Virus record (IMG/VR): IMGVR_UViG_3300037805_000644
Span: 124,001 to 188,000 of that record
Reading direction: 5' to 3' (one strand)
Length of the DNA: 64,000 nt
Shown here: in pieces, positions 1 through 64,000 of the stretch
Layout of the letters: every line of letters starts with the position of its first letter
Numbering within the stretch: the first letter of the stretch is position 1
Notes under the pieces: generated by a model
The model's database searches: none
The model's input: only the letters and a program-made list of their open reading frames with translations
Told to the model about the DNA's origin: nothing
Position numbers and translations under genes: made by a program

Positions 1-1
1 G

Positions 2-733
2 GGGGTCATCCACCTGGTGAACGTGGAGGGCGGGACCACCTGGGTCAACCTGTCCGACCAGGGTCGAGAGATTCTTGGGAATTATGGTCCGGGTTGGGAT
101 CCCACAGCGCACTTTTACCAGGGCCACATCGGAACCGCTGTAGTGATCTGCGATGTCCTCCGGGAATTGGGCCGTGAGACCGACCTGGAAGAACTCGTCA
201 GGCTGACGGGCTGGAAAACGGTCGGCAGCAAGATCAGAGACTGGGAGCTGGATCACGCAGGCGTTGTCCTCATCGGGAAAAAGAACACCGGACGCTGCCT
301 CACCTACCAGCTTATCGGGAACCCCACCCCCCAGGAAGCTTACGCCCGGATCGACGCCCAGCGGGAGATTCGGAAGGCTCGGAAGGCGGCGAAGAGGGCG
401 GCAGCAGAGGCTTTGGTGATCGAGGCCGACACCCCGATCACCAAAGCCTCCGCCCTATGGGCCGCCCAGCTCTGGAAAACGAAACCAGCGGGCACCGAGA
501 CGAAAGGGGAGGAGGATCTGGATCTCCTGGTGAACTCCCTCCCGGATAGCCCGGAAACTCTGCACACCTCTCAGGGGTACAGCATTCAGGTTCTCCTGAC
601 CCGAGCCGTCCGTGTGGAGGGGGTTCATTTCACCACTCCGGCCGGCACACCCCTTTTGGCAGATAACCTGTCGGAGAAAGAGGCCCGCTCCCTACTTGAT
701 GTTTTTCGGGAAACCCTGAAAAACATCAAGTAG
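2..733 (+). CDS. hypothetical protein, 5'-truncated by window edge
   Basis: Frame open from base 2 to TAG at 733; no family recognised. Confidence 0.6.
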   Translation, partial: GVIHLVNVEGGTTWVNLSDQGREILGNYGPGWDPTAHFYQGHIGTAVVICDVLRELGRETDLEELVRLTGWKTVGSKIRDWELDHAGVVLIGKKNTGRCLTYQLIGNPTPQEAYARIDAQREIRKARKAAKRAAAEALVIEADTPITKASALWAAQLWKTKPAGTETKGEEDLDLLVNSLPDSPETLHTSQGYSIQVLLTRAVRVEGVHFTTPAGTPLLADNLSEKEARSLLDVFRETLKNIK

Positions 734-804
734 GGGGGCCCACCCCCCCTATCGTAGAGTAATCCCCAAACCCGGGCTCCGGCCCACCCCAAAGGAGCAA
801 CGCC

Positions 805-1008
805 ATGAGCGTGCAAAGCGAAGTTCAGGACCTCATCACTATCCTCACCAACTCCCTGGAGGACGCAGGCAAGGTGGACCTGGGGGTCAAGGCCGCCTCC
901 CCCCGCCTCCGCAAGGAGCTGGCCTATGTCCGCGACACCTGCCAGGAACTGCGGAAAGCGTCCAGTGACGCCACCCGGAGCGTGAAGAAAGAAACTGTCG
1001 CGGACTGA
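805..1008 (+). CDS. histone H1-like Hc1-family small protein
   Basis: DAGKVDLGVKAASPRLRKEL resembles the Hc1 core (D-x-x-K-x-x-x-G-x-K-A-A-x-x-R-x-R-K); AAGGAG RBS; followed by terminator. Confidence 0.65.
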   Translation: MSVQSEVQDLITILTNSLEDAGKVDLGVKAASPRLRKELAYVRDTCQELRKASSDATRSVKKETVAD

Positions 1009-1020
1009 GAACCCCAAGCC

Positions 1021-1070
1021 GAAAAAACAAAGCCCCCGTCTGGTCCTCCAGGCGGGGGCTTTGTTTTTTC
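1021..1070. terminator. intrinsic terminator, probably bidirectional
   Basis: gaaaaaacaaagcccccgtctgg-tcct-ccaggcgggggctttgttttttc, near-perfect stem with A/T tails. Confidence 0.9.
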
Positions 1071-1095
1071 TGACCCTACACCAGAGGAGACAACA

Positions 1096-1308
1096 ATGGA
1101 CCAGCAAACCCGAGACCTGCTGAACGCAGCAATCAACGGAGCCCGAATGGCGGCTCGACGCGCCCGTCAGCCATTCGAGGGGCAGCGCAATGATCAGGCC
1201 CGTATCGCAAACGCTGCGGCCACCCAAATTGAGATGGCAGGGCTGGCCCTAGCCGGCCTGCGAGAGCAAGCCGATGCGGGGCCCGACCTTTTTGAGAATA
1301 GGGGGTAA
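1096..1308 (+). CDS. hypothetical protein
   Basis: GAGGAG RBS, 70 aa. Confidence 0.7.
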   Translation: MDQQTRDLLNAAINGARMAARRARQPFEGQRNDQARIANAAATQIEMAGLALAGLREQADAGPDLFENRG

Positions 1309-1340
1309 CAATCCGGCTTTCGGTAGTAGGTGAGGTGAAC
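1304..1340 (+). promoter_or_regulatory. class I promoter-like motif GGTAAC-N12-GGTAGTAGGTGAGGTGAAC
   Basis: Recurring motif directly upstream of RBS/ATG at 1353. Confidence 0.8.
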
Positions 1341-1352
1341 GAAGGAGGCCAC

Positions 1353-2639
1353 ATGAGCCAGGACACCACCCGCTGCTACACCATCCCAGCCCACAATGAG
1401 GCCGAGTTGCAGAAGCGCCTGAACCTCATGGGTCGACGGGCGGCCAAGCTCGGTCTCCCTGCCCCCACGGCAACTCAGACGGCAGTCGAGTTCCGCCCCG
1501 TTCGGAAAAACGGCAAGCCCGTCCTCACCAGCTCGGGTGAAGCCGTCACCTCCAAGTGGCTCACCTTTGAGGTGAGCGCGGCCATTGTCAAGCTGGCCGG
1601 TTGGACCTTCCTGGGCACCGTCGAGCACACCCCCCATGGGAACATCCTCCGGGCCACTCCGGCGGGTGGTGACCTGGACCTCACCAAGTTCCGCAAGGAC
1701 AAGCCCACCTGCGACCACTGCAACACAAACCGGCAACGCAAGGACACCTACCTGGTTCTCCACGAGACCGGGGAGATTCGGCGAGTTGGCAAGAGCTGCA
1801 TCCAGGCGTTCCTGGGCAAGGATGCCCTGTCCAGCCTGACCTATGAGATTCAGCTCGATGATCTCGATGAGCTGGAAGAGTTCGGCGGGTTCGGGCGCTG
1901 CACGCCCTTCTACGGCATTGGGGATGTCTTGAGCACCACTGCCACCACCATCCGCCGCTTGGGGTGGGTGCCCCGCAGCAAGGCAGATGAGGGCTCCTGG
2001 GCCACCGCTGATGTCGTCTGCATGTGCCTTGCAAACCCTGAGGCTGCCCGTCGGGCGGGTCTCGGCCCCATCCTGGATGATTACACGGACAACGACACCA
2101 AGACGGCCAGCAAGGCCCTGGAGTGGGCACGCTCCATCGATGAGGACACCCCCAACGACTACCTGAGCAACCTGCGGGTTTCCTGCATGGCCGATGACAT
2201 TGAGGGTCGGGGGTTCGGCATCGTGTGTTCGGCGGTCTCCGCCTACAACCGGGAAATCTCCCGGGAAGCCCAACGCAAGGCGGAGCGTGAGGCCACGGCG
2301 GACTCCAAGCACCTGGGCAACATCGGTGACCGGATCAATGCCAAGAAGCTTCCCAAGAAAGACCGGGATGCGGGTAAGTCTGCCATCCCCCCCTTCGAGG
2401 CGACGATCACCCGCTGTTACGCTTTCGAGTCTGACTTCGGGGTCCGAACCCACCTCAAGTTCTGCACCCCTGAGGGCAACGTCCTCGGGTGGTGGGCGGC
2501 TGGCGACTACGACTACGCCGTTGGCGACAAGGTCTGGATCTCCGGCGGCACCGTCAAGAAGCACGGCGAGTACCAGGGTGTCCTTGAAACCACCCTCAAC
2601 CGGGTCAAGCTCCTCAAGCGGGAGCTGGTTGACGCATGA
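1353..2639 (+). CDS. conserved phage protein with CDHC..VGKSC Zn site and C-terminal OB-fold-like domain
   Basis: CDHCNTNRQRKDTYLV..VGKSC and GTVKKHGEYQGVLETTLNRVK; AGGAGG RBS before ATG 1353. Confidence 0.7.
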   Translation: MSQDTTRCYTIPAHNEAELQKRLNLMGRRAAKLGLPAPTATQTAVEFRPVRKNGKPVLTSSGEAVTSKWLTFEVSAAIVKLAGWTFLGTVEHTPHGNILRATPAGGDLDLTKFRKDKPTCDHCNTNRQRKDTYLVLHETGEIRRVGKSCIQAFLGKDALSSLTYEIQLDDLDELEEFGGFGRCTPFYGIGDVLSTTATTIRRLGWVPRSKADEGSWATADVVCMCLANPEAARRAGLGPILDDYTDNDTKTASKALEWARSIDEDTPNDYLSNLRVSCMADDIEGRGFGIVCSAVSAYNREISREAQRKAEREATADSKHLGNIGDRINAKKLPKKDRDAGKSAIPPFEATITRCYAFESDFGVRTHLKFCTPEGNVLGWWAAGDYDYAVGDKVWISGGTVKKHGEYQGVLETTLNRVKLLKRELVDA

Positions 2640-3532
2640 GAGGCATCGACCCCCAAGACCTAAAGCAGTTCGCCCATTTCGGGCTTGCTGAGAACTCTGA
2701 GCGGCCCGAGGTTCAGAACCCCGGCGAGCGTTACCTGGAGGCGTTCCCTGCGCTTGGGGGGCGGTGGATTCAAAAGCCCGGGGATTTTGAGCGTTACCTC
2801 TCCCGGTTTCCCCTGGAGAGCCTGGAGCGGGTCTTCACCCTTGAGGAGAATTACCGGCTCTGGATGCAAAGTGCTTGGCAATGCCCTTTCGGGGAGCGGG
2901 TTCGTAAGTCCTTGGGACCGGAACGGGCCCTGTACAAGATCCAAAACTCCATGTGGCGGTCCCACTTCAAGCGGGACTGGAACCAGGTTGTGCGGGTCCT
3001 TGAGGGCATCCCGAAGTTCCGGCTCGGCGACCTGGAACTCCGGTTGGACATCACCACCGGATCCAATGACAAGGGTTACTGCGTCTTCCACCGGAGTGAG
3101 AAAGACGGGTTGCCCAAAGACAAGTACCTGTACCTAGATGGAACCATGGGCTTCGTGATCTACCACAAGGGCAAGCCCGTGGGGGTCATTGGGTTCTCCC
3201 CCATCATCGGCGGGGTCCTCCTCAACCAGGTGCAGATGATCAAGCCCAAGGGCAACCGCTGGCTCTACAAGCTGGAGAAGCCGCTGTTTGAGATGGTGGC
3301 TGAGGCCATGTGTGAGGCGTTTTCCGACTGCGGGGGGGTCTTCCTCGTGCAAGGTGCAAGTGCCGTCCAGCAGATTCGGCAGGCATATGGTACCGCAGAC
3401 TCCGTCAAACCCGAGGTAGCCAGCCGTATCCAAGCCTTTTACGACCAACCCCTCTCAAATCTGAACCGAGGAGAAACCCTCTCTGTGAGGGGGAACCTGT
3501 TCTACAGGCTGGAGGCTGCATGGCCGCAGTGA
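2636..3532 (+). CDS. hypothetical protein
   Basis: ATGA overlap with the upstream gene, 298 aa. Confidence 0.7.
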   Translation: MRGIDPQDLKQFAHFGLAENSERPEVQNPGERYLEAFPALGGRWIQKPGDFERYLSRFPLESLERVFTLEENYRLWMQSAWQCPFGERVRKSLGPERALYKIQNSMWRSHFKRDWNQVVRVLEGIPKFRLGDLELRLDITTGSNDKGYCVFHRSEKDGLPKDKYLYLDGTMGFVIYHKGKPVGVIGFSPIIGGVLLNQVQMIKPKGNRWLYKLEKPLFEMVAEAMCEAFSDCGGVFLVQGASAVQQIRQAYGTADSVKPEVASRIQAFYDQPLSNLNRGETLSVRGNLFYRLEAAWPQ

Positions 3533-3583
3533 CCATCGAAATGTCCCGCTTACTGCCCTGGAGCGCGTTCAGCTCCATCGTTT

Positions 3584-3620
3584 GGTAACTTTTGACCACT
3601 CGGCAGTAGGTAAGGTGAAC
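3584..3620 (+). promoter_or_regulatory. class I promoter-like motif
   Basis: GGTAACttttgaccactcGGCAGTAGGTAAGGTGAAC before RBS/ATG 3632. Confidence 0.8.
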
Positions 3621-3631
3621 AAAGGAGGACC

Positions 3632-3910
3632 ATGAACGTGCCCGTCGAAGAGTTCATCAAGAACGGCACCCAGGAGTTCATCGACCGCGACTTCCGGGTC
3701 ACCGTCGAGTTCTCGACCACCCCCGAAAAGATCGGGGTCATCTACCCGTTCATCCGAAAAGCCAACCAGGACCTCCGAGCGGCCTGGGTCAAGGCCACTG
3801 AGAGCAACCCCGAGGCGGCGCTCGGGCGTTGGACCATCACCACCTGTGAGGTCTGCAACGAGTACAGCGAAGGGCATTACCTGCTCGTCGAGATCGAAAG
3901 GATCCCATGA
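3632..3910 (+). CDS. hypothetical protein
   Basis: AAGGAGG RBS, follows class I motif. Confidence 0.75.
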   Translation: MNVPVEEFIKNGTQEFIDRDFRVTVEFSTTPEKIGVIYPFIRKANQDLRAAWVKATESNPEAALGRWTITTCEVCNEYSEGHYLLVEIERIP

Positions 3911-4113
3911 TCTGCAAGGGTTGCGGGAAACAGCTCACAGGCAGGACCTACATGACGCCCCCTGAGGGGGACCGTTACTGCTCAAAGGAGTGCATCGTGA
4001 AGGACGCACTCCGCATCTACCACGGGCTTGGTGGGGGCCGGGGCGCTGAGGGGCGGATAAGGCGGAACCTAGAGCGGGGGGCAGGGATGTTCCTTAACCC
4101 TTACTCCCCATGA
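3907..4113 (+). CDS. small Zn-binding protein (CxxC...YCSxxC)
   Basis: CKGCG...YCSKEC; ATGA overlap. Confidence 0.65.
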   Translation: MICKGCGKQLTGRTYMTPPEGDRYCSKECIVKDALRIYHGLGGGRGAEGRIRRNLERGAGMFLNPYSP

Positions 4114-4136
4114 TCCTCAAGGATTGGGTCTTTGAA

Positions 4137-4163
4137 GGTAACACCTCAACCACTTGGTAGTAG
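4137..4163 (+). promoter_or_regulatory. class I promoter-like motif (17-nt spacer)
   Basis: GGTAACacctcaaccacttGGTAGTAG. Confidence 0.7.
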
Positions 4164-4196
4164 TTAGGGTAAGCGGAAGCCCTATTGGAGAAACTG

Positions 4197-4463
4197 ATGC
4201 CCGTAACCCTCGCCAACTTGTCGATAACCCCACCGCCAGTGCGACCCACTCCCACCAACACACAGGTGGTGCTCACTTTGTGGATCGTATGCACCCTCGG
4301 GGTTAGCTGTGCTTTCATCGGGCTCACCTGGGGTAATCTCATGGCCCTGCCCACTTGGTGGGCGGCTGTGGGGTTCACCGCAGGGTTACAGTTGTTCGCT
4401 GGGGTGTGTGCCGCCCTCGGGCTCATGGTGGGCATGGGACCCGCCCTTGCGGCGGCTCGATAG
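4197..4463 (+). CDS. small membrane protein (2 TM)
   Basis: Two hydrophobic segments; GGAG RBS before ATG 4197. Confidence 0.6.
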   Translation: MPVTLANLSITPPPVRPTPTNTQVVLTLWIVCTLGVSCAFIGLTWGNLMALPTWWAAVGFTAGLQLFAGVCAALGLMVGMGPALAAAR

Positions 4464-4482
4464 CACTTACAGGAGAAAATCG

Positions 4483-5391
4483 ATGTCCACTCTGAAAGCC
4501 CTCATGCTGGCGTCTGCGGCGCTCGGCACCAACCTTGTGCAGCCGGAGCCAGGTCTCCCGTTTTACCGACGCGAGACTGACCCCTTCACGGGCACGTCCG
4601 GCTGGATGCTTGATCGGTTCGACCTGATCGCTGCGGCTGCCTTTGAGCAGCCCATGACCCGTAAGGTCGTCACCCGCGTCCGCACGGGTAAGACCGGACC
4701 TAAGCTGCGCCAGCGGCAGTATGGCTACACAACGACGTTTGAGCGGGACGCTGCCCATGTGCCCGCTGGTACCCCCATCCGCGTCCTTGAGACTCCTCAC
4801 GACAGCGATGGTGCCGTGCTGTGCATCATCGGAACAAAGGACCTCAAGGGGAAACGCCGCTATGTGGATCGCTCCCACATCGCACCTCATGCGGACTCGC
4901 CCGTGTATGCCTTCTGGCATGCCTGGGTCCGCAGTGCAGGGACGCACTACATCCCCACGTACGTCAAGCTACTGGACGCCTATGGGATCTCCGTCAAGGG
5001 CCCCTACAACCCCCTGGAGCTATCAGACGTTGAGGTGGTTGCCTGGGAGAGCGCGGAAACCGCGTTTGCGCCCACCTACAAGGGCCTTGGGGAACCCAGC
5101 GCCCACCCCTGGTTGATCACGGTGTTTGGGGATGTCGTGATCAAGTTTGAGTCCGACATCAAAACCGCAATGGAGGTTATCGCCGAACTTAATGGTGTGG
5201 CCGCGACGTTTAACGTCCGGGCAGGGCTTGAGCGTGCTCTGGTCAGATACCGCCACGTCGGGTCGTACCAACGAGGCAGCCTGGCCCTGCAAGAGCGCAC
5301 CCAAGCCGCATTCGCTCGGCGTGCTTTCCGGCTCATCGCGGACGCCAAGGGCGCCTCAAAGGTTGAAATCCTGGCGGCCTGCAAAGGATAG
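4483..5391 (+). CDS. hypothetical protein
   Basis: AGGAG RBS before ATG 4483 (MSTLKAL). Confidence 0.7.
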   Translation: MSTLKALMLASAALGTNLVQPEPGLPFYRRETDPFTGTSGWMLDRFDLIAAAAFEQPMTRKVVTRVRTGKTGPKLRQRQYGYTTTFERDAAHVPAGTPIRVLETPHDSDGAVLCIIGTKDLKGKRRYVDRSHIAPHADSPVYAFWHAWVRSAGTHYIPTYVKLLDAYGISVKGPYNPLELSDVEVVAWESAETAFAPTYKGLGEPSAHPWLITVFGDVVIKFESDIKTAMEVIAELNGVAATFNVRAGLERALVRYRHVGSYQRGSLALQERTQAAFARRAFRLIADAKGASKVEILAACKG

Positions 5392-5393
5392 CC

Positions 5394-5828
5394 ATGAAGC
5401 GCGCCCTCCTCCTCGCCCTCCTTGCAAGTTGCTCGGCTCGACCGAGCCCTTGGGGACACCCCAAGGGCTCCCTCACGAGATGGCCACCCTCAACCCCGCA
5501 ATCCGTTGAGGTGGCCAACCCACACGCTGCATTCAACCGGGCACGCCGGGCAATGGACAACCTGGGGCTGAACTTGCAGGTAGCCGACCGATCCTTGGGG
5601 ATCCTCACCACGGAATGGACAAGCCGAGCCGCTGGGTGTGGGGAGATGTTCTCTTGCCCAAAGGGGCACATCCAGATCCGTTACCGGGTGGTGGTGACCA
5701 AGACCCAGGCCACGGTCTCCATCCAGTCTCGTAAGGGCTACCGTAAGCTAGAACACCACCCTGCGACCGAGGAAGCTCTCCGAAACCAGGAGTTCCTGGC
5801 TCAAGCTCTCGCAGATCTTTGGCGGTAA
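5394..5828 (+). CDS. lipoprotein, BamC/NlpB helix-grip-like
   Basis: Signal peptide with lipobox LASC; AFNRARRAMDNLGLNLQVADRSLGILTTEW resembles a BamC-type domain. Confidence 0.6.
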   Translation: MKRALLLALLASCSARPSPWGHPKGSLTRWPPSTPQSVEVANPHAAFNRARRAMDNLGLNLQVADRSLGILTTEWTSRAAGCGEMFSCPKGHIQIRYRVVVTKTQATVSIQSRKGYRKLEHHPATEEALRNQEFLAQALADLWR

Positions 5829-5860
5829 CTTTCAACCACTCGGTAGTAGGTAAGGTGAAC
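5824..5860 (+). promoter_or_regulatory. class I promoter-like motif
   Basis: GGTAACtttcaaccactcGGTAGTAGGTAAGGTGAAC. Confidence 0.8.
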
Positions 5861-5877
5861 GCTTAGGGGGAATTTGC

Positions 5878-6291
5878 ATGAAACAGCTACCGCAGAATGC
5901 TCAAGAGTTGGTGGAGTACCTTGGCGACGGCTGGACCGTGTGGGTGCCGGAACCCTGGCCCGATTACCTGGGAGACCTGGGGCCGACGGCAGGGGACGAG
6001 CGTGTGGGTGCTCAGAAAGAAGGTTGGGCTGTTTTTATCGAGTATTTCGAGACGGACGGAACGCTCTACCAAGGAGAGTTGGCAGGTATCGACAACACAG
6101 GGTACCTGGACACGCCTGAGGAGGTACTGCGTAATCTCGAACGTACTCGCGAGATTGTTATTGAGAAAGCCCAAAAGAGGTTGGCTCAGTGGCAGCAGAT
6201 CAAAACGCTGGCGGAGTTGTCGGCTACGTCGACTCAAGGCAGCGGCTCTGCCCCGCATCTGGCTGCCGGAACCACTTGTCACGGGCGCTGA
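5878..6291 (+). CDS. hypothetical protein
   Basis: Follows class I motif; 3' end overlaps a convergent gene. Confidence 0.65.
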   Translation: MKQLPQNAQELVEYLGDGWTVWVPEPWPDYLGDLGPTAGDERVGAQKEGWAVFIEYFETDGTLYQGELAGIDNTGYLDTPEEVLRNLERTREIVIEKAQKRLAQWQQIKTLAELSATSTQGSGSAPHLAAGTTCHGR

Positions 6292-6448
6292 CCGCCTTGT
6301 CGAAGCTGTCAAGGCAACCCGACAGGAAAGACGCGAGCATGAAATCCGGCGAGTTGGACCCGTTCTCCATCGAGTGCTTGTTAATCAGACTGCGCAACTC
6401 TTCTTCAAAAGTCGGCTTCTCTGCGGTGGGTGTGCTGAGCGATTGCAT
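6224..6448 (-). CDS. conserved small phage protein (ENGSNSPDFMLA type)
   Basis: FEEELRSLINKHSMENGSNSPDFMLASFL..RDKWF matches a recurrent phage hypothetical family as recalled. Confidence 0.65.
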   Translation of the reverse strand: MQSLSTPTAEKPTFEEELRSLINKHSMENGSNSPDFMLASFLSGCLDSFDKAVSARDKWFRQPDAGQSRCLEST

Positions 6449-6520
6449 CCTTATCCCCCTTGTTATGGGCCAGGGTACCTAGATTAGGCCCCTGTGGGTT
6501 GACTATGGTGCCCCGAGGCT

Positions 6521-9397
6521 ATGGAAGCAACCTCTTTCAAGAAAACTCAGCCTGAGTACCAACTCAGTACCCGAAGGGACCACATGAACACCTTCACGCT
6601 CCGCCACAACCAGCATGAGGCATTCCACTACCTGTTCCGGCACCTTCTCTGCGGACACGGCGCAAATCGCCGTGAGGCGCTGATGAACAAGCCCACAGGG
6701 GCCGGCAAAACGCTGACATGCCACTACCTGCTCGGGAGGCTGCTAGAGACCGAACGGTACATCTCGGCCACCATCATCGCCCCCCAGCACCAAATCATGG
6801 ATGGGTTCTTCCTCAATGAGGATGAAGACACCGCGATCAAACCCCTCCCTGTCGAAGACCACCTGACGATCAGAGGAGAGGTGGAGATCAAGCCAGAAGA
6901 ATGGTGGGCCACCTCTGGCAAAAAAGGAGACAAGGCTGCCTTCTCCGCCCATATCCGCAGCACCAACCCCAGCACCAAAGGGCTGGTGTCGTCACACCAA
7001 GCTGTAGCTCGGTGGTACAAGGACAACCCCCAACTCCTGCCCGCCGACCTGGCGGGGCGGATCTTGGTCGTCGATGAGGCACACCATGCCTCAACCCGCA
7101 ACAGTTTGGGCAGCTTCGTCGGGGCATGGAAGGCCGCTGGCGGCACGGTTATCTACCTGACTGCGACAGCCTTCCGCACCGACGGCAAGACCATCATGGA
7201 GAATGCTGCACGGTTCACCTTGACCCTGGCAGAACACATCCAGTGTGGCTTTGCACCCCGCAATGTGAAGATCCGCAGTCACCACCTCCCAGTGACGGCC
7301 CGCACTGTGAATCAGTTGGCAGGCGTCGAGAAGAGCAGCGACGACCACGCAGATACCGTAGAGGTCATTGCAGACCTCCATGAGTCCGATGGCAACCCCA
7401 AGGCCGTGATCATCCTGCCGAGTGATTCCGGGGTGATGGCAGACGCTCTCCAGACCGAGCTGGGGGGTCGGGGCGTCCGAGTCTTCAACGCTGTGGGGGC
7501 GGGCAAGACCAAGGAGTTGATGGAGGTTTTGCAGCGTGAGCGGCAAGCCGACCGCTACGGCGGCTCAGAGTACGGCGTGATTCTGGCCTGCGCCCGCTTC
7601 AACGAAGGCACTGACTGGGCGTTTTGCAGCCATGTCTACAACATCGGGCTGTCTTACTCGTTTCTGCTCATCCTGCAACGCCTGGGGCGTGCCTTGCGCT
7701 TCAAAGGCAAGATCGACGAGTACCCTGAGCAGCACAAGGACCACGCGGTCTTCACCTTCATGGTCCCTGCCGTGTCCGATGACGTGTTCTCCAAGTTCGA
7801 GAGCAAGCACGATGACCACGCTTTCCTGTTGGCGTGCTTCATGGCGGACATGAACACCGCCCAAGACCACCTGGGTGTGATCCAGAGGTTTGCTGGTGCC
7901 GTCCGCACTGCCAAGGGCAGCACCCTCAAGCAGGCGCTGACGGATCTGGCACAGTCCCTCCATGCTGACGTGGAGGACAGCCGCGTTGCCGCAGGGCAGG
8001 TGGTGCTCGCCATCAGCGGGTTGCGGAGAGACGGCATCGAGAAGCCCACCTCAGATGATGTGAAATCGTACATGGCCAACGAGATGAGCTTGTCGGGAGA
8101 CGACCTCGCTGCTGCCGAAATGGCCGTCGATTACAAGGTGATGGGCGAGCACAAAGAGGTTTTCAATTCCCTGGTATCCCGCTTGCTCCGCAAGGTCGAA
8201 AACCGGGGCAAGACTCAGGACCCAAGCGACCCCAATGTCATCAAGACGGATCTACGGGCGGCCTTCGACGAGATGAAGGCCGAGTTCAAGTACAAGGTGA
8301 TGGGCACCGCCAACGTGGATGCCGCCTTGGTCCACCTCTCGCAGTTCACGGGGAAGACGGCTCAGGGAGTTGCCGAGTACCTGAGTGGCCGGCTCCACTG
8401 GTTCGCGGAGTTCATCAAGCATCTTCGGGCATACAAGGCTGAGCGTGGACACTGCAAGGTGCCCGGGACACACATCTGTGAAGACGGTTACACGCTCGGC
8501 TCAAGGGCCAATAGAGTCCGCTCTGGTGCTAACAAAGCCACAGAGGAACAACGAACAGAACTCGATTCCATGGGGTTCATCTGGGATCTGAAAGTGCATC
8601 AGTGGTCAAAGTTCACCATGCACTTTCGGGCTTACACAATGGAATTTGGCCACTGCTGCGTACCCGCCCTCTACTTATGTGCTGATGGGTACAAGCTCGG
8701 AAGCAAGGTCCGAGGCATCAGGTCTGGAAGCAAGATCACCGACCCCCAGAAAGCCGAACTCGATAGACTAGGGTTCGTCTGGGATTCTAAAGAATACAGG
8801 GACGCTCGTTTTTTCGAGCACTTACGGGCATTTGTTGGGGCGGCGAACCACTGTCGGGTCCCACAGCTCTATATATGTGCTGACGGATACAAACTTGGTC
8901 AGTACGTATCAGAAGTACGCTCAGGAGCATATAAGCTCTCCGATGATCAGCGGGCGAGACTCGACACCTGGGGCTTTGTTTGGGACTTATATGGCCTGAA
9001 ACGCGCTGACCTGTTCATGCACATCAGGGAATACGCCTCCGAGTTCGGCCACCCCAATGTGCATCAACGCCATGTATGTGTGGATGGCTACAAACTTGGA
9101 CGGAATGTTGCCCGAATCAGGTCGGGTCGTATCAAGACATCAAACACAGAGCGGGCAGAACTCAGCACCTTGGGTTTCATTTGGGATCTGCGGGCACACA
9201 ACCGTGCTGATCTGTTCACGCGAATTCAATCTTTCTGGGCAGAAAAGGGACACTGTGATGTGCCCACTTCCCACATCTGCGAGGATGGGTTCAAGCTCGG
9301 GTCGAGGGTCATCAGGATCCGATCAGGGAAATACAAAACCACTGAAACCGAGAAAGCCCTGCTTGACTCCTGTGGCTTCCGCTGGGGAAAGAAATGA
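6521..9397 (+). CDS. SF2 helicase with four C-terminal helicase-associated (HA) repeats
   Basis: PTGAGKT, DEAHH, LTAT, EGTD, QRLGRALR; four repeats of GHCxVP..GYKLG..R..LDxxGFxW; alternative start at 6584. Confidence 0.85.
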   Translation: MEATSFKKTQPEYQLSTRRDHMNTFTLRHNQHEAFHYLFRHLLCGHGANRREALMNKPTGAGKTLTCHYLLGRLLETERYISATIIAPQHQIMDGFFLNEDEDTAIKPLPVEDHLTIRGEVEIKPEEWWATSGKKGDKAAFSAHIRSTNPSTKGLVSSHQAVARWYKDNPQLLPADLAGRILVVDEAHHASTRNSLGSFVGAWKAAGGTVIYLTATAFRTDGKTIMENAARFTLTLAEHIQCGFAPRNVKIRSHHLPVTARTVNQLAGVEKSSDDHADTVEVIADLHESDGNPKAVIILPSDSGVMADALQTELGGRGVRVFNAVGAGKTKELMEVLQRERQADRYGGSEYGVILACARFNEGTDWAFCSHVYNIGLSYSFLLILQRLGRALRFKGKIDEYPEQHKDHAVFTFMVPAVSDDVFSKFESKHDDHAFLLACFMADMNTAQDHLGVIQRFAGAVRTAKGSTLKQALTDLAQSLHADVEDSRVAAGQVVLAISGLRRDGIEKPTSDDVKSYMANEMSLSGDDLAAAEMAVDYKVMGEHKEVFNSLVSRLLRKVENRGKTQDPSDPNVIKTDLRAAFDEMKAEFKYKVMGTANVDAALVHLSQFTGKTAQGVAEYLSGRLHWFAEFIKHLRAYKAERGHCKVPGTHICEDGYTLGSRANRVRSGANKATEEQRTELDSMGFIWDLKVHQWSKFTMHFRAYTMEFGHCCVPALYLCADGYKLGSKVRGIRSGSKITDPQKAELDRLGFVWDSKEYRDARFFEHLRAFVGAANHCRVPQLYICADGYKLGQYVSEVRSGAYKLSDDQRARLDTWGFVWDLYGLKRADLFMHIREYASEFGHPNVHQRHVCVDGYKLGRNVARIRSGRIKTSNTERAELSTLGFIWDLRAHNRADLFTRIQSFWAEKGHCDVPTSHICEDGFKLGSRVIRIRSGKYKTTETEKALLDSCGFRWGKK

Positions 9398-10086
9398 GCA
9401 CCGAGACCCCAGGCGAGAAGGTCGAACGCCTGCTCACCGCCCTCGGCGTCCACCGATCCCGTTCGGGGATCGGGGGCAAGCACGCCTACCCCATCGACAG
9501 GAACCCCGCGAAGCACCAGACGAGGATGGACACCCTCGAACGGATGAAGCGGTCCGTGTTCTGGCTTGATGGCCAGCTCCACTGCGACTGGTTTGAGATC
9601 TGCGGTGACAAGGACGCCATGTGCGCTTGGTTGATTGCCCATGACCTCTTGGCCCCCGGCTACCGGTACATCGGCATCAACAACAACCCCGCCATCATCG
9701 AGGGGAACAGGGCGGACTATGCACCCCTTGGCAACAAGACGGAGTGGGTCTGTGGGGATGCCGTGGAGTACCTGGGCGACCGGGACAGGCCAGGCATGGG
9801 AAAAGTAGGCATCGTCGTGTACGACACGACTGAGAGCCTGTGCGGTGACGCACTGCCCAAGACCCTGAGAGTCCTTCTGTCTTTCTCAGAGCACCAGAAA
9901 AAACGCCTGGGCGGCTTCCTCTTGGTGACCAACCACTCGATGCGGGGGAAAGGTGGTCAGATCGCACGGTTCGGGCGGATCCTCACGAAACATTGTGGCA
10001 GGGACATCCCGGAGAACGCCTACACCGAGTACATCGGCACAGACACGAAAGCCAAGATGAGGATGATGAGACTGACCTACGGTTGA
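9394..10086 (+). CDS. putative SAM-methyltransferase-like Rossmann protein (degenerate motif I)
   Basis: WFEICG / YIGINNN / WVCGDA / GIVVYD occur in class I MTase motif order; ATGA overlap with helicase. Confidence 0.45.
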   Translation: MSTETPGEKVERLLTALGVHRSRSGIGGKHAYPIDRNPAKHQTRMDTLERMKRSVFWLDGQLHCDWFEICGDKDAMCAWLIAHDLLAPGYRYIGINNNPAIIEGNRADYAPLGNKTEWVCGDAVEYLGDRDRPGMGKVGIVVYDTTESLCGDALPKTLRVLLSFSEHQKKRLGGFLLVTNHSMRGKGGQIARFGRILTKHCGRDIPENAYTEYIGTDTKAKMRMMRLTYG

Positions 10087-10133
10087 GGGGCCTCCCTCCG
10101 GCATGTGGTTGGGGCGTCCCCGAAACCTCAAGC

Positions 10134-11576
10134 CTAGCCCACCAACTCGCTGACCCTCCCCCTCAACCACAGCACATCCGCCCAAGGGTCGTCGTACCAG
10201 ATGACCAACAGCTTCAACCCCACCTCCGCAGCTCGACGGGCCTTCAACTCGTCGAGCGCCTTCCGACGCTCAAACTCCACCTCCGTCTTGTGCCAGTAAG
10301 GCACGAACTTTCGGTGCTGTTTCCCGTGGTATTCAATCACCAGGTTGCTGTGCTCGAACCGCCCGTCGAAATACAAGTGGTAGCCCGTCTTGGGGTTCAC
10401 GATCTCAGGGTGCCACCACTCCCAGGCGTAAGGCTCACCCAGGATCTCGGCGATGGAATCTAACACCCGCTTCTGCGTTGCCAGCCGGTTCCGTGTCGTC
10501 AGACCCAGATTCTTGCAGTACCGAAGCACGGACTGCCCTGAACACCCCAGACTGAATGCTGCCAGCGCCACCTGCACCCGTCCCTTGGCGTCCTTGAAAG
10601 GGGACAGATCCGCCGCAGTGAGGTGGAGCTTGTGCGTGGGGAACACCATCACCCCGTCAGCAAACAAGGGGGCGTTGGGGTACTTGGAACGGTAATCCAG
10701 TCCTGGGTGCTCTGCGCCTAAGAGGTGGCCTGTCAGGCTCAACCCCTTCCACCCACACTCTCGACACTCGACATAATCGGCAGGCTCCGCCTTCCCTTCC
10801 CAGTAAGCGGCATCCTCCTGGGATTTTTCCGCTGCTCGGCACTCAGGGCATCGATCATCGTGCAGCGAGCCAAAGAACTTAGAGACCTCACGGTCGCGCT
10901 CGCAAGAAGAACAGGTGATCAGCTTCACCCCCTCGTAAGCATCCGCAGGAAGCCCCGCACGAATCGCCTCTGCACGCGTCCCAATGAGCTTCCGGGCTCG
11001 GATGAGCACTCCAGGGTGCGCTGCCCTGTATTCCTTTGCTGTGAGCCCGTGAGCGGCCTTTAGGTGCCCCACAAGGCTGCGGGCACGATGCCCGCACTCG
11101 CGGCACACCACGTAGTCCTCGTCAGGGTCCAGGTCCATCCACAAGGCATCCTCGGAGTCCTGTTCATAAAGGATATGGGCTTCGTCCTCAGCCTCTCGCC
11201 GATGCCGAAAGTGACCTGACAACCCACGCACCCCATCCACCTTCTGCATGCACACCGGACACTCCCGGTCGTACTTGCAGCCGTCGCAGATGAGCGCCGA
11301 ACGCTGCACCTGGTTCGCCTTGAGTGTAAAGCTGCCTTGGCAGGTCTCACACACCACAAGTACGTCACGGAAAATGCGGTTGGTTGCAAGACCCTTGGCG
11401 GTCTTGGCTGCGGCCTTCGCCTGGAGGGTCTTGCCCCTCGCCTTAAAGGCAGTTTCCCCGAACTCACCCTTCCAAATCGGGCGCAGCGTGTTGGGACTCA
11501 TGCCCAGACGCTTGGCGACCGCCTTGAAGGGCTCATCTGTGTGGAAAGCTAAAAGGGCGGTTTGTCGTCGGTCCAT
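10134..11576 (-). CDS. multi-Zn-finger (Ros/MucR-like) protein with C-terminal Vsr/DUF559-like endonuclease; probable free-standing homing endonuclease
   Basis: DYVVCRECG..SLVGHLKAAHGLTAKEYR and related fingers; LYFDG..LVIEYHGKQH..DELK..GLKLLVIWY. Confidence 0.75.
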   Translation of the reverse strand: MDRRQTALLAFHTDEPFKAVAKRLGMSPNTLRPIWKGEFGETAFKARGKTLQAKAAAKTAKGLATNRIFRDVLVVCETCQGSFTLKANQVQRSALICDGCKYDRECPVCMQKVDGVRGLSGHFRHRREAEDEAHILYEQDSEDALWMDLDPDEDYVVCRECGHRARSLVGHLKAAHGLTAKEYRAAHPGVLIRARKLIGTRAEAIRAGLPADAYEGVKLITCSSCERDREVSKFFGSLHDDRCPECRAAEKSQEDAAYWEGKAEPADYVECRECGWKGLSLTGHLLGAEHPGLDYRSKYPNAPLFADGVMVFPTHKLHLTAADLSPFKDAKGRVQVALAAFSLGCSGQSVLRYCKNLGLTTRNRLATQKRVLDSIAEILGEPYAWEWWHPEIVNPKTGYHLYFDGRFEHSNLVIEYHGKQHRKFVPYWHKTEVEFERRKALDELKARRAAEVGLKLLVIWYDDPWADVLWLRGRVSELVG

Positions 11577-11617
11577 CGGGACACCTCCTAGCTAAAGAGG
11601 TTAGACCCAACGGTGGT

Positions 11618-11663
11618 TGATTTCAAGGGGTTTGGCTAGGAAAGCCCTAACCCCTTGAAATCA
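11618..11663. repeat. 15-bp perfect inverted repeat downstream of the sheath gene
   Basis: tgatttcaaggggtt (11618-11632) / aaccccttgaaatca (11649-11663). Confidence 0.85.
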
Positions 11664-11669
11664 TTGGGC

Positions 11670-14600
11670 TTACAAACTTGCCCGTAGGTGGAAAGTCAAA
11701 ACAATATAGAGGAGCGGAAACACAGGAGAATAGAACGCCTCCACCTCGGCCACCGTCGGGTCGTCAGCGGCCACGTTGGCCTTGACCCCCGTGTATGCCG
11801 AGATGATCTGCTGCTTCACCATCTGCTTGAGCATCATGGCGAGGCGGCCTTCGATCTGCGTCAAGATCCCGGGCAGGAACTTGATGCCGATGAACCGCTC
11901 CAGGACGGCCCGGCTCTGGCGCTGGACCTCATCGGAGATCATACGCACCGTCGGGACCTTCGTGAGCACGTTGCTCATATCGGTCGTCAGGCCGTGGCGG
12001 ACTCGGAGGTACGGCGGGCGCTCCTCCATGAGAATCACGCCCTTCTGGGCCACCTGGTTCATCTGAACCGCGTCGAGCCGGGTTGCAAGCTGGCTGAAAC
12101 CAACCAGGCGGCGACCCGTCCACGGGACAGCAACATCCACGTTCGGGGACACCACCGAGCCCGCGAGGGCCGCTGCGAGCATCGGGCCATCGACCAGGTG
12201 CTCCTTGGTGGTGTTGAACGCGTCGGTGAGCTGCACGATGGCCATGCTCGGGTACACGAGCCGCATGCGGTCCGAGTTCAAGAGCTGGGCCAGATCGCCC
12301 GCATCCTTGGGGGTGCGGCCTGCCGACATGCCGATGATGCTGGTCCGCTCCGAGCGGTACCGGATGCTCGACTGGATGCTGTTGGACCGGCTCAGGATCT
12401 GGTACAGCTCGGTCGAGTCGCCCCGCAACGGGGTGATGATGTCCGGGGTCACCTGACCGGGGAGGACGCCCTCCAGGTCGGTGATGGCATCACGGTATGA
12501 CTCGATGGAGGCGTAGTTGCTACCCTCCTCACGCTGGACCTGCTTGATGCCCACCAGGACGGCCCCGTTGAGGGTCGCCAGGAAGGACGCGAGGGTCACC
12601 GGGTTGTCCGGGTGGATCTCACCGTAAGCCGCCTCGATGGAGGCGACCTTGGTGTAGAACGCCGTCGAGAAGTCATCCTTGGAGTACGTGTACGTGGTGT
12701 AGTACACGTCACCGTTCAAGGGCTCATTCCCGCCTCGCTCATGGGTGCTCACCAGGGCCGTGTCACCGACTGCCATGCCCAGCGTGTTGGCCACCTTCAT
12801 CTCCAGACCCTTGAGGGCCAGGATAGGCAGGTTGGCATCCGTGCTGACGGTGCGGCTGATGCCGAACCGGAACGTGGCGTTGGCACCCGTCGGGTAAGCC
12901 ACCCAGGGGCCCGTCGGGTTGCTCTGCCAACCACGGGGGAGAACCGTGAAGGTCAAGCCCGTGACGGCATCCCGGTAGGTCTGACCCACCACACCATCGG
13001 AGCCGGTGCCGTTATTCAGCACCGAGTCAGCGGCCGAACCGGAACCCGTGGGCTGGTTCGAGGAGACGAAGAAGCCATCAAGACCGGCCTCACCGACCGC
13101 ACCATCGAGGTCCACGGCATCCACGCCCGTCCCAGGGAACAGCCAGGACTGGTTGACCACGGCAGCAACCGTCGGGTCACGCAGCTCAACGATGGAGCTG
13201 GTGCCGAGGCTGAGGCTCTGGAGGAACAGGAAGTCGTTACCCGCCGAGTCCTCGGCAACCCGGGCAAGACCCAGGCTGGCGAACATCTCGTTCGGGTTCG
13301 GGTTGACCGCCGTGAAGTCCAGGATCCAGGTGCCGAAGGTGGCGTGGCGGTTCTCGTTGAGAGCCGAAGCCAGTGCCTGCACCGACGGGATATCCCGCTG
13401 AGCAAGGTCACCCTCGGTGAAGCCCAAGACGCCTGCGCTGGAGCCACCGGTGATCTCCACCAGGGAGGTCACCTGCGACGTGGCCGAGCTGATCTCGATC
13501 CCTGCGCCAACCTGGTACACGATGCCATTGGCGAACACCGCTGCGGCGTTGGCACCAAACAGGGTGGTGGCACCTGCGATGGCGTCAATGACCTGATCGA
13601 GCACCGAGCCGTTGCCGGTACCCGATGCGGGGCCGAGGTCCGTCGCCGTACCCGCAGCCGAGGAGGTGAACTGCACCGTGATGGAGATCCCATCGAGGGT
13701 GAGTACCAGCTCATCATTGGCAGCTTGCACGCCCGTGCCGTCGTAGAACGTCACCTCGGGCTGGCTGGTGGCCACATCCTGACCGCCAGAGAACCCAATC
13801 TCACCCCGGAGGGTTGCAGGGGTGACCAGAGCCGAGCCGCCCGCGCCAAAGTCACCAGCCGCAAAACCGAAGCGGTCGAGTGCAGAACCTGCACCAACCC
13901 GCAGCTCGATCTGCTCCCCGTCTGCAATGCTGAGGAGCCCTGAGGAGGGGACCAGGCGGTTGCGGAGCGCCACATTGTCGTAAAGGGCACCCGAGGCACC
14001 CACCACCGAGAGCACCTTCGCCACGTCACCAGCACACACGAGGTGTGCCTGACCACTGGCGACAGCGGCACCGGCGGACCAGCCCAAGAGGAGGGCCAGG
14101 TTGTCCGCATCTGCGATGGCTGCGTTGATCAGGGTGAAGTACGCCTGGGTGTCGTCACCAGCCGCACGTACCTTGAGAACCATCCGACCGTCGGCATCTG
14201 CCGTAACCACGCAACCGGCACCGTCGAACGCGGCACCTGCTGCGGTCCAGCCAGCGGCGCCATTGAGGGCGGCCTCAATGGCGGGGGCCAGGTCTGCGGC
14301 GCTGGCGTAGGGGCCAGCACCCAAGGAGATGGCTGCACCGGGGGTGTATGTGCCCGACACGTCACCCACGTAGGTGAACAGGATGTCGCTGAAAGCGGTC
14401 AGGTCCACAGGACCGTTGACCCGCGTGGCACCCTTGTACTGGGCCATGGACTCGGGGTTGTAAACCCGCATCCCGGAGCCGCCGCCCACGTCCGAGGCAG
14501 CGCCCGACCAAGCAGCGACCGTAGCCGTGCGGGTGGCCGAAACATAGCTGGTGATGGTGCGAACATCCCCGGCCCCTGCGGCCATGGCGGGGATGCCGCT

Positions 14601-16973
14601 CACGTCCCCGACAACGACCTCCCAGTTCTCGAAGTACCCGTTGATACCCGAGCCCGGCACCGTCACCGGGATGAGGAACGTGGTCGCGGAACCACCGGCA
14701 TCCGAGCTGAGCTGGACACCGTTGGCGGCCTCGTTGACGGACTCGATGAGGTCGGATGCCGTGGAGGCATTCTGGGCCGGGATGGTTACCGGGACCTCAA
14801 CACCGTCAATGTAAAGGACCAGGTCCTCATTGGCTGCCAGGCTGTAGCTCTGGCCGATGGTGGCACCCGTGCCGCCGTCATAGTCAATCTGCTCACCGAC
14901 CAGGTTGGCCGGGGCACCACCGCTGTGGGTGGTGGGGTTGGTCAGGGGGATACCGCTGACACCCGCGTTCAGCTCGGTGTTATCCAAGCGGATGCGTACC
15001 CGGTCGGACTGGCTGGTGATGAACTCGTAGGGGCTGGCACCAGGCACAGCGAACCGGGCGGGCGTGGCGTCCTTCGACTCGAACTGAACCGTGACGATCT
15101 CATCCACAGGGCCAGTGAACAGGTCACCACCCACGCCCTCGAAGCGGGCGTCCGGGCTCAGCTCAGAGCCCGAAGGCCACTCAACGCTCACACCGAGGAG
15201 GGCAGAACCCTTGTCGCCGGTCGAGAACCCGACGTTGCGGACGGGGCTGCCAGCCTCATCCTCAATGGTGTACTGGCCCGTGCCGCTGGCCCCGATGAGG
15301 CTGGCGGTCAGGGTGTACTCATTGTCGGTCAGCGAGTTGTAGTAGAAGCTGGCGTAAACCGTGGCGCCCGTGGGCACCTCAGCGGCCAACTCGATGATGT
15401 TGCCCTCGACCTTGGTGACCGTGACGGCACCGCGATCCAAGGCGTCCTGCACACCGTAGCCCCAGTATGCATCCACCACATCAGGTCGGTTGACCGGCTG
15501 GTCAATGCGGCCGTTGGAGACGGTCTGGAACAGGCTGGCACCCAGAGGGGTGTTGCGGCCGTTGCCCAAGGTCGGGTCGAATGGAAGCTGGAACAGCTTC
15601 TTGCTCTCAACGGCGGAGCCGCCGGAAGCCTGAACCACCGAGGAGCAGGTGCTCAGGAAAGTCTTGTCATCCACCAGGGTGCCGCTGACCTGGGTGTCGT
15701 CGAACAGCTCAGACCCGGCACTCGTGTTGTCAGCCTCCACCGTCCAGGCGGTGCCCCAGAGGATCTTGTCATCCTTGAGGATGAAATCCGCGCCCTGGTT
15801 GAAGCCGGTGCCGTCAGGCACCTCACCGAGAGCGTTCACCTCAACCACGCTGTTGTGGGCGAGGTAATCGAAGGTGTTCTCCCAGGAGTTGAACCAGTAC
15901 GTCGCTGCTACCGTGGCGCCCGTTGCCGGGGCCTGGGGGAGGGTGATAGCCCGGGTGGAGCCATCCACGCTGGTCGGAATGACCTGGACGCCGTCCACCT
16001 TAACGGTGACGTGGCTCGGGTCGGTCGTGGTCACGCCGCCGTTGGTGCCATCCACGAGGGGGCCCTGGAAAGCGTAAAAGGTCTTGCGGCGGCTGGTGGT
16101 GGCACCTGAGAGCAAGCCCAGGTCCTGGTTGGCCGAGCCGCTGCCGATGGTGATGTCGTTGTCTGCCGACAGGCTCAAGGCACTCTTGCCGAAATGATTG
16201 ATGAAGGTGCCACCCACCAGCGAGCCCAGAGGAGCCGAGCTGATGAGGTTGGAGACCTGCTGCACCGTGTAGGAACCTGCCGTCAGCTCAACGCTGTACT
16301 CGGTGCCGTCCACGGTGGCGATCAGGACGTTGTTGCCGGGGGTGACGACATTGCCGTCCCCATCGAGCACGTCAGCACGCAGGGCGACGACCTCGGTGCC
16401 GGCATCTTGGGCGTTCACGTCGGAGATGCCCGAGATCGCCAGGATGAGGGCGGTGTCCACAGAGACCTGGTCGCTCAAGTCGTCGGTGACGAGCGTGTCG
16501 GTGCGGTTGAAGAAGTACGTGATCCGCACATCATCCGTCGCCAGGGGGGCCTGGGCCAGCTCCACGATGCCGTTGGCACCGTCCACCGACAGGACCACGA
16601 TGGGGAGCCCGTTGATGGTGGCGGAGACATCGGATCGGCTGTTCGTGATGGTCCCGTTACCGGAGCCGTTCACGAGAGGCAGGTCACGAACCTGGAGCCG
16701 GGTGAGCACGCCATCCCAGTTGCCCAGGGTGATCTCACCGGTACCTGAGATCGCAGCGACGGCGCGGCCGGAGGTGTCCTCCTTGACCTTGCGCTGGTCG
16801 ATGGTGGCGGAGCTACCGCGAACCACTTCGAGGTTCCGCTGAACCAGGAACTCGTTGCCCTCGCCAATGAAGACGGGGATCTTGATGGTGTCGAGACCAC
16901 CCTGAATGGGGTTCTCAAACTGCGTCCGGGAGTACGGAGCGGGAGGGGCGTAGTTGTTGCCGGGGAAAGCCAT
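11670..16973 (-). CDS. contractile tail sheath protein, very large (1767 aa)
   Basis: N-terminal YAPPAPYSRT..IPVFIGEG; sheath C-terminal domain (VRHGLTTD..VRMISDEV..FIG..VEAFYSPVFPLLYIVLTF). Confidence 0.9.
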   Translation of the reverse strand: MAFPGNNYAPPAPYSRTQFENPIQGGLDTIKIPVFIGEGNEFLVQRNLEVVRGSSATIDQRKVKEDTSGRAVAAISGTGEITLGNWDGVLTRLQVRDLPLVNGSGNGTITNSRSDVSATINGLPIVVLSVDGANGIVELAQAPLATDDVRITYFFNRTDTLVTDDLSDQVSVDTALILAISGISDVNAQDAGTEVVALRADVLDGDGNVVTPGNNVLIATVDGTEYSVELTAGSYTVQQVSNLISSAPLGSLVGGTFINHFGKSALSLSADNDITIGSGSANQDLGLLSGATTSRRKTFYAFQGPLVDGTNGGVTTTDPSHVTVKVDGVQVIPTSVDGSTRAITLPQAPATGATVAATYWFNSWENTFDYLAHNSVVEVNALGEVPDGTGFNQGADFILKDDKILWGTAWTVEADNTSAGSELFDDTQVSGTLVDDKTFLSTCSSVVQASGGSAVESKKLFQLPFDPTLGNGRNTPLGASLFQTVSNGRIDQPVNRPDVVDAYWGYGVQDALDRGAVTVTKVEGNIIELAAEVPTGATVYASFYYNSLTDNEYTLTASLIGASGTGQYTIEDEAGSPVRNVGFSTGDKGSALLGVSVEWPSGSELSPDARFEGVGGDLFTGPVDEIVTVQFESKDATPARFAVPGASPYEFITSQSDRVRIRLDNTELNAGVSGIPLTNPTTHSGGAPANLVGEQIDYDGGTGATIGQSYSLAANEDLVLYIDGVEVPVTIPAQNASTASDLIESVNEAANGVQLSSDAGGSATTFLIPVTVPGSGINGYFENWEVVVGDVSGIPAMAAGAGDVRTITSYVSATRTATVAAWSGAASDVGGGSGMRVYNPESMAQYKGATRVNGPVDLTAFSDILFTYVGDVSGTYTPGAAISLGAGPYASAADLAPAIEAALNGAAGWTAAGAAFDGAGCVVTADADGRMVLKVRAAGDDTQAYFTLINAAIADADNLALLLGWSAGAAVASGQAHLVCAGDVAKVLSVVGASGALYDNVALRNRLVPSSGLLSIADGEQIELRVGAGSALDRFGFAAGDFGAGGSALVTPATLRGEIGFSGGQDVATSQPEVTFYDGTGVQAANDELVLTLDGISITVQFTSSAAGTATDLGPASGTGNGSVLDQVIDAIAGATTLFGANAAAVFANGIVYQVGAGIEISSATSQVTSLVEITGGSSAGVLGFTEGDLAQRDIPSVQALASALNENRHATFGTWILDFTAVNPNPNEMFASLGLARVAEDSAGNDFLFLQSLSLGTSSIVELRDPTVAAVVNQSWLFPGTGVDAVDLDGAVGEAGLDGFFVSSNQPTGSGSAADSVLNNGTGSDGVVGQTYRDAVTGLTFTVLPRGWQSNPTGPWVAYPTGANATFRFGISRTVSTDANLPILALKGLEMKVANTLGMAVGDTALVSTHERGGNEPLNGDVYYTTYTYSKDDFSTAFYTKVASIEAAYGEIHPDNPVTLASFLATLNGAVLVGIKQVQREEGSNYASIESYRDAITDLEGVLPGQVTPDIITPLRGDSTELYQILSRSNSIQSSIRYRSERTSIIGMSAGRTPKDAGDLAQLLNSDRMRLVYPSMAIVQLTDAFNTTKEHLVDGPMLAAALAGSVVSPNVDVAVPWTGRRLVGFSQLATRLDAVQMNQVAQKGVILMEERPPYLRVRHGLTTDMSNVLTKVPTVRMISDEVQRQSRAVLERFIGIKFLPGILTQIEGRLAMMLKQMVKQQIISAYTGVKANVAADDPTVAEVEAFYSPVFPLLYIVLTFHLRASL

Positions 16974-17172
16974 CTCTTGACCTCTTTGGTAGTCAGATTG
17001 TCCAGCTCAAAGGCTCATCGGTGCTTGCTTCATCTCACCCTCCCTCTAGGGGAGGCGTTCCGAGGATCCCCTCGGCAGCCCAACTGAGTTCTGCTTTGCT
17101 GTCTATCTGACCACCGCACGGGGCGGGGATGGCTTTCGGAGAACAAGAGCCCTCCTCTGATAAGCCTGGGGT

Positions 17173-17187
17173 ATAGGGGAGCTATCG
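17173..17187 (-). promoter_or_regulatory. class II promoter-like motif CGAT-N7-CTAT
   Basis: CGATagctcccCTAT, about 200 nt upstream of the sheath ATG. Confidence 0.65.
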
Positions 17188-17366
17188 ACCCAGCCGTGAA
17201 CCTTCATCCTGAGACTCGCCCTCAACCGGAAAGAAAGTCATCTTTCTAATGCCGGTCAGGCGAAGCCGCACCACGCCCACCTTCTTGAGGATCAGAGGTG
17301 CATCGTCAACCCAGCCGTCCGCCTCGGTCGCCAGGGAGCTGGGCGGGGGCAAGAGAATCGGGTCGC

Positions 17367-17702
17367 TCATTCCTCTTGCCCCCTGTCGAATCGAGCCCGG
17401 AGCCGTCGGTACTCTGCGTGGTCCTGAGCTTCCTTCTCCGCCAGGGCCTCAGCAGCCTTACGTCCCCGGAATGCCTTTTTCGCCTCAGCGAGATCGAAGG
17501 GGACCTTGTCGCCCACGGGGTAAACGTAAACCTCATCCACGCTGGACTCATCGTTACCCAGGCGGTCTCCCTCTTCCAGAAAAGCATGTACCTCCTGGTG
17601 CAGAGTCTCAGGAGTGGCCTCCACAAAATCGAAAGCCTGGCCACACCCAATGGTGTAGTCGCACCCACCATTTTGCTCCATAATCACAATGTACTGCATC
17701 AC
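17367..17702 (-). CDS. hypothetical protein
   Basis: Overlaps stop of upstream Zn-ribbon gene; GGCDYTIGCG motif. Confidence 0.7.
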   Translation of the reverse strand: MMQYIVIMEQNGGCDYTIGCGQAFDFVEATPETLHQEVHAFLEEGDRLGNDESSVDEVYVYPVGDKVPFDLAEAKKAFRGRKAAEALAEKEAQDHAEYRRLRARFDRGQEE

Positions 17703-18130
17703 GGATTCTTCTTCCCCAGGCCCTTCTTCATGGCCCGGCTGTTGATGACGTTTGCCCGCACGGCAAACCCCTTCTCGTCTTTGGTGATCGTCCGGTACTG
17801 GCCGTCAGGGTCCCGGGTGATGAGGTTGGGGTCAGCCCCGTCCCGCACCAGCCGCCGCTTCGCTTTCTGACGCTCCTCGATGACCGCCATGCTCTGCTCG
17901 GTGGACTTGCCAATCACCCGGTCGATGTGGGTGTCCAGGCCGTGGATGCCCGTGTTCTGGGGGCCGGGCCCATCCACGTCCTTATTGAAATGCCCACTCA
18001 CGGTGTTAGGCATGGCCCGAGGGGCGGCCTCGTCGCAGCCGGGGCAAGGCATCGGGTCCTTGGACTTGGACGCCTTGTTGGCGGCAGAGAACTGCACGCC
18101 GCATTCGCATTGGTACTTGTAAGTGGGCAA
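17699..18130 (-). CDS. FmdB-family Zn-ribbon protein
   Basis: MPTYKYQCECG..CPGC; TTG start with GGAG RBS. Confidence 0.8.
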   Translation of the reverse strand: MPTYKYQCECGVQFSAANKASKSKDPMPCPGCDEAAPRAMPNTVSGHFNKDVDGPGPQNTGIHGLDTHIDRVIGKSTEQSMAVIEERQKAKRRLVRDGADPNLITRDPDGQYRTITKDEKGFAVRANVINSRAMKKGLGKKNP

Positions 18131-18226
18131 TTGGATCTCCAGGGCGGTTCCTGGCCTATCGTACCCCGCTGGGGTAACAACCTACCCCTTTCAGAGTAAG
18201 GGGTAAGGACTGACCGGAGGGTTCAA

Positions 18227-18472
18227 TTGGAACGGAATAGCAAACTGGGGAAGATGCTCAGGCAAACCACAGAGCTTGCCTGGGAGCGAAGGGCCAAATC
18301 TGCGGAGGAGTGGGCGAAAGCAGCAGAGGTCAGGCTGGTGGCGGCTCATGCTCGGGCGGAAACCTTTAAGGGTGAACTCGGCACTACCCGGCGCTTGAGC
18401 CTGACACTGGTGCTCCTGGTGATCCCCCTCAGTGCCGAAATGCTCCTGCGGGGGCTAGGCTGGGTGGGCTAA
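18227..18472 (+). CDS. small coiled-coil protein with C-terminal TM
   Basis: Preceded by a class II motif (18145-18159), a class I variant (18173-18199) and GGAGG. Confidence 0.55.
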   Translation: MERNSKLGKMLRQTTELAWERRAKSAEEWAKAAEVRLVAAHARAETFKGELGTTRRLSLTLVLLVIPLSAEMLLRGLGWVG

Positions 18473-18475
18473 CCC

Positions 18476-19684
18476 TCAACGGATAATGGGGTACCCTCGC
18501 CCGACCTGGTAAAAGGGGTCCTGCACAGACTCAAGGCCCAACCCCACCTTGGCTTTGATGTTCCCCTCATGTCCGTCCAGCTCATCATCGGACAAGGAGG
18601 CGATGTAGTTGGCTTGCTCTTGCGTCAGGGGGGTGGCCTGGCGCAGGGAGACGTTCAGTGGCACAAAGGCTGCCCACTCCGTCTCGACGTTCAGAGAGAA
18701 GCTGGAGTTGAAGAAATAATCGTTCCCCGTCTCATCATAGATCTCCTCAGACTCCCCCCCAATGCTGATGTTCATGACCTCCAGGCCCTCCGAGGAGAGC
18801 CGCCCGCGAGCCGAGCCAAACAGGTACATCACCGAGTTGTCGGCGATCTCCCGCTGGTCGTAAACGTCTCGGGCAAACACCTCGAACTCCATGGCCATCT
18901 CCCACCGACCCCCGTACTCCATGGCAGAGGCCATGCGGGTGGCCTCCACGACCACGGCAAGCTGGTCCTTATCCTGCACCCTCCGACCAAACGCCAACAC
19001 CACGCCGGGGATGGCGGTGTTGTTGGCGTGACGCTCTCGGATGGGGTAAGGGCCACTGCTCTCGGCCACATAACGGTAATCGGCCTGGATCCAGCGGCCA
19101 TTGCTCAAGGGGGTGTTGAAATTGACGACACCGGTGGGTGCCCCGGAACCAGGGTCGGTCTCCAAGGTGTAATTGGTACCTGCCACCAGCTTGTACCGGG
19201 CGGGCATCTCGTACAGCCTGAGAGACCCGCTCAGTGGTGGGGTCTGTAGCATCCCGGTGGTGGCGTCCGTCATCATCACCTGCTCTTGGTAAGCATTGAG
19301 GAGGGGGTCCACATAGAAGACGTTCTTGTTGTTCTCTTCCCGTACATCTAGGTAATAGACGCCAGGGGGGCTGGGGAAAGTGCCCCCGTTCGCCTGGATG
19401 GCCCTGCCGTCCTCACGGACCCACTCCACGGAATACCCAGGCTTGTTGTTGGCCTTGGCCAGGTGGCAGTGGCTGTAAATGATGCCCTTGTAGTTGTCCG
19501 CTGAGAGAGGGGAGTGCGTCCCCCCAGTGGACTTAACGACGATGCCCCTCTGGGGGCGCTCCCGGAAGCTGTACTTGCCCTGGATGTTCTCGGGCAGGTC
19601 TTCAAACTTGGGGTGTGTCGTCCAGTACGTGCGGAGTTCCTGGGTGAAACGCCGGGTCAGGTAATCGGTGAGGTGGAAAAACAC
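18476..19684 (-). CDS. virion structural protein, tail-terminator/tail-completion-like
   Basis: Position near sheath; YGGRWEMAMEFEVFARDVYDQREIAD; class II motif upstream. Confidence 0.5.
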   Translation of the reverse strand: MFFHLTDYLTRRFTQELRTYWTTHPKFEDLPENIQGKYSFRERPQRGIVVKSTGGTHSPLSADNYKGIIYSHCHLAKANNKPGYSVEWVREDGRAIQANGGTFPSPPGVYYLDVREENNKNVFYVDPLLNAYQEQVMMTDATTGMLQTPPLSGSLRLYEMPARYKLVAGTNYTLETDPGSGAPTGVVNFNTPLSNGRWIQADYRYVAESSGPYPIRERHANNTAIPGVVLAFGRRVQDKDQLAVVVEATRMASAMEYGGRWEMAMEFEVFARDVYDQREIADNSVMYLFGSARGRLSSEGLEVMNISIGGESEEIYDETGNDYFFNSSFSLNVETEWAAFVPLNVSLRQATPLTQEQANYIASLSDDELDGHEGNIKAKVGLGLESVQDPFYQVGRGYPIIR

Positions 19685-19717
19685 GGGTAGCCTCCAAAGT
19701 CCTACAGAGAGGACTGG

Positions 19718-19732
19718 ATAGGCTACCCACCG
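19718..19732 (-). promoter_or_regulatory. class II promoter-like motif
   Basis: CGGTgggtagcCTAT. Confidence 0.7.
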
Positions 19733-19776
19733 GAGAGCTTATTCGCCGGGAGGCAGCTCCCCCTGAAACATCTGCC

Positions 19777-20103
19777 TCACGGGACCAGCACGGATCCTGA
19801 GGACTTCTCCTCGATGTGCCCGAGGACTTGCGGCACGACCAGAAGGACGCACTTCTGGTCCAGGCCCTCCAGGCCCTCCATCTCGATCTGCCCGGCACTC
19901 AGATAAGCGACCCGCTGGCCGGGCTTGAATCCGGTTGGGACCACCTTGCCGTTGTCGAAGGTACGGCCGGAGCCCACCTCAACCACCAGGCCCGTCTCAT
20001 AGCTCTTGGTCTGGATGCCCCGGGGGATGATGAGCCCCTTTTGGGTTTCGCTCTCGATGTCGGGTGCGACCAGAATTCGGTTACCATTGGGGATAAAACG
20101 CAT
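19777..20103 (-). CDS. groES: co-chaperonin GroES/Cpn10
   Basis: PNGNRILV..TQKGLIIP..GLVVEVGSGR..G. Confidence 0.85.
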   Translation of the reverse strand: MRFIPNGNRILVAPDIESETQKGLIIPRGIQTKSYETGLVVEVGSGRTFDNGKVVPTGFKPGQRVAYLSAGQIEMEGLEGLDQKCVLLVVPQVLGHIEEKSSGSVLVP

Positions 20104-20146
20104 CAGCTCAACTCCTTGAGGTTCAGTACCTCAGTCAAAAAATCCA

Positions 20147-20545
20147 TCAGGTAGTCACCACCGGAGCCTCATGGGGGCCCCGGCCAGGGAAAGTCAGCCG
20201 GTCCGCCAGGAGCTGGGTCCACCCCGTAAACTCATGGGTCATGGAATTCAGGGTCCTCGGTGAAGGACCCGTGGCGTCAAACAGGGTGGCAGGGTTGCCG
20301 CACGGGTTGTGGCGGCTCGGGCTTGCATCAGGCCCCTCCAGGATGAAGGCTGCCCAGAGAGCCTTGTGAGCACTGCCCACACCCCACACCTCGACCAGCT
20401 CCAGCACCTCTTCGTCCTTGGCCCGGAACTCCCAACAATTACGCCCGGCTGTCCCGTACTGTTCGAGGTCATAGGGGGTGAACTCAGCCACCATCCGCTG
20501 AGCCGTCAAGAAATCGCCCTTGGGGACGTAAGTGCGTGCCTTCAT
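20147..20545 (-). CDS. hypothetical protein
   Basis: TGATG overlap with the actin-like gene. Confidence 0.55.
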   Translation of the reverse strand: MKARTYVPKGDFLTAQRMVAEFTPYDLEQYGTAGRNCWEFRAKDEEVLELVEVWGVGSAHKALWAAFILEGPDASPSRHNPCGNPATLFDATGPSPRTLNSMTHEFTGWTQLLADRLTFPGRGPHEAPVVTT

Positions 20546-21564
20546 CAGTCGTCCTCGTGCTCAATGATAGCCTGGGTAAGCATCCCGTTGGCCACTGCAT
20601 TCAGAGGGTCTGAGGCGTGTCGGATCTCCGACACCTTGAGGGGGAACCGCTTCTGCCGCTTCTTGAACTCTTTCTCGAAGAGCTGCACGAAATTCCCAGC
20701 CTTGCTCGTACCGCCTGAGATCACCAGGGGGATCGGCTTGGGCATCTCAAACTGCCCCTGGATCTGCTTGAAACGCTTGGCGATCTCGTCGAGGGTGTAG
20801 CGGATCAGTTCCTTGTAATAGAAAGAGACGGCCTCCTCCTCACGCCCTTGCGGGTTGAGCAGGTCCACCCCAGCCTCCTTGAGGGCACAGATACGGGCCT
20901 GGGTGGACCCGAGGGACCCCGCCACCCCCGCATCAATCCAGTCCCCACCCCGGGCCACTGAGAACGCCAGACCTTCGATGGTATTGATGGCCAGTGCCAC
21001 GTTGGTCATGCCGGCCCCGAAACTCAGGGCGATGCCGCTGAACCCGTCGCCAGAGCACTCGGAGAAAATGATGGACATCGCCTCGTTGGCGGGCCAGGGG
21101 GTGTAGCCGCACTCCTCCACGATCCGCTCAAACACACCCTTGTGGTAAATCACGTCCCGGTCAGGTCGATCAATGGGTGCTGCGGGGACCGAGAAATAGC
21201 AGTGCTCATCAGGCACCCGAGGCGGGCCGAGGATCTGCTTGATCATCAAGCCCAGCACCTCCAGTGCCTCTACCTCACCGGCGGAGACCAGGCCCGCCTG
21301 GAGGGGTCGGCGTGCCTCTTTGCCAAACACGTTGGCTGTCTCCATCGCAGCGTCCCCCAAGAGGAGAACGTCCTCACCTCGCTCAACGAAACTGGTGCCC
21401 GAGAGCTTGAGCATCTTCTTGGCGGAGGGGGGGAGGTCCAGGAAAGCATCCCGCATCCGGGTGTGCTCTACCGCAGTACCCGTGTGCCGAGCAGCCACCA
21501 GGTTCATGGTGCCGATATCGAGGCCAACCCCCAAAGGGGTCTTGGTGTCGTTCTTTGCAGGCAT
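20545..21564 (-). CDS. actin-fold ATPase, volactin-like
   Basis: GLDIGTMN (phosphate 1), NEAM (connect 1), SFGAGMTN (phosphate 2), GGDWID, SGGTS (adenosine), DPLNAVANG (connect 2). Confidence 0.85.
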   Translation of the reverse strand: MPAKNDTKTPLGVGLDIGTMNLVAARHTGTAVEHTRMRDAFLDLPPSAKKMLKLSGTSFVERGEDVLLLGDAAMETANVFGKEARRPLQAGLVSAGEVEALEVLGLMIKQILGPPRVPDEHCYFSVPAAPIDRPDRDVIYHKGVFERIVEECGYTPWPANEAMSIIFSECSGDGFSGIALSFGAGMTNVALAINTIEGLAFSVARGGDWIDAGVAGSLGSTQARICALKEAGVDLLNPQGREEEAVSFYYKELIRYTLDEIAKRFKQIQGQFEMPKPIPLVISGGTSKAGNFVQLFEKEFKKRQKRFPLKVSEIRHASDPLNAVANGMLTQAIIEHEDD

Positions 21565-21573
21565 TCGGTGTCC

Positions 21574-22167
21574 TTACTTCTTTTTCTTTCGGGCAGCCTT
21601 GAGGGCTGCGGTGGCGTCACCCACACCTGAGTCTGAGGACTCGGACTTGCTGGTTCGGATATCACCCTTCACCTCCCGGGCAACGAGATTGCCGGGGATG
21701 AACATGGGAGTATCGTCCTGCACCTTACCCACCGAGGGTGGAGTTATGGGGGGTGTTGCACCAGAATGGTGAACCACTTGGGGCTGCATGTTGCTGAGGG
21801 CTGCCAACAGGCGCGACTCCATCTCAACAAGCTGGGCCTTGACCTCGTCAGCCACCTCTTTGCGGGTGAGCCCTGGAGGGATCCGATCCACCACCGCCTG
21901 AACCACGGGTGGCACCTGGGTTACCGGCTGGGGGTTCAGGCGGGGCCTCGCCGGCTCAGGGGTTGGGAGCATCGAAGCGGGTCGCTTCTGGTTGTACCTC
22001 TTGATGGGGCGGACGGCCACGGCACCATTGCGGCGGGCATTGTACAGATCGGAGGAGGCTTCGGCATCCGCGTACGGAATGCAGATCTTCTTTTTCCGAG
22101 TCAGGATCAAACCCAGATCGGGCAGCTCGATCCTTCGGCAAATGCAGGTAAGCTCAGCTTCAATCAT
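21574..22167 (-). CDS. hypothetical protein, candidate actin partner
   Basis: Start MIEAEL at 22167 overlaps upstream stop (ATGA); Pro-rich linker, short coiled coil, basic tail AALKAARKKKK. Confidence 0.65.
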   Translation of the reverse strand: MIEAELTCICRRIELPDLGLILTRKKKICIPYADAEASSDLYNARRNGAVAVRPIKRYNQKRPASMLPTPEPARPRLNPQPVTQVPPVVQAVVDRIPPGLTRKEVADEVKAQLVEMESRLLAALSNMQPQVVHHSGATPPITPPSVGKVQDDTPMFIPGNLVAREVKGDIRTSKSESSDSGVGDATAALKAARKKKK

Positions 22168-22778
22168 TGTGTAGGGTCCCCCTGGAGGAGGTGCTTCACC
22201 ACCTCCTGGGTCAGGCGCTGGGCGCATCGTTCTCTCCCCTTGCGGATCCCCCGCTGCATGAACGTAAACTTGGCGATGCCCGGGTGGATCCATGCATCTC
22301 TGGTCTCAAAGGGGGCGAACCTCAGCACCACACCACCACCTTTCTGCTTGAGAGGCACCACCAGCGGCAGGCGCTCACCCTTGGAGATCTTGCCTGATTG
22401 CTTCATGCCCCTCTCGCGTTCGCCTTTGGTGAGCTTGAACTTCTCAGGGTGGTCTTCCTTGTGTTTCTGGGTCATCCAGGTCATCCGCCGGCTGGGGATG
22501 TCCCCTGAGGCCAGCTCAACCATCCCATACCAGGTGGATTGGATCTCGATGGTGGATCCACCTCGGATGCGGTAGCTCCAGGACTTAGGGAAATCGGCAC
22601 CCCCGTCCGGGTCCCGCACAGACCACCCCCGCTTGGCGAAGTCTTTGAGACCTTCCTCAACCACAGACGCAATGAGGCATTTGGCTAGGTCCTCCAGCAC
22701 CTCGGGGGTGATGGGGATACTAGACATCTTCGACCACGGCTTACCGTAAACACCACGTACTCGGCGAGTATCACTCAT
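22164..22778 (-). CDS. putative neck/tail-completion protein
   Basis: Basic protein, VLRFAP..WIHPGIAKFTFMQRG C-terminus; structural context. Confidence 0.45.
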   Translation of the reverse strand: MSDTRRVRGVYGKPWSKMSSIPITPEVLEDLAKCLIASVVEEGLKDFAKRGWSVRDPDGGADFPKSWSYRIRGGSTIEIQSTWYGMVELASGDIPSRRMTWMTQKHKEDHPEKFKLTKGERERGMKQSGKISKGERLPLVVPLKQKGGGVVLRFAPFETRDAWIHPGIAKFTFMQRGIRKGRERCAQRLTQEVVKHLLQGDPTQ

Positions 22779-22809
22779 GGCCCATTGTACCCTCTATCTC
22801 AGAAAAAAC

Positions 22810-22846
22810 GGTAACTCCTGAGGAGTTGGTAGTAGGCAAGGTGAAC
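22810..22846 (+). promoter_or_regulatory. class I promoter-like motif
   Basis: GGTAACtcctgaggagttGGTAGTAGGCAAGGTGAAC. Confidence 0.8.
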
Positions 22847-22859
22847 AAGGGAGAGCAAA

Positions 22860-23294
22860 ATGAACGTGAACATCGCAAGTGTCAAGGCCCTCTACACCAA
22901 CCCTGAGTTTCTGGTCCTCCTTGCTGTGCTGGAGCTGGCTCAGGAGGAATCCGCCCGACTCCGAGCCCTGGTTGACGCCTACTCCCAGCCCATTCTGGAC
23001 AAGGCGGGGCTGGTGGACGATGAGGGAAACCCCATCACCGACCTGCGCCGGGCTTGGCTCTGCCAGGACGGCGATGCCTGCGACGCCTACTATGCTGCCC
23101 GCCTCCAGGCCAACAACGACAACGGGTTCGACCTGGGGGATAGCTGCCCGGCTCTCGTCGCTGAGAGCAGTGTCACTGACGCTGAGAATGCCTTGATTGC
23201 TGCTGCCAACACCCACTATGGGCTGCCCACCATCTACAACCTGGACCTGCGGGCAAAGTACCTGGACTTGCTCACCAACCCACCCCGCCACTAA
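22860..23294 (+). CDS. hypothetical protein
   Basis: Single plus-strand gene behind a class I motif within the structural region. Confidence 0.75.
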   Translation: MNVNIASVKALYTNPEFLVLLAVLELAQEESARLRALVDAYSQPILDKAGLVDDEGNPITDLRRAWLCQDGDACDAYYAARLQANNDNGFDLGDSCPALVAESSVTDAENALIAAANTHYGLPTIYNLDLRAKYLDLLTNPPRH

Positions 23295-24292
23295 CCCCAC
23301 TCCTCTCGCAGGGGATGCCAAAGCCGCAGCATCCGCTCACCGGCGGCAATACGGGTGGCGGACCTTCCCAGATGAGCCAGGGCCCACCCCGAATGGATCT
23401 CTGATTCCGAGTACCGCACCACTGAATACCCCAAGGTATAAAACCCTTGTGCTGTCTGCACGTCATCCGCAATCCGGGCACGGGCATCCCCGAAAATGTA
23501 GCCAGGGCCATGGAAAGCTTCCCCATCACACAGAACAACCAGCTTTTGCTTGCCGAGAATAACTTTGATGTCTGCTTCCCGAGGTCTCCACACCCCCTCG
23601 AAATCAAGGCTAATCCAATCGTTCAAGACATGGGAATACCCCTGAGCGGCCAGAGTTTCCCCAAAGCCCCTCTCCAATGCGGATCCGCCACCAAATCTAC
23701 GTTTGATTTCTGCGGCTTTCTGCTCTGGGGTCATGGCGTTCCATGCCTGGTGTGCTTTTTGGATGTTAGCTGTGCAGGCCACCTTTTTCCGCAGGGCTGC
23801 CAATTCTCGGTAGCCCCCGACACCAAAATGATCTTCTGCGATGGCCTTGAAAGTTTTGTAAGGGATCCCGAGCCTCCGGGTAAGCCCGCCCACCGTCTCC
23901 CCCGCCCTGTAACCAGAGGCCACTTCACGGTAAAGGGGGTCCCCTTTCTGCCAGTTGCAGATGTCTTCGGGTTGGGGTCGGGAGATGACCTCGGGCAGGG
24001 TCGGGTGCTGCACCTGGGTTTTCTCATACCTGCGCTTGCCCAGCCGATTGCGGAGTTCCTGGCAGGAAGGGCACCTTTTACGGTGAACCTTTTTGGGGTC
24101 CTGAACCTCCCAAACCCCGCCACACTTACGACATTCGGGGTACCCCCGATACTGGGCACGACCCTGCCGCCACCGCTCTCGGAGGGCCAGGTGCTCGGGA
24201 TCGGGGTTGAACCGGAAATGCTGAGACAACGCTCGGTTGTTCCTTACGGACTTACCGCACACCTCACAGGAACCAAGAAACGACCCCATCAC
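23291..24292 (-). CDS. Zn-finger/HTH protein with Vsr/DUF559-like endonuclease; probable homing endonuclease
   Basis: CEVCG..ALSQHF, CRKC/CPSC; ADIKV..LVVLCDGEAFHG..D..LGYSVVRYSESEI. Confidence 0.7.
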   Translation of the reverse strand: MMGSFLGSCEVCGKSVRNNRALSQHFRFNPDPEHLALRERWRQGRAQYRGYPECRKCGGVWEVQDPKKVHRKRCPSCQELRNRLGKRRYEKTQVQHPTLPEVISRPQPEDICNWQKGDPLYREVASGYRAGETVGGLTRRLGIPYKTFKAIAEDHFGVGGYRELAALRKKVACTANIQKAHQAWNAMTPEQKAAEIKRRFGGGSALERGFGETLAAQGYSHVLNDWISLDFEGVWRPREADIKVILGKQKLVVLCDGEAFHGPGYIFGDARARIADDVQTAQGFYTLGYSVVRYSESEIHSGWALAHLGRSATRIAAGERMLRLWHPLREEWG

Positions 24293-25781
24293 AAACCTCC
24301 ACTACCAGCCGGTACACCAAGTACAGGCTGATAGGGGAAATACCGTAGCTGGTGTTCTCCCAAACCTTGGTGCGCCCGCGCTTCTCATTGTGGTCTGGGA
24401 CGGAGCCCTTCTCAGTCTGGAGCGGGGTGACCACCTCGGGCCCTTCGGGGTAGGTGGGCCCTGCCCAGCCTTCATCCTGATCGTAAGACCGCTCACCGGT
24501 CACCGGCATCCGGGGGTACATCGGAGCAGGCTCACCCGACTTCGGGCGGGTCTCGGGCCAGGGGAGTTCCGTGGTCCCGTCGATGGGCATCCGGTACCGG
24601 ATGTCGCCCTCAGCGAGATATCCGATGTTGAAATGCTGCTGGAGCAGGTTACCCCGGTGCGTGGGCCTCCGCACTGGACCCACGCTGTACCGCTCATTGG
24701 TCTGCTTGACGATGAAATCCCGCTGGGTGAGGAGAGGAGAGGGACCCGTCCACACCTCGTACTGGTGTTCCTTGTGCCGCCCCAGGGAGGTCTGGGAGAT
24801 GCGGCGCTCCGCGTCGTCAGGGGCGATGATGGTCTCAAAGGGGCCGTCGTACCCACCAACGAATCCTGTCCCATAGCAGGTCAGGCAGTTGTTCTCAGGC
24901 TGCTTGCTGTACTCCAGCGCACGCACATCCTCACGGGTGCATTCGCAGGGTGATCCACAATGCTTGCGGATAAACAGCTTCACCCGTTCACCACCACACC
25001 CGAGGATCCACTGGTTGCGGCGCACCGCCTCTTCCCAGATGTAATCCATGCTCTCAACCTCGGCGGTTGAGAGTGGTTTGGTTTGGTTGAGGGGGGTCTC
25101 AGTGTAGCCGGAAGGGGTCTCGGAGTCGATGACCACAGTGGTCAGCCGATACCAGTTCCACTTGTCTAGGCCCGAGGCCACGTAGTTGGCGGGGGCCCAG
25201 TATTCGACACGAACAACGGAATCCGCTGTCGGGATGACAGCGTGCTCTACGCTCTCGGTCCCCACCTCAAACCGTGCCTGGTTGATGAGGGTCACCTCAC
25301 CCGCAGGGCCAAACACCTCCGAAACGGGGACCTCTACATCATCAATGTAGACGGTCAGGTCAGCAGGGTGGTTGGCGAATGTCGGTTTGTCATAGGGGGC
25401 CGCATCACGCTGCTTGCAGATTCGGCGGGTGGTTCGGAACTGGAACCTGCGATCATTGGGCTTGTCGCCCTTGAAATTCCAGGCGACATCCCACCGCACT
25501 GTCTCTGAGACGAACTGGAGGTCCGTCCGGTCCCGGTAAAACCCGGACCCGATGGGGAACTCGTTGATGCGGTAAAAGGGCCCCCGGTCGGAGCTGTCCG
25601 ACCGATAGACGTTCACACCTACAACGTGATAGGGGGTGTTGCCGGATAGGAGGGTGGGGTTATCCCACCGGAGATCGATCACCCCTGGCAGGTACGGGCT
25701 TACCGCCGCCCCGTCACTGGGAGGGAGGGGGTAGCCCCCCCCACCAAACCCAGAACTCTTAGGATCCCATCCAGCGGCCAT
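24264..25781 (-). CDS. putative neck/head-closure protein with FN3-like N-terminus and Cys cluster
   Basis: IDLRWDNP..GVNVYRS; GGERVKLFIRKHCGSPCEC..CLTCYGTGFVGGY. Confidence 0.5.
   Translation of the reverse strand: MAAGWDPKSSGFGGGGYPLPPSDGAAVSPYLPGVIDLRWDNPTLLSGNTPYHVVGVNVYRSDSSDRGPFYRINEFPIGSGFYRDRTDLQFVSETVRWDVAWNFKGDKPNDRRFQFRTTRRICKQRDAAPYDKPTFANHPADLTVYIDDVEVPVSEVFGPAGEVTLINQARFEVGTESVEHAVIPTADSVVRVEYWAPANYVASGLDKWNWYRLTTVVIDSETPSGYTETPLNQTKPLSTAEVESMDYIWEEAVRRNQWILGCGGERVKLFIRKHCGSPCECTREDVRALEYSKQPENNCLTCYGTGFVGGYDGPFETIIAPDDAERRISQTSLGRHKEHQYEVWTGPSPLLTQRDFIVKQTNERYSVGPVRRPTHRGNLLQQHFNIGYLAEGDIRYRMPIDGTTELPWPETRPKSGEPAPMYPRMPVTGERSYDQDEGWAGPTYPEGPEVVTPLQTEKGSVPDHNEKRGRTKVWENTSYGISPISLYLVYRLVVEVCDGVVSWFL
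24331..24345 (-). promoter_or_regulatory. class II promoter-like motif for the endonuclease gene, inside the 3' end of the upstream ORF
   Basis: CGGTatttcccCTAT. Confidence 0.65.
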
Positions 25782-25787
25782 CTAACC

Positions 25788-26105
25788 TCACTCCTCAGTC
25801 GTAACCGGGAGGTCCTTGTGGTTCTTCTGCACCACCTGGACCTTGTTGTCCGGGGTGATCTTCCACGGCGTGCCCTTCTCAATGCCGCACCGCTTGGCAA
25901 TGCCTTCCATGACGCCCTGACCCTGGCCCTCGATGGCGCCGATCCGGCCAAGGATGGCCGCCTTGCGGACTTCGAGCTGGCCGATCTGGTTGTAGCTGGC
26001 GTTGGCCTGGGCCTGGAGCTGCTGGAGCTGTGCGATCTCAGCCGGAGCCAACTCACCCTGAATGCCGTTGTTGTTCTCGTTCTTACTCATGATACGGGTC
26101 TCCAT
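25788..26105 (-). CDS. small coiled-coil protein
   Basis: Gln-rich heptads; lies in structural gene string. Confidence 0.7.
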   Translation of the reverse strand: METRIMSKNENNNGIQGELAPAEIAQLQQLQAQANASYNQIGQLEVRKAAILGRIGAIEGQGQGVMEGIAKRCGIEKGTPWKITPDNKVQVVQKNHKDLPVTTEE

Positions 26106-26136
26106 TTATCTCCCCCTACATTAAGGGGTGCCGACT

Positions 26137-26409
26137 CTACCCGCCCGGCTGGGCATCCGTACCCATCTCCACCGCCGTCTCCACCTCTGCTCTCACCCGC
26201 AAGGCGGAGAGGAAATTGAGCAGGTGGACACCAAGACGGCTACCTAGCACTAGCCGTCGGGGGGTCATCCTTTGGGTGTTCTTGTGGAAAGAGTAATACA
26301 CCACACCATCCTGGTCCGTGTACTCGTAAACCCTCTTGCCGGCAACAGCAGCCTCCATCAGGCGCTGTTCAGAGGTCGCCTCAAGGCTTGAGGATTTGCT
26401 GGTGGTCAT
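26137..26409 (-). CDS. hypothetical protein
   Basis: AGGAG RBS before ATG 26409; class II motif at 26452-26466. Confidence 0.6.
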   Translation of the reverse strand: MTTSKSSSLEATSEQRLMEAAVAGKRVYEYTDQDGVVYYSFHKNTQRMTPRRLVLGSRLGVHLLNFLSALRVRAEVETAVEMGTDAQPGG

Positions 26410-26485
26410 AGGGAACTCCTGGCGGGGGGTCTTCTCACTTGGGGTGCGGGTATAGGCAGAAGACCGCAACCCCAAAGGAGCAAGG

Positions 26486-27424
26486 ATGCCTCTTCCAGAC
26501 CACCTCCAGCAATTCCAGGACCACCCCATCAGGGTGCTGGATGACGGCCACGTCCAGCTCATTGACGTGATGGGCGACGACATGACCATCGTTGACGCTG
26601 CACGGGTCAGCTATGGCAAGGGCACCAAGCGGATGTCCGCAGACCGCCACCTCATCCGCTACCTCATGCGGCACCGCCACACGAGCCCCTTCGAGATGTG
26701 CTCGATCACCGTCAGGGTGCGAGTCCCTATGGACTGCTGGCGCCAGTGGATCCGCCACCGCACTGCCTCGGTCAACGAGTACAGCACCCGCTACTCCGAG
26801 GCCATCGACTCCGCCCAGGCTGCCGAGGGCAACTGGCGTGCCCAGGCCAAGGACAACAAGCAGGGCTCTGCGGGGGTGGTCACCGAGTTCCCCAAGGGGT
26901 TCCGCATGATGGACATTGAGAACACCCCTGCCATCATGGTGCCGACGACCGGCTCAGGGTACCTGAGCTTCCGGGAGCAGCAGCTCCAGGCGCTGTCCCG
27001 TGTGGTGTATGAGGAGCGTCTGGCTTTCGGCGTCGCTCGTGAGCAAGCCCGCAAAGACCTCCCGCTCTCCACGTACACCGAGGCGTACTGGAAGATGGAC
27101 CTGCACAACCTCTTCCACTTTCTCCGGCTCCGCATGGACCCCCACGCCCAGTCGGAGATCCGGGAGTTCGCCAACGCCATCGCTGAGATCGTCAAGGAGT
27201 GGGTGCCTTGGGCCTGGGAAGCCTTCGAGGACTACCAGCTCGGGGGCATGTACCTCACCAAGTTTGAGCAGCAGGGCATCTCAGCCCTGCTGACCGATCT
27301 GATGGACCTCGCCAATGCAGGCGGCCCTGAGTCCGTGATGCCTGTTGCAGAGAAAGGCTCAGGGCTTACCAAGGGTCGAGAGCTGCGTGCTTTCCGGGAC
27401 AAGCTCATGAGGCTCCTGGGCTGA
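26486..27424 (+). CDS. thyX: flavin-dependent thymidylate synthase
   Basis: AARVSY, HTSPFE, RQWIRHRTASVNEYSTRY, AREQAR, HAQSEIR. Confidence 0.97.
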   Translation: MPLPDHLQQFQDHPIRVLDDGHVQLIDVMGDDMTIVDAARVSYGKGTKRMSADRHLIRYLMRHRHTSPFEMCSITVRVRVPMDCWRQWIRHRTASVNEYSTRYSEAIDSAQAAEGNWRAQAKDNKQGSAGVVTEFPKGFRMMDIENTPAIMVPTTGSGYLSFREQQLQALSRVVYEERLAFGVAREQARKDLPLSTYTEAYWKMDLHNLFHFLRLRMDPHAQSEIREFANAIAEIVKEWVPWAWEAFEDYQLGGMYLTKFEQQGISALLTDLMDLANAGGPESVMPVAEKGSGLTKGRELRAFRDKLMRLLG

Positions 27425-27457
27425 CACCCTCCCGTCTTTCGGGCGGTAGAGTCCCCC

Positions 27458-27805
27458 ATGAATGGCGGACTTCACCTTTATCTAATCCAGGCGCACACCA
27501 CTGGGGCCTTCAAGGTCGGCCGCTCCTCTAACCCGGAGCGGCGCTTGAAGGAACTCCAGACAGGCAGCCCTTTCGAGCTTCGGATCATCCTCGTGATCGA
27601 GAACTCAGGGCACCGTGAGAAACCCCTCCACCGCCGACTGCACGGGTACCGATCCCAGGGCCACCTCAAGGGAGAGTGGTTCATTGAACCCGCCCTGGGT
27701 GAGCTTCCTGACGATGTCTATGATCAGCTCGATCTGGACACGGTCAATGAGTGGTGGGTGTCCGAAGCCGGGCCCATCCACCACCCGGGACCCCCCACCC
27801 GGTAA
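27458..27805 (+). CDS. GIY-YIG-like T5orf172/Mug113 domain protein
   Basis: LYLIQ..FKVGRSSNPERRLKELQTGSP..GEWF. Confidence 0.85.
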   Translation: MNGGLHLYLIQAHTTGAFKVGRSSNPERRLKELQTGSPFELRIILVIENSGHREKPLHRRLHGYRSQGHLKGEWFIEPALGELPDDVYDQLDLDTVNEWWVSEAGPIHHPGPPTR

Positions 27806-27853
27806 CAGCACACCCCCTTTCGAGTAGAGACCCTGAACTTCTAGGGGACCCCC

Positions 27854-28102
27854 ATGGATGAAGACCTGGACAACCTGCCCCTCTGGGTGGCAGCTCTTGC
27901 GGTATTGACCCTGATGATCACCCACATGATCCCGCTGGTGTTCCTGGCAACCGCCGCTTGGGTGCTGGGTTCTGCGGTCTCAAGCTCCACCTGGGTATCT
28001 GCCCTATTGATTATTCTGACGGTAGCCGTTTACGACACCCTGTGGAACCGCACGGTGGACCGCCTCATTCTGAGGTACGGCGATCCAGGAGAGCAAGAAT
28101 GA
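27854..28102 (+). CDS. small membrane protein
   Basis: Hydrophobic segments; class I motif at 27801-27827. Confidence 0.6.
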   Translation: MDEDLDNLPLWVAALAVLTLMITHMIPLVFLATAAWVLGSAVSSSTWVSALLIILTVAVYDTLWNRTVDRLILRYGDPGEQE

Positions 28103-28455
28103 ACGACGACGATAACATCATCTTTTACGAGAACGGCCGGGGTGGCGCAGCAGTGTCCTTGGATGGCGGGGTCTCCGTGATCGTCCCCACCGGAAGGTCC
28201 CTCAACCTAGCGGACACCCCCGTATGGGAAGAAACCGACTTTGAGCATACGGAGGTCCTGCTCACGAGGGTGCAACAGAAAGCCCTCCAGGATCACCTGG
28301 ACCGGGGGCCCCTCACCCCCTTGGAGGAGATGGCAGAGAACTTGCGGCGGGAGTCAACCCTGCGGAAACGTCGTGAGAACGCCCCTCAGAACTTCTGCAA
28401 GTATCGGGGCAAGCTAGGCGAGCGCACCTTGGTGGTCCTGTCCGAGACAGATTGA
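28099..28455 (+). CDS. hypothetical protein
   Basis: ATGA overlap, start MNDDDNII. Confidence 0.6.
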   Translation: MNDDDNIIFYENGRGGAAVSLDGGVSVIVPTGRSLNLADTPVWEETDFEHTEVLLTRVQQKALQDHLDRGPLTPLEEMAENLRRESTLRKRRENAPQNFCKYRGKLGERTLVVLSETD

Positions 28456-29124
28456 GCGCCACTCTCCTGGCGTAGGGGGCTTCCAGGTGGGGTCGGACAC
28501 CCAAGGGTGGCTCGGCCCCTCACCCCTGCACAGCAACGAATTCGAGGGGGTCCAGCACAGGCGTGCTTTCCCCCGCTTCCCCCTCTTGAGTGCGTACTCT
28601 GCCCTCAGCGCCTCCGACCTGCTGTAGTAAGGCCCGTGCAGAGCCCTCGCCTCCCAGGGACGATGCTTTGAGGTGTACCTCCCCCCCAGAGGGTTCCCAG
28701 GCTTCCCATTTGCATAGAGCCCGTTATGCTCCCGTAGCCGCCTCGCCGGCTCAGTGGTCATGCCTACATAAAAGAACCCGGGCAAGGGGCCCCGCTTCCC
28801 CACGCGGGCCTGGAGGCTCTGCACCACATACACCCAAAAGAGCCGCAAGGGGAGTTCAGGAACTTTCTTGTTGAGGCACCCTTCCCCCGCTGCCTGAGCA
28901 AGCAAGATCGCCCTGGCCTCACCCTCCCGGGCAGACTCCTCACTCGGGAACTCTTCGAGTATGGTGGAGGTCACCCCCTCCCAGGTGTGTGAGTCGTGGA
29001 AAGTCAGGGCTCGGGCGGAGGTCACCCCAAAAGTAAATCCACCCTCCTCGAAAACCATCCGGTACAGCAACCAGGGGTGGACCTGGGGAGCTTTTCTGGG
29101 GGATCGCCTTTTTTTTCGTTTCAT
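28414..29124 (-). CDS. SLX1-like GIY-YIG nuclease
   Basis: WVYVVQS..FYVGMT..RRLREHNG..GGRYT..RPW..ALRAE. Confidence 0.85.
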   Translation of the reverse strand: MKRKKRRSPRKAPQVHPWLLYRMVFEEGGFTFGVTSARALTFHDSHTWEGVTSTILEEFPSEESAREGEARAILLAQAAGEGCLNKKVPELPLRLFWVYVVQSLQARVGKRGPLPGFFYVGMTTEPARRLREHNGLYANGKPGNPLGGRYTSKHRPWEARALHGPYYSRSEALRAEYALKRGKRGKARLCWTPSNSLLCRGEGPSHPWVSDPTWKPPTPGEWRSICLGQDHQGALA

Positions 29125-29126
29125 CG

Positions 29127-29163
29127 GGTAACTCTGAGAAAGTCAGTAGTAGGTAAGGTGAAC
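29127..29163 (+). promoter_or_regulatory. class I promoter-like motif
   Basis: GGTAACtctgagaaagtcAGTAGTAGGTAAGGTGAAC. Confidence 0.8.
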
Positions 29164-29202
29164 TGAGGACGCTGTGGAGCAAAACCTCATAAGGAGATCG
29201 TC

Positions 29203-30576
29203 ATGCGTAACTGGATCGCCCTCGTCACTCTTACCCTCGCCACCACCTTCACCGGGTGCGGAGATGGCGGATTTTCAGCAGAGAACCCCATGCAGGTGCT
29301 CACAGATGTCTCTGTGAGCGGGGAGGTGAACCCCGACGCCGAACCTGATGAGGCGGTCTTTGATGCGGGCGTCCCTGATGCGGACGCCGAAGCCGACGCG
29401 GGGCCCGACGCCGAAGCCGACGCGGGGCCCGACGCCGAAGCATCCGACTCAGGCCCCCCCGATGTGGGGGTGCCGGACAGCGGGCCGATCACTGAGCCGG
29501 ACCCCTTGCCGGCCCCTGTGGGGGATGGGGACGCCTGCACCTGGGACGTGTGTGATAACGAGGGCTGCATCCAGGTACCCCGCTCCAGCTTCCACGGGCT
29601 GCCGGACAACCGGGGCATCCTTTACGGGGGCGTTGTCCTTCCCGGGGGCGACTTTGTTTTCGCGGGTAACAACGGCAACCAGGCCCGCCACACCCGGATG
29701 GGGCACTCTGGGGCGTGGGATCCCTGGCCCCTCGGTGCGGGGATTGGGCGAAACATCCTTGTGCAAGGCAACACCCTGGTTGGCTTTGTTGGTCGTGTTA
29801 TCCTAGAGGGGGGCATTCGGGGTCTCCGGCTGGTGACGCAAGACCCCGAGGATGGTGACCTCTTGGTGGATACGACCATCACAGGAGCGGACATGCTGGG
29901 ATTCACCCCCCACCCCGATGGGGGGTATGCCGCCCTGATTTACATCCGGGGCTCGGGGTTCGCCACCGTTCGTTACTCCTCACAGGGGGCGGTGCTGTGG
30001 TCTTACCCCCTGCATTCGGGACTCGGTCGAGACCTGGTGCCTGCCCCCGACGGGTTCTACACCTCAGCAGACGTGATGGGTGCCTCCGAGGTGATCCGGT
30101 ACGGCTTCGACGGCCAGGAGCTGTGGGTTGCCTCAATTCCGAGCAAGGTAGGTATCAGCATCCAGATGTTGGCCGCCACTGCCGAGGGGGGCGTCCTTCT
30201 CAGCACCGTCGCACCGGATGGGGTCCCCCAGGTTACTTACCTGAGCCCCGAGGGGCATGAGCATTGGACCACCCGCCTGGAGATGGAGGCTGAGGAGTTT
30301 CGGACCGATCCGGTTGGCGTCATTGCCTCGGCTGATGGCATCTATGTGGTGGGGAATCGCAGGTCCATTGCCACCAACCAGGAAAATGTCTTCGTGGGCC
30401 GGCTGAGCGAAGAAGGCAACCTGGAAGACCTGTGGCTCTGGGAAGGTGCGGAGGGGACAGCGCGGCTGTACGGGGTGATGGCCCTCCCCGAGGGGGGTGT
30501 GGTGGCTTACGGTGAGATGGGGTTCACCCCATACTGGCAGGTCCTGGACGCCCGTGGGCGGTGCCCTTTCCTCTAG
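29203..30576 (+). CDS. lipoprotein with Asp/Ala/Pro linker and beta-propeller-like domain
   Basis: Lipobox FTGC; DAGPDAEA repeats; DGDACTWDVC; repeated RY..G..LW blades. Confidence 0.75.
   Translation: MRNWIALVTLTLATTFTGCGDGGFSAENPMQVLTDVSVSGEVNPDAEPDEAVFDAGVPDADAEADAGPDAEADAGPDAEASDSGPPDVGVPDSGPITEPDPLPAPVGDGDACTWDVCDNEGCIQVPRSSFHGLPDNRGILYGGVVLPGGDFVFAGNNGNQARHTRMGHSGAWDPWPLGAGIGRNILVQGNTLVGFVGRVILEGGIRGLRLVTQDPEDGDLLVDTTITGADMLGFTPHPDGGYAALIYIRGSGFATVRYSSQGAVLWSYPLHSGLGRDLVPAPDGFYTSADVMGASEVIRYGFDGQELWVASIPSKVGISIQMLAATAEGGVLLSTVAPDGVPQVTYLSPEGHEHWTTRLEMEAEEFRTDPVGVIASADGIYVVGNRRSIATNQENVFVGRLSEEGNLEDLWLWEGAEGTARLYGVMALPEGGVVAYGEMGFTPYWQVLDARGRCPFL
29383..29441 (+). repeat. 24-bp coding tandem repeat (about 2.5 copies)
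   Basis: gacgccgaagccgacgcggggccc x2 plus partial. Confidence 0.85.
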
Positions 30577-30590
30577 AGGGAGTGCCGAGA

Positions 30591-31562
30591 TCAGCGTTTC
30601 GAGACCACCTTCTGGGGGGTCTTCTTCGCCTGGTGCTCCTCAACGGCCACAATGATGGAGGCCACCAGAGGGTGCCGCACCACGTCAACCGTGCCAAACT
30701 CATGCAGCCCAATGCCAGGGACATGCTGGAGAGCGGCCGTCATCTCAGCGAAGCCAGACTTGGTCCGCTCCAGGTCAACCTGGGTCACATCTCCCGTCAG
30801 GATACACCGGCTGTCCTCACCCAGGCGGGTGAGGAGCATCACGAGCTGCTGCCAGGTGCAGTTCTGAGCCTCATCAAGGAGCACGTAGGCATCTGAAAGG
30901 GTTCGCCCCCGCATGTACGCCAGGGGGGCAATCTCGATCTTGCCCTCTTTCTTGAGACGTTCCACAACAGCTTTGCCGGTGAGGGTGTTCAAGGAGTCGA
31001 AAAGGGGCTGGAGGTACGGGTTCACCTTCTCGTCGAAGGTGCCAGGGAGGAAGCCCAGACTCTCCCCCGCCTCGACAGCGGGTCGAGTCAGGATGATGCG
31101 CTTCACCTTCCCCTCATGGAACGCCTTGAGAGCGGCGGCCACGGCCAGGAAGGTCTTGCCAGTGCCCGCAGGTCCAAGCCCAAAGACGATGTCGTTGGAG
31201 GCGATGACATCCAGGTACTCCGCCTGACCCTCCGTCTTGGGCTTGACGTTGCTGTAGGTGACCGGCTTCCGATTGCTGCGGCTTTTCATGTAGGCATCCA
31301 TCACTGGGGGGCTTGTCTCGTTACCTTGGTGGGACCTCAACGAAATGAAGTTCACCAGATCCGTGACGTACTCCAGGTCATGCTCCGAGCGAGCGTTCAG
31401 CACAAGCTTTTTGGATTGGATTCGGGTACGCACCCCGAGGCGTTTGAGGAACTTGATAGTTGCCCAGTCAGGCCCGCAAAATTTCGCGAGTACCGACTCG
31501 TCCTTGAACTTGAACACCCTTTTGTGAGGGAAGACTACGTTCATAGAGGCTCCGTTCATCAT
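30591..31562 (-). CDS. phoH: PhoH-family ATPase
   Basis: GPAGTGKT, LTRPAVEAGESLGFLPG, YMRGRTL, DEAQN, GDVTQVD, VVRHPLV. Confidence 0.95.
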   Translation of the reverse strand: MMNGASMNVVFPHKRVFKFKDESVLAKFCGPDWATIKFLKRLGVRTRIQSKKLVLNARSEHDLEYVTDLVNFISLRSHQGNETSPPVMDAYMKSRSNRKPVTYSNVKPKTEGQAEYLDVIASNDIVFGLGPAGTGKTFLAVAAALKAFHEGKVKRIILTRPAVEAGESLGFLPGTFDEKVNPYLQPLFDSLNTLTGKAVVERLKKEGKIEIAPLAYMRGRTLSDAYVLLDEAQNCTWQQLVMLLTRLGEDSRCILTGDVTQVDLERTKSGFAEMTAALQHVPGIGLHEFGTVDVVRHPLVASIIVAVEEHQAKKTPQKVVSKR

Positions 31563-31595
31563 TCCCCTACAGCATACGATAGCAGGGCTACCGGA

Positions 31596-31910
31596 TCACC
31601 ACTTTTGAGTGGGGTGGTCCTGGAAATACTGGGCATAGGCAATCAGCCACCTTGCCATGGCGGATGTGATGGTACGGTCATAGCGCACCACCAGACGGGT
31701 GCAGGCGGCACAACGCACCCCTCCGGGGTCAAGGGCGTGTCGGTCGATATAGGCAATCAGCTCGGCCACCGTGTCGATGCCCAGACGCTGGGCCTCTTTC
31801 AGATTGAACATGGAGTTGGTGGGGAGGGGTTGCCCTAGGGCCTCGGGGGCCTCGGGGGCCTCGGGGGCCTCCCCAAAGAGAGAGGACACGGCGTCATCTT
31901 CAAAAACCAC
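31596..31910 (-). CDS. hypothetical Zn-binding protein
   Basis: GVRCAAC..YDRTITSAMA; EAP repeats. Confidence 0.5.
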   Translation of the reverse strand: MVFEDDAVSSLFGEAPEAPEAPEALGQPLPTNSMFNLKEAQRLGIDTVAELIAYIDRHALDPGGVRCAACTRLVVRYDRTITSAMARWLIAYAQYFQDHPTQKW

Positions 31911-31918
31911 GGTAAACT

Positions 31919-31964
31919 CCCAAGATCCGGTCTGGTGGCTTTACCCCCCAGACCGGATCTTGGG
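31919..31964. terminator. 17-bp stem hairpin downstream of the GNAT gene
   Basis: cccaagatccggtctgg / ccagaccggatcttggg; no clear U-tract. Confidence 0.55.
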
Positions 31965-31969
31965 GGGGA

Positions 31970-33301
31970 TCAACCCCACTTAGACTCAGCCATCTCCAGC
32001 AGCGCACTGTACTTGTCGCCGTAAGGGTCGCGTTTCCGACGCACCCCCTTTTCCAATCGTGCTATCTGAGGCAGATTCAGGATGTCGCCGGTCAAGGCGA
32101 CATAATCACCGCTGGCATCCGCCTCAGCCTGACGGATGAGGTTCCACTCCAGGGTGTCGCCATAACCCTCACCGACATAGATCGGCTTACCGTCATCCCG
32201 AGCCATTTGGAGAGCGATGGCCGTGGCGAGCTTGTCGTGCCCCCGGTCATAATCAATGGTGTACAGGAACGACTTACCAAGGGAGTCTCGGAAAAACCCG
32301 TACGCGTAGATGTACTGGTCATCGGGGTCATCCAGGAAAGCTTGATCGTACACCGCGAATACAGGGTGGTCCACCAAGACCAGCATCTTCGAGGTGACTT
32401 TCTTCTCCTCCACCACCACAGCCCTGGGCTTCTTACCGGGCAACCCGGCCAGGATCTCCTTGACCTTGGCCATAGGCAGCCTCCCCGCCCGCACCAACTC
32501 GGAGTACCAGCCGTTGGAGAGGAACTGACGAACTCGGTCAGCCCACAGCCGGAGAGCGTTTGCCTGACCCCGAGGGGTGAATCCACCGGAAGGCGTGTGA
32601 GGGTTCCACCGGTACCAGAGCTTACCGATGATTTGGCCCAGCCCCCTACCTCGGTACTCCTGAGCCACCACTAGGAGAGTGGCACCCCATTCGTCCTGAG
32701 CAGAAGCCACCTTCAAGCCGCCCGAGTTGAGGACCACAATGGAGGCACGCTCGCCCTTCTTCAAAGTACCCTCAGCGCGAACCTGGCAAGGCTCACCCTG
32801 GACGAGGATATTCTGCAAGAGCACCGGGTTCGCGGCCAGGTTGTTCCTGGCTATATTGCTGACCAGGGCGGCAGCTTCCGTGATGTATTTGACGACCTTG
32901 CGGCGCTTCACCTCAAAGTAAACCACTGCTAGGTTGCTCAGGTAGCTCTCGGGAAACTTCGAGCCCGACCACTTGTCGTGGTAAAGGGTGCCTCGGTGGA
33001 TCACCCCGATCACCTGCTCCTTTTCCTTGAGCAGGATCCCTTCTCGGTTCCCCCACACACCCAACCCCTCCCCCAGCATACCGGTTTGACCGAGGTGCCT
33101 GAGAGAGTGGTCCTTATTCATCTGCTGGAGGTCCCAGTCGTAACTCTCAGCCTCGTGGGACTCCCCCTTAGGGTTACGGAGGGTGAGGAATTCTGCCCAA
33201 GTCAGAAGACCCGGCTCCGTCGTCTCGAATTTGTCAGGTAGGGGTGTGGTCGCTGACACACGGGTAAGCCAGCGGCAGGCTAGGCGGTGGGCTGGGGTCA
33301 T
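31970..33301 (-). CDS. GNAT acetyltransferase-domain protein
   Basis: VVAQEYRGRGLG (motif A), SGGFTPRG; AGGAGG RBS before ATG 33301; class II motif at 33327-33341. Confidence 0.7.
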   Translation of the reverse strand: MTPAHRLACRWLTRVSATTPLPDKFETTEPGLLTWAEFLTLRNPKGESHEAESYDWDLQQMNKDHSLRHLGQTGMLGEGLGVWGNREGILLKEKEQVIGVIHRGTLYHDKWSGSKFPESYLSNLAVVYFEVKRRKVVKYITEAAALVSNIARNNLAANPVLLQNILVQGEPCQVRAEGTLKKGERASIVVLNSGGLKVASAQDEWGATLLVVAQEYRGRGLGQIIGKLWYRWNPHTPSGGFTPRGQANALRLWADRVRQFLSNGWYSELVRAGRLPMAKVKEILAGLPGKKPRAVVVEEKKVTSKMLVLVDHPVFAVYDQAFLDDPDDQYIYAYGFFRDSLGKSFLYTIDYDRGHDKLATAIALQMARDDGKPIYVGEGYGDTLEWNLIRQAEADASGDYVALTGDILNLPQIARLEKGVRRKRDPYGDKYSALLEMAESKWG

Positions 33302-33348
33302 GGGATCCTCCTGTTGGGGATCAACCATAGAGGGGATACCGGCAGCCC

Positions 33349-35826
33349 TTAGGGGCGGGACACCGAGAAATACTCACCCTTCACCGAAACACTGAGGAGC
33401 AACCCACCCCCCAACTGGAAAAAGGTGCCCTCTTCCTTCTCAGCCTTGTTCAGCTTGATGCCGGGGATGTCCTCAGCGATCTGCTCGGCCGTCCGTGCCT
33501 GTGCTGCGAAGCTCTCTGGGACCAGCCCTGTGGATCCGACATAGAAAGCGACAGGCACGACCCGCTCGATGTACAGATTGGAGACGGCCCGGTTCACTGC
33601 CTTCTCGGCTGAGGTCAGGATCGCAACCGCATCCTCCACGTCCTCACAGCCGCCCTGGATGGCCCAGAGGAAATCATGGCGTGCATCAGCATCGAGACCC
33701 GCCTCTTCGAGAGCCCCTGTGAGGTGCAGGGGGCTCTCCAACCCCAGGAACTCCGCGTACAGGGGGTAACTCAAGGCATCCACAGCATCGAGCTTCGTGC
33801 GGGCACTGAGAGACTTGATGCCCCAGACCACATCCAACGGAGGATCCCCGGCCATCGTCTGGTTCTGCATGAACAGCGCCAGGGTGGGCTTCTTCACGGC
33901 CTCCCCGGCCACCGTGGCGGTGAACCGACGCTGGAGGTATGCATTGCCCGACTTGAGCTTGCCCAGATTGGTGATGTCCCCCGTGCCGATCTCCACCTTG
34001 TAAGACAGGCGGGTGTCGATGTCGCCCTTGGCGATGGCCTCCTTGAGATCCGCGTAAGGGGTGGTCGTAGGTGCCGCAAAATACATGGCCGGGCTGAGGT
34101 TGTACCCCTTGAGTTCGGCGATCTGATCCGGGCTGAGGCTGGTCGAGCTGTCCTTGAGGACCCCCGAAAGGATCTTGCTGAGGACCTGGAGCTTGGCCAG
34201 CTTGTCGAAGGTGTCTGCCGGGAGGTCAAATCCCTGATCGAAGTCCACCAAGGGGAGGTCCCCCAAGTTGATGGTCAACATCACCTGGGGGTCGAAATCC
34301 CCATCCACCACACCCAGCTTCTTGAGGGCCCGGAAGGCACGCTTATCACTGGTCTGGATGGGGAGCTGGGCCACGGTGACCTCACCGTCCCCAACCACCG
34401 TGTAGTTGCGGAAATCCTTGAGATCGAGAGGGATGCCCGCAACCTTGTGGATGGCCTCCCCCGTCTCCCGCTCCACCAGGTTGCAGTCCTGGGTCAGCTT
34501 GATGTTCGCTGTTGCCGTGTTGCGGTTGATGTCTACTGAGCTGATTTGGACATACCCGTCCTCATCGGCCTTGCGGTGCAGCGCATACTTCGGCTTGGTG
34601 ATCGTGCCGTCCTCGTTGCGGACCCCCGCGATCCGCTGAACCCCTCGGCGCTTGTACGTGCCCAAGAGGGTCGGGACGTGGACCCGGATGTGTCGGCTGT
34701 ACTCATTGAGGGTCTGGAGCACCGAGAGGACGGAGGGGCCCTCAAAGGCAAGACCGTAAGTGCTCCCGAGGGTGTCACCCGGCCAGTTCGGCGTGCGGAA
34801 AAGGTAGCTCTCCACTTCCTCGGCCATGCGGGCGACCGCAGTGGCTGTCAGTGCCTTGTAGTTGCGCTCCAGCAGCCCCTGCCACCGGCTGGACACCAGG
34901 GCAAACTTGGCAGCATTGAGATTGCCATCGGAGATCGCAGCTCGGGCGAACGCCACGGCCAGATCGTGGGCCGCCTCCTGCTCAATGCAGTCGAAAGCCT
35001 GCTTGTCGATCTCGTACAGCCGGTACGTCGTGGCCCAGCCGGCACCCAAGCCCCGGACGTTGATCGTCTCACTCGACCCAAGCACCTTCCGCCCACCGAG
35101 GCTCACAAACAGGACGTAGTCGGCATCGCCGATGCCCACCTCAACCGTAGGGCTCAGATCCCCAGCAAGGAGCTTCTGGGTGTCATAGAACGCCTGGTAG
35201 ACCTGCTTGATGTTCTTGGCCTGGATGCAGGTGCCCGAGAGCTGGTTGGCGATCCCGGCCAGGAGGTTGAAGTCCGCCCAGTCCCGGTAGGCAACCGTGT
35301 TGACGAACACGTTGGGGTGTGCCTTGAGGGTGTCCACCGCTTCCTGGATGGCCCGGTTCTCTCGGCTCGGGGAGCGGTCGTTGGCGTACCCGTCCGAGTG
35401 CAGCGAGATGCAGGTGATCTCACTGTCGTCGATCATCGTCTCAGCCTTGGCCAATCCCTGGCTGATGCAGGTGAGACCTCGTGTGCGGAGGTTACGGATC
35501 TCCTGAACCTGGGGAGAACCCACGCCCATGACCTGCTCAATGGGGGCACGCTCGAAGTGGACCTTGACATCCCCCATCGAACTGTACGTGACGAGGCTGA
35601 CCACCAAGCCGGGGTTGTTGAACTCATCGAGGGTCAGCACCTTCTCGACGGTCGCCTTGAGGTCCTTGAGGTCGTAGTACATTGACCCCGACACGTCAAA
35701 GACGAAAATGTGGTGTGCCGGGGCTGAGACGGGGGTGCTCCCTGCCTCGAACTTCTCGGACTCGACACGATAAAACTTGACCGGCTGGCCATTGAAATTG
35801 CGAAGTGCGAAACGGGTCTGGCTCAT
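33349..35826 (-). CDS. vWA (MIDAS) domain protein, 825 aa
   Basis: FVFDVSGSM, T of TCISQG, HSDG. Confidence 0.85.
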   Translation of the reverse strand: MSQTRFALRNFNGQPVKFYRVESEKFEAGSTPVSAPAHHIFVFDVSGSMYYDLKDLKATVEKVLTLDEFNNPGLVVSLVTYSSMGDVKVHFERAPIEQVMGVGSPQVQEIRNLRTRGLTCISQGLAKAETMIDDSEITCISLHSDGYANDRSPSRENRAIQEAVDTLKAHPNVFVNTVAYRDWADFNLLAGIANQLSGTCIQAKNIKQVYQAFYDTQKLLAGDLSPTVEVGIGDADYVLFVSLGGRKVLGSSETINVRGLGAGWATTYRLYEIDKQAFDCIEQEAAHDLAVAFARAAISDGNLNAAKFALVSSRWQGLLERNYKALTATAVARMAEEVESYLFRTPNWPGDTLGSTYGLAFEGPSVLSVLQTLNEYSRHIRVHVPTLLGTYKRRGVQRIAGVRNEDGTITKPKYALHRKADEDGYVQISSVDINRNTATANIKLTQDCNLVERETGEAIHKVAGIPLDLKDFRNYTVVGDGEVTVAQLPIQTSDKRAFRALKKLGVVDGDFDPQVMLTINLGDLPLVDFDQGFDLPADTFDKLAKLQVLSKILSGVLKDSSTSLSPDQIAELKGYNLSPAMYFAAPTTTPYADLKEAIAKGDIDTRLSYKVEIGTGDITNLGKLKSGNAYLQRRFTATVAGEAVKKPTLALFMQNQTMAGDPPLDVVWGIKSLSARTKLDAVDALSYPLYAEFLGLESPLHLTGALEEAGLDADARHDFLWAIQGGCEDVEDAVAILTSAEKAVNRAVSNLYIERVVPVAFYVGSTGLVPESFAAQARTAEQIAEDIPGIKLNKAEKEEGTFFQLGGGLLLSVSVKGEYFSVSRP

Positions 35827-35900
35827 CTGGTTTTCCCCTCATGGATGCCCTTCTTTTACTCTGCTGAGGGTTGAGGAAACCCCTCAAGGCTCAGAAAAAG

Positions 35901-35937
35901 GGTAACTCTGAGCCCTTTCCTAGTAGATAAAACGAAC
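35901..35937 (+). promoter_or_regulatory. class I promoter-like motif
   Basis: GGTAAC-N16-GTAG...GAAC. Confidence 0.7.
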
Positions 35938-35952
35938 AGCTTCGGAGACGAC

Positions 35953-37128
35953 ATGGGAAACCTCGAAAACCTGACCCTCATGCGGATGCTTGCCCAGGTC
36001 ACCTCCGACCTTGGAGTCAGTGAGCACACCTATGTTGTGGGGGGTGCTGTCCGGGACTTTGCCCTGGAGCGCCCCATCAAAGACATCGACGTGGTCACAG
36101 ACACCGTCAGCGGCGGAATGAGCAGTGAGCAACTGGCCAAGGCTCTGGCCTCCCTTTCCCCGGGATCCGGTCTGGTCACCAACAACTATGGGGTGGCCAT
36201 CCTCACCCTGGGCCGTCGTGACTGGGAGGGGGTATCCCTCAAAGGGATGGTGGTCGAGATCGCCAACGCTCGCAAGGAGAGTTACGGGGGTCATGGGGGG
36301 AAAGGATACAAACCCCACATGGTGGAACCTGCCACCATCCTGGAGGATGTGGTCCGGCGTGAGTTCCGGTTCAACACCCTCCTGCTGCGAATGTCCGATC
36401 TCCGTGAGGGCCCCCAGAGGGCAAAGGTTCTTGACCTGACCGGAGAGGGCCTGGGGGATCTGGCACGCGGAGAGATGATCTGCCCTGCGAACCCAAACAA
36501 GGTGTTCACCGATGATCCGACTCGGATGCTTCGGGCCATCAAGTTCGGGATGCGCTTTGGGTTCACCCTTGGTGACCAGGAGTGCCGGGCCATCCGGGCC
36601 CATGCACACGCCCTGGCCAAGGTGCCTCAGAACGCAGTCGCCACGATCCTGATCGAGAACATCTTCAAGGTGGACACGAGCCGGGGTCTGGATTGGCTGT
36701 ACCAGCTTGGTCTGGTGCCCGTCATCCAGGACATGCTGGAGGATGAGCCCAACTTCAAGACAACCCTGACCAACTGGGCACGGACCAATGTCGAGGACAT
36801 GCTCTGCCTGGCCATTTACGGGGGGTTTCAGGTCACGGGGGGCTTACGACACCTCCTGGGGGGAGATCCCGTCGGCAAGTCCTCGGAGGGGCTGTACCGC
36901 CTCGAAAAAGCCCTTGCAATCTTTGAGGGGGATGCTGAGAAGGCCCTGGCCCTCGTCGAAGCCATCAAGCAGCCGGGGCGGGTGATGGACACCCGAGCCC
37001 TTGCCGCCCAGCGGGGGCTCAAGGGGGCGGGGATGCGGATTCTGATGGTGGAGGCTCGGGAGCTTCTACTGGAGAACCCGAGCCTGGTGTTCGGCGGCCT
37101 CAATGAGGCAATGGGTCTCCAGGGGTAA
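35953..37128 (+). CDS. class II tRNA nucleotidyltransferase (CCA-adding/poly(A) polymerase family)
   Basis: VGGAVRD, DID, ARKESY, EDVVRREFRFN, DDPTRMLR. Confidence 0.9.
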   Translation: MGNLENLTLMRMLAQVTSDLGVSEHTYVVGGAVRDFALERPIKDIDVVTDTVSGGMSSEQLAKALASLSPGSGLVTNNYGVAILTLGRRDWEGVSLKGMVVEIANARKESYGGHGGKGYKPHMVEPATILEDVVRREFRFNTLLLRMSDLREGPQRAKVLDLTGEGLGDLARGEMICPANPNKVFTDDPTRMLRAIKFGMRFGFTLGDQECRAIRAHAHALAKVPQNAVATILIENIFKVDTSRGLDWLYQLGLVPVIQDMLEDEPNFKTTLTNWARTNVEDMLCLAIYGGFQVTGGLRHLLGGDPVGKSSEGLYRLEKALAIFEGDAEKALALVEAIKQPGRVMDTRALAAQRGLKGAGMRILMVEARELLLENPSLVFGGLNEAMGLQG

Positions 37129-37273
37129 CCTCCCGGGGTTGGTCTGCACGTAAGGTGGTGATCTCGGCTTCCAGCCGAGCCGTCCTGATGCGGAGCCCTG
37201 AGATGGTCCCGTACTGTGCCTGGATCTTCTCCAATTGAGCGATCCGGCCCTTCATTTCTTTTTCAGTCATCAT
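37100..37273 (-). CDS. small hypothetical protein
   Basis: Start MMTEKEMK overlapping upstream gene end. Confidence 0.45.
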   Translation of the reverse strand: MMTEKEMKGRIAQLEKIQAQYGTISGLRIRTARLEAEITTLRADQPREVTPGDPLPH

Positions 37274-37502
37274 CACCAGCACTCCCCGGAAGGTCTCCAC
37301 TGAAAGCAGTGCAGTGGGGGTTCTCGCCCTTGCTGCCCTGCACCCACTCCCGGGGGTACTCGGGCTCGTGGATCTCATGAAGCATGGCACGCAGCATGAT
37401 GCCACACCCCTCCTCCGGGTCGTCCTTGGCGCAACGGTCGCACCATCTCCCCTCGAAAATCATCCCCTCAGATCCATTGCTCGGTCGGTATGGCTTGGTC
37501 AT
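37263..37502 (-). CDS. conserved small Cys-rich phage protein
   Basis: YRPSNGSEG..WCDRC..C..PREW..CTAF. Confidence 0.7.
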   Translation of the reverse strand: MTKPYRPSNGSEGMIFEGRWCDRCAKDDPEEGCGIMLRAMLHEIHEPEYPREWVQGSKGENPHCTAFSGDLPGSAGDDD

Positions 37503-38191
37503 GCTTTAATCCTTGGATCCTTGGGGCCGTCCACACGCAGGACCTCCACCCCGTTTTTCTCTAGGTACTCGATGCCGTTCTCTCCGGCATAGCCACCCTC
37601 GATGATGTAAACTCGCTGGATGCCCGAGTGGTGGATGAGCTTACTGCACATCCGGCAGGGCTCCCCAGTGCAGATGAGCCACGCCCCTTCGGTGGCCACC
37701 CCACCAGCCGCTGCGTTGCAGACCACGTTCATCTCAGCATGGTGGCAGCCCACCTCCATACAGGTCCCCGACTTGACCCCGGGATATTTCACCAAAAGGG
37801 CAGCGGCATACTGATGGGCCTCAGCCTTTCCATCCGGCCGGGGGACTTCCTTACCCCCTGAGTGCAAGGTCGGGTAAACTTTTGGGAACGTCTTCTCGAC
37901 CTCCCCCTTGACCCGGACCAGGTAACTGTCCTCCCGGCGAACAGGGATGCGGAGGGGAGGCAAACCCTCGGTGATCTCGATGTCCTCTCGCTTGAGCCCG
38001 TCCCGCTCACAGAAAGATCCGCCGCAAAGGGTGCCCTCTGCTCCCCGGGGGCCTCCGTTGTACCCGTCCATCAGGACGACGTTCCGCTTGGGGTCCAGGA
38101 GCATGGCCCCGAACTTGCGGCGGGGGCAGTTGCTGGCATTCGAGAGGGACAGGCACTGTTCGATGCGGATGGCAAGGTGCTTAGGCTTCAC
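37499..38191 (-). CDS. dCMP deaminase (ComEB-like) with insertion
   Basis: CPRRKFGA, GYNG, HAEMN, PCRMC. Confidence 0.9.
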   Translation of the reverse strand: MKPKHLAIRIEQCLSLSNASNCPRRKFGAMLLDPKRNVVLMDGYNGGPRGAEGTLCGGSFCERDGLKREDIEITEGLPPLRIPVRREDSYLVRVKGEVEKTFPKVYPTLHSGGKEVPRPDGKAEAHQYAAALLVKYPGVKSGTCMEVGCHHAEMNVVCNAAAGGVATEGAWLICTGEPCRMCSKLIHHSGIQRVYIIEGGYAGENGIEYLEKNGVEVLRVDGPKDPRIKA

Positions 38192-38547
38192 GAGAATAGC
38201 TCCTCAAGGGGGTTGGGCTCAGGGGGAGGGGCAGGGTTCAGCTCACCCGCCAAACGCTCCAGGATGGAGGCGTGGCAGGGTTTAGGGGCACAGAAGCACA
38301 CCAGGTTCTTGCCGTGCAGCTCAGAAACCTTCTGGCGGTACTCGGGGTCCTCCTCTAGCCTTTGCCGGGCCCAAACCTCAAAGCAGGCAAGGGTAGTCCC
38401 CTTGCCCAAGTGGACTTCACCGCAGATCTGGCAGGTCTGGCTCCGCCGCACGGGGTTCCCGAAGTATCCGTCCACACCCCGCCCTGGGCGTCCGACATAC
38501 ACGTCATCGGGCCGGAGCCCCCTGCGGTGTAGGTTGAACACAGGCAT
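38188..38547 (-). CDS. DUF4326-family protein
   Basis: DVYVGRP..FGNP..LHGKNLVCFCAPKPCHASIL. Confidence 0.85.
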   Translation of the reverse strand: MPVFNLHRRGLRPDDVYVGRPGRGVDGYFGNPVRRSQTCQICGEVHLGKGTTLACFEVWARQRLEEDPEYRQKVSELHGKNLVCFCAPKPCHASILERLAGELNPAPPPEPNPLEELFS

Positions 38548-39269
38548 CAGTGCTCCTTGCGCACAAGGCCGGTGCAGGAGACCCTTTCGGACTCCGCCCA
38601 CTCACGACAGGTTCGGGTGCGCTGCACATAATGGGGGGATCCCGGTCCAGGAGCGGATAGCTCACTCAGAGCCACACAGGTCAGTGTCAGCTTGTCCTCA
38701 GGGGTAACCTCACTCCGATCATGGAGGAGCCCCACATTGCAGTAATAACCGGGCCGGGAGTCACAGTGCAGAAGGGGCACGAGATCTCCACCGTGGTGGA
38801 TGAACCGGTCCACCGTTTCGCCCCGAAGCAATGCCGCCCTGTTGGGTTCTAGCCACCTTGAGGAGAGGCCCCCCAAGATGTTTTTCAGCTCGGCCTCACA
38901 AACACGGGGGCCTTCAAGGCCCTCAAACAGGGTCCCGCAATCCCCACACACATACCGATCCACTTGTGCCTCCCCCTTGAAGGGGAAGCCCTCAAGGGAG
39001 GGCTGGGTCAGGAGGGCATCGCACTTCTTGTTGATGTGGTCGAAAACCTCGGCGAGATCGATATCGTGAGCACGGAGCATGGAGAGCAGGACGAAGAGAA
39101 CGTCCCCCGCTTCGGATGCGGGGGACTCATCCCCCTTGCCCCGCAAAGCCTCGATGAACTCCGAGACCTCAAGGTGCAGGTAACAGCCGCCATTGTTCCA
39201 GGTCCGCTCCCACTCATGGAGGCGGCAGACCGCAATGGACTTGTCAGCGAGATCGTTGATGTTGGGCAT
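38547..39269 (-). CDS. MazG-like NTP pyrophosphohydrolase domain protein
   Basis: LEVSEFIEALR..SEAGDVLFVLL. Confidence 0.7.
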   Translation of the reverse strand: MPNINDLADKSIAVCRLHEWERTWNNGGCYLHLEVSEFIEALRGKGDESPASEAGDVLFVLLSMLRAHDIDLAEVFDHINKKCDALLTQPSLEGFPFKGEAQVDRYVCGDCGTLFEGLEGPRVCEAELKNILGGLSSRWLEPNRAALLRGETVDRFIHHGGDLVPLLHCDSRPGYYCNVGLLHDRSEVTPEDKLTLTCVALSELSAPGPGSPHYVQRTRTCREWAESERVSCTGLVRKEH

Positions 39270-39319
39270 GAAGCTCCCCCTTTGAGGGGATTACCCGGGC
39301 CGCTGAGACAGCGACCCCC

Positions 39320-39643
39320 TCAAGCCCTAGGGAAGCCCAAGGCTTCCCGCATCGAGATAACCTCCCGACCCACCAGCTCGGACATTGAGAGAACCCGGGT
39401 CGATTTGGAGGCCCCCTTGCTCAGGAGGGCGTGAACTACCCCCGTGTTGATCTCCTCAACCTCGGTTCGGCTCAGGCGAGGGGTCCCGTCGGGGGTGGGC
39501 CAGGGCATCACCTCACGGAGGGTAGCATACAGGTCCCGGGACCGGTGGGCGGCTTCCTGGCGGGAAGCGACTTTGGCCCGGTAGCCTGCAACAGTGCCGA
39601 CCAGGTAACTGTTCACCTGGGGGGTGGGTGTGGAGTTCTGCAT
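39320..39643 (-). CDS. hypothetical protein
   Basis: GAGGAG RBS before ATG 39643; class II motif at 39680-39694. Confidence 0.6.
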   Translation of the reverse strand: MQNSTPTPQVNSYLVGTVAGYRAKVASRQEAAHRSRDLYATLREVMPWPTPDGTPRLSRTEVEEINTGVVHALLSKGASKSTRVLSMSELVGREVISMREALGFPRA

Positions 39644-39722
39644 TGGGGTCTCTCCTCTAGGGTCTACCCGAGGAAAGATATAGGCCGAATACCGGGGGGA
39701 GTTTCGATTGCCACCACCCTCC

Positions 39723-40619
39723 TTACAGGAACCCTCGGGGGGAGAGCACACCCCGGCCTACATGAGGGCCGAAAGCGGATCGAATGCCCATACCAAACTT
39801 AGGCTGCTGGAGACCCCGGATGAACTTGGTGGTCCGCACCTTGGCTTCGGCCGCTTTGTCGAGCTGACCCTCAGCGTTCTGTTTCAGGCTCTCATACTTG
39901 CTCGATTTCTCGATGGAGAGGCTAACCCCTCCGATGGAGTAATCAAATTCGTCAGCCACCCAGTTGGCTGCCACCGCAAACATGGCGTGGACGATGGCCC
40001 CCCACAGAACTGCTGTCCTCCACGAGGGCTTCTGGTTTACCAGGCGATCAATGGAGCAGAGGCTTTCTGTGCTTGGCGGAAGGCTGTTCCAGTAATCCAG
40101 AGCCGTCTCCAGATAGCACAACAACTCTGCATCCTCCCAGATCTGCCCAAACACCCTGTCGTAATTACCCACCCGCCCGGAGTGCTCCGGGGGTCGGAAA
40201 TGGTAAAACTTGTCGGGGTTCTGATCTCGGAGGAGCACCCGCAACTTGCTGATCATCGCCCGTTCCGCCGAGCTGTACTGGATCTGAGTTGCCTCCTCAT
40301 CCGCAGCCACCGTGAACTCCTGGGTGACCGTCTGCTGAGGGCTGTTGGCATACTGACGGAAAGTCCAACGGATGCGGTAGGTGCCACCTGTTGCCGCCGG
40401 CGGCACCATGAGGGCGGCCCAATACTCACCCATGCTTGGGTTCACCGGCATTCGGTTGGGGTCCCCGATCAGAACCTCCATCTCCGGCGGTCCGGCATCC
40501 ACAAAATAGATGGCGTAAGTGATCTCGTAAGCGTTGACGGGACTCTCATTCGAGTCCACAAGGAACATGTTGAGATCCTTGCGGGCTGTGGTGTACCCGG
40601 GGAAAAACTGGGTGGCCAT
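39723..40619 (-). CDS. putative head-to-tail adaptor/neck protein
   Basis: KLRVLLRD..WEDAELLCYLETAL..YSIGGVSLSI pattern; structural context. Confidence 0.55.
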   Translation of the reverse strand: MATQFFPGYTTARKDLNMFLVDSNESPVNAYEITYAIYFVDAGPPEMEVLIGDPNRMPVNPSMGEYWAALMVPPAATGGTYRIRWTFRQYANSPQQTVTQEFTVAADEEATQIQYSSAERAMISKLRVLLRDQNPDKFYHFRPPEHSGRVGNYDRVFGQIWEDAELLCYLETALDYWNSLPPSTESLCSIDRLVNQKPSWRTAVLWGAIVHAMFAVAANWVADEFDYSIGGVSLSIEKSSKYESLKQNAEGQLDKAAEAKVRTTKFIRGLQQPKFGMGIRSAFGPHVGRGVLSPRGFL

Positions 40620-40622
40620 CGG

Positions 40623-40838
40623 TCAGACTCCTACGGTGGTGCAGCGGTCGATAAGGGAAGGGACAAACCCTCGGGCAACCCGGATACGGGCCTGGACTTG
40701 TGCCTGGGCACCGGCCACCTCCACAAAATCAAGCAAGAAATCTGGGCCGTCAGGGAGCACACGGAAAGCGTTGGCCTCGACTGTCTGAACAGCCACACCC
40801 TCAACCACCTCCACCTCTACATCAACTCGTCCCGGCAT
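40623..40838 (-). CDS. DUF3467-like small protein
   Basis: ANAFRV..FLLDF..ARIRV. Confidence 0.55.
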   Translation of the reverse strand: MPGRVDVEVEVVEGVAVQTVEANAFRVLPDGPDFLLDFVEVAGAQAQVQARIRVARGFVPSLIDRCTTVGV

Positions 40839-40846
40839 AGCCTGCC

Positions 40847-41101
40847 TTACATGTGGGTCATGGCCTTGAGCATCTGGATTTCCTGGGAGTACGCCAGGGG
40901 GGAGATCTTGACCTGCTCCCGACGGAACCAGACGTTTTTCAACTCTTTGACAGTTTCGGTGTACTCAAACAGGAATTCCTTGCGGTGCCTTTCACCCTCT
41001 TTGGGGACGCAATCCACAAAGGGCACATCCGCTACCTTGAGGAAAGCGGCAAAGTACAAGTCCGTTGTTCGGTAGCACTTGCTGTGATCAATCTCAGGCA
41101 T
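40847..41101 (-). CDS. DUF5659-like small protein
   Basis: YRTTDLYFAAFL..FLFE; class II motif at 41154-41168. Confidence 0.65.
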   Translation of the reverse strand: MPEIDHSKCYRTTDLYFAAFLKVADVPFVDCVPKEGERHRKEFLFEYTETVKELKNVWFRREQVKISPLAYSQEIQMLKAMTHM

Positions 41102-41175
41102 TGTTCTCTCCATCTGCTCCAGCCCTTGAGGGCGGTCTACTACAGGCGAGCCTATAGCCAGTCCACCATACCAAC

Positions 41176-41216
41176 GAAAAAGCCCTACCGGCCGAGAGGG
41201 GCTGATAGGGCTTTTC
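41176..41216. terminator. intrinsic terminator after the paralog trio
   Basis: aaaagcccta...tagggctttt stem with T tails. Confidence 0.8.
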
Positions 41217-41236
41217 AGAGGGTTGAGGGCTGGGGG

Positions 41237-42196
41237 TCAGTCGATGCGGATGCCCGCCTGGTCAAAGACCGTGCAGAGGGGGGCGATCCCGTTTGCCGGG
41301 ATGACCACGTTGTCAAACGGGTTCTGAGCAAAGGGCCGGGCGGCGGTCGGCGTCATGCCCACACGAGAGAAGTTCGGGTTGAGCACCGCAACGCCTGTGG
41401 GGGCTGCGAACGCCGCCAGGACGCCTGCCTTGGCAGAGAGCCTAAGCGCCCCATTCGGCACCAGGCCAGGAACGGCACGGAAACCGACCTCAGCGGTGGC
41501 CAGGAAGCCACCCTGAGCATACACAGGGAACGCCAATTGGTTGCCCGTGACTCGGGTGTTGCGGTCCGTCAGACTCAGGAACGCGCCTGCCTGGTCTGCG
41601 ACACAGGTGTTCTCTCGGGTTCGGTAAACCTCACCAGAGAGAATGCGGATGATGTCCTCGACCGAGCCGAACGAGTCGGAGGTCGCCCCCGCACCATCAA
41701 GGTCAGTCCCTGCACCCGCATGGGCAACCAAGAACCCGTTGATGTCGGCGAGGGCAAGGTTGTTGCTGCCGCCGGGGATGAGGTTTTGGGGATCAGCTCG
41801 GGCCGCGATGGAGTTGAACATCAGGTTCAGCTCCGCCTGGTTGAGGGTGTCATCATTGACGCCGGGGTTAACGTGTACCCGCTCTCGCAGGTACGCCTTG
41901 AGCCCGAAATCGGTGGCCTGGGTCAGCAGGGTCTCGTTGCCGCCGGGGGCGATAACGTCCGCCGCTGCGGTTGCAGCGATGGTGATCCTGTTGGGTGAGC
42001 CGCTGACCAGACCCTCAGCAGCATTCACCACCTGGTCATCGGCCTGAGCATTGAACGAGTGGTGGAGGTAATGGGACTGACCCACACCGTCCAGGACACT
42101 GCTCTTCTGCGACCCGTTGGGCTTGAGGTCATAGACGTACAAGCCCATCCCCGCCAAGTCGTCACGCAGAGGAACCATGTAAGCTCGATTGGCCAT
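41237..42196 (-). CDS. virion protein, paralog 3 of tandem trio
   Basis: Shares N-terminal R.DL..L...DL.PN.SQ..S....GQ.HY and C-terminal TV(F/Y)...G motif with neighbours. Confidence 0.7.
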   Translation of the reverse strand: MANRAYMVPLRDDLAGMGLYVYDLKPNGSQKSSVLDGVGQSHYLHHSFNAQADDQVVNAAEGLVSGSPNRITIAATAAADVIAPGGNETLLTQATDFGLKAYLRERVHVNPGVNDDTLNQAELNLMFNSIAARADPQNLIPGGSNNLALADINGFLVAHAGAGTDLDGAGATSDSFGSVEDIIRILSGEVYRTRENTCVADQAGAFLSLTDRNTRVTGNQLAFPVYAQGGFLATAEVGFRAVPGLVPNGALRLSAKAGVLAAFAAPTGVAVLNPNFSRVGMTPTAARPFAQNPFDNVVIPANGIAPLCTVFDQAGIRID

Positions 42197-42208
42197 TGAC
42201 CTCTCCTA

Positions 42209-43108
42209 TCAGGCGATGACGGTGCCGTCGGCGGCGTAAACCGTCACGGCTCGATGAGCACCCGTTGCCGGGATGGCCACGCCGTCCAGGTCCGTCGCGG
42301 TACCGCCCGCACCATAGGTGAAGGCGGGGTTGAGGAACGTGAACGCGGGGGCGACCAGCTCGGACAGAACCCCGCTCAGGGCACTGAGCTGGAGGGCTCC
42401 CGTGTTCACGATGGGCAGCACCTGGTTGTGGTTGCCGTCCTGCGTTCCGGTGTTGACCACCGCAGTGGTGGGGACAACCCGGCCCGAGAAGGGGTTACGG
42501 CCACGGATGCCTGCGCCGTTGAGGGCACGAACCGATTCGGGCTGCTCGATGTTGGCGGCAGTGGTGAAGAAACCACGGACGGCGGCATCGAAAGTGCCAC
42601 CGACAACCTGCACCTGGGAGTTGTCCGGGAGCTTCCAACGCTCGCCTGCGAGGATGCGGAGGACTTCCTCCACACTCCCGGTCGAGGCGCCGAGGATGCC
42701 ATCGAGGTCCGAACCACCTACACCAGCGGGGGTGTTGATGTGGATGTTGATGGCCGCCAAGGTGAGGGCGACACCATTCGAGGCATCCTGCTCAATGAGA
42801 GCCGAAATCTGACCAGCTTCCACAGCCGTCAACGCCTGTGTGCCCAGGGTGTCCTCAACATTGTCGATGAGGTAAGCGGACAGCCCGTAGGTGTCGCCGT
42901 CCGAATCGAGAGAGGCACCGCCAGCCAGGCCCGCCTGCGTCGCGACGGCGGCATTCACCGCGTCGAGCAAGAAATGGGTCTGGTAGTGGGTCTGGCCAGC
43001 GCCGGCATAGACCGAGTTGCGCTGGGACTTGTTGGGGCTGAGATCGAGGACCTGGAGGAGGTTGTCGTCCAGGTCGTTGCGAGCCAGCACGATGTATGCA
43101 CGAGCCAT
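42209..43108 (-). CDS. virion protein, paralog 2 of tandem trio
   Basis: Same shared motifs; Ala/Gly-rich. Confidence 0.7.
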   Translation of the reverse strand: MARAYIVLARNDLDDNLLQVLDLSPNKSQRNSVYAGAGQTHYQTHFLLDAVNAAVATQAGLAGGASLDSDGDTYGLSAYLIDNVEDTLGTQALTAVEAGQISALIEQDASNGVALTLAAINIHINTPAGVGGSDLDGILGASTGSVEEVLRILAGERWKLPDNSQVQVVGGTFDAAVRGFFTTAANIEQPESVRALNGAGIRGRNPFSGRVVPTTAVVNTGTQDGNHNQVLPIVNTGALQLSALSGVLSELVAPAFTFLNPAFTYGAGGTATDLDGVAIPATGAHRAVTVYAADGTVIA

Positions 43109-43120
43109 GATGATTCTCCT

Positions 43121-44395
43121 TTAAGCCAGCGTGCCGTCGTCGTTGTAGACGGTCACGATCCGAGCCGGGGTAACGGCGGCGTTGTTGGGGCCGGGCTGGT
43201 AGTGGGTTGCCTGGAAGGGCACCAGGTCACTGTCTGGGAAAAGGGTGACGGAACCGTCCTGCATCTTGCTCAGGTAGCCGCCCAGGAGAGATTGCTGGAA
43301 GCTGCCGTCATCGACGGTGTCCCGAATCCCCTTGTGCTCAGTCTGCTCGATGTCGCCACCGTTCGTGACGGCGAGACCCTTGTGGCGGATCCAGGGGTTC
43401 ACGGGACCGATCACACCGCCGACCATCTGGGTGTCAAACACCGTGTTGGCCCGGGTGAAAGAACCGAGCTGGGTCGAGTCCCAGACGGTGAGCGGGAGGG
43501 CCGCAGCCACCAGCTTCACGCTCCCGGAGGGAAGCTGGTAACCTCGACCGGCCATCAGCTCCAGGATGTCCAGGGCTACCCCAGTGGAGGCTGATCCACC
43601 AGCGGAGGTCAGCTCGGTCCCCGCAGCGGCTGCTGCAAGCACCGTGTTGATGTTGCCGAGGGCGAGCACCTGTCCCGCATCCACCCGAGCAAGCAAGGCT
43701 GCTGCTGCCGCTGCCACGGTGGCTGCCGTCCAGCTCTGCACTGCCCGAGTCATCGTGGCGCCGCCAAGGGTGATTTCAACTGCACCCGAGTCCTCAGCCA
43801 CAGTCGTCTGGAGGTAGTTGGTACCCGGACGCACATCGGCGACGATGGTCACCGTGTCCACGGTGCCGGCGGTGTTGTCTGCGGAGATGGTCTCCCCAGA
43901 GGCCACCCCTCCGATGCTCGTTTCCAAGAGAGCCTGAGAGGCCGCATCATTGATGGCGCCCACCAGGCTGGTGGCCGTGTTGATGGCCGAGCCCGAGTTG
44001 GCTACGTCGTTGAACTCTTGGTTCGCTGCGACGGCACCACCGGCTACTGCCGTGAAATCCACCTGGATGCCGGAGGGGCCATCGATGGTGATGATGGTCC
44101 CTGCGGCGAGGCCGGCGAGAATCTGGATGGTCTGTGACTCCGCAGTCAGCCCACCTGCCTCAACTCGGTCCGCCAGGTAGGCAGCCAGCCCCCGAGCGGC
44201 GCTTGCGGGCTCATCGGTGCGAGTCACCTGACCCGTGGCCGCATCGAACGACAGGGCGTCGATCTGGGCACGGTTGAGGTAACGGGTTTGGCCTGGCGGG
44301 TCCAGATCGCTCCGAAGACTCGTGTTGGGCACGAGGTCGAGAACCTGGAGCACGCCGTCGGGAATGTCGGTCCGTGCAAGGCAGATGTACGGCAT
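43121..44395 (-). CDS. virion protein, paralog 1 of tandem trio, with central insertion
   Basis: Same shared motifs; class II motif at 44449-44463. Confidence 0.7.
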   Translation of the reverse strand: MPYICLARTDIPDGVLQVLDLVPNTSLRSDLDPPGQTRYLNRAQIDALSFDAATGQVTRTDEPASAARGLAAYLADRVEAGGLTAESQTIQILAGLAAGTIITIDGPSGIQVDFTAVAGGAVAANQEFNDVANSGSAINTATSLVGAINDAASQALLETSIGGVASGETISADNTAGTVDTVTIVADVRPGTNYLQTTVAEDSGAVEITLGGATMTRAVQSWTAATVAAAAAALLARVDAGQVLALGNINTVLAAAAAGTELTSAGGSASTGVALDILELMAGRGYQLPSGSVKLVAAALPLTVWDSTQLGSFTRANTVFDTQMVGGVIGPVNPWIRHKGLAVTNGGDIEQTEHKGIRDTVDDGSFQQSLLGGYLSKMQDGSVTLFPDSDLVPFQATHYQPGPNNAAVTPARIVTVYNDDGTLA

Positions 44396-44460
44396 GTCTT
44401 CGGTCTCCTATCTTCGGCAAGTCTGTACTCGCCTATCTGGGCCAGGCTATAGGCTCTCTA

Positions 44461-45300
44461 TCAGACCCCGCCTGAGGCACCCTGGTCCAAGTTGGCGATG
44501 ATAACGAACGTGGGGTTGCTCCCCGGGGTTACACTGGACAGGTAAATCTCTTTCACGGACCCGAAAGTCGTGATCTCAAAGTCACCACCACCGAGGGCCC
44601 CCAGGGCCAGGTAAGGCTGGTTCCAGCCGAAACTCACGGCGAGGCCGTTGGCGGCGTCCTTGTTACGCACCGTCACCGAGGTGGTTGGCCAGGGGAGGAC
44701 AACACCTGTGGGAGGACCGTTACCGGCGCCCCCGTTGTCAAGAGTCTGATCGAAACCCGAGGGGGCGTCCCCTTCGGAGACGCCGAGATCGGTGACTCCC
44801 CCGGTGATGACCACGGTGCCTTCACGGAGGCTCAATACCTCCGGGGGCGGGAGGGCCAGGATCGGACCGGTGATGTCAAACCCTGCGTTTGCCCCTGCAA
44901 GGGCCTGGGCGGGGCCCGCAGCGCGGATCTGCTGAACAGCCAAGTACACCTGGGCGTTGTTCGACAGATTCAGGGCAGGGAAATCCTGCAAGGTGAAGAT
45001 GGCCCTGGTGGCCTTGCCCAGCTTTTCATCACAGGCACCCCACCCGTTGCGGCGGATGGTCGGGCTGCGGAACATGCGACCCGCCAGTACGGTGAACAGG
45101 TTCTGCCGCACGGCGGGGGCTACAACCCCCGACCCGATGGGAGCACCATACAGGCTATCCACGCTGGACGACGCCCACACCCGGTACCCGGAGGCGTCCG
45201 GGGAGTGTGGGATCTGGATGGAGATGCGGTCAGATGTCCGCAAGACGATGCCCGGGAACTGACCCCAAGGGCCCATATCAAAGTTGTGTGGCACGCTCAT
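44461..45300 (-). CDS. putative virion protein
   Basis: Beta-rich, Gly/Ala-rich; structural context. Confidence 0.55.
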   Translation of the reverse strand: MSVPHNFDMGPWGQFPGIVLRTSDRISIQIPHSPDASGYRVWASSSVDSLYGAPIGSGVVAPAVRQNLFTVLAGRMFRSPTIRRNGWGACDEKLGKATRAIFTLQDFPALNLSNNAQVYLAVQQIRAAGPAQALAGANAGFDITGPILALPPPEVLSLREGTVVITGGVTDLGVSEGDAPSGFDQTLDNGGAGNGPPTGVVLPWPTTSVTVRNKDAANGLAVSFGWNQPYLALGALGGGDFEITTFGSVKEIYLSSVTPGSNPTFVIIANLDQGASGGV

Positions 45301-45671
45301 GCGTTCTTCTCCTCGCGGATCTTCGCATCATAGGCGGCGGTGTCTCGACCCTTTGAGGTCGCCAACTTCTTGGCGTCTGACCAAGAGTCCACACGTTCCC
45401 CGCCTACATTGGGGGCCAGGGTCAAAGCAGGAGCATCTTTCAACTTCACCTTGCCCTTGGCGGTCAGCCGGCGGTTCTTTTCCCGCATCTGCTGCTTGAT
45501 CTTCATGTTCTTACCAACCCAGTCGTCTCCTCGTTGGAGGAACGACACTTGTCCGACCACCCGCTTAGCAGGCTCGCCGCAGTCGCAGGGTTGGGGCTGG
45601 GTGCATTCGGACCGATCAACGCTCTTCTCGAACGTCTCGCCGCAAGGACACTTATAGCTGTAGAGGGGCAT
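45297..45671 (-). CDS. FmdB-family Zn-ribbon protein
   Basis: MPLYSYKCPCG..CDCG. Confidence 0.8.
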   Translation of the reverse strand: MPLYSYKCPCGETFEKSVDRSECTQPQPCDCGEPAKRVVGQVSFLQRGDDWVGKNMKIKQQMREKNRRLTAKGKVKLKDAPALTLAPNVGGERVDSWSDAKKLATSKGRDTAAYDAKIREEKNA

Positions 45672-47352
45672 GGGTACTCCTTCCTTTCAGCTCAAGATAC
45701 CGAGCTGCGAGGGTCCGAATCTCGACAGACGGGATGGTGTGTACAGTCCACACCTCACCGTTGATGAGCATATCGGAGAGATACCGAGGGTCAGGCGCCT
45801 CAGACCCACGCTTGTGGCGGGGTCGGGGGATGTCCCAATCCAGGCCGAGAGCATGATCGAGCACTGCAAGGACATGCTTGCAAACCCCATGCTCATGCAC
45901 AGGATCCTTGATCACGGGGAAGCTGGCCGTGCCCCGAGGCTTCCCATACAGGTAGCCGTTCTGCTTGGCCCAGTGCTCGGGCCCCTGCCAACGCCAGTAA
46001 GGGCAGTCGCAGGAAAGAAACACGTCAGCCTTGGACAGCCGTCGGGCATTGCCCTTGGTCTTGCCCTGAACCCGGACCCTGTAAGTACCGGAATTGCCGT
46101 TCACGTCGAAAAGCCACATCCCGTTGCGCTGGTCTACCTTCTTGAGCTTCCAGGTCAGGCCGGTCACCTTCTCCCGGATGCTGTCGTCCACACCCGACAT
46201 GATGTCGGAGATGCGGAAAGCGAACCTCCGACCCTCTTTATTTTGGAAATCGTGCCCCTCGGGGATGACCTTAGCGGACCCGGGGTTGTTCGTAACCTCA
46301 CCGAAATCGTTGAAGGTTTTCATCCCGGGGTTCCGCTTCTTTTTGCGCACCCGCTCTTTGCGGTCCGTGGCCCGGTCGTATGCCTGCCCTGGGGGGTCTT
46401 TGCGGTCCACCCGCTCATACAGCATCTCTGCGGTGTGCATCGCCTCTTGGTACCCTAGGGCCTTGTCCAGGTACCCGAAAAAGTAATCATCATCGATGAC
46501 GGCCTCGTCGAAAAACTCCACCAAAGGCCGGCTCTGGTACATGCCCCCCACCTGGAAAGTCACCCACCCTGTGAGCTGGGAGACGCCCATCACCACACCC
46601 CAAGCCTGAGTGGGGAGATGGTAAAACCCAACGGGGCGGAACAGCGCCTCAGCCTTCTTCTCGCCGGGCTTGTCTTTCCGGTTCTTCAACTTCTCGCGGT
46701 ACTCGGTCCCCCGCTGCTTGAGAGTGCTGGCCCCCCCAGGCTTGCGCTCGAACCTCTCAGGCTTCTCCTTTCGCCTCTCCTGGTCCCGCTGGTAGGTCCC
46801 CTTGTTCTTGGCCCGGGCATACCACCGCTCCATGCGGCTGCGTACCTTGCCCCGGTTTTTCTGGTACCACTTCTGGAAGTACCGCTTGGCCTGGCCACGC
46901 TGTTCTTTCTGTCGGTCGGACCCTGGGTAAGGCTTGCCCTGGGCCGCGCCCATGCGTTGAAGTACCGACAGGATCTCCTCCTGGGTGGGCATGATGGGAT
47001 CATAAAGCTGGGACTCCTCCTCGCTCTCCCCATACACGCCAGGTCGACGGGTGTTCATCCCTGGACCCGACTGGGCTGGAGAGCCCTTAGAGCCAGGGTG
47101 TTCACCCCCGGGCTCGCTTTGGGTGCGAGCCTTGTCCTTGTGGATGGACTTGTTGCCCTCACCTGTGCCGCTCGGGCCCGGGGTGTTGAAGTTGTGGGGG
47201 CCGCTCTTGGTCGTGTTGGTCCACTGAGGGCTAGGGAGCGCAGAAGGCTTCCTCTCATCCCTCCCCGGCACCGTGGGCTTGGTTCCCGGTGACGGATTCT
47301 TGACGACGGTACGGACCCCACTCAGGTCCTGGGAGCGGCTTGATGTCTTCAT
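45652..47352 (-). CDS. SWIM Zn-finger domain protein with disordered basic N-terminus
   Basis: SCDCPYW..CKHVLAV. Confidence 0.75.
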   Translation of the reverse strand: MKTSSRSQDLSGVRTVVKNPSPGTKPTVPGRDERKPSALPSPQWTNTTKSGPHNFNTPGPSGTGEGNKSIHKDKARTQSEPGGEHPGSKGSPAQSGPGMNTRRPGVYGESEEESQLYDPIMPTQEEILSVLQRMGAAQGKPYPGSDRQKEQRGQAKRYFQKWYQKNRGKVRSRMERWYARAKNKGTYQRDQERRKEKPERFERKPGGASTLKQRGTEYREKLKNRKDKPGEKKAEALFRPVGFYHLPTQAWGVVMGVSQLTGWVTFQVGGMYQSRPLVEFFDEAVIDDDYFFGYLDKALGYQEAMHTAEMLYERVDRKDPPGQAYDRATDRKERVRKKKRNPGMKTFNDFGEVTNNPGSAKVIPEGHDFQNKEGRRFAFRISDIMSGVDDSIREKVTGLTWKLKKVDQRNGMWLFDVNGNSGTYRVRVQGKTKGNARRLSKADVFLSCDCPYWRWQGPEHWAKQNGYLYGKPRGTASFPVIKDPVHEHGVCKHVLAVLDHALGLDWDIPRPRHKRGSEAPDPRYLSDMLINGEVWTVHTIPSVEIRTLAARYLELKGRSTHAPLQL

Positions 47353-47355
47353 CCG

Positions 47356-48306
47356 TTACTTTCCCAGGTGTTTCTTCACGATATTCTGGATGCCGTGATT
47401 GTGGCTGTGAGGCAACACGCAGATGCCAGGGGCCTTCGGGTCAGGCATCCCTTTCCAGTACACGGTGATGATCCGGGCCGTCCTCTTGGACGGGACAGCG
47501 AACACCAGGAAGAGGTTCCATTTCTTGAAAAGGAACTCAATGGGCTCTCCCCGGCGGATGGTCATCATGGCGTGTTCGTACTCGTAACTCTTCTGACTTT
47601 TCCAGTCATTGAGGCTCTGGCCGAACTGTTTGAGGCCGACGCGGATATCCGGGATGCTGATCCCCCGCAGGTCCATGCGGTACTGGGCGTGGCTTGTCAG
47701 CTCGATCTGCTTGAACAACCCAGCACCTTGCTCCTTGAGCGGCTTGTAAACCACTCGGGCCTCCGGGTTGCTCAGGGACTTGCCTTCCTCTACCTTCTCT
47801 TGGAGGACATCACGCACCCGGGGTGAGCGAACCTTATCCTCGATACGGTTGACGACATAGCAGGGACCCGCCTCGGTGGGCAGACCCAAGGCGGGCATGA
47901 GGTCCGCCTGCTTGCCCACCCAAGCCGAGGATACCCTCTGAGAGGCGCTTTCCGACTCGGAGTTCCGATCCATCCCCCCGCCGAAAGCGGGGGATAGGGT
48001 CTCCTCGACGAGCTGCTTTTCGGAGAGAGGGAGACGGGCCCCCAGATAGCTCTCACCCATCTTGACGAGAGCCAGGGCAGTGCGATCCAACACCTGCTCC
48101 AGGGCATCCATGCGCTCAGGGGCGGCGATGATAATGTCGCCAGCCACCTCGAACAGGTGCTCTTTCTGATCCGAAGAGGAGATTAGCTTGCCTGCCCTGT
48201 TTACCAGGTGGCGGAGTCGGTGGGTGTCCAAACGAGCCTGGGTCACACCCTCAGTGATGAGGGCCCAGGCTGCTTGGGAACTGGCGGTTTTGTCGGTCTT
48301 GCTCAC
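47356..48306 (-). CDS. protein with C-terminal DUF4258 (RelE-like RNase fold) domain
   Basis: LTSHAQYRMDLRGISIPDI..IITVY; GTG start at 48306 with GGAG RBS; class II motif at 48352-48366. Confidence 0.65.
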   Translation of the reverse strand: MSKTDKTASSQAAWALITEGVTQARLDTHRLRHLVNRAGKLISSSDQKEHLFEVAGDIIIAAPERMDALEQVLDRTALALVKMGESYLGARLPLSEKQLVEETLSPAFGGGMDRNSESESASQRVSSAWVGKQADLMPALGLPTEAGPCYVVNRIEDKVRSPRVRDVLQEKVEEGKSLSNPEARVVYKPLKEQGAGLFKQIELTSHAQYRMDLRGISIPDIRVGLKQFGQSLNDWKSQKSYEYEHAMMTIRRGEPIEFLFKKWNLFLVFAVPSKRTARIITVYWKGMPDPKAPGICVLPHSHNHGIQNIVKKHLGK

Positions 48307-48368
48307 AACGGTCTCCGATGCAGACACAGAAGTCCTCACCCAGAGTCGCTGATAGGCGGGCAACCGAA

Positions 48369-49760
48369 TCAGCCGTTGAGGTTGGCGATTGCGGAGCGGA
48401 TGCGCTTCACGATACCCGGACCCTCGATGGCGCAGATGGCGTCGATGATCGCAGGGGAGTCCGGGTAGCACTCCACTGCCTCAGAGACCCGGGCACGCCA
48501 GTGCTGGCTCTTGTCCCAGGTGGCCACGATCTCTTTGATCGAGTCCTCAGGGCTCTTCCGCTGCGGGCCCGTGTGCTTGAGTCCCTGAGTCAACTCCTGA
48601 ACTGCCTCCTCGGGGGGTCGTGCGGCGGCGGCGAAAAGGGAGTCACCCGGTGTTGGTGTGGAGACCGCACCCGCCCCCATGGCGTCCCCAATGGAGCGAT
48701 CAATGGTCACGATCAGGTCATCGTGCTGGACGACCGGCATCGAGGCTCGCCGCATGTGCGCGGGGTCTACCCCGTCGTCAATGGCGGCGACCTGAGGGGC
48801 CGACCCCACGGTCACAGTGGGGTTCTGCCACTGAGGGGTCCCCCCCACCTGGGCCTGTAGGTTGCGGATGGCGCCCTGATCCCGAATCAAGGTGCCCGCA
48901 GACTCACTGTTCAGGACGGCTCCCGACTGGGAGTCCACCATGACTCCCCGGGTGTTGGTGTATTCCTTGAGCTTGGGATCACCCTCATAGCTCGCAGGGG
49001 CCGAGATGGAGCTGGTCTTGACCTGCCCGATGGAGGTGCCCTGCTGGCTATCCATCGCCTGCACGGTGAACTGCCCCTTGGCGCCGACACGGCGGCCACT
49101 GGACCCATCCGCCGAGTTGTGTCGCTCCCCCCCCATGCTGACCGGCTTCTGGATGGGCTGACCGTACGCGATCTGGTTGATCACAGCGCCATTGTACTCG
49201 TCAGTGGCAAGGCTGAACTCAGCCTCCGACTTGTACTCTTTGCGGACAGGCCAGGGCGGGATGACCCCCTCATCAAACCATGCAGGGACGACCTGCCCGT
49301 TGGGGAGCTGCTTACGGCCAGGCACGTACTGCACCTGGGCCTGACGCCCCGCAGCCTGCTGTTGGGCAGTCTGCGGCTGCTGTGGGGCAGTCTGCGGCTG
49401 CTGTGCTGCCTGCACGGAGCGAGGGGCGTGGACCTGGCCGACGACCTGCTCCTCCTCGGTGATCACTGCCGTCCGCATGGCGACCCGGTCACCCTTGGTG
49501 GTGTCCGCCTGATGAAGCTGCACGCCCGCAGGCTGCGCCCGGTAGGTCGAGGAGGTGTCCGAAACGGGCACCAACCAGCCCCCCAGGACGGCGCCCTTGA
49601 GGGTGGGCATGGGGTGGCTCTCACCGCCCATCTTGAGGGTAATGCCGTCGAACTCAACCTCCTGGTCTTTAACCAGGTCCGTTTGGATGGGGCCGAGGTG
49701 GAAGGTGGTTGTGGCACGAAGCTTATGAAAGGTGCCGTGCTTGAATTGAATCTGACTCAT
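48369..49760 (-). CDS. hypothetical protein, Gln/Pro-rich
   Basis: 463-aa ORF with AAGGA RBS. Confidence 0.7.
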   Translation of the reverse strand: MSQIQFKHGTFHKLRATTTFHLGPIQTDLVKDQEVEFDGITLKMGGESHPMPTLKGAVLGGWLVPVSDTSSTYRAQPAGVQLHQADTTKGDRVAMRTAVITEEEQVVGQVHAPRSVQAAQQPQTAPQQPQTAQQQAAGRQAQVQYVPGRKQLPNGQVVPAWFDEGVIPPWPVRKEYKSEAEFSLATDEYNGAVINQIAYGQPIQKPVSMGGERHNSADGSSGRRVGAKGQFTVQAMDSQQGTSIGQVKTSSISAPASYEGDPKLKEYTNTRGVMVDSQSGAVLNSESAGTLIRDQGAIRNLQAQVGGTPQWQNPTVTVGSAPQVAAIDDGVDPAHMRRASMPVVQHDDLIVTIDRSIGDAMGAGAVSTPTPGDSLFAAAARPPEEAVQELTQGLKHTGPQRKSPEDSIKEIVATWDKSQHWRARVSEAVECYPDSPAIIDAICAIEGPGIVKRIRSAIANLNG

Positions 49761-49827
49761 GTGCCTGTCCTTTAGGGTAATGGGAACCCGCGACTCGCCA
49801 CAATACCCTGCGGATCTCGGGATCAGT

Positions 49828-50112
49828 TCAGTGGGCTGCGCTGGGTGTCATCTCGACCAGGGCCAGGGTCCCTCGGAGCTGGTTGATCATGACGGGCAAG
49901 AGTTTCGGGGAGACCCGCACCCGGGCTACCACCAGGGCTCGGTGCAGGGTGGGGCTGTACAGCAAGAATTCCAAGAACACCCGGGAGGGGAGATCTCCGT
50001 CGAGTACCCGAAAAGCATTGGCATAGACCCCGAGTTCCAGGGGGGGCTCGATGCTGATAGCGAGGTCCACCGTGTGGCTGTCCGTCATCCGGTGCCTTTG
50101 GAAGGGGTTCAA
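49828..50112 (-). CDS. DUF3467-like small protein
   Basis: GVYANAFRV..FLEF..VVARVRVSP; true start probably MTDSH. Confidence 0.6.
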   Translation of the reverse strand: MNPFQRHRMTDSHTVDLAISIEPPLELGVYANAFRVLDGDLPSRVFLEFLLYSPTLHRALVVARVRVSPKLLPVMINQLRGTLALVEMTPSAAH

Positions 50113-50157
50113 GGTTAAACCTTACCGGGTAAGATGGTCAGATTGATGGAGGTAACT

Positions 50158-50589
50158 ATGCAAGAATATGTCGCCGGGTTCATGTTCAACCCTTCCATGA
50201 CCCAGGTCGCCCTGATCAGGAAAAACAGGCCCCCTTGGCAGGCAGGCAAGCTCAATGCTGTAGGCGGGAAAGTTGAGCCTGGGGAGGACCCTTTGAGGGC
50301 GATGGTTCGGGAGTTTGAGGAGGAGACCGGAGTTCACCATGAGAACTGGGAACCCACGGTCATCCTGTCTAAGGATGGGGCGTTCCGGGTCCATTTCTTC
50401 CGAACTTTCTCAGAGAAAGCTTATCAGGTAAAGACCGCCACGGATGAACCCATCGATCTCTATATGCTGGACGATCTGAATGATCTGAATGCAGGACCCT
50501 CTTCGACGACGGTCCCTAACTTGGCCTGGCTGGTTCCAATCCAACTGGATCTCCACCTGGCTTTCCCGGTGGTGCTCGTAGAGAAGTAG
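50158..50589 (+). CDS. Nudix hydrolase
   Basis: GGKVEPGEDPLRAMVREFEEETG Nudix box; GGAGG RBS before ATG 50158. Confidence 0.93.
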   Translation: MQEYVAGFMFNPSMTQVALIRKNRPPWQAGKLNAVGGKVEPGEDPLRAMVREFEEETGVHHENWEPTVILSKDGAFRVHFFRTFSEKAYQVKTATDEPIDLYMLDDLNDLNAGPSSTTVPNLAWLVPIQLDLHLAFPVVLVEK

Positions 50590-50594
50590 TTGGG

Positions 50595-50633
50595 AAAAGA
50601 AAAACCCTCGACACACAAGGTGTCGAGGGTTTT
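50595..50633. terminator. bidirectional intrinsic terminator
   Basis: aaaaccctcgacac-acaag-gtgtcgagggtttt; longer U-tract on minus strand. Confidence 0.9.
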
Positions 50634-50777
50634 AGAGGATCCGAAATGCTGCGGACTGCACGAAAGCTTCCAGACAGCAGTGGGTATTCACGAAGGCAAC
50701 GGCACCTTCCTCCCCACTCGGGAGGCTTGACGTGTCTGTCAAGCCCAACCACCTTAGATGGTTCCGTCTTTAAGGGG
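50595..50777 (-). ncRNA. candidate ~180-nt structured small RNA
   Basis: Between a sigma70-type promoter and a terminator, no credible ORF, several adjacent hairpins. Confidence 0.6.
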
Positions 50778-50783
50778 ACTGGG

Positions 50784-50812
50784 AATCTACACTGTGGTGC
50801 CCCGCCAGTCAA
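50784..50812 (-). promoter_or_regulatory. sigma70-type promoter TTGACT-N17-TAGATT
   Basis: -35 at 50812-50807, -10 at 50789-50784. Confidence 0.7.
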
Positions 50813-50816
50813 GTAA

Positions 50817-52196
50817 CTAGCGGTACTTATCCGCAGTGTAAGAGATTTCGGGAACCTCCACCGAACTCTTGGGGGTGACCCCCGCCTCTGCCTCGATCCG
50901 TGCCGTCAGGTTACGCTGGGACTTGTCCGCCAAGGCGGTTCGCCGCTCATGGGCAGCCTGCACCTGCACCAACTCCAGGTGCAGCTCCTTGATGCGAATC
51001 GACTCCTGCCGCAAAATCTCCAGGCTTGCGTCCAGGTCGATCTGCTCCTGCACATGTCGCAGACGTGCCCGCTCCAGAGCGGCCTCCTCTCGGGCTTCCT
51101 GGTCGGCGGCCAGCTTGGGCAACCATTCCTGGTTGAGGTAATAAGAGAGCGCCGCAGCATGACCCCCACTCAGCTTGAGGTGCCGGGCCTCTGCCTCCAG
51201 GACTACCTCGTACTGCGTCTCGATGTGGAACATGCTTGGGGCCTCCTCGGGCAGCAAGTCCTCGGGGATCTCCTCGGGATCCAAGCCCTCGGGGGTCAGG
51301 CTCGGAGGCTCAGGCGACGCGGAGAGGGGCCCCCACAGGGTGGGAGACGCGGAGGCCAAGGTCACCAGGGCGGGACGGGGGACCGGCTTCGGCGCGAGGC
51401 GTGCCCGCATCGGACAGGCTCCTTCAAGCAGGGCGTCAAAATCGACATCCTCATCGCCCCCACCCGTCTCTGGCTCCGAGAGGGCCTTGGTGGTGTCCGA
51501 GATCACCCTGGAGACCACCTCCTCAGTGATATCCCGCTCAGGAGCCTTGGTGGTGAGCGCATTCGCAGCCACACCCTCTGCCAGCGCAGTATCCCTCGCG
51601 ATCACGGGTGTGGCCTGCCAGGCCCCTCCGATGCGCTCGACGGCACCCGCCCAGGCCCAGGCGGCACCCGGGGGGGCGTCAGGCACCTCAAGGCCGTTGC
51701 GGAGTGCCCGGAGTGCCCGGAGTGCCTGATTCGGAGTCAGGGCACTACGCTGGGCCACCTGGAGAGGAGTCAGCAAACCATCTGCCTGCTGGAGGATGGC
51801 CATCACCAAAAGGCTGGCGGCATGATCCTTCGAGCGGGGGCTCAGCAGGAAAGATGCCCAGTCCGCAGCCTCCAGGCGGGCCCAGACCAGGGACCCATAG
51901 TGGGTGATCTTGAACAGGGGGTCCCCAACGCCGGAACCAGTCCCTTGGTAGAAGACAAGGTTGGAGCCCTCAGCCAGAAGGGCAAGGTGTGCGAACACCC
52001 GGTTGTAGCTCCCGGACGACCGGAAAGTCTTCCCCGTGTGGAGGGACACATGGCCGCCAATGGTGGCCATGTCCAGGCGTCGGCCCTGCTTAGCAAGCTG
52101 AGCAGCAGCTCCGAAAGTCAGGAGGGTGGCCCAAGAGGGCGTGTTGACCCTGCGATGGATACCGTGAATGTCGAAAATGTTGGTCGTATCGGCCAC
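50817..52196 (-). CDS. hypothetical protein (possible wHTH plus coiled coil)
   Basis: 459 aa, AAGGAG RBS; class I variant at 52228-52254. Confidence 0.65.
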   Translation of the reverse strand: MADTTNIFDIHGIHRRVNTPSWATLLTFGAAAQLAKQGRRLDMATIGGHVSLHTGKTFRSSGSYNRVFAHLALLAEGSNLVFYQGTGSGVGDPLFKITHYGSLVWARLEAADWASFLLSPRSKDHAASLLVMAILQQADGLLTPLQVAQRSALTPNQALRALRALRNGLEVPDAPPGAAWAWAGAVERIGGAWQATPVIARDTALAEGVAANALTTKAPERDITEEVVSRVISDTTKALSEPETGGGDEDVDFDALLEGACPMRARLAPKPVPRPALVTLASASPTLWGPLSASPEPPSLTPEGLDPEEIPEDLLPEEAPSMFHIETQYEVVLEAEARHLKLSGGHAAALSYYLNQEWLPKLAADQEAREEAALERARLRHVQEQIDLDASLEILRQESIRIKELHLELVQVQAAHERRTALADKSQRNLTARIEAEAGVTPKSSVEVPEISYTADKYR

Positions 52197-52372
52197 AGGT
52201 TTTTTACTCCTTGTCCTGTCGAGAGAACTACCCTTTATGAGGTAGATCGTTACCCCCTATCTCCACCAGCCCGGTACTGCGGCTATCCTCAACGGGTAAA
52301 GAGTCGGTGGCGACCTGCCTCTCGGTGGTTTCTGGGCTCGCTGTTTTACCTCGACGACTCAAAGGAGTTGCC

Positions 52373-53872
52373 ATGAATCATTGGTGGGAAGAATACGCCG
52401 ACCTATACTCGGACCGTATTGTCAAAGGAAGGCGATCAGCGAGCCGCATCGCCAGCATGACGGGACTCACTCTGACACATGCCTCCGCCCTGGCCGCTTT
52501 CTGTCGCCGAGGTATCACACCTTGCCCCGATCTGGACGACCCCCGCGCCACCAGCACACCCCCGGACGCGGTGCCCCCTGTAGAAGAGGGTGATGGCGAG
52601 GTCACTGAGAAAGAGGCCAGCCAGTTTTTCCTCGACTCCGACTACTTCTACAACAAAGCTGACGACAGCTACGTCACCTGGATCCCGGGCCTCCCCAAGC
52701 CCCTGAACCTCCCCGGCGAGGTCCACCGAGAGATCGTACGGGCCTACAGCAACTACGATGATCAGCCTGCCAGCATCAACCAGATCGCCAGGACCGTGGG
52801 CTTCCCTCGATCCTGGTTGGTCAAGTACCTGCGAGTTCACGGTATCACCCACGACCGGGAGCCCTTCACACCCGAGGAGCTGATGGGCCGCACGGATGAT
52901 GACCTCATCCAGGATGCTCTCCAGCTTCGACGCATGGCGGTCTACAAGAAACTGGAGAAAGCCAAGTGGGCAGATATCCGCAATGATGCCATGAAGTGGC
53001 GGGACCTGGAGACCCATTTTGTGCTCCCGCTCCTGTCGGCATTGGCCGACCGGGAGCCAGCGGTGGTGCGGCCCATCCCCATGAAAACTGCCCAGACCCC
53101 CTTTGCAGGGGTGGTCGGCCTCACTGACTTCCACTGGGGCAAGTACAGCGACCCGGCTGAGAACTTTGAGGCGTTTGACAAGAACATGGCGCGGGAGCGT
53201 CTGTTCGGGGCCACCGAGGACATTGCCTCCAGGCTCCAGCATCTCGGTCGGCCTGAGAAGCTGTATGTGCCCATCGGCTCGGACTTCCTGCATGTGGACA
53301 CCGAGCAGGGCACCACCACCAGCGGGACTCAGCAAGATATGGACGGGACACCTGCTGAGATGCTGGTTTCTGGTTGCCAGCTCATGGAGGAGTGGATCCT
53401 CACACTCACCCAGATCGCACCTGTTGAGCTGGTCCTCATGAGTGGGAACCACGACCGTCTGACGGGCTTGGCTATTCTGCTGTACCTGGAGGGGGTCTTC
53501 CGCACCAATGACAAGGTGACCGTGCGGCTGGACCGGACCCCGAGGGTGTACCGGGCCTACGGGAAAAACCTGATCGGGTTCATCCACGGCGATGGTGTCA
53601 AGAAAACTACGGACATGGCAGGCCACATGAGCCGGGAGGCTTCCCGACACTGGCACGCCTGCCCGCACAAGACCGTCTACACGGGACACCTCCACCACGA
53701 GAAAACCGAGACCGACGTGGCTTTCGGGGTGACTCGCCGCCAGCTCCCCTCCCTGGCGGGCTCAGATCGTTGGCACGCCCTTAATGGGTACGTTGGGGCA
53801 CCTAAGGCTCTCCCACTCTACCTGCATGATCGGGAGCGGGGCCTCCTGACGGTTCTCTACAGCCCCGCCTAA
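52373..53872 (+). CDS. calcineurin-like metallophosphoesterase with N-terminal extension
   Basis: TDFH, GSD, GNHD, HGD, GHLH; class II motif at 52272-52286. Confidence 0.88.
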   Translation: MNHWWEEYADLYSDRIVKGRRSASRIASMTGLTLTHASALAAFCRRGITPCPDLDDPRATSTPPDAVPPVEEGDGEVTEKEASQFFLDSDYFYNKADDSYVTWIPGLPKPLNLPGEVHREIVRAYSNYDDQPASINQIARTVGFPRSWLVKYLRVHGITHDREPFTPEELMGRTDDDLIQDALQLRRMAVYKKLEKAKWADIRNDAMKWRDLETHFVLPLLSALADREPAVVRPIPMKTAQTPFAGVVGLTDFHWGKYSDPAENFEAFDKNMARERLFGATEDIASRLQHLGRPEKLYVPIGSDFLHVDTEQGTTTSGTQQDMDGTPAEMLVSGCQLMEEWILTLTQIAPVELVLMSGNHDRLTGLAILLYLEGVFRTNDKVTVRLDRTPRVYRAYGKNLIGFIHGDGVKKTTDMAGHMSREASRHWHACPHKTVYTGHLHHEKTETDVAFGVTRRQLPSLAGSDRWHALNGYVGAPKALPLYLHDRERGLLTVLYSPA

Positions 53873-54138
53873 TCGGCATCGTGGTAAGCCTCCTCCCGGG
53901 TGAGCACATTGAAGCACCGGGGGGCAGTCCCGTCGGCCAACATCGCCTCCCGCACCTTCTGAGGGACGTAGCTGTTCATGAGCTGCATGTCGGCCCGAGA
54001 AAGCAACACACCCCCTTCGATGTCGATGACCTCAGGCACCGTGCCCTTGAGGCGCATCTCCTGCCGGGCCTCTTCCGAGAGGAGGCCCAGCAGGAGGTTG
54101 ATGTCGTTGGTGCTCATGTAAACGGTAGCGGTGCTCAC
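53869..54138 (-). CDS. hypothetical protein
   Basis: Downstream of class I motif at 54167-54201. Confidence 0.65.
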   Translation of the reverse strand: MSTATVYMSTNDINLLLGLLSEEARQEMRLKGTVPEVIDIEGGVLLSRADMQLMNSYVPQKVREAMLADGTAPRCFNVLTREEAYHDAD

Positions 54139-54166
54139 AGTGTCCCCTTTGTCCCTGTTTTCTCTC

Positions 54167-54201
54167 TCACCTCACCTACTACCGAGGCGCCGAGAGTTAC
54201 C
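54167..54201 (-). promoter_or_regulatory. class I promoter-like motif
   Basis: GGTAACtctcggcgcctcGGTAGTAGGTGAGGTGA. Confidence 0.8.
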
Positions 54202-54212
54202 TTTTTCCGGGG

Positions 54213-55403
54213 TTACCGCAGGAACTTCTTGATGCGGATCACCGCCTCAGGGGGGATTCGGTACTCCTTCTCCCCGGGATGGTAACTGATGCTGGGGTGG
54301 GTCATGTCCACCTCCACCGCCAGCACCCCGATATCCCCGGGGCGCTTCGCCAGATACTCCGCCGTCCTACGGATGTGTAGGAAAAAGGGGTTGAAGCGGC
54401 TTGTCGTTGTGCTGAGGTATGCCTTGTACAGCTTGACCCTGTCCCTGGGCGTGGAGAACACCTTATCGGGGTCACGGTATCGACGGGTCCGCTCCACAGG
54501 GTCTGGCTCAAACAGGTGCCACTTGCCGCCTTCAAAGCTGAAAATGAGTGCGTAGTCACGCCACTCTGTGTCAAGGAAGCTGAGGAACCCTTTTGGATTC
54601 CCCTCCCGCCGGACCCAATCAAGGATCTGAGCAGGCTTCACCCCGCCTTTGTACACCAGTGCCAGCTCCTTATACACCCGAGCAATGCCGAAAGCAGCCT
54701 TTTGGTCATAGGTCATGGAGATGGCACGGCCCCCCGATTTGTCCTCCTGAGATCCCCCCAACCCCATCCCCAAAGCCTCATCGGGGACCGAGCTAGAGAA
54801 CCCTGTGGAGTACAGCTTCCGAGCATTCGCTGAGGCGTGGTAAAGGGTCTCAACAGCCCCAGGCTTCACATCCTTGGTGCGTGTTGCCTCATACCGGGCT
54901 AGATGTACTGCCAGTGCCTTATGCAGCCCTGAGAGAGCATCCTTGAGCCGTGCGGGGCCCGCCAGGACCTGGGGCGGCACACCCTCTTTCCACTCGGCAT
55001 CCCACAGGTACCCCTCCTCCTCCGCAGCTCCTTCAAGAGCCCTGAGTGTGACCTTGCGGAAGGAAGGGACGTGCTTGGACAGGGTGTCCTGAATGCTCTG
55101 AACATCCCCAGCGTAGTCCTGCAACCAAGTGTCGTAAGGGCCGGTGCCCATGTACTCCAGGTGGCTGAGCCTGTACTGGATTTTCCGGTAAACCTCACCC
55201 TGGGGGTTGAGTTCAAACCAGAGCTGGGCCTCACCTGTCAGAGCTTCGAGGAGGTTCCTCAGCTCATAGTCAAAATCGCCAGCACCCTCGTACGCCTGTG
55301 CCCACTCTTGCAAGGCTTTGGACACTGCGGCTTGGGTCTTCTTAACGAACAGGCGTTCGCTGCGGATGGGCTGGGTAAGGGCAACCCGGTCTTGGTTCTG
55401 CAT
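54213..55403 (-). CDS. putative ADP-ribosyltransferase-fold protein
   Basis: TLYHAS ... AISMT ... GEKEYRI in ART strand order. Confidence 0.55.
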   Translation of the reverse strand: MQNQDRVALTQPIRSERLFVKKTQAAVSKALQEWAQAYEGAGDFDYELRNLLEALTGEAQLWFELNPQGEVYRKIQYRLSHLEYMGTGPYDTWLQDYAGDVQSIQDTLSKHVPSFRKVTLRALEGAAEEEGYLWDAEWKEGVPPQVLAGPARLKDALSGLHKALAVHLARYEATRTKDVKPGAVETLYHASANARKLYSTGFSSSVPDEALGMGLGGSQEDKSGGRAISMTYDQKAAFGIARVYKELALVYKGGVKPAQILDWVRREGNPKGFLSFLDTEWRDYALIFSFEGGKWHLFEPDPVERTRRYRDPDKVFSTPRDRVKLYKAYLSTTTSRFNPFFLHIRRTAEYLAKRPGDIGVLAVEVDMTHPSISYHPGEKEYRIPPEAVIRIKKFLR

Positions 55404-55435
55404 GTTTCACCTCACCAGGTGAGGGGTATAAACAA

Positions 55436-55468
55436 AAAACCCTGGCAGGTTGCCCTGCCAGGGGTTTT
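55436..55468. terminator. intrinsic terminator after the major capsid gene
   Basis: aaaaccctggcagg-ttgc-cctgccaggggtttt. Confidence 0.85.
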
Positions 55469-55512
55469 AATGGGTGTGCTCATCAGAGCCGCTGTCTAGC
55501 CTCTAAGGGCTA

Positions 55513-56385
55513 TTAGCGGGTGACGGTGAGGCGGGCCAACCCACGGGGGTTGTAGGCGCCGATACCCAGGTTCTCGAAGACCGAGAAACCGATGGTACGT
55601 GCCTTGGGGTCGTCGGCGCTGAGCACGGTCAGCTCGGTGCGGACCGGGATCCGACCGAAGTGCTCGGGCTCGCAGCACAGGTAGACCGTGCCGACGGGAA
55701 CCAGGCGGCTCACGACGATCTGGGCACCGTAGATGACGCCCATGAGACCAGTCTTGAGCAGGGTGCCCTGGGACTCGATGTCCAAGATGTCACGACCGAA
55801 CTTACGGATGTCCGCGTAGTCACGGGCGTTCATGTAGACACGAGCAACGCGGAGGTCCCAACGCTCGATGAGAGCGAAGGCATCAGCCAGGACCGCACCC
55901 GAGATGGGGGCGATGACCGGGATGTCCGGGTTGAGCTGACCAGGCAGCGAGTCGAAGCCCGCAGTGGCGATGGAGTCGAGCACGGCAAAGACGCGCTCAT
56001 CCTCGGCAGCCTGCACCTGGGCACGGGCCAGGTCCTGAGCACGCTCAATCAGATCGAAGCGGCGCTCCTTGATCTGGGTGAGCGGGATCTCCGGGTTCGA
56101 GGCAATCTCGAACAGGGGGAAGATCACACGACGAGGCTTGGTGATGGCCAGGATGTTCTGACCTTCCTCACCAATCACGAATGCGGTCACATCCGGGTCT
56201 TTGTCGTAGATCGGCAGGGCCCCGTCAGGAAGCTGCTCGACCAGGAAGGTCTTGCGGCCGACTGCGGCGTAGTCACGCCGGGTACGGAGGGGCTGCGTCA
56301 TACTGGCAGCGAGCTTGGCCCGTCCCTGGGGGGACTGGATCAGCTCGCCGATGAGGCGTTGCTTGACGGCGTTTGTAACGGCCAT
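55513..56385 (-). CDS. major capsid protein (HK97 fold)
   Basis: KLAASMTQPLRTRRDY..FLVEQLPDGALPIYD, PLFEIASNP, GFSVFENLGIG; gene order protease-scaffold-decoration-MCP; strong RBS. Confidence 0.88.
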   Translation of the reverse strand: MAVTNAVKQRLIGELIQSPQGRAKLAASMTQPLRTRRDYAAVGRKTFLVEQLPDGALPIYDKDPDVTAFVIGEEGQNILAITKPRRVIFPLFEIASNPEIPLTQIKERRFDLIERAQDLARAQVQAAEDERVFAVLDSIATAGFDSLPGQLNPDIPVIAPISGAVLADAFALIERWDLRVARVYMNARDYADIRKFGRDILDIESQGTLLKTGLMGVIYGAQIVVSRLVPVGTVYLCCEPEHFGRIPVRTELTVLSADDPKARTIGFSVFENLGIGAYNPRGLARLTVTR

Positions 56386-56413
56386 GATTTTATCTCCTTG
56401 AACCCGTCAGGGA

Positions 56414-57121
56414 TCAGACGCGCTGGTCGTAGACCAGCTCGTTCTGGGTTGCGTCAGGTGCCATCTTGAGCACCGCGAGGGTGGTCACGGCGGCGGCACC
56501 GAGGCCACCTGCGTGGACGAAGCCTTCGGCACTCTCGGCGGCAACGGCATCCAACGCCTGGAGGGCGGCGGCGCCATCGACGATGCGACGGGGCTGGAGG
56601 TAACCATTGCGGCTGGCCATGAGGCGCATACCGGCGATGTACGTCAGGGCAGCACCCTGGGCATCCGCACCGATGGCGTTCTGGAGCTGCGTCTCAAACA
56701 GGCCGTTGGCATGGGTGCCCTGGCTGCTGAGGTAGGTGTTCTTACCGCTGGCGGTACCAGGGGTGTTCTCGAAGGCATTGCCGTTCACCGAGTTGATGAA
56801 CACACCCAGAGCGCGGTAGCCGATCTCCTGGGCGTTGGCTGCCGCGATGGCGGTCTGCGTGGCCGCATCACCCGGGCCGCCGATCATGTTCTCGCCAGCA
56901 TCGGGGCGCACAAAGGCGACCGAGCCAGAGAGGACACCGACGAGGGTGCTGTCGACCTGCTGAGAGGTGGTGGTCCCAGCGACGGGATCCACAACGGGGT
57001 TGGCCTGGATGAACGAGTCGGCTGTCATGACGCCGGTTGCGTTCCGTACACCAATGTGCAACGGGCGCAGCGCCGAAGACGACTCGGTCCAACCACCACT
57101 GGCCTGTCCGAGAAGGGGCAT
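56414..57121 (-). CDS. putative head decoration/minor capsid protein
   Basis: Immediately upstream of MCP; class II motif at 57242-57256. Confidence 0.6.
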   Translation of the reverse strand: MPLLGQASGGWTESSSALRPLHIGVRNATGVMTADSFIQANPVVDPVAGTTTSQQVDSTLVGVLSGSVAFVRPDAGENMIGGPGDAATQTAIAAANAQEIGYRALGVFINSVNGNAFENTPGTASGKNTYLSSQGTHANGLFETQLQNAIGADAQGAALTYIAGMRLMASRNGYLQPRRIVDGAAALQALDAVAAESAEGFVHAGGLGAAAVTTLAVLKMAPDATQNELVYDQRV

Positions 57122-57269
57122 AGTGTCCTCCATTCTCCTGTTTACAGGAGGGTGAGTCTCAAAGGGCTACCCCCCAACAAGGAGGACAGCGGCAAGCTGG
57201 AAGGGCTCCCAGACCGGGGCCTTCACTGAATAGGGGGAGGGATAGACGCTCTATTGAGAACCCCCCCCT

Positions 57270-57307
57270 AAAAAAGTAAAGCCCACCCGATTTCTCGGAT
57301 GGGCTTT
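57270..57307 (-). terminator. intrinsic terminator after scaffold gene
   Basis: aaagcccacccga-tttc-tcggatgggcttt with T-tract on minus strand. Confidence 0.75.
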
Positions 57308-57343
57308 AGAGGCCGAAACGGGGTTAGAACCCCCGGCTGGGGG

Positions 57344-58828
57344 TCAGACGCCGAACACCTTGCTCACGTCGGGGGCGGACTTCCAGAGCTTTTCCAGCAT
57401 ATCCACCGAACCCGGGGCCGCCGAGGCGACGCGAGTCTGGTTCCCAAGGGCGGTGACGCCGTTGCTGGCCTGGCGGGGCTGAGGGGACAGCTCCAGCTCT
57501 TCACCGGCCGTGTGGCCAGGGAGACCGGCGGAGAAAATCTCCTCCAGCAGCTCTTCGTCGGCAGCGGAGAGGGACATGCTGCTGCCCCCACTCAGGCCCA
57601 TGGGGTCATGGCCAGCCGTGTCGAACAGGTTGGCAGCCTTGTCGGCACCATCCTCGTCGTCGTCCTCGTCGCCGTCGTCAGTGGCCTTCTTGCCAGCTTC
57701 GACCGCGTCGTCGTCCTCATCCTCGTCGTCGCCTGCCTTCTTCTTCTTGAGGAAGTCGGGGAACTTGTCGTCCTTCTTGTCGTCCTTCTTGTCGTCCTTC
57801 TTGTCGTCCTTCTTGTCGCCCTTGTCCCACTGCTTCTTGAAAGCTTCGGGGACCTCACCGGCCAGGACCATCTCGCCACAGGCGCTCATCATCCCGACTT
57901 CATCGTCCATGAAGTCGTCAGCCATGCCCATCATCTCATCCGAGGGGTCGAACATGGCGGTGATCAGCTCACCCGAGGTGACCACACCGTCAGAGTCGGT
58001 GTCCACGGCGGCGAAGAGCGCCTTCGATCCGGTCCAATCGTCGGCCAGGGCAAACCCGTCCTCACCACCACCATGGGTGGCGAAGTAGCTGGCAACTCGC
58101 CCCTGGAGGCTGGCGAAACGGGCCGAACCCTTCTTCTCGCCCTTGGCGGTGGAAGACGCCTCAGCACGCTCCTGCTCCTTCGGATCGTTCTGGCTGGCGG
58201 TGATCTGAGCCTTGAGGCCACGGATCTCGGAGGCCATGTGCTGCATCATGGACATCATGTCGTCGCCGGGGGCGCCAACATCGAGATCGTCATCCATGCC
58301 GAACATGTCGTCATCCATGCCGAACATCTCGTCGCCCATGTCGTCCATGTCGTCGCCGAGGAACATGTCATCATCCATGGCCAGGAAGCCGCCACCGACG
58401 CGCTTGAGGCTGGCCGCAAGGTACGAGTTGGGCAGATCCATCATGTCGAGGGCCTGCGACTCAACCAGATCCTGCGTCGCATTCTTGCCGAGCTGATGCT
58501 TGGCGAGAACGAGGCACTTGGCGGCCTTGCGCTGGATCCCAGCAGACAGCTTGGCATCCTTCTGAACCCGGGGGTTCCGCTTGTGCGCCGGGTGGTCACC
58601 ATCCTCGGTGTCGTAGCCGGGAACTGCCGGGGGGTTACCCTCGGGGTACGGGCCCTGGTGGACATCCTCGGCCCAAGCCGAGGTGTCGCCCTTTTGGTAC
58701 TTCTCGTAGGCAGGATCGGCCTGGTGGGCCGGGTGGCCCTGGTCTTCCTTGCCGTAACCGGGAACTGCGGGTGCGGCAGACGCCTTACGGTCCGTCTTGC
58801 TCCACGTCGTGCGAGTGCGATTGCTCAT
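57344..58828 (-). CDS. putative capsid scaffolding protein, acidic low-complexity, with EF-hand motif
   Basis: Between protease and capsid genes; GAGGAG RBS before ATG 58828; DTDSDGVVTSGE loop. Confidence 0.7.
   Translation of the reverse strand: MSNRTRTTWSKTDRKASAAPAVPGYGKEDQGHPAHQADPAYEKYQKGDTSAWAEDVHQGPYPEGNPPAVPGYDTEDGDHPAHKRNPRVQKDAKLSAGIQRKAAKCLVLAKHQLGKNATQDLVESQALDMMDLPNSYLAASLKRVGGGFLAMDDDMFLGDDMDDMGDEMFGMDDDMFGMDDDLDVGAPGDDMMSMMQHMASEIRGLKAQITASQNDPKEQERAEASSTAKGEKKGSARFASLQGRVASYFATHGGGEDGFALADDWTGSKALFAAVDTDSDGVVTSGELITAMFDPSDEMMGMADDFMDDEVGMMSACGEMVLAGEVPEAFKKQWDKGDKKDDKKDDKKDDKKDDKFPDFLKKKKAGDDEDEDDDAVEAGKKATDDGDEDDDEDGADKAANLFDTAGHDPMGLSGGSSMSLSAADEELLEEIFSAGLPGHTAGEELELSPQPRQASNGVTALGNQTRVASAAPGSVDMLEKLWKSAPDVSKVFGV
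57767..57822 (-). repeat. 12-bp coding tandem repeat (KKDD)n
   Basis: gtcgtccttctt repeated about 4 times. Confidence 0.8.
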
Positions 58829-58859
58829 CGTGGTTCTCCTCTGGCGCTCTGCCAGGTCT

Positions 58860-60317
58860 TTACTGTTGTCCCCGAAGGGCCTGGCCCCTTCGGGACATGA
58901 TAGAGCCGAGCCGCAGGAACTTCCTGGCCTCAACTGGATTGGGCTGACGCCCAAAGGCGGAGGCGCAAGCCCCCAGAAAATCTCTGCCGGTACTGTACCG
59001 ACTGGTCGGGCCTGCACTCAGTGCTGCCCGGTATAGGTCTCGATCAACACTAATGCCGGCTGCCTTATCCAGAGCCGCCACGCCCTCAACGAGGGCGATA
59101 TCGGTGCTGGCAATGCGAGTGAGGACACCTACGGCGGCCTCACGCTGGATGGTGTCATTCGGGGCGGTCGAGTCGCCAACGGACTTGGACAGGTCTCGGC
59201 CCCGCATCTCATCTTTGATGCGCTTTTTCACACGCTGCTGCATGTGCTCGGTCAACTCATCCTCGGTCTCATCGAGCGGGGATTTCTTCTCCGCAGGGGG
59301 GGCTTCACCACCCTCCTCAGCAGCGGGGGCATCCCCTTCTTCATCATCCCAGCCGGCGAGGAAAGCATCACCGCCCAGGGAGGCGCCTGTGTGCGTCGCA
59401 CGAGCAGCACGCTGCATCTGGTCCGCATTCCACTCCGGCGGTGGGGTGTTCAGCACCTTGGCAGCCTTGTCGAGCATGGCCTGAGTCGGCTCCAACACAT
59501 TCCGCAGGACTGCTCCCGTGAACGCGGGAGTCTCTACCCAGCTCGCCTCGATGAACCGGACACCGCCCGTGGGGTCGATGCTCTCATGGCCACACAGCTC
59601 TGCAATCCGATGCTGGCGACCCAGCTCATCGAAAAATGCGGTGCCTTTGGCGTACTTGATGTGAGAACACATCTCGGTTTCGTCAGCGGCCCAGTGCCCG
59701 CAACGGGTGCAGACCGTGCCGTCCACGGTGCAACCCATGGACATCGTGGCCATCTTGCCGGACGTGATGGCCTTAACCAACTCGGTGTGCTTGCGGTCCG
59801 TGGCCACCAGAATGTCGATGTAGATCGAATCCCCGATGTCCCGAGCCACTGCATCAATGATGCGGCCCTTGGACTGCTCCTCAATCTGTACGTGCTCGAC
59901 GAAATTGTGCCCACCCACAAACGTCTCAAATGCCTTGAGCAGGACGGGCCGGCTCCAGGCATCGAGGTTGTTGTTGATGAATTTGTCGCAGCTCTGGCGG
60001 ATACGGTACTCGGCGTAACGGCGGTTGACCCGGAAGCCCCCCTCCATGACATGACCGAGCCTCACCCCTTGCGGAGACTCCACATCCACCGAGGCCACGA
60101 TAGTGGCATGGGTGAGCAGGAAGTTCTCAGGGTTGAAGGGCTTGCCCAAGATTTGGGTAGCCCGCTCCACCAGGTTGGAGGACATCGCCACCTTGGTCGG
60201 GCGAAAGGATGAGGCAACCTTCCCGTGCTGCTTAGCGGCGGCTCGGACATTGCCCCATTGCTCTTTCCTGATGGAAGGGGTGGCAACACTGGCGTATGCA
60301 TACTTCATCAAAGGCAT
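58860..60317 (-). CDS. prohead (capsid maturation) protease with Zn-binding insert
   Basis: NNNLDAW, NFVEH, KGRIIDA, MSMGC..CTRCG..CSH, FIEASWVETPA. Confidence 0.8.
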   Translation of the reverse strand: MPLMKYAYASVATPSIRKEQWGNVRAAAKQHGKVASSFRPTKVAMSSNLVERATQILGKPFNPENFLLTHATIVASVDVESPQGVRLGHVMEGGFRVNRRYAEYRIRQSCDKFINNNLDAWSRPVLLKAFETFVGGHNFVEHVQIEEQSKGRIIDAVARDIGDSIYIDILVATDRKHTELVKAITSGKMATMSMGCTVDGTVCTRCGHWAADETEMCSHIKYAKGTAFFDELGRQHRIAELCGHESIDPTGGVRFIEASWVETPAFTGAVLRNVLEPTQAMLDKAAKVLNTPPPEWNADQMQRAARATHTGASLGGDAFLAGWDDEEGDAPAAEEGGEAPPAEKKSPLDETEDELTEHMQQRVKKRIKDEMRGRDLSKSVGDSTAPNDTIQREAAVGVLTRIASTDIALVEGVAALDKAAGISVDRDLYRAALSAGPTSRYSTGRDFLGACASAFGRQPNPVEARKFLRLGSIMSRRGQALRGQQ

Positions 60318-60319
60318 GA

Positions 60320-60940
60320 TTACATCCCCCCCATCATGCGCTGGCGGGCCAGCCGGATGCCGGAGAACGGCTGAGGGGCAGGCCCCGCAGCATCCGCATC
60401 GAAGTAATCAGGGTGACCCATGATATCGCACTTCTTCACCAGGAACATGCACTCAGGGCACCCGAGTAGCTTCTCCCGGGCTCCATCACGCATCTTGTAA
60501 GCAGCAGGGCGGAGACACCCCATCTTGCATTTGGGGCAGGTGTAACTGCCCGTATCAAGCTCTGCTTTTGTAGCCCTGTAATTGCGGTTCTTGGCCGCCC
60601 AATACAGAGACTTTTTGACAAAAGCCTGGGCAACTCGAAGAGAGCTGGCTGCCTTCGGCCCACCGGGGACAGACACGGTTCCGGCCCCACCGGGGACGTT
60701 GTCGTGCTCTGCCTTTGGCGGGATAAGATCTTTGGGTTCGTAACGCCCCAGCTCTTCAACTGGGTAACGCTCACTCCCGTGAGGCCACTCAACATCGACC
60801 ATGCCGATAGCAGGGTAAACCGCCACGACACGACCGCTGTTTTCGTAGTTGCCGCTCATGAAAGGATACACCAGGTCACCGACCCCAAACTCTGAGGCCC
60901 GCTGCTGAAAATCCACGTATGCCGAGCGGTCTTTACTCAC
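60320..60940 (-). CDS. head-module protein with SH3-like and Zn-ribbon parts
   Basis: FGVGDLV..GRVVAV..VDVEW; CPKC..CPEC. Confidence 0.6.
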   Translation of the reverse strand: MSKDRSAYVDFQQRASEFGVGDLVYPFMSGNYENSGRVVAVYPAIGMVDVEWPHGSERYPVEELGRYEPKDLIPPKAEHDNVPGGAGTVSVPGGPKAASSLRVAQAFVKKSLYWAAKNRNYRATKAELDTGSYTCPKCKMGCLRPAAYKMRDGAREKLLGCPECMFLVKKCDIMGHPDYFDADAAGPAPQPFSGIRLARQRMMGGM

Positions 60941-60954
60941 GTCAGTTCTCCGAA

Positions 60955-61533
60955 TCAGGCGTACAGGTTGAAGCCGTGGGCCTTCTTGCCGGACTCTTTC
61001 TCGTCGCCCTCATCCTCATCCTCATCATCCTCAGCAGACTTGACGATCTGGGAGGCAAGGCGTAGAGCTTTGGCAACCCGGGCCTCCTCGGCGAAGCTGA
61101 GGTTGGTGCTCTGGAGAGCAGCCACGAGGCTCAGGAAGCTGGCTTGGACGCCGGCCCGTGCGGGCTGCTCCGCCATGCTCGGAGCAGCAAGGTTGCCACC
61201 CTCCACTTCCTCGCGAAGCTCCCGGTTCTCCTGCTGGGAGAACTGGCCGCCCATGTAACCGGACTCGTCGCCGTCACCCTCAAGAGGACCGCCATCCTCC
61301 CGGCCGATCTCCGAGGGATCGAAGTCAGCGTTCTTGACCTCACCCCCCTCGTCACGCTCAAGGCCAGCGGTGACCTCAATGCGGTCCGAGAGGAGGTCGC
61401 AGCGGTGGGCGAAGTCAGCAGCGATTTTCTCGGGGATCCCGAGTGCTGCGTGCTCTGCCTGAATGAGGGTGGCAACGCGATCCAAAGCGGTAGAAGCCTG
61501 GAAAGCGCCCTTCTTGGTGATACGGTTGGGCAT
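60955..61533 (-). CDS. acidic head-module protein
   Basis: AGGAG RBS; class II motif at 61615-61629. Confidence 0.65.
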   Translation of the reverse strand: MPNRITKKGAFQASTALDRVATLIQAEHAALGIPEKIAADFAHRCDLLSDRIEVTAGLERDEGGEVKNADFDPSEIGREDGGPLEGDGDESGYMGGQFSQQENRELREEVEGGNLAAPSMAEQPARAGVQASFLSLVAALQSTNLSFAEEARVAKALRLASQIVKSAEDDEDEDEGDEKESGKKAHGFNLYA

Positions 61534-61671
61534 GTCTTCGTTCTCCTGTTCCGTCAGGGCCTCAGCGGGATGACAGCTCGGGCGTTGAATGCCCTTCGCT
61601 GATATGGGCTGGGTATAGACGAACGATTGAAAATCGGTGGTTGTAACCCGGTTTACCAGGTCGGTTAAAGT

Positions 61672-63999
61672 TCACGACTTCTTACCTTTACCCTTACCGC
61701 CCGGCCCCACCTTTCTGCCGTCGTTGTGGGCCTCAACCTTCTGGTCAAGGACATCCACCTCGCCTGTCTCACAGACGTGGCGCACACGGGCGACCTGGGG
61801 GTTCAGCTTGTCCGGCGCCTTACCTGTCACCTTCTCGGCGGCGGCGTATGTAGCGCACATGTCCGTCACCTGGAGAGAGTCTGCACCGCCCTTGCATTTC
61901 TCCAGCTCTGCCTGAGTGGTTGCCTTGGCAATGCAGCCTGCCAGCTTGTCGACCGCGTCCTTGAGGGTGCGGTCATTGCCTTTCTCGGCACGTACACGCT
62001 CCGCCAAATCCTCAGGCTTTGTGGTGGGGGCTCCCTTTTCGGGCTCGTCTCCACCACCGCCAAGAGAGTTGAGGAAACCTTGCATGGTGGTCATGTCGTT
62101 GACTGCCAGCATCTTGAGCAGATCTCGGGCGAAAGCTCTCTGCTCTCCGCCCATCAGGTTGTCCTCCCCCTCATCCAGGAGGGCGGCCCCGATGGGCCCA
62201 TATGCGGTGTCCTTGCTGGCGACCACCTCTACCAGATCGGCGTCCGGTAGCGAGTCCAGCGCCTCACGCACCCTAGAGCGTCCCTCAGGCCCGTAAATCT
62301 CAGACCCACCCCGGAGTAGCAGACTATGGTCCCCCTGGGCTGCTAGGGCCTGTGAGAGCACCTGGAAGCTCTTGGAGACCTCATCGGCACCGGGGAGTTG
62401 GCGACCTTGCACTGAGGCAGCTAGAACCATCCCAGACTTGATGGCGTCCAGCTCAATGAACTCGTCGGACTCTGGGTCCAGGTTGCTCAACTGATCTTCA
62501 AGCTTCCGGGCAGCGACATCCATCAGCTCTGTGCCAGCCTTGAGGAACTGCCGGAAAGCATCCTCAGCGCGAGATTGGAGCTGATCAGCGGACTTGGTGC
62601 TGTCGTTGATTGGCACCCCACCCACCAAAGAGGGATCGGACACCACCTGCCGGGCGAACACGTACTCGGCCAGCATCTCTGCCTGAGCCTCTAGGCTCCT
62701 GTCCCCTAGGCCCTTGAGATCCTGCTTGAGTGCCTTGTTGGCGGCCTTGAACGCCTCGGCCCGGAGCCCGTCAGCAGTGAACCGACCTTCCCGAAGCTGG
62801 CTCATATGGGCAGTGTATGCCTCCGCCAGAGCAGCGGCTCCCTTCTCATCCAAATCTCGAATCAGTCGATCTGCGTCCCGAGGGAGATCCTTGGTGACCT
62901 TGCTGAAATCGTCGAGCTGACGCTCATGTTTGGCCCGCTGTTTCTCCCGAGCCTTGCCTCGGTCAGCTTTTTCCTGCTCGGCAGCGGCCTCAGGGTCGGG
63001 CTCCTCTTCCTCAGACTTGCGGTTGCCCTCGGCCATCCGCTTGGCGGCGGGCTCATCCGTGGCAGAGGTGGGCTGCTTGGCGCCCGGAGGCCAGACCCCC
63101 CACCCGTTTCGGGTTTGCCAGTAATCGCCCTCTTTCTTGTCAGCGTCTGGGGCGACCCGAGCTGCGATCCTGGTGGCCGTGGCACTGCCCCACCCGCCGA
63201 CCCGCACGGCTGCGTCCTGGGCCTTCAAGTGCGTGTGGACCCCCTTGAGGATGATCTGCTTGTTCCTCGGGGTCAGGTACGGCTCGATGTCTGGCCACTT
63301 GGAGTCCTTCAACGCCTCCCTGACGGCCATATTGAAACCCATGCCGTAACCCATGAACTCTTGAACGGAGTCCCCCACCTGGGTCACCACATCGCGCATC
63401 AGCGCCCGGACCTCTGCGGGGTGGTTGTGGTGGTGCCGCTTCAAATCTTCCATTGACCCGGAGAGATCACCCGCCGAACCCTTGCCAGACCAAACGTCTG
63501 CCGCGTGGGTCAACTCATGGGCGAGGAGACGGTACAGCTCATCCTCGATGATCCGAGTGGGACGTTGCTCGAACGACCGAAGGTAAGGGTTGACGAACAC
63601 CCTCATCAGCGGACCCTCCCCACGGCGCTTGAGGAAGCCCCCGTGAAGCAATTCGTTGTTGAACGGGTCAGGGTGCCTGCGTGGGGATCCCGTCAACAGG
63701 ATCTCCACATCAATCTCATTGCCCAGGACGTTGGTGATGTACAGATACTCCTGAGCAACCACCTGACCTGGCCTGGGGAGCCCCCGCTGGCGGAGTTGTA
63801 GGGCCAGCTTCTTGGAGAGGGCCTTGATCTCCCGAGTGGGCAACCGGATGGGACGGGCCGCCTGTTTGGTGGAGGCGAGATCTCGGCCCTTGGGGGCGTC
63901 GTCAGGGTTGACCACACGCACGACTTCAAGGGCACGAGGGTCGTAGGTCTGGTTGCCCACTGTGGACTGCCAACCCTCCATCCAGAAACCCACAGCGCC
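61672..63999 (-). CDS. large protein with zincin HExxH domain, 5'-truncated by window edge
   Basis: LLAHELTHAAD..HPAEVRA; frame open to the window end. Confidence 0.65.
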   Translation of the reverse strand, partial: GAVGFWMEGWQSTVGNQTYDPRALEVVRVVNPDDAPKGRDLASTKQAARPIRLPTREIKALSKKLALQLRQRGLPRPGQVVAQEYLYITNVLGNEIDVEILLTGSPRRHPDPFNNELLHGGFLKRRGEGPLMRVFVNPYLRSFEQRPTRIIEDELYRLLAHELTHAADVWSGKGSAGDLSGSMEDLKRHHHNHPAEVRALMRDVVTQVGDSVQEFMGYGMGFNMAVREALKDSKWPDIEPYLTPRNKQIILKGVHTHLKAQDAAVRVGGWGSATATRIAARVAPDADKKEGDYWQTRNGWGVWPPGAKQPTSATDEPAAKRMAEGNRKSEEEEPDPEAAAEQEKADRGKAREKQRAKHERQLDDFSKVTKDLPRDADRLIRDLDEKGAAALAEAYTAHMSQLREGRFTADGLRAEAFKAANKALKQDLKGLGDRSLEAQAEMLAEYVFARQVVSDPSLVGGVPINDSTKSADQLQSRAEDAFRQFLKAGTELMDVAARKLEDQLSNLDPESDEFIELDAIKSGMVLAASVQGRQLPGADEVSKSFQVLSQALAAQGDHSLLLRGGSEIYGPEGRSRVREALDSLPDADLVEVVASKDTAYGPIGAALLDEGEDNLMGGEQRAFARDLLKMLAVNDMTTMQGFLNSLGGGGDEPEKGAPTTKPEDLAERVRAEKGNDRTLKDAVDKLAGCIAKATTQAELEKCKGGADSLQVTDMCATYAAAEKVTGKAPDKLNPQVARVRHVCETGEVDVLDQKVEAHNDGRKVGPGGKGKGKKS

Positions 64000-64000
64000 C

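What the first reader, a model, noticed from the sequence alone, without database searches (positions are those of the whole stretch)
31970..63999. Unrelated effector proteins share an RVAxx[FWY]-like motif with head proteins: candidate capsid cargo-loading signal
Seen: similar short helical motifs at domain boundaries: GNAT protein N-terminus HRLACRWLTRVSA (~33251-33289), SWIM protein C-terminus RTLAARYL (~45691-45717), DUF4258 protein QRVSSAWVGKQA (~47905-47940), scaffold GRVASYF (~58082-58102), 60320-60940 LRVAQAFVKKS (~60608-60640), zincin protein TRIAARVA (~63151-63174). The GNAT and DUF4258 genes have their own class II motif. Knowledge: T4 internal proteins use a short capsid-targeting sequence; ART, GNAT, zincin and RelE-like domains recur in phage polyvalent proteins. 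Inference: a modular tag that loads diverse enzymes into the head for injection.
Basis: partly seen in the sequence, partly recalled or inferred. Interest (0 to 1): 0.8.

Follow-up and report, generated by a model that had tools for sequence, protein, structure and literature searches.

The report
Portable RVAxRYL peptide tag, huge phages
A short helical peptide (consensus R-V-A-x-R-Y/W-L) is attached to the ends or domain junctions of many unrelated accessory enzymes in a clade of huge phages, most likely as a shared docking tag that may load them into the head; this function is untested, and the core head proteins do not carry the tag.

Summary
All six peptides are at the stated coordinates on the minus strand. 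Inside the window the signal is modest: a matrix built from other phages gives 3 hits against 0.5 expected.

Relatives make it decisive. In about 80 related loci, R[VIL]Ax[RK][FWY] occurs 66 times on the coding strand against 4.6 expected. It ranks first of 720 permutations of its own elements. Synonymous codons vary freely, so selection acts on the protein.

Four of the six instances are true or degenerate copies of this tag: the GNAT-like N-terminus, the SWIM-signature C-terminus, the hairpin/DUF4258 protein and the polyvalent zincin protein. The 60320-60940 helix is a conserved variant. The scaffold RVASYF is chance.

The tag sits after disordered linkers at N-termini, C-termini or domain junctions. 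Its carriers look like counter-defence enzymes: topoisomerase IB, RNA ligase, PAP2, SAM-lyase-like, 2H phosphoesterase, zincin and RelE-like domains.

MCP, decoration, scaffold and protease families never carry it (0 of 201 members).

My best reading is a portable docking tag for loading cargo into the prohead, analogous to the T4 capsid targeting sequence. Confidence is 0.45. No virion data exist for this clade.

The parts
33266..33286 (-). Canonical tag RLACRWL at residues 5-11 of the GNAT-like protein. The gene is 31970-33301 with its start at MTPAH.
   Evidence: The database protein P0001 is identical to the window protein and begins MTPAHRLACRWL. About 16 of 54 homologues begin with M-x(3-30)-R[VI]AxR[WY]L-x-AATTPLP. 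Three longer fusions carry the tag at the junction instead.
45694..45717 (-). Near-canonical C-terminal tag (R)TLAARYL, 19 residues from the stop of the SWIM-signature protein 45652-47352.
   Evidence: This is the top matrix hit in the window at 15.5 bits. Nine of 18 orthologues have a strict tag, and those at the C-terminus lie 11-43 residues from the stop. A CxC...CxH signature starts at residue 448. Pfam gave no hit.
47917..47937 (-). Degenerate tag RVSSAWV. It lies between the helical-hairpin domain and the DUF4258 (RelE-like) domain of the gene 47356-48306, whose start I revise to the GTG at 48306.
   Evidence: Alignment A3 shows the order domain, 'AFGG', 8-25 residue variable linker, R[VL]AxRYL. 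105 of 119 database clusters carry the tag. The DUF4258 hit has E = 2.3e-4. The start codon and ribosome-binding site were read.
60617..60637 (-). Tag-like helix RVAQAFV in the conserved head-module protein 60320-60940. This variant has Ala instead of Arg at position 5.
   Evidence: Column identities are R 0.90, V 0.79 and A 0.86 across 30 orthologues. The AlphaFold model shows a beta-barrel at 10-66, a disordered segment at 71-92, a helix at 97-110 with pLDDT 50-62, and a zinc-ribbon domain at 120-170. The relaxed tag is present in 21 of 29 members.
63151..63171 (-). Degenerate tag RIAARVA inside the polyvalent protein 61672 to beyond 64000. The full 1569-residue protein is at L004:5-4714.
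   Evidence: It aligns with the canonical 'SLNYKRIALRWL' of L051 and is followed by the shared GE.WQT..GW block. The full-length protein also has a canonical HRVASRWLGK near residue 73 and two HExxH motifs, just outside the window.
58082..58102 (-). Scaffold GRVASYF. This is not a tag. It is the entering helix of a degenerate EF-hand.
   Evidence: It is conserved only in the nearest relative, L006. Other orthologues read FFASMDTD or MFDAFDSD at this position. The relaxed tag occurs in 0 of 46 scaffold orthologues.
55834..55851 (-). MCP RVARVY. This fits the title motif, but I judge it unrelated to the tag.
   Evidence: It is invariant in a protein that is 88% conserved overall, and it has Val rather than Arg/Lys at position 5. 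Tunturi_5 reads TVAYIF at this position. The MCP was identified through phage G gp27 and the Tunturi_5 major head protein.
55513..60317 (-). Core head-assembly genes that lack the tag: MCP 55513-56385, decoration-like protein 56414-57133, acidic scaffold 57344 to about 58828, and prohead protease 58860-60317.
   Evidence: Identified. The scaffold C-terminus (LSxLWESAPDVSxVFG) and the C-terminal domain of the protease (RTASSD...) are conserved but differ from the tag.

Best explanation
The motif R-[VIL]-A-x-[RK]-[YWF]-[LMIV] is a portable short linear docking motif. It forms a two- to three-turn basic amphipathic helix held on a flexible linker. This clade of huge phages (MCP related to LR745208, Tunturi_5 and phage G) has attached it to many unrelated accessory enzymes and to the modules of a giant polyvalent protein.

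Inferred, not shown: all tagged proteins dock to one common phage partner in the assembling prohead. Candidates are the acidic scaffold core, the inner shell surface, or the 60320-60940 protein. Docking would get them packaged and later injected with the DNA. This would make the tag a functional analogue of the T4 capsid targeting sequence, the P1 DarB N-terminal signal and encapsulin cargo-loading peptides.

Shown here: the motif is real, it is selected at the protein level, it is modular, and it sits in a linker-helix arrangement.
For: Reality of the motif:
- 66 occurrences against 4.6 expected on the coding strand, and 2 against 2.0 on the antisense strand.
- Rank 1 of 720 element orders.
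- All synonymous codons are used at background frequencies.
- The tag is kept in genomes of 47% and 63% GC.

Modularity:
- At the N-terminus of the GNAT-like family in about 16 of 54 homologues, at junctions in 3 fusions, and absent in Atu_ph07 gp377 and other homologues.
- 9-17 residues from the C-terminus in 94 of 119 hairpin-family clusters. About 11 more have several different extra domains after the tag.
- C-terminal in 9 of 18 SWIM-signature proteins.
- One to five copies between domains of polyvalent proteins.

Structure:
- AlphaFold places the tag as a separate low-confidence helix after a disordered linker in two families.

Kind of cargo:
- Carriers include topoisomerase IB, RNA ligase, PAP2, two zincin motifs, DUF4258, a SAM-lyase-like protein and a 2H phosphoesterase.
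- Iyer et al. (PMC5512222) assign these classes to polyvalent proteins that they predict are packaged in capsids.

Location:
- In the window every supported instance lies in the late minus-strand block that holds the head genes, and none lies in 1-31970.
- The polyvalent gene sits directly upstream of the protease, scaffold and MCP genes.

Precedent:
- Portable capsid-targeting peptides exist in T4 (PMC3012670, PMC7411985) and P1 (PMC9024508).
Against: - No virion proteome or structure exists for any member of this clade.
- The scaffold and the protease, which must themselves enter the prohead, lack the tag and have their own conserved C-terminal elements.
- The tag can be N-terminal, C-terminal or internal, unlike the N-terminal, cleaved T4 signal.
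- In LR745208, N-terminally tagged genes lie at 201.7 kb and 462.9 kb, whereas the MCP is at 396 kb.
- Tagged GNAT-like genes in two other phages sit among replication and metabolism genes.
- Phage G and Tunturi_5, the cultured relatives, lack the tag, so their virion knowledge cannot be transferred.
- No receptor was identified. The EF-hand pair in the scaffold does not co-occur cleanly with the tag.
Confidence: 0.45

Rival explanations
1. The tag docks proteins to a common hub that has nothing to do with the capsid. The hub could be a phage or host factor met in the infected cell, such as a replication or transcription compartment, a chaperone or a nucleic-acid complex. On this view the tag gathers accessory enzymes at one site rather than packaging them.
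For: - The same evidence for a linker-held modular motif applies.
- Tagged genes can lie far from the head genes and among non-structural genes.
- The core head proteins lack the tag.
Against: - The densest tag carriers are the polyvalent protein, the hairpin and SWIM-signature pair and the 60320 protein. All are encoded within 10 kb of the MCP in dozens of phages.
- Phage polyvalent proteins are predicted to be capsid cargo (PMC5512222).
Confidence: 0.2
2. The motif is a recognition or cleavage site for a maturation protease, either the prohead protease 58860-60317 or the polyvalent protein's own zincin domains. Cleavage would cut polyvalent proteins into separate modules and trim terminal peptides. 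This could act alone or after targeting, as in T4, where the capsid targeting sequence is removed after entry.
For: - The motif lies at domain junctions of polyvalent proteins, often as LSLNYK-RVAARW.
- Iyer et al. propose autoprocessing by the metallopeptidase domains (PMC5512222).
- The T4 and SPN3US targeting propeptides are cleaved.
Against: - The motif is predicted helical rather than extended.
- In most hairpin and SWIM-signature proteins it lies only 9-17 residues from the C-terminus with nothing downstream to release.
- The obligatory protease substrates (scaffold, protease, MCP) lack it.
- No conserved small or acidic residue flanks it.
Confidence: 0.15
3. The motif is a junction marker of polymorphic-toxin type, like VENN or the Rhs DPxGL motif. 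It would separate a constant carrier domain from exchangeable C-terminal modules and would be kept because it aids module swapping.
For: - About 11 of 119 hairpin-family clusters carry several unrelated extra domains right after the tag.
- The DUF4258 domain is fused after the tag in the window, but in L027/L034 it is at the N-terminus of the next gene.
Against: - About 90% of hairpin proteins end just after the tag.
- The tag also occurs at extreme N-termini.
- Codons are not conserved, so there is no DNA homology to recombine on.
Confidence: 0.07
4. The motif is chance or composition: an Ala/Arg-rich proteome with helical periodicity gives RVAxx[FWY]-like strings.
For: - The generic helical pattern [VIL]Axx[FWY] is itself about twice as frequent as in shuffles (25 against 13.5).
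- The scaffold instance is chance.
- The window-only statistics are modest.
Against: - 66 against 4.6 on the coding strand, with an antisense control of 2 against 2.0.
- Rank 1 of 720 permutations.
- The tag is conserved at homologous positions while the flanking sequence varies.
Confidence: 0.02

Closest known systems
T4 capsid targeting sequence (CTS) of the internal proteins IPI-III and Alt
   Same: It is a short peptide shared by otherwise unrelated proteins that are injected and often act against host defence. It is portable, and it directs proteins to the prohead core (PMC3012670, PMC7411985).
   Different: The T4 CTS is strictly N-terminal, about 10-20 residues long and removed by gp21. 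Its sequence is unrelated. The motif here occurs at N-termini, C-termini and internal junctions. Cleavage and targeting have not been shown for it.
P1 DarB N-terminal packaging signal
   Same: It is a targeting signal on a giant polyvalent anti-restriction protein. The first 30 residues are enough to load a reporter into the capsid (PMC9024508).
   Different: It is a single N-terminal signal on one protein and depends on other Dar proteins. It is not a consensus motif reused across many families.
Encapsulin cargo-loading peptides
   Same: They are short conserved peptides on a flexible linker at a terminus of diverse cargo enzymes, and they bind the interior of an HK97-fold shell (PMC7355545).
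   Different: Encapsulins are not viruses. Their peptides are Gly/Leu/Ile-rich and extended. A receptor pocket is known there and unknown here.
Phage polyvalent proteins (Iyer et al. 2017)
   Same: The 1569-residue protein at 61672 to beyond 64000 and its orthologues string together zincin, topoisomerase IB, RNA ligase, PAP2 and RelE-like modules. They sit next to the head genes (PMC5512222).
   Different: My term search of that paper turned up no shared inter-domain or terminal peptide. The tag also occurs on single-domain proteins.
Propeptides of ejection proteins in SPN3US/phiKZ-like giant phages
   Same: Many head-internal proteins are thought to be targeted to the prohead by removable segments (PMC7411985).
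   Different: Those propeptides are long (about 110-130 residues), N-terminal, and defined by a cleavage motif rather than a docking helix.

Membership tests
T4-type capsid targeting sequence | N-terminal position within the first 10-20 residues of the precursor | tested here: not met
   The tag is N-terminal in the GNAT-like family, C-terminal in the hairpin and SWIM-signature families, and internal in polyvalent proteins.
T4-type capsid targeting sequence | Removed by the prohead protease at a defined site after targeting | not testable with these tools
   This needs virion mass spectrometry. No conserved flanking cleavage motif was seen.
T4-type capsid targeting sequence | Shared by unrelated injected proteins and portable between them | tested here: met
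   At least seven unrelated carrier families were found. The same families occur without the tag in other phages.
T4-type capsid targeting sequence | Sufficient and necessary for incorporation into proheads | not testable with these tools
   This is experimental. No cultured member of the clade is known. Phage G and Tunturi_5 lack the tag.
Encapsulin-type cargo-loading peptide | Short conserved peptide separated from the cargo domain by a flexible linker | tested here: met
   The linker varies from 8 to 25 residues. The linker has pLDDT below 50 and is followed by a separate helix.
Encapsulin-type cargo-loading peptide | Binds a pocket on the lumenal face of the HK97-fold shell protein | not testable with these tools
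   Only single-chain prediction was available, so no complex model could be made.
Prohead-protease cleavage motif | Present in the obligatory substrates (scaffold, protease, MCP) | tested here: not met
   0 of 46 scaffold, 0 of 40 protease and 0 of 59 MCP orthologues carry the tag.
Polymorphic-toxin junction motif (VENN-like) | Marks the boundary between a constant N-terminal part and variable C-terminal toxin domains | tested here: inconclusive
   This holds for about 11 of 119 hairpin-family clusters and for the window protein. About 90% have nothing after the tag, and some tags are N-terminal.
Polymorphic-toxin junction motif (VENN-like) | Sequence kept at the DNA level so that it can serve recombination | tested here: not met
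   All synonymous codons are used at background frequencies.
Phage polyvalent protein (Iyer et al. 2017) | Several effector or enzyme domains in one polypeptide, including a zincin-like HExxH peptidase, encoded beside the head and packaging genes | tested here: met
   L004:5-4714 encodes 1569 residues with two HExxH motifs. Orthologues carry topoisomerase IB, RNA ligase and PAP2 domains. The gene lies directly upstream of the protease, scaffold and MCP genes. Pfam did not recognise the zincin domains themselves.

The most novel reading that the evidence does not exclude
RVAxRYL is a universal, position-independent cargo-loading peptide of a widespread clade of huge phages. Any protein that carries it, at either end or between domains, is docked to one prohead partner, packaged, and injected ahead of the genome. 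If so, the injected anti-defence arsenal of hundreds of uncultured megaphages could be read directly from sequence. The 7-9 residue tag could also be used to load foreign proteins into very large capsids. One specific candidate mechanism is that the SH3-like barrel of the 60320-60940 protein, or the acidic, Met-rich, EF-hand-bearing scaffold, binds the basic amphipathic helix much as calmodulin binds its targets.
Probability: 0.4. Interest if true: 0.85.

Novelty: new variant of a known kind. Interest (0 to 1): 0.7.

Why it matters
Huge phages encode hundreds of accessory proteins of unknown deployment, and almost none of these phages can be cultured.

A sequence tag that marks one functional cohort would turn an open question into a list that can be read from metagenomes. 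The question is which proteins are delivered with the DNA to disarm the host. The tagged cohort consists of enzymes that look like counter-defence tools.

The finding also offers a compact, naturally portable peptide for testing protein loading into very large capsids.

Even if the partner proves not to be the prohead, the motif is of interest. It is a clade-wide short linear motif reused on at least seven unrelated protein families, which is rare in phage biology. It was absent from the searchable literature.

Tried and rejected
- **Exact five-residue pattern ranking by protein cluster.** Off-frame Arg-rich ORFs dominated at first. After that, single-linkage clustering merged the multidomain carriers. 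I replaced this with the permutation control.
- **Whole-genome census in LR745208.1.** Only four or five plausible tags were found in 485 kb. This relative (MCP 83% identical) uses the tag sparingly, so module enrichment could not be tested there.
- **Phage G and Tunturi_5 head modules.** Neither has the tag, so no virion data can be transferred.
- **A shared motif in the scaffold C-terminus or the protease C-terminal domain.** Both are conserved but differ from the tag.
- **The EF-hand pair in the scaffold as receptor.** It is present in 26 of 45 orthologues, but tags also occur in phages whose scaffolds lack it.
- **Stop-codon read-through after the tag.** The in-frame sequence after the stop looks non-coding, so I rejected this.
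- **A DNA-level element.** Rejected.
- **Fold searches with the two AlphaFold models, and a PDB sequence search with the protease.** No significant match.
- **Pfam confirmation of the domain names.** Pfam does not confirm 'GNAT', 'SWIM' or 'zincin'. These names rest on JGI's name for some homologues, a CxC...CxH signature and HExxH motifs.
- **The internal 'ERVAxxY' of the SWIM-signature family.** It overlaps a family-specific conserved helix (ADFLYEK), so I did not count it as a tag.


Full report
**What the window is.**
- The window comes from IMG/VR contig IMGVR_UViG_3300037805_000644, which is 222,939 bp long (locus L004 is 100% identical).
- The ORF 55513-56385 (minus strand) is the major capsid protein. 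It is 83% identical to the MCP of the uncultured 485-kb phage LR745208.1, 49% to the annotated major head protein of Tunturiibacter phage Tunturi_5, and 38% to Bacillus phage G gp27.
- Upstream of the MCP, on the same strand, lie these genes:
  - a decoration-like protein, 56414-57133;
  - a very acidic scaffold, 57344 to about 58828;
  - a prohead protease, 58860-60317 (phrog_18299);
  - a zinc-ribbon protein, 60320-60940;
  - an acidic protein, 60955-61533;
  - a polyvalent protein that runs off the window.
- The polyvalent protein is 1569 residues long in L004:5-4714 and has two HExxH motifs.
  - 'GNAT' is JGI's name for some homologues.
  - 'SWIM' rests on a CxC...CxH signature.

**The observation.**
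- Inside the window the evidence is only moderate.
  - The title pattern RVAxx[FWY] occurs 4 times against 0.32 in residue shuffles.
- Those four hits are the scaffold, 60320, the MCP and a 71-residue ORF.
  - Hydrophobic spacing typical of helices is generally over-represented ([VIL]Axx[FWY], 25 against 13.5).
- A scoring matrix built only from other phages gives three hits of at least 9 bits in 31970-64000 against 0.51 expected. It gives none in 1-31970 against 0.45 expected.

**Relatives settle it.**
- I fetched 80 MCP-anchored loci with 10-kb flanks and aligned orthologues of each carrier. This revealed a much sharper consensus, R-[VIL]-A-x-[RK]-[YWF]-[LMIV].
- On coding-strand ORFs, R[VIL]A.[RK][FWY] occurs 66 times against 4.6 in shuffles. 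On the antisense strand it occurs 2 times against 2.0.
- To correct for choosing the pattern after seeing the data, I counted all 720 orderings of the six elements in a codon-model-filtered gene set. The true order ranks first, with 48-50 distinct sequence contexts. The median is 1 and the 95th percentile is 7.
- At the motif positions all six Arg codons and all four Ala codons occur at background frequencies.
- The tag is found in genomes of 47% and 63% GC.
- Selection therefore acts on the peptide, not on a DNA element.

**Instance by instance.**
- *GNAT-like protein (31970-33301).*
  - RLACRWL is canonical and begins at residue 5.
  - Of 54 database homologues, about 16 begin with a short leader, the tag, and then a conserved AATTPLP segment.
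  - Three longer fusions carry the tag at the junction with an extra N-terminal domain.
  - Many homologues lack the extension altogether, among them Agrobacterium phage Atu_ph07 gp377.
- *SWIM-signature protein.*
  - TLAARYL is the positional orthologue of canonical C-terminal tags such as RVAARYL and RIARRYLE.
- *Gene 47356-48306.*
  - I revised the start to the GTG at 48306.
  - RVSSAW is the degenerate orthologue of the C-terminal tag of a helical-hairpin family of about 130 residues.
  - In that family, 105 of 119 database clusters have the tag. In 94 of them it lies 9-17 residues from the C-terminus.
  - About 11 clusters have extra domains of several different kinds after the tag.
  - The window protein is one such fusion, with a DUF4258 domain.
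- *Polyvalent protein.*
  - TRIAARVA aligns with 'SLNYKRIALRWL' of L051 and is followed by a shared GE.WQT..GW block.
  - The same protein has a canonical HRVASRWLGK near its N-terminus, just outside the window.
- *60320-60940.*
  - RVAQAFV is conserved in its family but has Ala at position 5.
- *Scaffold.*
  - RVASYF is seen only in the nearest relative. Elsewhere this position is the entering helix of an EF-hand. It is chance.

**Who carries the tag and who does not.**

| Family | Members with the tag |
|---|---|
| SWIM-signature | 9 of 18 |
| Helical hairpin | 23 of 31 |
| 60320-60940 (relaxed pattern) | 21 of 29 |
| Polyvalent protein | 11 of 17 |
| MCP | 0 of 59 |
| Decoration protein | 0 of 56 |
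| Scaffold | 0 of 46 |
| Prohead protease | 0 of 40 |

- Seven other neighbouring families also have no tag.
- The scaffold and the protease each have their own conserved C-terminal element, LSxLWESAPDVSxVFG and an RTASSD-containing domain.
- The claim that effectors share the motif with head proteins is therefore not supported.
- Further carriers in relatives are topoisomerase IB, RNA ligase and PAP2 modules of polyvalent proteins, a DUF3293/SAM-lyase-like protein, and a LigT/2H phosphoesterase with a weak Acb1 match.

**Structural context.**
- AlphaFold models built with family alignments show the same arrangement in two families.
- In the hairpin protein there is a confident hairpin (pLDDT about 95), a linker at 106-114 (pLDDT below 50), and then a separate helix at 115-127 that is the tag.
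- In 60320-60940 there is a beta-barrel at 10-66, a disordered segment at 71-92, the tag helix at 97-110 (pLDDT 50-62), and a zinc-ribbon domain.
- Alignment A3 shows a linker of 8-25 variable residues before the tag.
- This is the anatomy of a short linear docking motif.

**Interpretation.**
- Shown:
  - the motif is real;
  - it is selected at the protein level;
  - it is portable between unrelated families;
  - it is held on linkers;
  - it is specific to this capsid lineage, since the head modules of phage G and Tunturi_5 lack it.
- Inferred: it docks its carriers to one partner in the prohead so that they are packaged and injected.
- In favour of that inference:
  - The carriers match the classes that Iyer et al. 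assign to polyvalent proteins, which they predict to be capsid-packaged (PMC5512222).
  - The main carriers sit next to the head genes.
  - Portable capsid-targeting peptides have clear precedents in T4 (PMC3012670, PMC7411985) and P1 DarB (PMC9024508).
  - Encapsulin cargo-loading peptides work in the same way (PMC7355545).
- Against it:
  - There are no virion data for this clade.
  - The scaffold and the protease lack the tag.
  - The tag has no fixed position in its carriers.
  - Tagged genes can lie far from the head module.
- Confidence in each explanation:

| Explanation | Confidence |
|---|---|
| Packaging tag | 0.45 |
| Docking to a hub that is not the capsid | 0.20 |
| Protease recognition or cleavage site | 0.15 |
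| Polymorphic-toxin-like junction marker | 0.07 |
| Chance | 0.02 |

**Novelty.**
- No paper in the searchable library contains RVAARY, RVAARW or related strings.
- My term search of the polyvalent-protein paper turned up no shared inter-domain peptide.
- I class the finding as a new variant of a known kind, the portable capsid- or compartment-targeting peptide. It has a new sequence, occurs in a new clade and can occupy unusually varied positions.

Noticed in passing
window 57968-58003 (-) and the scaffold orthologues in L008-L083: The acidic scaffold protein contains a canonical EF-hand loop (DTDSDGVVTSGE). In 26 of 45 orthologues at least one such loop is present, and most of these have a pair spaced 23 residues apart (MDTDGDGF...LDTDGDGI). 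A calcium-binding EF-hand pair in a phage scaffolding protein is unusual.
   Followed up: partly
window 20545-21564 (-): This 339-residue protein matches Pfam Volactin (PF25216) end to end with E = 3.4e-69. It is an actin-like protein encoded by a huge phage.
   Followed up: no
window 33329-33400, 35827-35900, 39270-39350, 41114-41200 and 49761-49830 (read on the minus strand): A short palindromic element of the type CCCT(C/A)AAGGG recurs just upstream of several minus-strand genes, including the GNAT-like gene.
   Followed up: no
window 55404-55512 (-): A strong intrinsic-terminator-like hairpin (CCCTGGCAGGG...CCTGCCAGGG followed by TTTTTTGTTT) lies directly downstream of the MCP gene.
   Followed up: no
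window 47356-48471 (-): The mechanical ORF starts too early. Orthologues and a GGAG ribosome-binding site place the start at the GTG at 48306, giving 316 residues. The DUF4258-like domain is fused after the tag here, but in L027/L034 it sits at the N-terminus of the next (SWIM-signature) gene. Modules therefore move across the tag boundary.
   Followed up: yes
L004:5-4714 (the window polyvalent protein extended past base 64000): The polyvalent protein is 1569 residues long with two HExxH motifs (HELGH and HELTH). It has a conserved basic-acidic segment ending in DLSLNFK. In orthologues this segment reads DLSLNYK and directly precedes a canonical tag.
   Followed up: partly
window 6521-9397 (+), 10134-11576 (-), 37499-38191 (-) and 38547-39269 (-): Other recognisable genes in the window are a helicase with five HA domains (PF03457), a Ros/MucR-type zinc-finger regulator, a dCMP deaminase and a MazG pyrophosphohydrolase.
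   Followed up: no
L053:1785-5795 and L058:570-5384: In some relatives the homologue of the small acidic protein 60955-61533 is fused to the C-terminus of the polyvalent protein. This suggests the two act together.
   Followed up: no

Follow-up and report, generated by a model that had tools for sequence, protein, structure and literature searches.

RESULTS

A predicted small RNA gene lies between two convergent protein genes

We examined a 64,000-nt stretch of phage DNA (referred to as the window), which corresponds to bases 124001-188000 of the 222,939-bp IMG/VR record IMGVR_UViG_3300037805_000644. The record comes from seawater metagenomes, has a G+C content of 61%, and is rated 42% complete by CheckV, which implies a phage of roughly 0.5 Mb. 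The locus of interest is a 227-bp gap. On one side is a gene encoding a 459-aa protein (50817-52196, minus strand), which has no Pfam or PHROG match and no word-level homologue among 5.8 billion proteins. Codon-position G+C supports the minus-strand reading of this frame over the overlapping plus-strand frame. On the other side is a convergent NUDIX gene (50134-50589, plus strand). Further along the minus strand are a conserved gene encoding a 94-aa protein (49828-50112) and a gene encoding a 463-aa protein, and the major head protein gene lies at 55513-56385.

On the minus strand of the gap, beginning 5 nt after the stop codon of the 459-aa gene, a promoter scan identified the sigma70-type site TTGACT-N17-TAGATT, with the -35 hexamer at 50812-50807 and the -10 hexamer at 50789-50784. 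We infer from sequence alone that transcription starts at about 50780-50776. Predicted folds of the downstream sequence contain hairpins at 50763-50747 (P1), 50746-50723 (P2), 50709-50692 (P3a), and 50679-50647 (P4). A terminator scan identified a strong intrinsic terminator at 50633-50595, consisting of a 14-bp hairpin (50633-50601) followed by the T-tract UUUUUCUUUU. The terminator hairpin is flanked by an A-tract and a T-tract, and it faces both the 459-aa gene and the NUDIX gene, which ends at 50589.

The observation made in the sequence-only reading, a promoter followed by closely packed hairpins and a terminator on the minus strand, is therefore confirmed, although three of its details are not. 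A hairpin it placed at 50725-50709 (CCUCC/GGAGG) is an alternative fold that is not supported by covariation, and the comparative data described below place those bases in stems P5 and P3. It counted four GGA trinucleotides, whereas five are present. Its statement that no RBS-led ORF exists is inaccurate, as a 38-codon ORF with a TTG start (50748-50632) sits behind an SD-like AAGGTGG.

Within this genome alone, neither the promoter match nor the fold is statistically compelling. The promoter scan returned 1 site in 11 kb, compared with 1.8 expected. Genome-wide, 22 sites of this quality were found on both strands of 223 kb, only 2 of which lie in non-coding DNA. The z-score of the fold was -4.7 with the terminator but only -2.0 without it. 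We therefore turned to comparative data, and the evidence that the element is more than chance comes from the homologues described below.

Homologues occur in related huge-phage contigs

The four seawater sequencing runs that hold this region are listed as DNA and carry contigs identical to the window, and thus they provide no sequence variation; no RNA run was listed. Searches of IMG/VR for direct relatives of the 459-aa protein, the NUDIX protein, and the exonuclease returned nothing. Exact-pattern scans for the RNA core were similarly uninformative. Two metagenome scans and two genome scans found nothing, viral scans gave only chance hits (contigs L010, L033, L035, and L036), and the five hits to a further viral pattern, whose loop was one position too long to match true members, were also due to chance.

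Relatives were instead obtained through neighboring proteins. The 463-aa protein led to a 402-kb phage (G001) and a 90-kb Logan contig (L008). The family of the 94-aa protein led to a 727-nt contig (L011) and to many more distant contigs, and an alignment of the roughly 460-aa proteins led to further IMG/VR loci. The gene order is conserved, with an upstream gene, the gap, sometimes NUDIX and/or NT5C on the opposite strand, the small protein, and then the roughly 460-aa protein. As the homologues were found through these proteins, the observed gene context is biased by how they were collected.

L008 and L011 contain obvious homologues of the RNA. A 44-nt core is almost unchanged, with 42 of 44 positions identical in L008, whereas the RNA body as a whole is 69% identical in L008 and 60-69% identical across these homologues, about the same as the flanking coding DNA (55-69%). 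The hairpin stems differ in sequence but still pair.

We then built covariance models in three rounds, which recovered nine distinct members, some of which recur in duplicate samples. The compact members are the window, L008, and L011, and the distant members are the contigs L013, L016, L017, L024, L029, and L031. The window scored 118.8 bits (E = 3e-23) against the model built from six sequences. L024, L016, and L017 were absent from the training alignment and still scored with E values from 3e-10 up to 1e-8 or 2e-8. The model was specific, with a single hit in the 223-kb genome and none in the 402-kb G001, and each member genome carries one copy.

The family is small and patchy. G001, the closest fully sequenced relative, lacks the RNA; a short intergenic region of this phage shows a few blocks that resemble the core but gave no model hit, and we treat it as a possible remnant only. 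Several more distant relatives that have the same gene block (L046, L048, L050, L052, L012, L023, L026, and L028) also lack the RNA. The RNA is therefore an accessory element that is dispensable in some genomes.

To determine whether the RNA belongs to a described family, we compared it with the 4,227 models of Rfam 15, which include tRNA, tmRNA, SRP, RNase P, 6S, pRNA, riboswitches, ribozymes, and GOLLD/ROOL. There were 0 hits at the gathering threshold in the window. At E ≤ 10, only the terminator hairpin gave weak hits, the best being sX11 at 30.9 bits (70 required). None of the nine loci holding homologues matched a family at the RNA, and ARAGORN found no tRNA or tmRNA.

The RNA is predicted to fold into a pseudoknotted core

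Automatic MAFFT alignments of the RNAs were structurally wrong in the variable stems, and we therefore used model-based alignments. On the nine-sequence alignment, 98.1% of cells form standard pairs, compared with 77.9 ± 1.7% in shuffled alignments (0 of 500 shuffles reached the observed value). Controls in which the partner was slid by 1-3 columns gave 35-53% pairing. Of 23 pairs, 14 show changes on both sides (0 of 500 shuffles). All helices pair in all members, and an alignment of six sequences gave the same picture. One caveat is that nine sequences are few and that an alignment made by a covariance model leans toward the structure of that model. However, the pseudoknot was not part of any model.

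The pseudoknot is the most telling feature of the fold. The five bases immediately before P1 (GACGG, 50768-50764), in the single-stranded 5' tail CUUAAAGACGG, pair with CCGUU (50702-50698) within the 8-nt loop of P3a. Across members, this pairing takes five forms: GACGG with CCGUU or CCGUC, GGUGG with CCACC, GAUGG with CCAUC, GAAAG with CUUUC, and GAGAA(G) with (C)UUCUC. Three of the five pairs change on both sides, and one pair takes four different pair types.

P1 (50763-50747, AACCAUC-UAA-GGUGGUU) directly follows the tail, and all seven of its pairs show changes on both sides among the nine members. The conserved core spans 50718-50679. Within it, P3 (AGUGGG/CCCACU) encloses the internal loops GAG and GUGAAUA and the P3a helix GAAGG/CCUUC (50709-50705 with 50696-50692). 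Four of the six P3 pairs covary, for example to GACGGG/CCCGUC and GUCGGG/CCCGAC, whereas P3a is invariant in all nine members. The internal-loop bases are conserved as GGGGA-N on the 5' side; the other side is GUGAAUA in the compact members and a variable 6-7-nt segment, mostly ending in UGA, in the others.

P2 and P4 are specific to the compact clade and also covary. P2 (50746-50723, GGGCUUGAC-AGACAC-GUCAAGCCU) shows compensatory changes against L008, and L011 has an entirely different stem sequence (AGCAAAAGC/GCUUUUGCU). In distant members, a longer segment replaces P2. The P4 hairpin (50678-50648 as delimited here) has a variable interior and an outer stem that reads GCUGU/GCAGC in the window, GCUGC/GCAGC in L008, and GUUAC/GUAGC in L011, which includes one compensatory pair; this was read directly from the three sequences rather than scored statistically. 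A closing stem, P5, in which CGG (50643-50641) would pair with CCG (50721-50719), is predicted by minimum-free-energy folds. The 3' strand lies inside UUCGG(G)AU, which is conserved in the three compact members. However, P5 has only two to four pairs and shows no covariation, and it remains tentative.

Promoter and terminator sequences are conserved across three size classes

In all eight members whose upstream DNA is available, a sigma70-type promoter precedes the RNA. It reads TTGAC(T/C/G) in seven of the eight and TTGCGC in L008, followed by N16/17 and a TA-initial -10 element. The position aligned with the TAGATT of the window reads TAGAGT in L008 and (TA)GAGT at the edge of contig L011. 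The six distant members also share an A-rich AAAAGATCG further upstream. The genes upstream of the RNA are unrelated, encoding lipoproteins, coiled-coil proteins, or the 459-aa family, and conservation of the promoter despite these differences is the real support for the promoter match in the window.

The distance from the -10 element to the pseudoknot strand falls into three groups, 14-15 nt (window and L008), 107 nt (L016 and L017), and 202-207 nt (L013, L024, L029, and L031). Every member ends in an intrinsic terminator. L008 and L011 have a terminator at the same place as the window but with a different stem sequence, and the six distant members have a separately conserved terminator, sharing CCACCG...CGGUGGnUUUCGUCGUUU. 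The predicted RNAs are thus about 180, 375, and 500 nt long around a common core, and the window holds the minimal form. In the larger forms, the core lies between extra 5' and 3' domains that contain several GNRA-type hairpins.

DISCUSSION

Our results indicate that the stretch 50812-50595 (minus strand) is most likely an independent gene for a structured non-coding RNA of about 180 nt, belonging to an RNA family found in a group of roughly 0.4-0.5 Mb phages; we assign this reading, including the mode of action below, a probability of about 0.55. The comparative analysis shows the fold, including the 5' tail, P1, P2, the core domain, P4, and the pseudoknot, as well as a sigma70-type promoter that directly precedes the RNA, a terminator at its end, and larger relatives built around the same core. 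What we infer is that the host RNA polymerase makes the RNA, probably from the start of infection, and that it acts in trans as a folded RNA. In this view, the invariant helix, the conserved internal-loop purines, and the pseudoknot would form a binding surface for a protein or a small ligand, and the RNA would not act by base-pairing with an mRNA or by controlling the gene behind it. Use of the promoter and terminator is likewise inferred from sequence conservation, and the binding mechanism only from the invariant helix and the compact pseudoknotted fold. Expression by host RNA polymerase is plausible but unproven. A host-type promoter is unusual here, as only 2 sigma70-like sites lie in the non-coding DNA of the 223-kb genome.

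The interpretation offered in the sequence-only reading is partly supported. A stand-alone structured RNA with its own sigma70-type promoter and terminator, distinct from tRNA, tmRNA, SRP RNA, and RNase P RNA, agrees with our results, and its immediate expression by host polymerase remains plausible but unproven. Its suggestion of a protein sponge, decoy, or anti-defence RNA remains a hypothesis. A role as a CsrA sponge, which it had considered weakly supported, is not supported. CsrB/RsmZ-type sponges are also stand-alone small RNAs with a promoter, a terminator, and GGA motifs, but they carry many such motifs exposed in the apical loops of repeated hairpins. The five GGA trinucleotides here lie at the junction of the pseudoknot strand and P1, at the junction of P3 and the internal loop, and in the stems of P3a, P4, and P5. 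None is in an apical loop, the only conserved ones belong to the GGGGA-N-GAAGG core, and there are no repeated units.

An alternative possibility is that the RNA is a cis-acting leader of the riboswitch, attenuator, or processive-antitermination type, in which the pseudoknotted domain senses a ligand or protein and sets readthrough into the downstream block (the small 74-94-aa protein, the roughly 460-aa protein, and so on). A compact pseudoknot immediately followed by an intrinsic terminator would suit this reading, as would the presence of the RNA next to this block in every member, although the block is how the members were collected. In L008, L011, L016, and L017, the small-protein gene follows on the same strand, in L011 only 67 nt after the terminator with no obvious promoter in between. 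However, in the other five members (the window, L013, L024, L029, and L031), opposite-strand NUDIX and/or NT5C genes lie between the terminator and the block, and readthrough would be antisense to them. The only candidate antiterminator pairing, between the 5' tail and the 3' arm of the terminator, is no better than for shuffled tails (fraction at least as good, 0.13-0.32), at -6.5 to -9.5 kcal/mol compared with about -23 kcal/mol for the terminator itself, a difference of 13-16 kcal/mol. In addition, about 120-190 nt of further structured RNA separate the core from the terminator in the larger members, and relatives with the same gene block lack the RNA. We therefore favor a stand-alone RNA and consider a leader unlikely, although a cis role is not excluded. 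A component of a phage machine or assembly, or a self-processing ribozyme, is also unlikely. In its favor, the gene lies in the structural-gene region (in L024 and L017, about 0.7-1 kb downstream of the head gene), the larger forms carry many GNRA-type hairpins, typical of RNAs with tertiary architecture, and the 5-bp tail-loop pairing covaries, as does the loop-loop pairing of phi29 packaging RNA. In this reading, the tail-loop pairing, which from sequence alone may form within or between molecules, could build oligomers. Against it, there is no match to Phage_pRNA or to any ribozyme family in Rfam, and absence of the RNA from close relatives with the same structural genes argues against an essential assembly role.

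Two simpler readings fit the data poorly. The element could be merely a structured 3' untranslated region and bidirectional terminator or insulator between the convergent 459-aa and NUDIX genes, with a chance promoter match. Its position 5 nt after the stop codon, the terminator facing both genes, and the lack of significance of the promoter within this genome are consistent with this, but it is very unlikely because the promoter elements are conserved downstream of unrelated genes, the fold and pseudoknot covary far beyond what a terminator needs, and members with no convergent gene behind them (L008, L011, L016, and L017) keep the RNA. We also rejected the possibility that the locus encodes a 36-38-aa peptide (TTG at 50748 or 50742 to TAA at 50634-50632). 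The SD-like AAGGTGG lies 6 nt before the second TTG, and the same spelling is used by a real gene in this genome. However, the frame has no start codon in L008 and has 24 codons without an SD in L011, its termini and lengths differ between members, the SD lies within the P1 stem, and the changes in distant members are compensatory for base pairing rather than synonymous.

Among described systems, phi29-type packaging RNA is likewise a phage-encoded, stand-alone, structured RNA of about 170-180 nt made from a host-type promoter, with a short loop pairing that covaries between related phages. In pRNA, this loop-loop pairing is intermolecular and gives a ring on the portal, and the RNA is required for DNA packaging. 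It differs in fold, which here comprises a tail-to-loop pseudoknot and a P3/P3a core, in occurring in small podoviruses rather than huge phages, and in that the RNA described here is missing from close relatives. GOLLD and ROOL are large ornate phage-associated RNAs with pseudoknots, GNRA hairpins, their own transcription signals, and no known function, and the 375-500-nt relatives resemble them. Neither matched in Rfam, the RNA described here is smaller, with a stripped-down 180-nt version in the window, and it lies next to a head-gene block rather than next to tRNAs. Pseudoknotted riboswitch aptamers with terminator expression platforms (e.g., preQ1, SAM-II/V, fluoride, and ZTP) share a compact pseudoknot fold with invariant unpaired purines followed by an intrinsic terminator, but no riboswitch family matched, no antiterminator alternative rose above chance, and the next gene in the window is convergent, leaving nothing obvious to regulate. 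Short promoter-to-terminator transcripts of lambdoid phages, such as the lambda pR'-tR' "6S" transcript, are also units of under 200 nt driven by the host polymerase and ended by an intrinsic terminator upstream of late or structural genes. Those transcripts are by-products of an antitermination switch and have no conserved tertiary fold, whereas here the fold is the conserved feature and opposite-strand genes usually follow. Type III antitoxin RNAs (ToxI-like) consist of tandem direct repeats of a unit of about 34-36 nt between a promoter and a terminator, with a toxin gene downstream; no tandem repeat was found in 50500-50900, and the downstream gene is the convergent NUDIX gene.

Stand-alone structured phage RNAs of unknown function are already known. 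What is new here is the well-supported fold, with an unusually clear, covarying pseudoknot and an invariant helix, and the natural series of minimal (180 nt) and extended (375-500 nt) versions of one core. A catalogue of about 10,000 candidate structured RNAs from IMG/VR exists (PMC10690425), whose candidates are 29-151 nt long and may include a fragment of this motif; we found no description of it in Rfam or in the literature that we searched. Huge phages carry hundreds of genes of unknown function, and very few of their non-coding RNAs have been characterized. The 180-nt form offers a small, tractable construct for structural work and a defined gene to delete or express, with a host-type promoter in a genome that otherwise hardly uses such promoters. 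If the RNA binds a host protein or a signaling nucleotide, it would be a new kind of phage take-over or counter-defence tool, and if it is only a dispensable accessory, it still adds a family to the catalogue of structured RNAs. A more speculative and doubtful reading is that it is the minimal member of a new class of modular, tertiary-structured phage RNAs of 180-500 nt that work as an RNA machine part or an RNA sponge. It could, for example, capture a nucleotide-derived signal or a host protein early in infection, or assemble with phage proteins through its invariant helix and pseudoknot, which would make it a functional type not yet described for huge phages.

The small protein encoded downstream is a candidate partner of the RNA and nothing more, as its properties are a lead rather than evidence of binding. 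It is predicted with confidence (pLDDT 83.7) to adopt a three-strand-plus-helix fold, with only weak matches to DUF3467 and to PUR-alpha/PC4-like folds.

Larger relatives and a possible remnant of the RNA

Related phage contigs carry RNAs of about 375-500 nt that are built around the same core (L013:1700-2235, L024:2110-2620, L029:2040-2610, L031:1280-1780, L016:3780-4170, and L017:4545-4935). These relatives have conserved extra 5' and 3' domains, several GNRA-type hairpins (GGGGAGACCC, GGGGAAACCC), an A-rich AAAAGATCG upstream of the promoter, and a sequence-conserved terminator tail, UUUCGUCGUUU. They look like a new large structured RNA in their own right. In contrast, the closest complete relative, a 402-kb phage with terminal repeats (G001), keeps the flanking genes, but its gap is only 81 nt (L003:5099-5179, the corresponding locus of G001). 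This gap has no promoter and yielded no hit with the covariance model. However, a few short blocks (GAAGG, UUCGUGA, and CCAC..CUGCUGU) resemble the core, suggesting that the gap may hold a decayed remnant.

We also examined sigma70-like promoter matches across the whole 223-kb genome. Only 22 matches (9 or more of 12 positions) were found on both strands, and just 2 of these lie in non-coding DNA. Most genes of this phage probably use other promoters.

Gene neighborhood of the RNA

A NUDIX hydrolase gene (50134-50589, plus strand) converges on the RNA gene and shares its terminator hairpin (50595-50633). In relatives, the same spot holds NUDIX and/or NT5C (5'-nucleotidase) genes on the opposite strand, or nothing at all. 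The region behind the terminator of the RNA seems to be an insertion hot-spot for nucleotide-metabolism genes. In L008, a 90-kb contig from the Logan assemblies, a second strong hairpin (AAGGGGCCUGCC...GGCAGGCCCCUU; L008:5440-5485) follows the terminator of the RNA. Read on the opposite strand, this hairpin carries a T-run, although no opposite-strand gene is present, and it may be a leftover from a lost NUDIX-type insertion.

Only 21 nt (50113-50133) separate the divergent starts of the NUDIX gene (50134) and the gene encoding the 94-aa protein (50112). This spacer contains the palindrome AAGGTTTAACCTT, which leaves no room for ordinary divergent promoters. The 94-aa protein (49828-50112, minus strand) belongs to a conserved group of proteins of 74-99 aa with a GVYANAFR...LEFLLYS motif and about 100 homologues, many of them on contigs of 100-500 kb. 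It is predicted to adopt a three-strand-plus-helix fold, which gives only weak DUF3467 and PUR-alpha/PC4-like matches. The gene heads a conserved block that encodes a protein of about 460 aa, one of about 241 aa, one of 740-900 aa, and a Zn-ribbon protein. The 463-aa protein (48369-49760, minus strand) matches no Pfam or PHROG family and has a Gln/Pro-rich low-complexity center flanked by conserved N- and C-terminal domains.

The major head protein gene (55513-56385, minus strand; phrog_2522, E 1e-50) is followed by a strong 10-bp GC-rich terminator with a T-run (55440-55463). In L008, a 656-aa LAGLIDADG homing-endonuclease-like ORF (L008:320-2290), which has no counterpart at that place in the window, sits between the head protein gene and the exonuclease gene.
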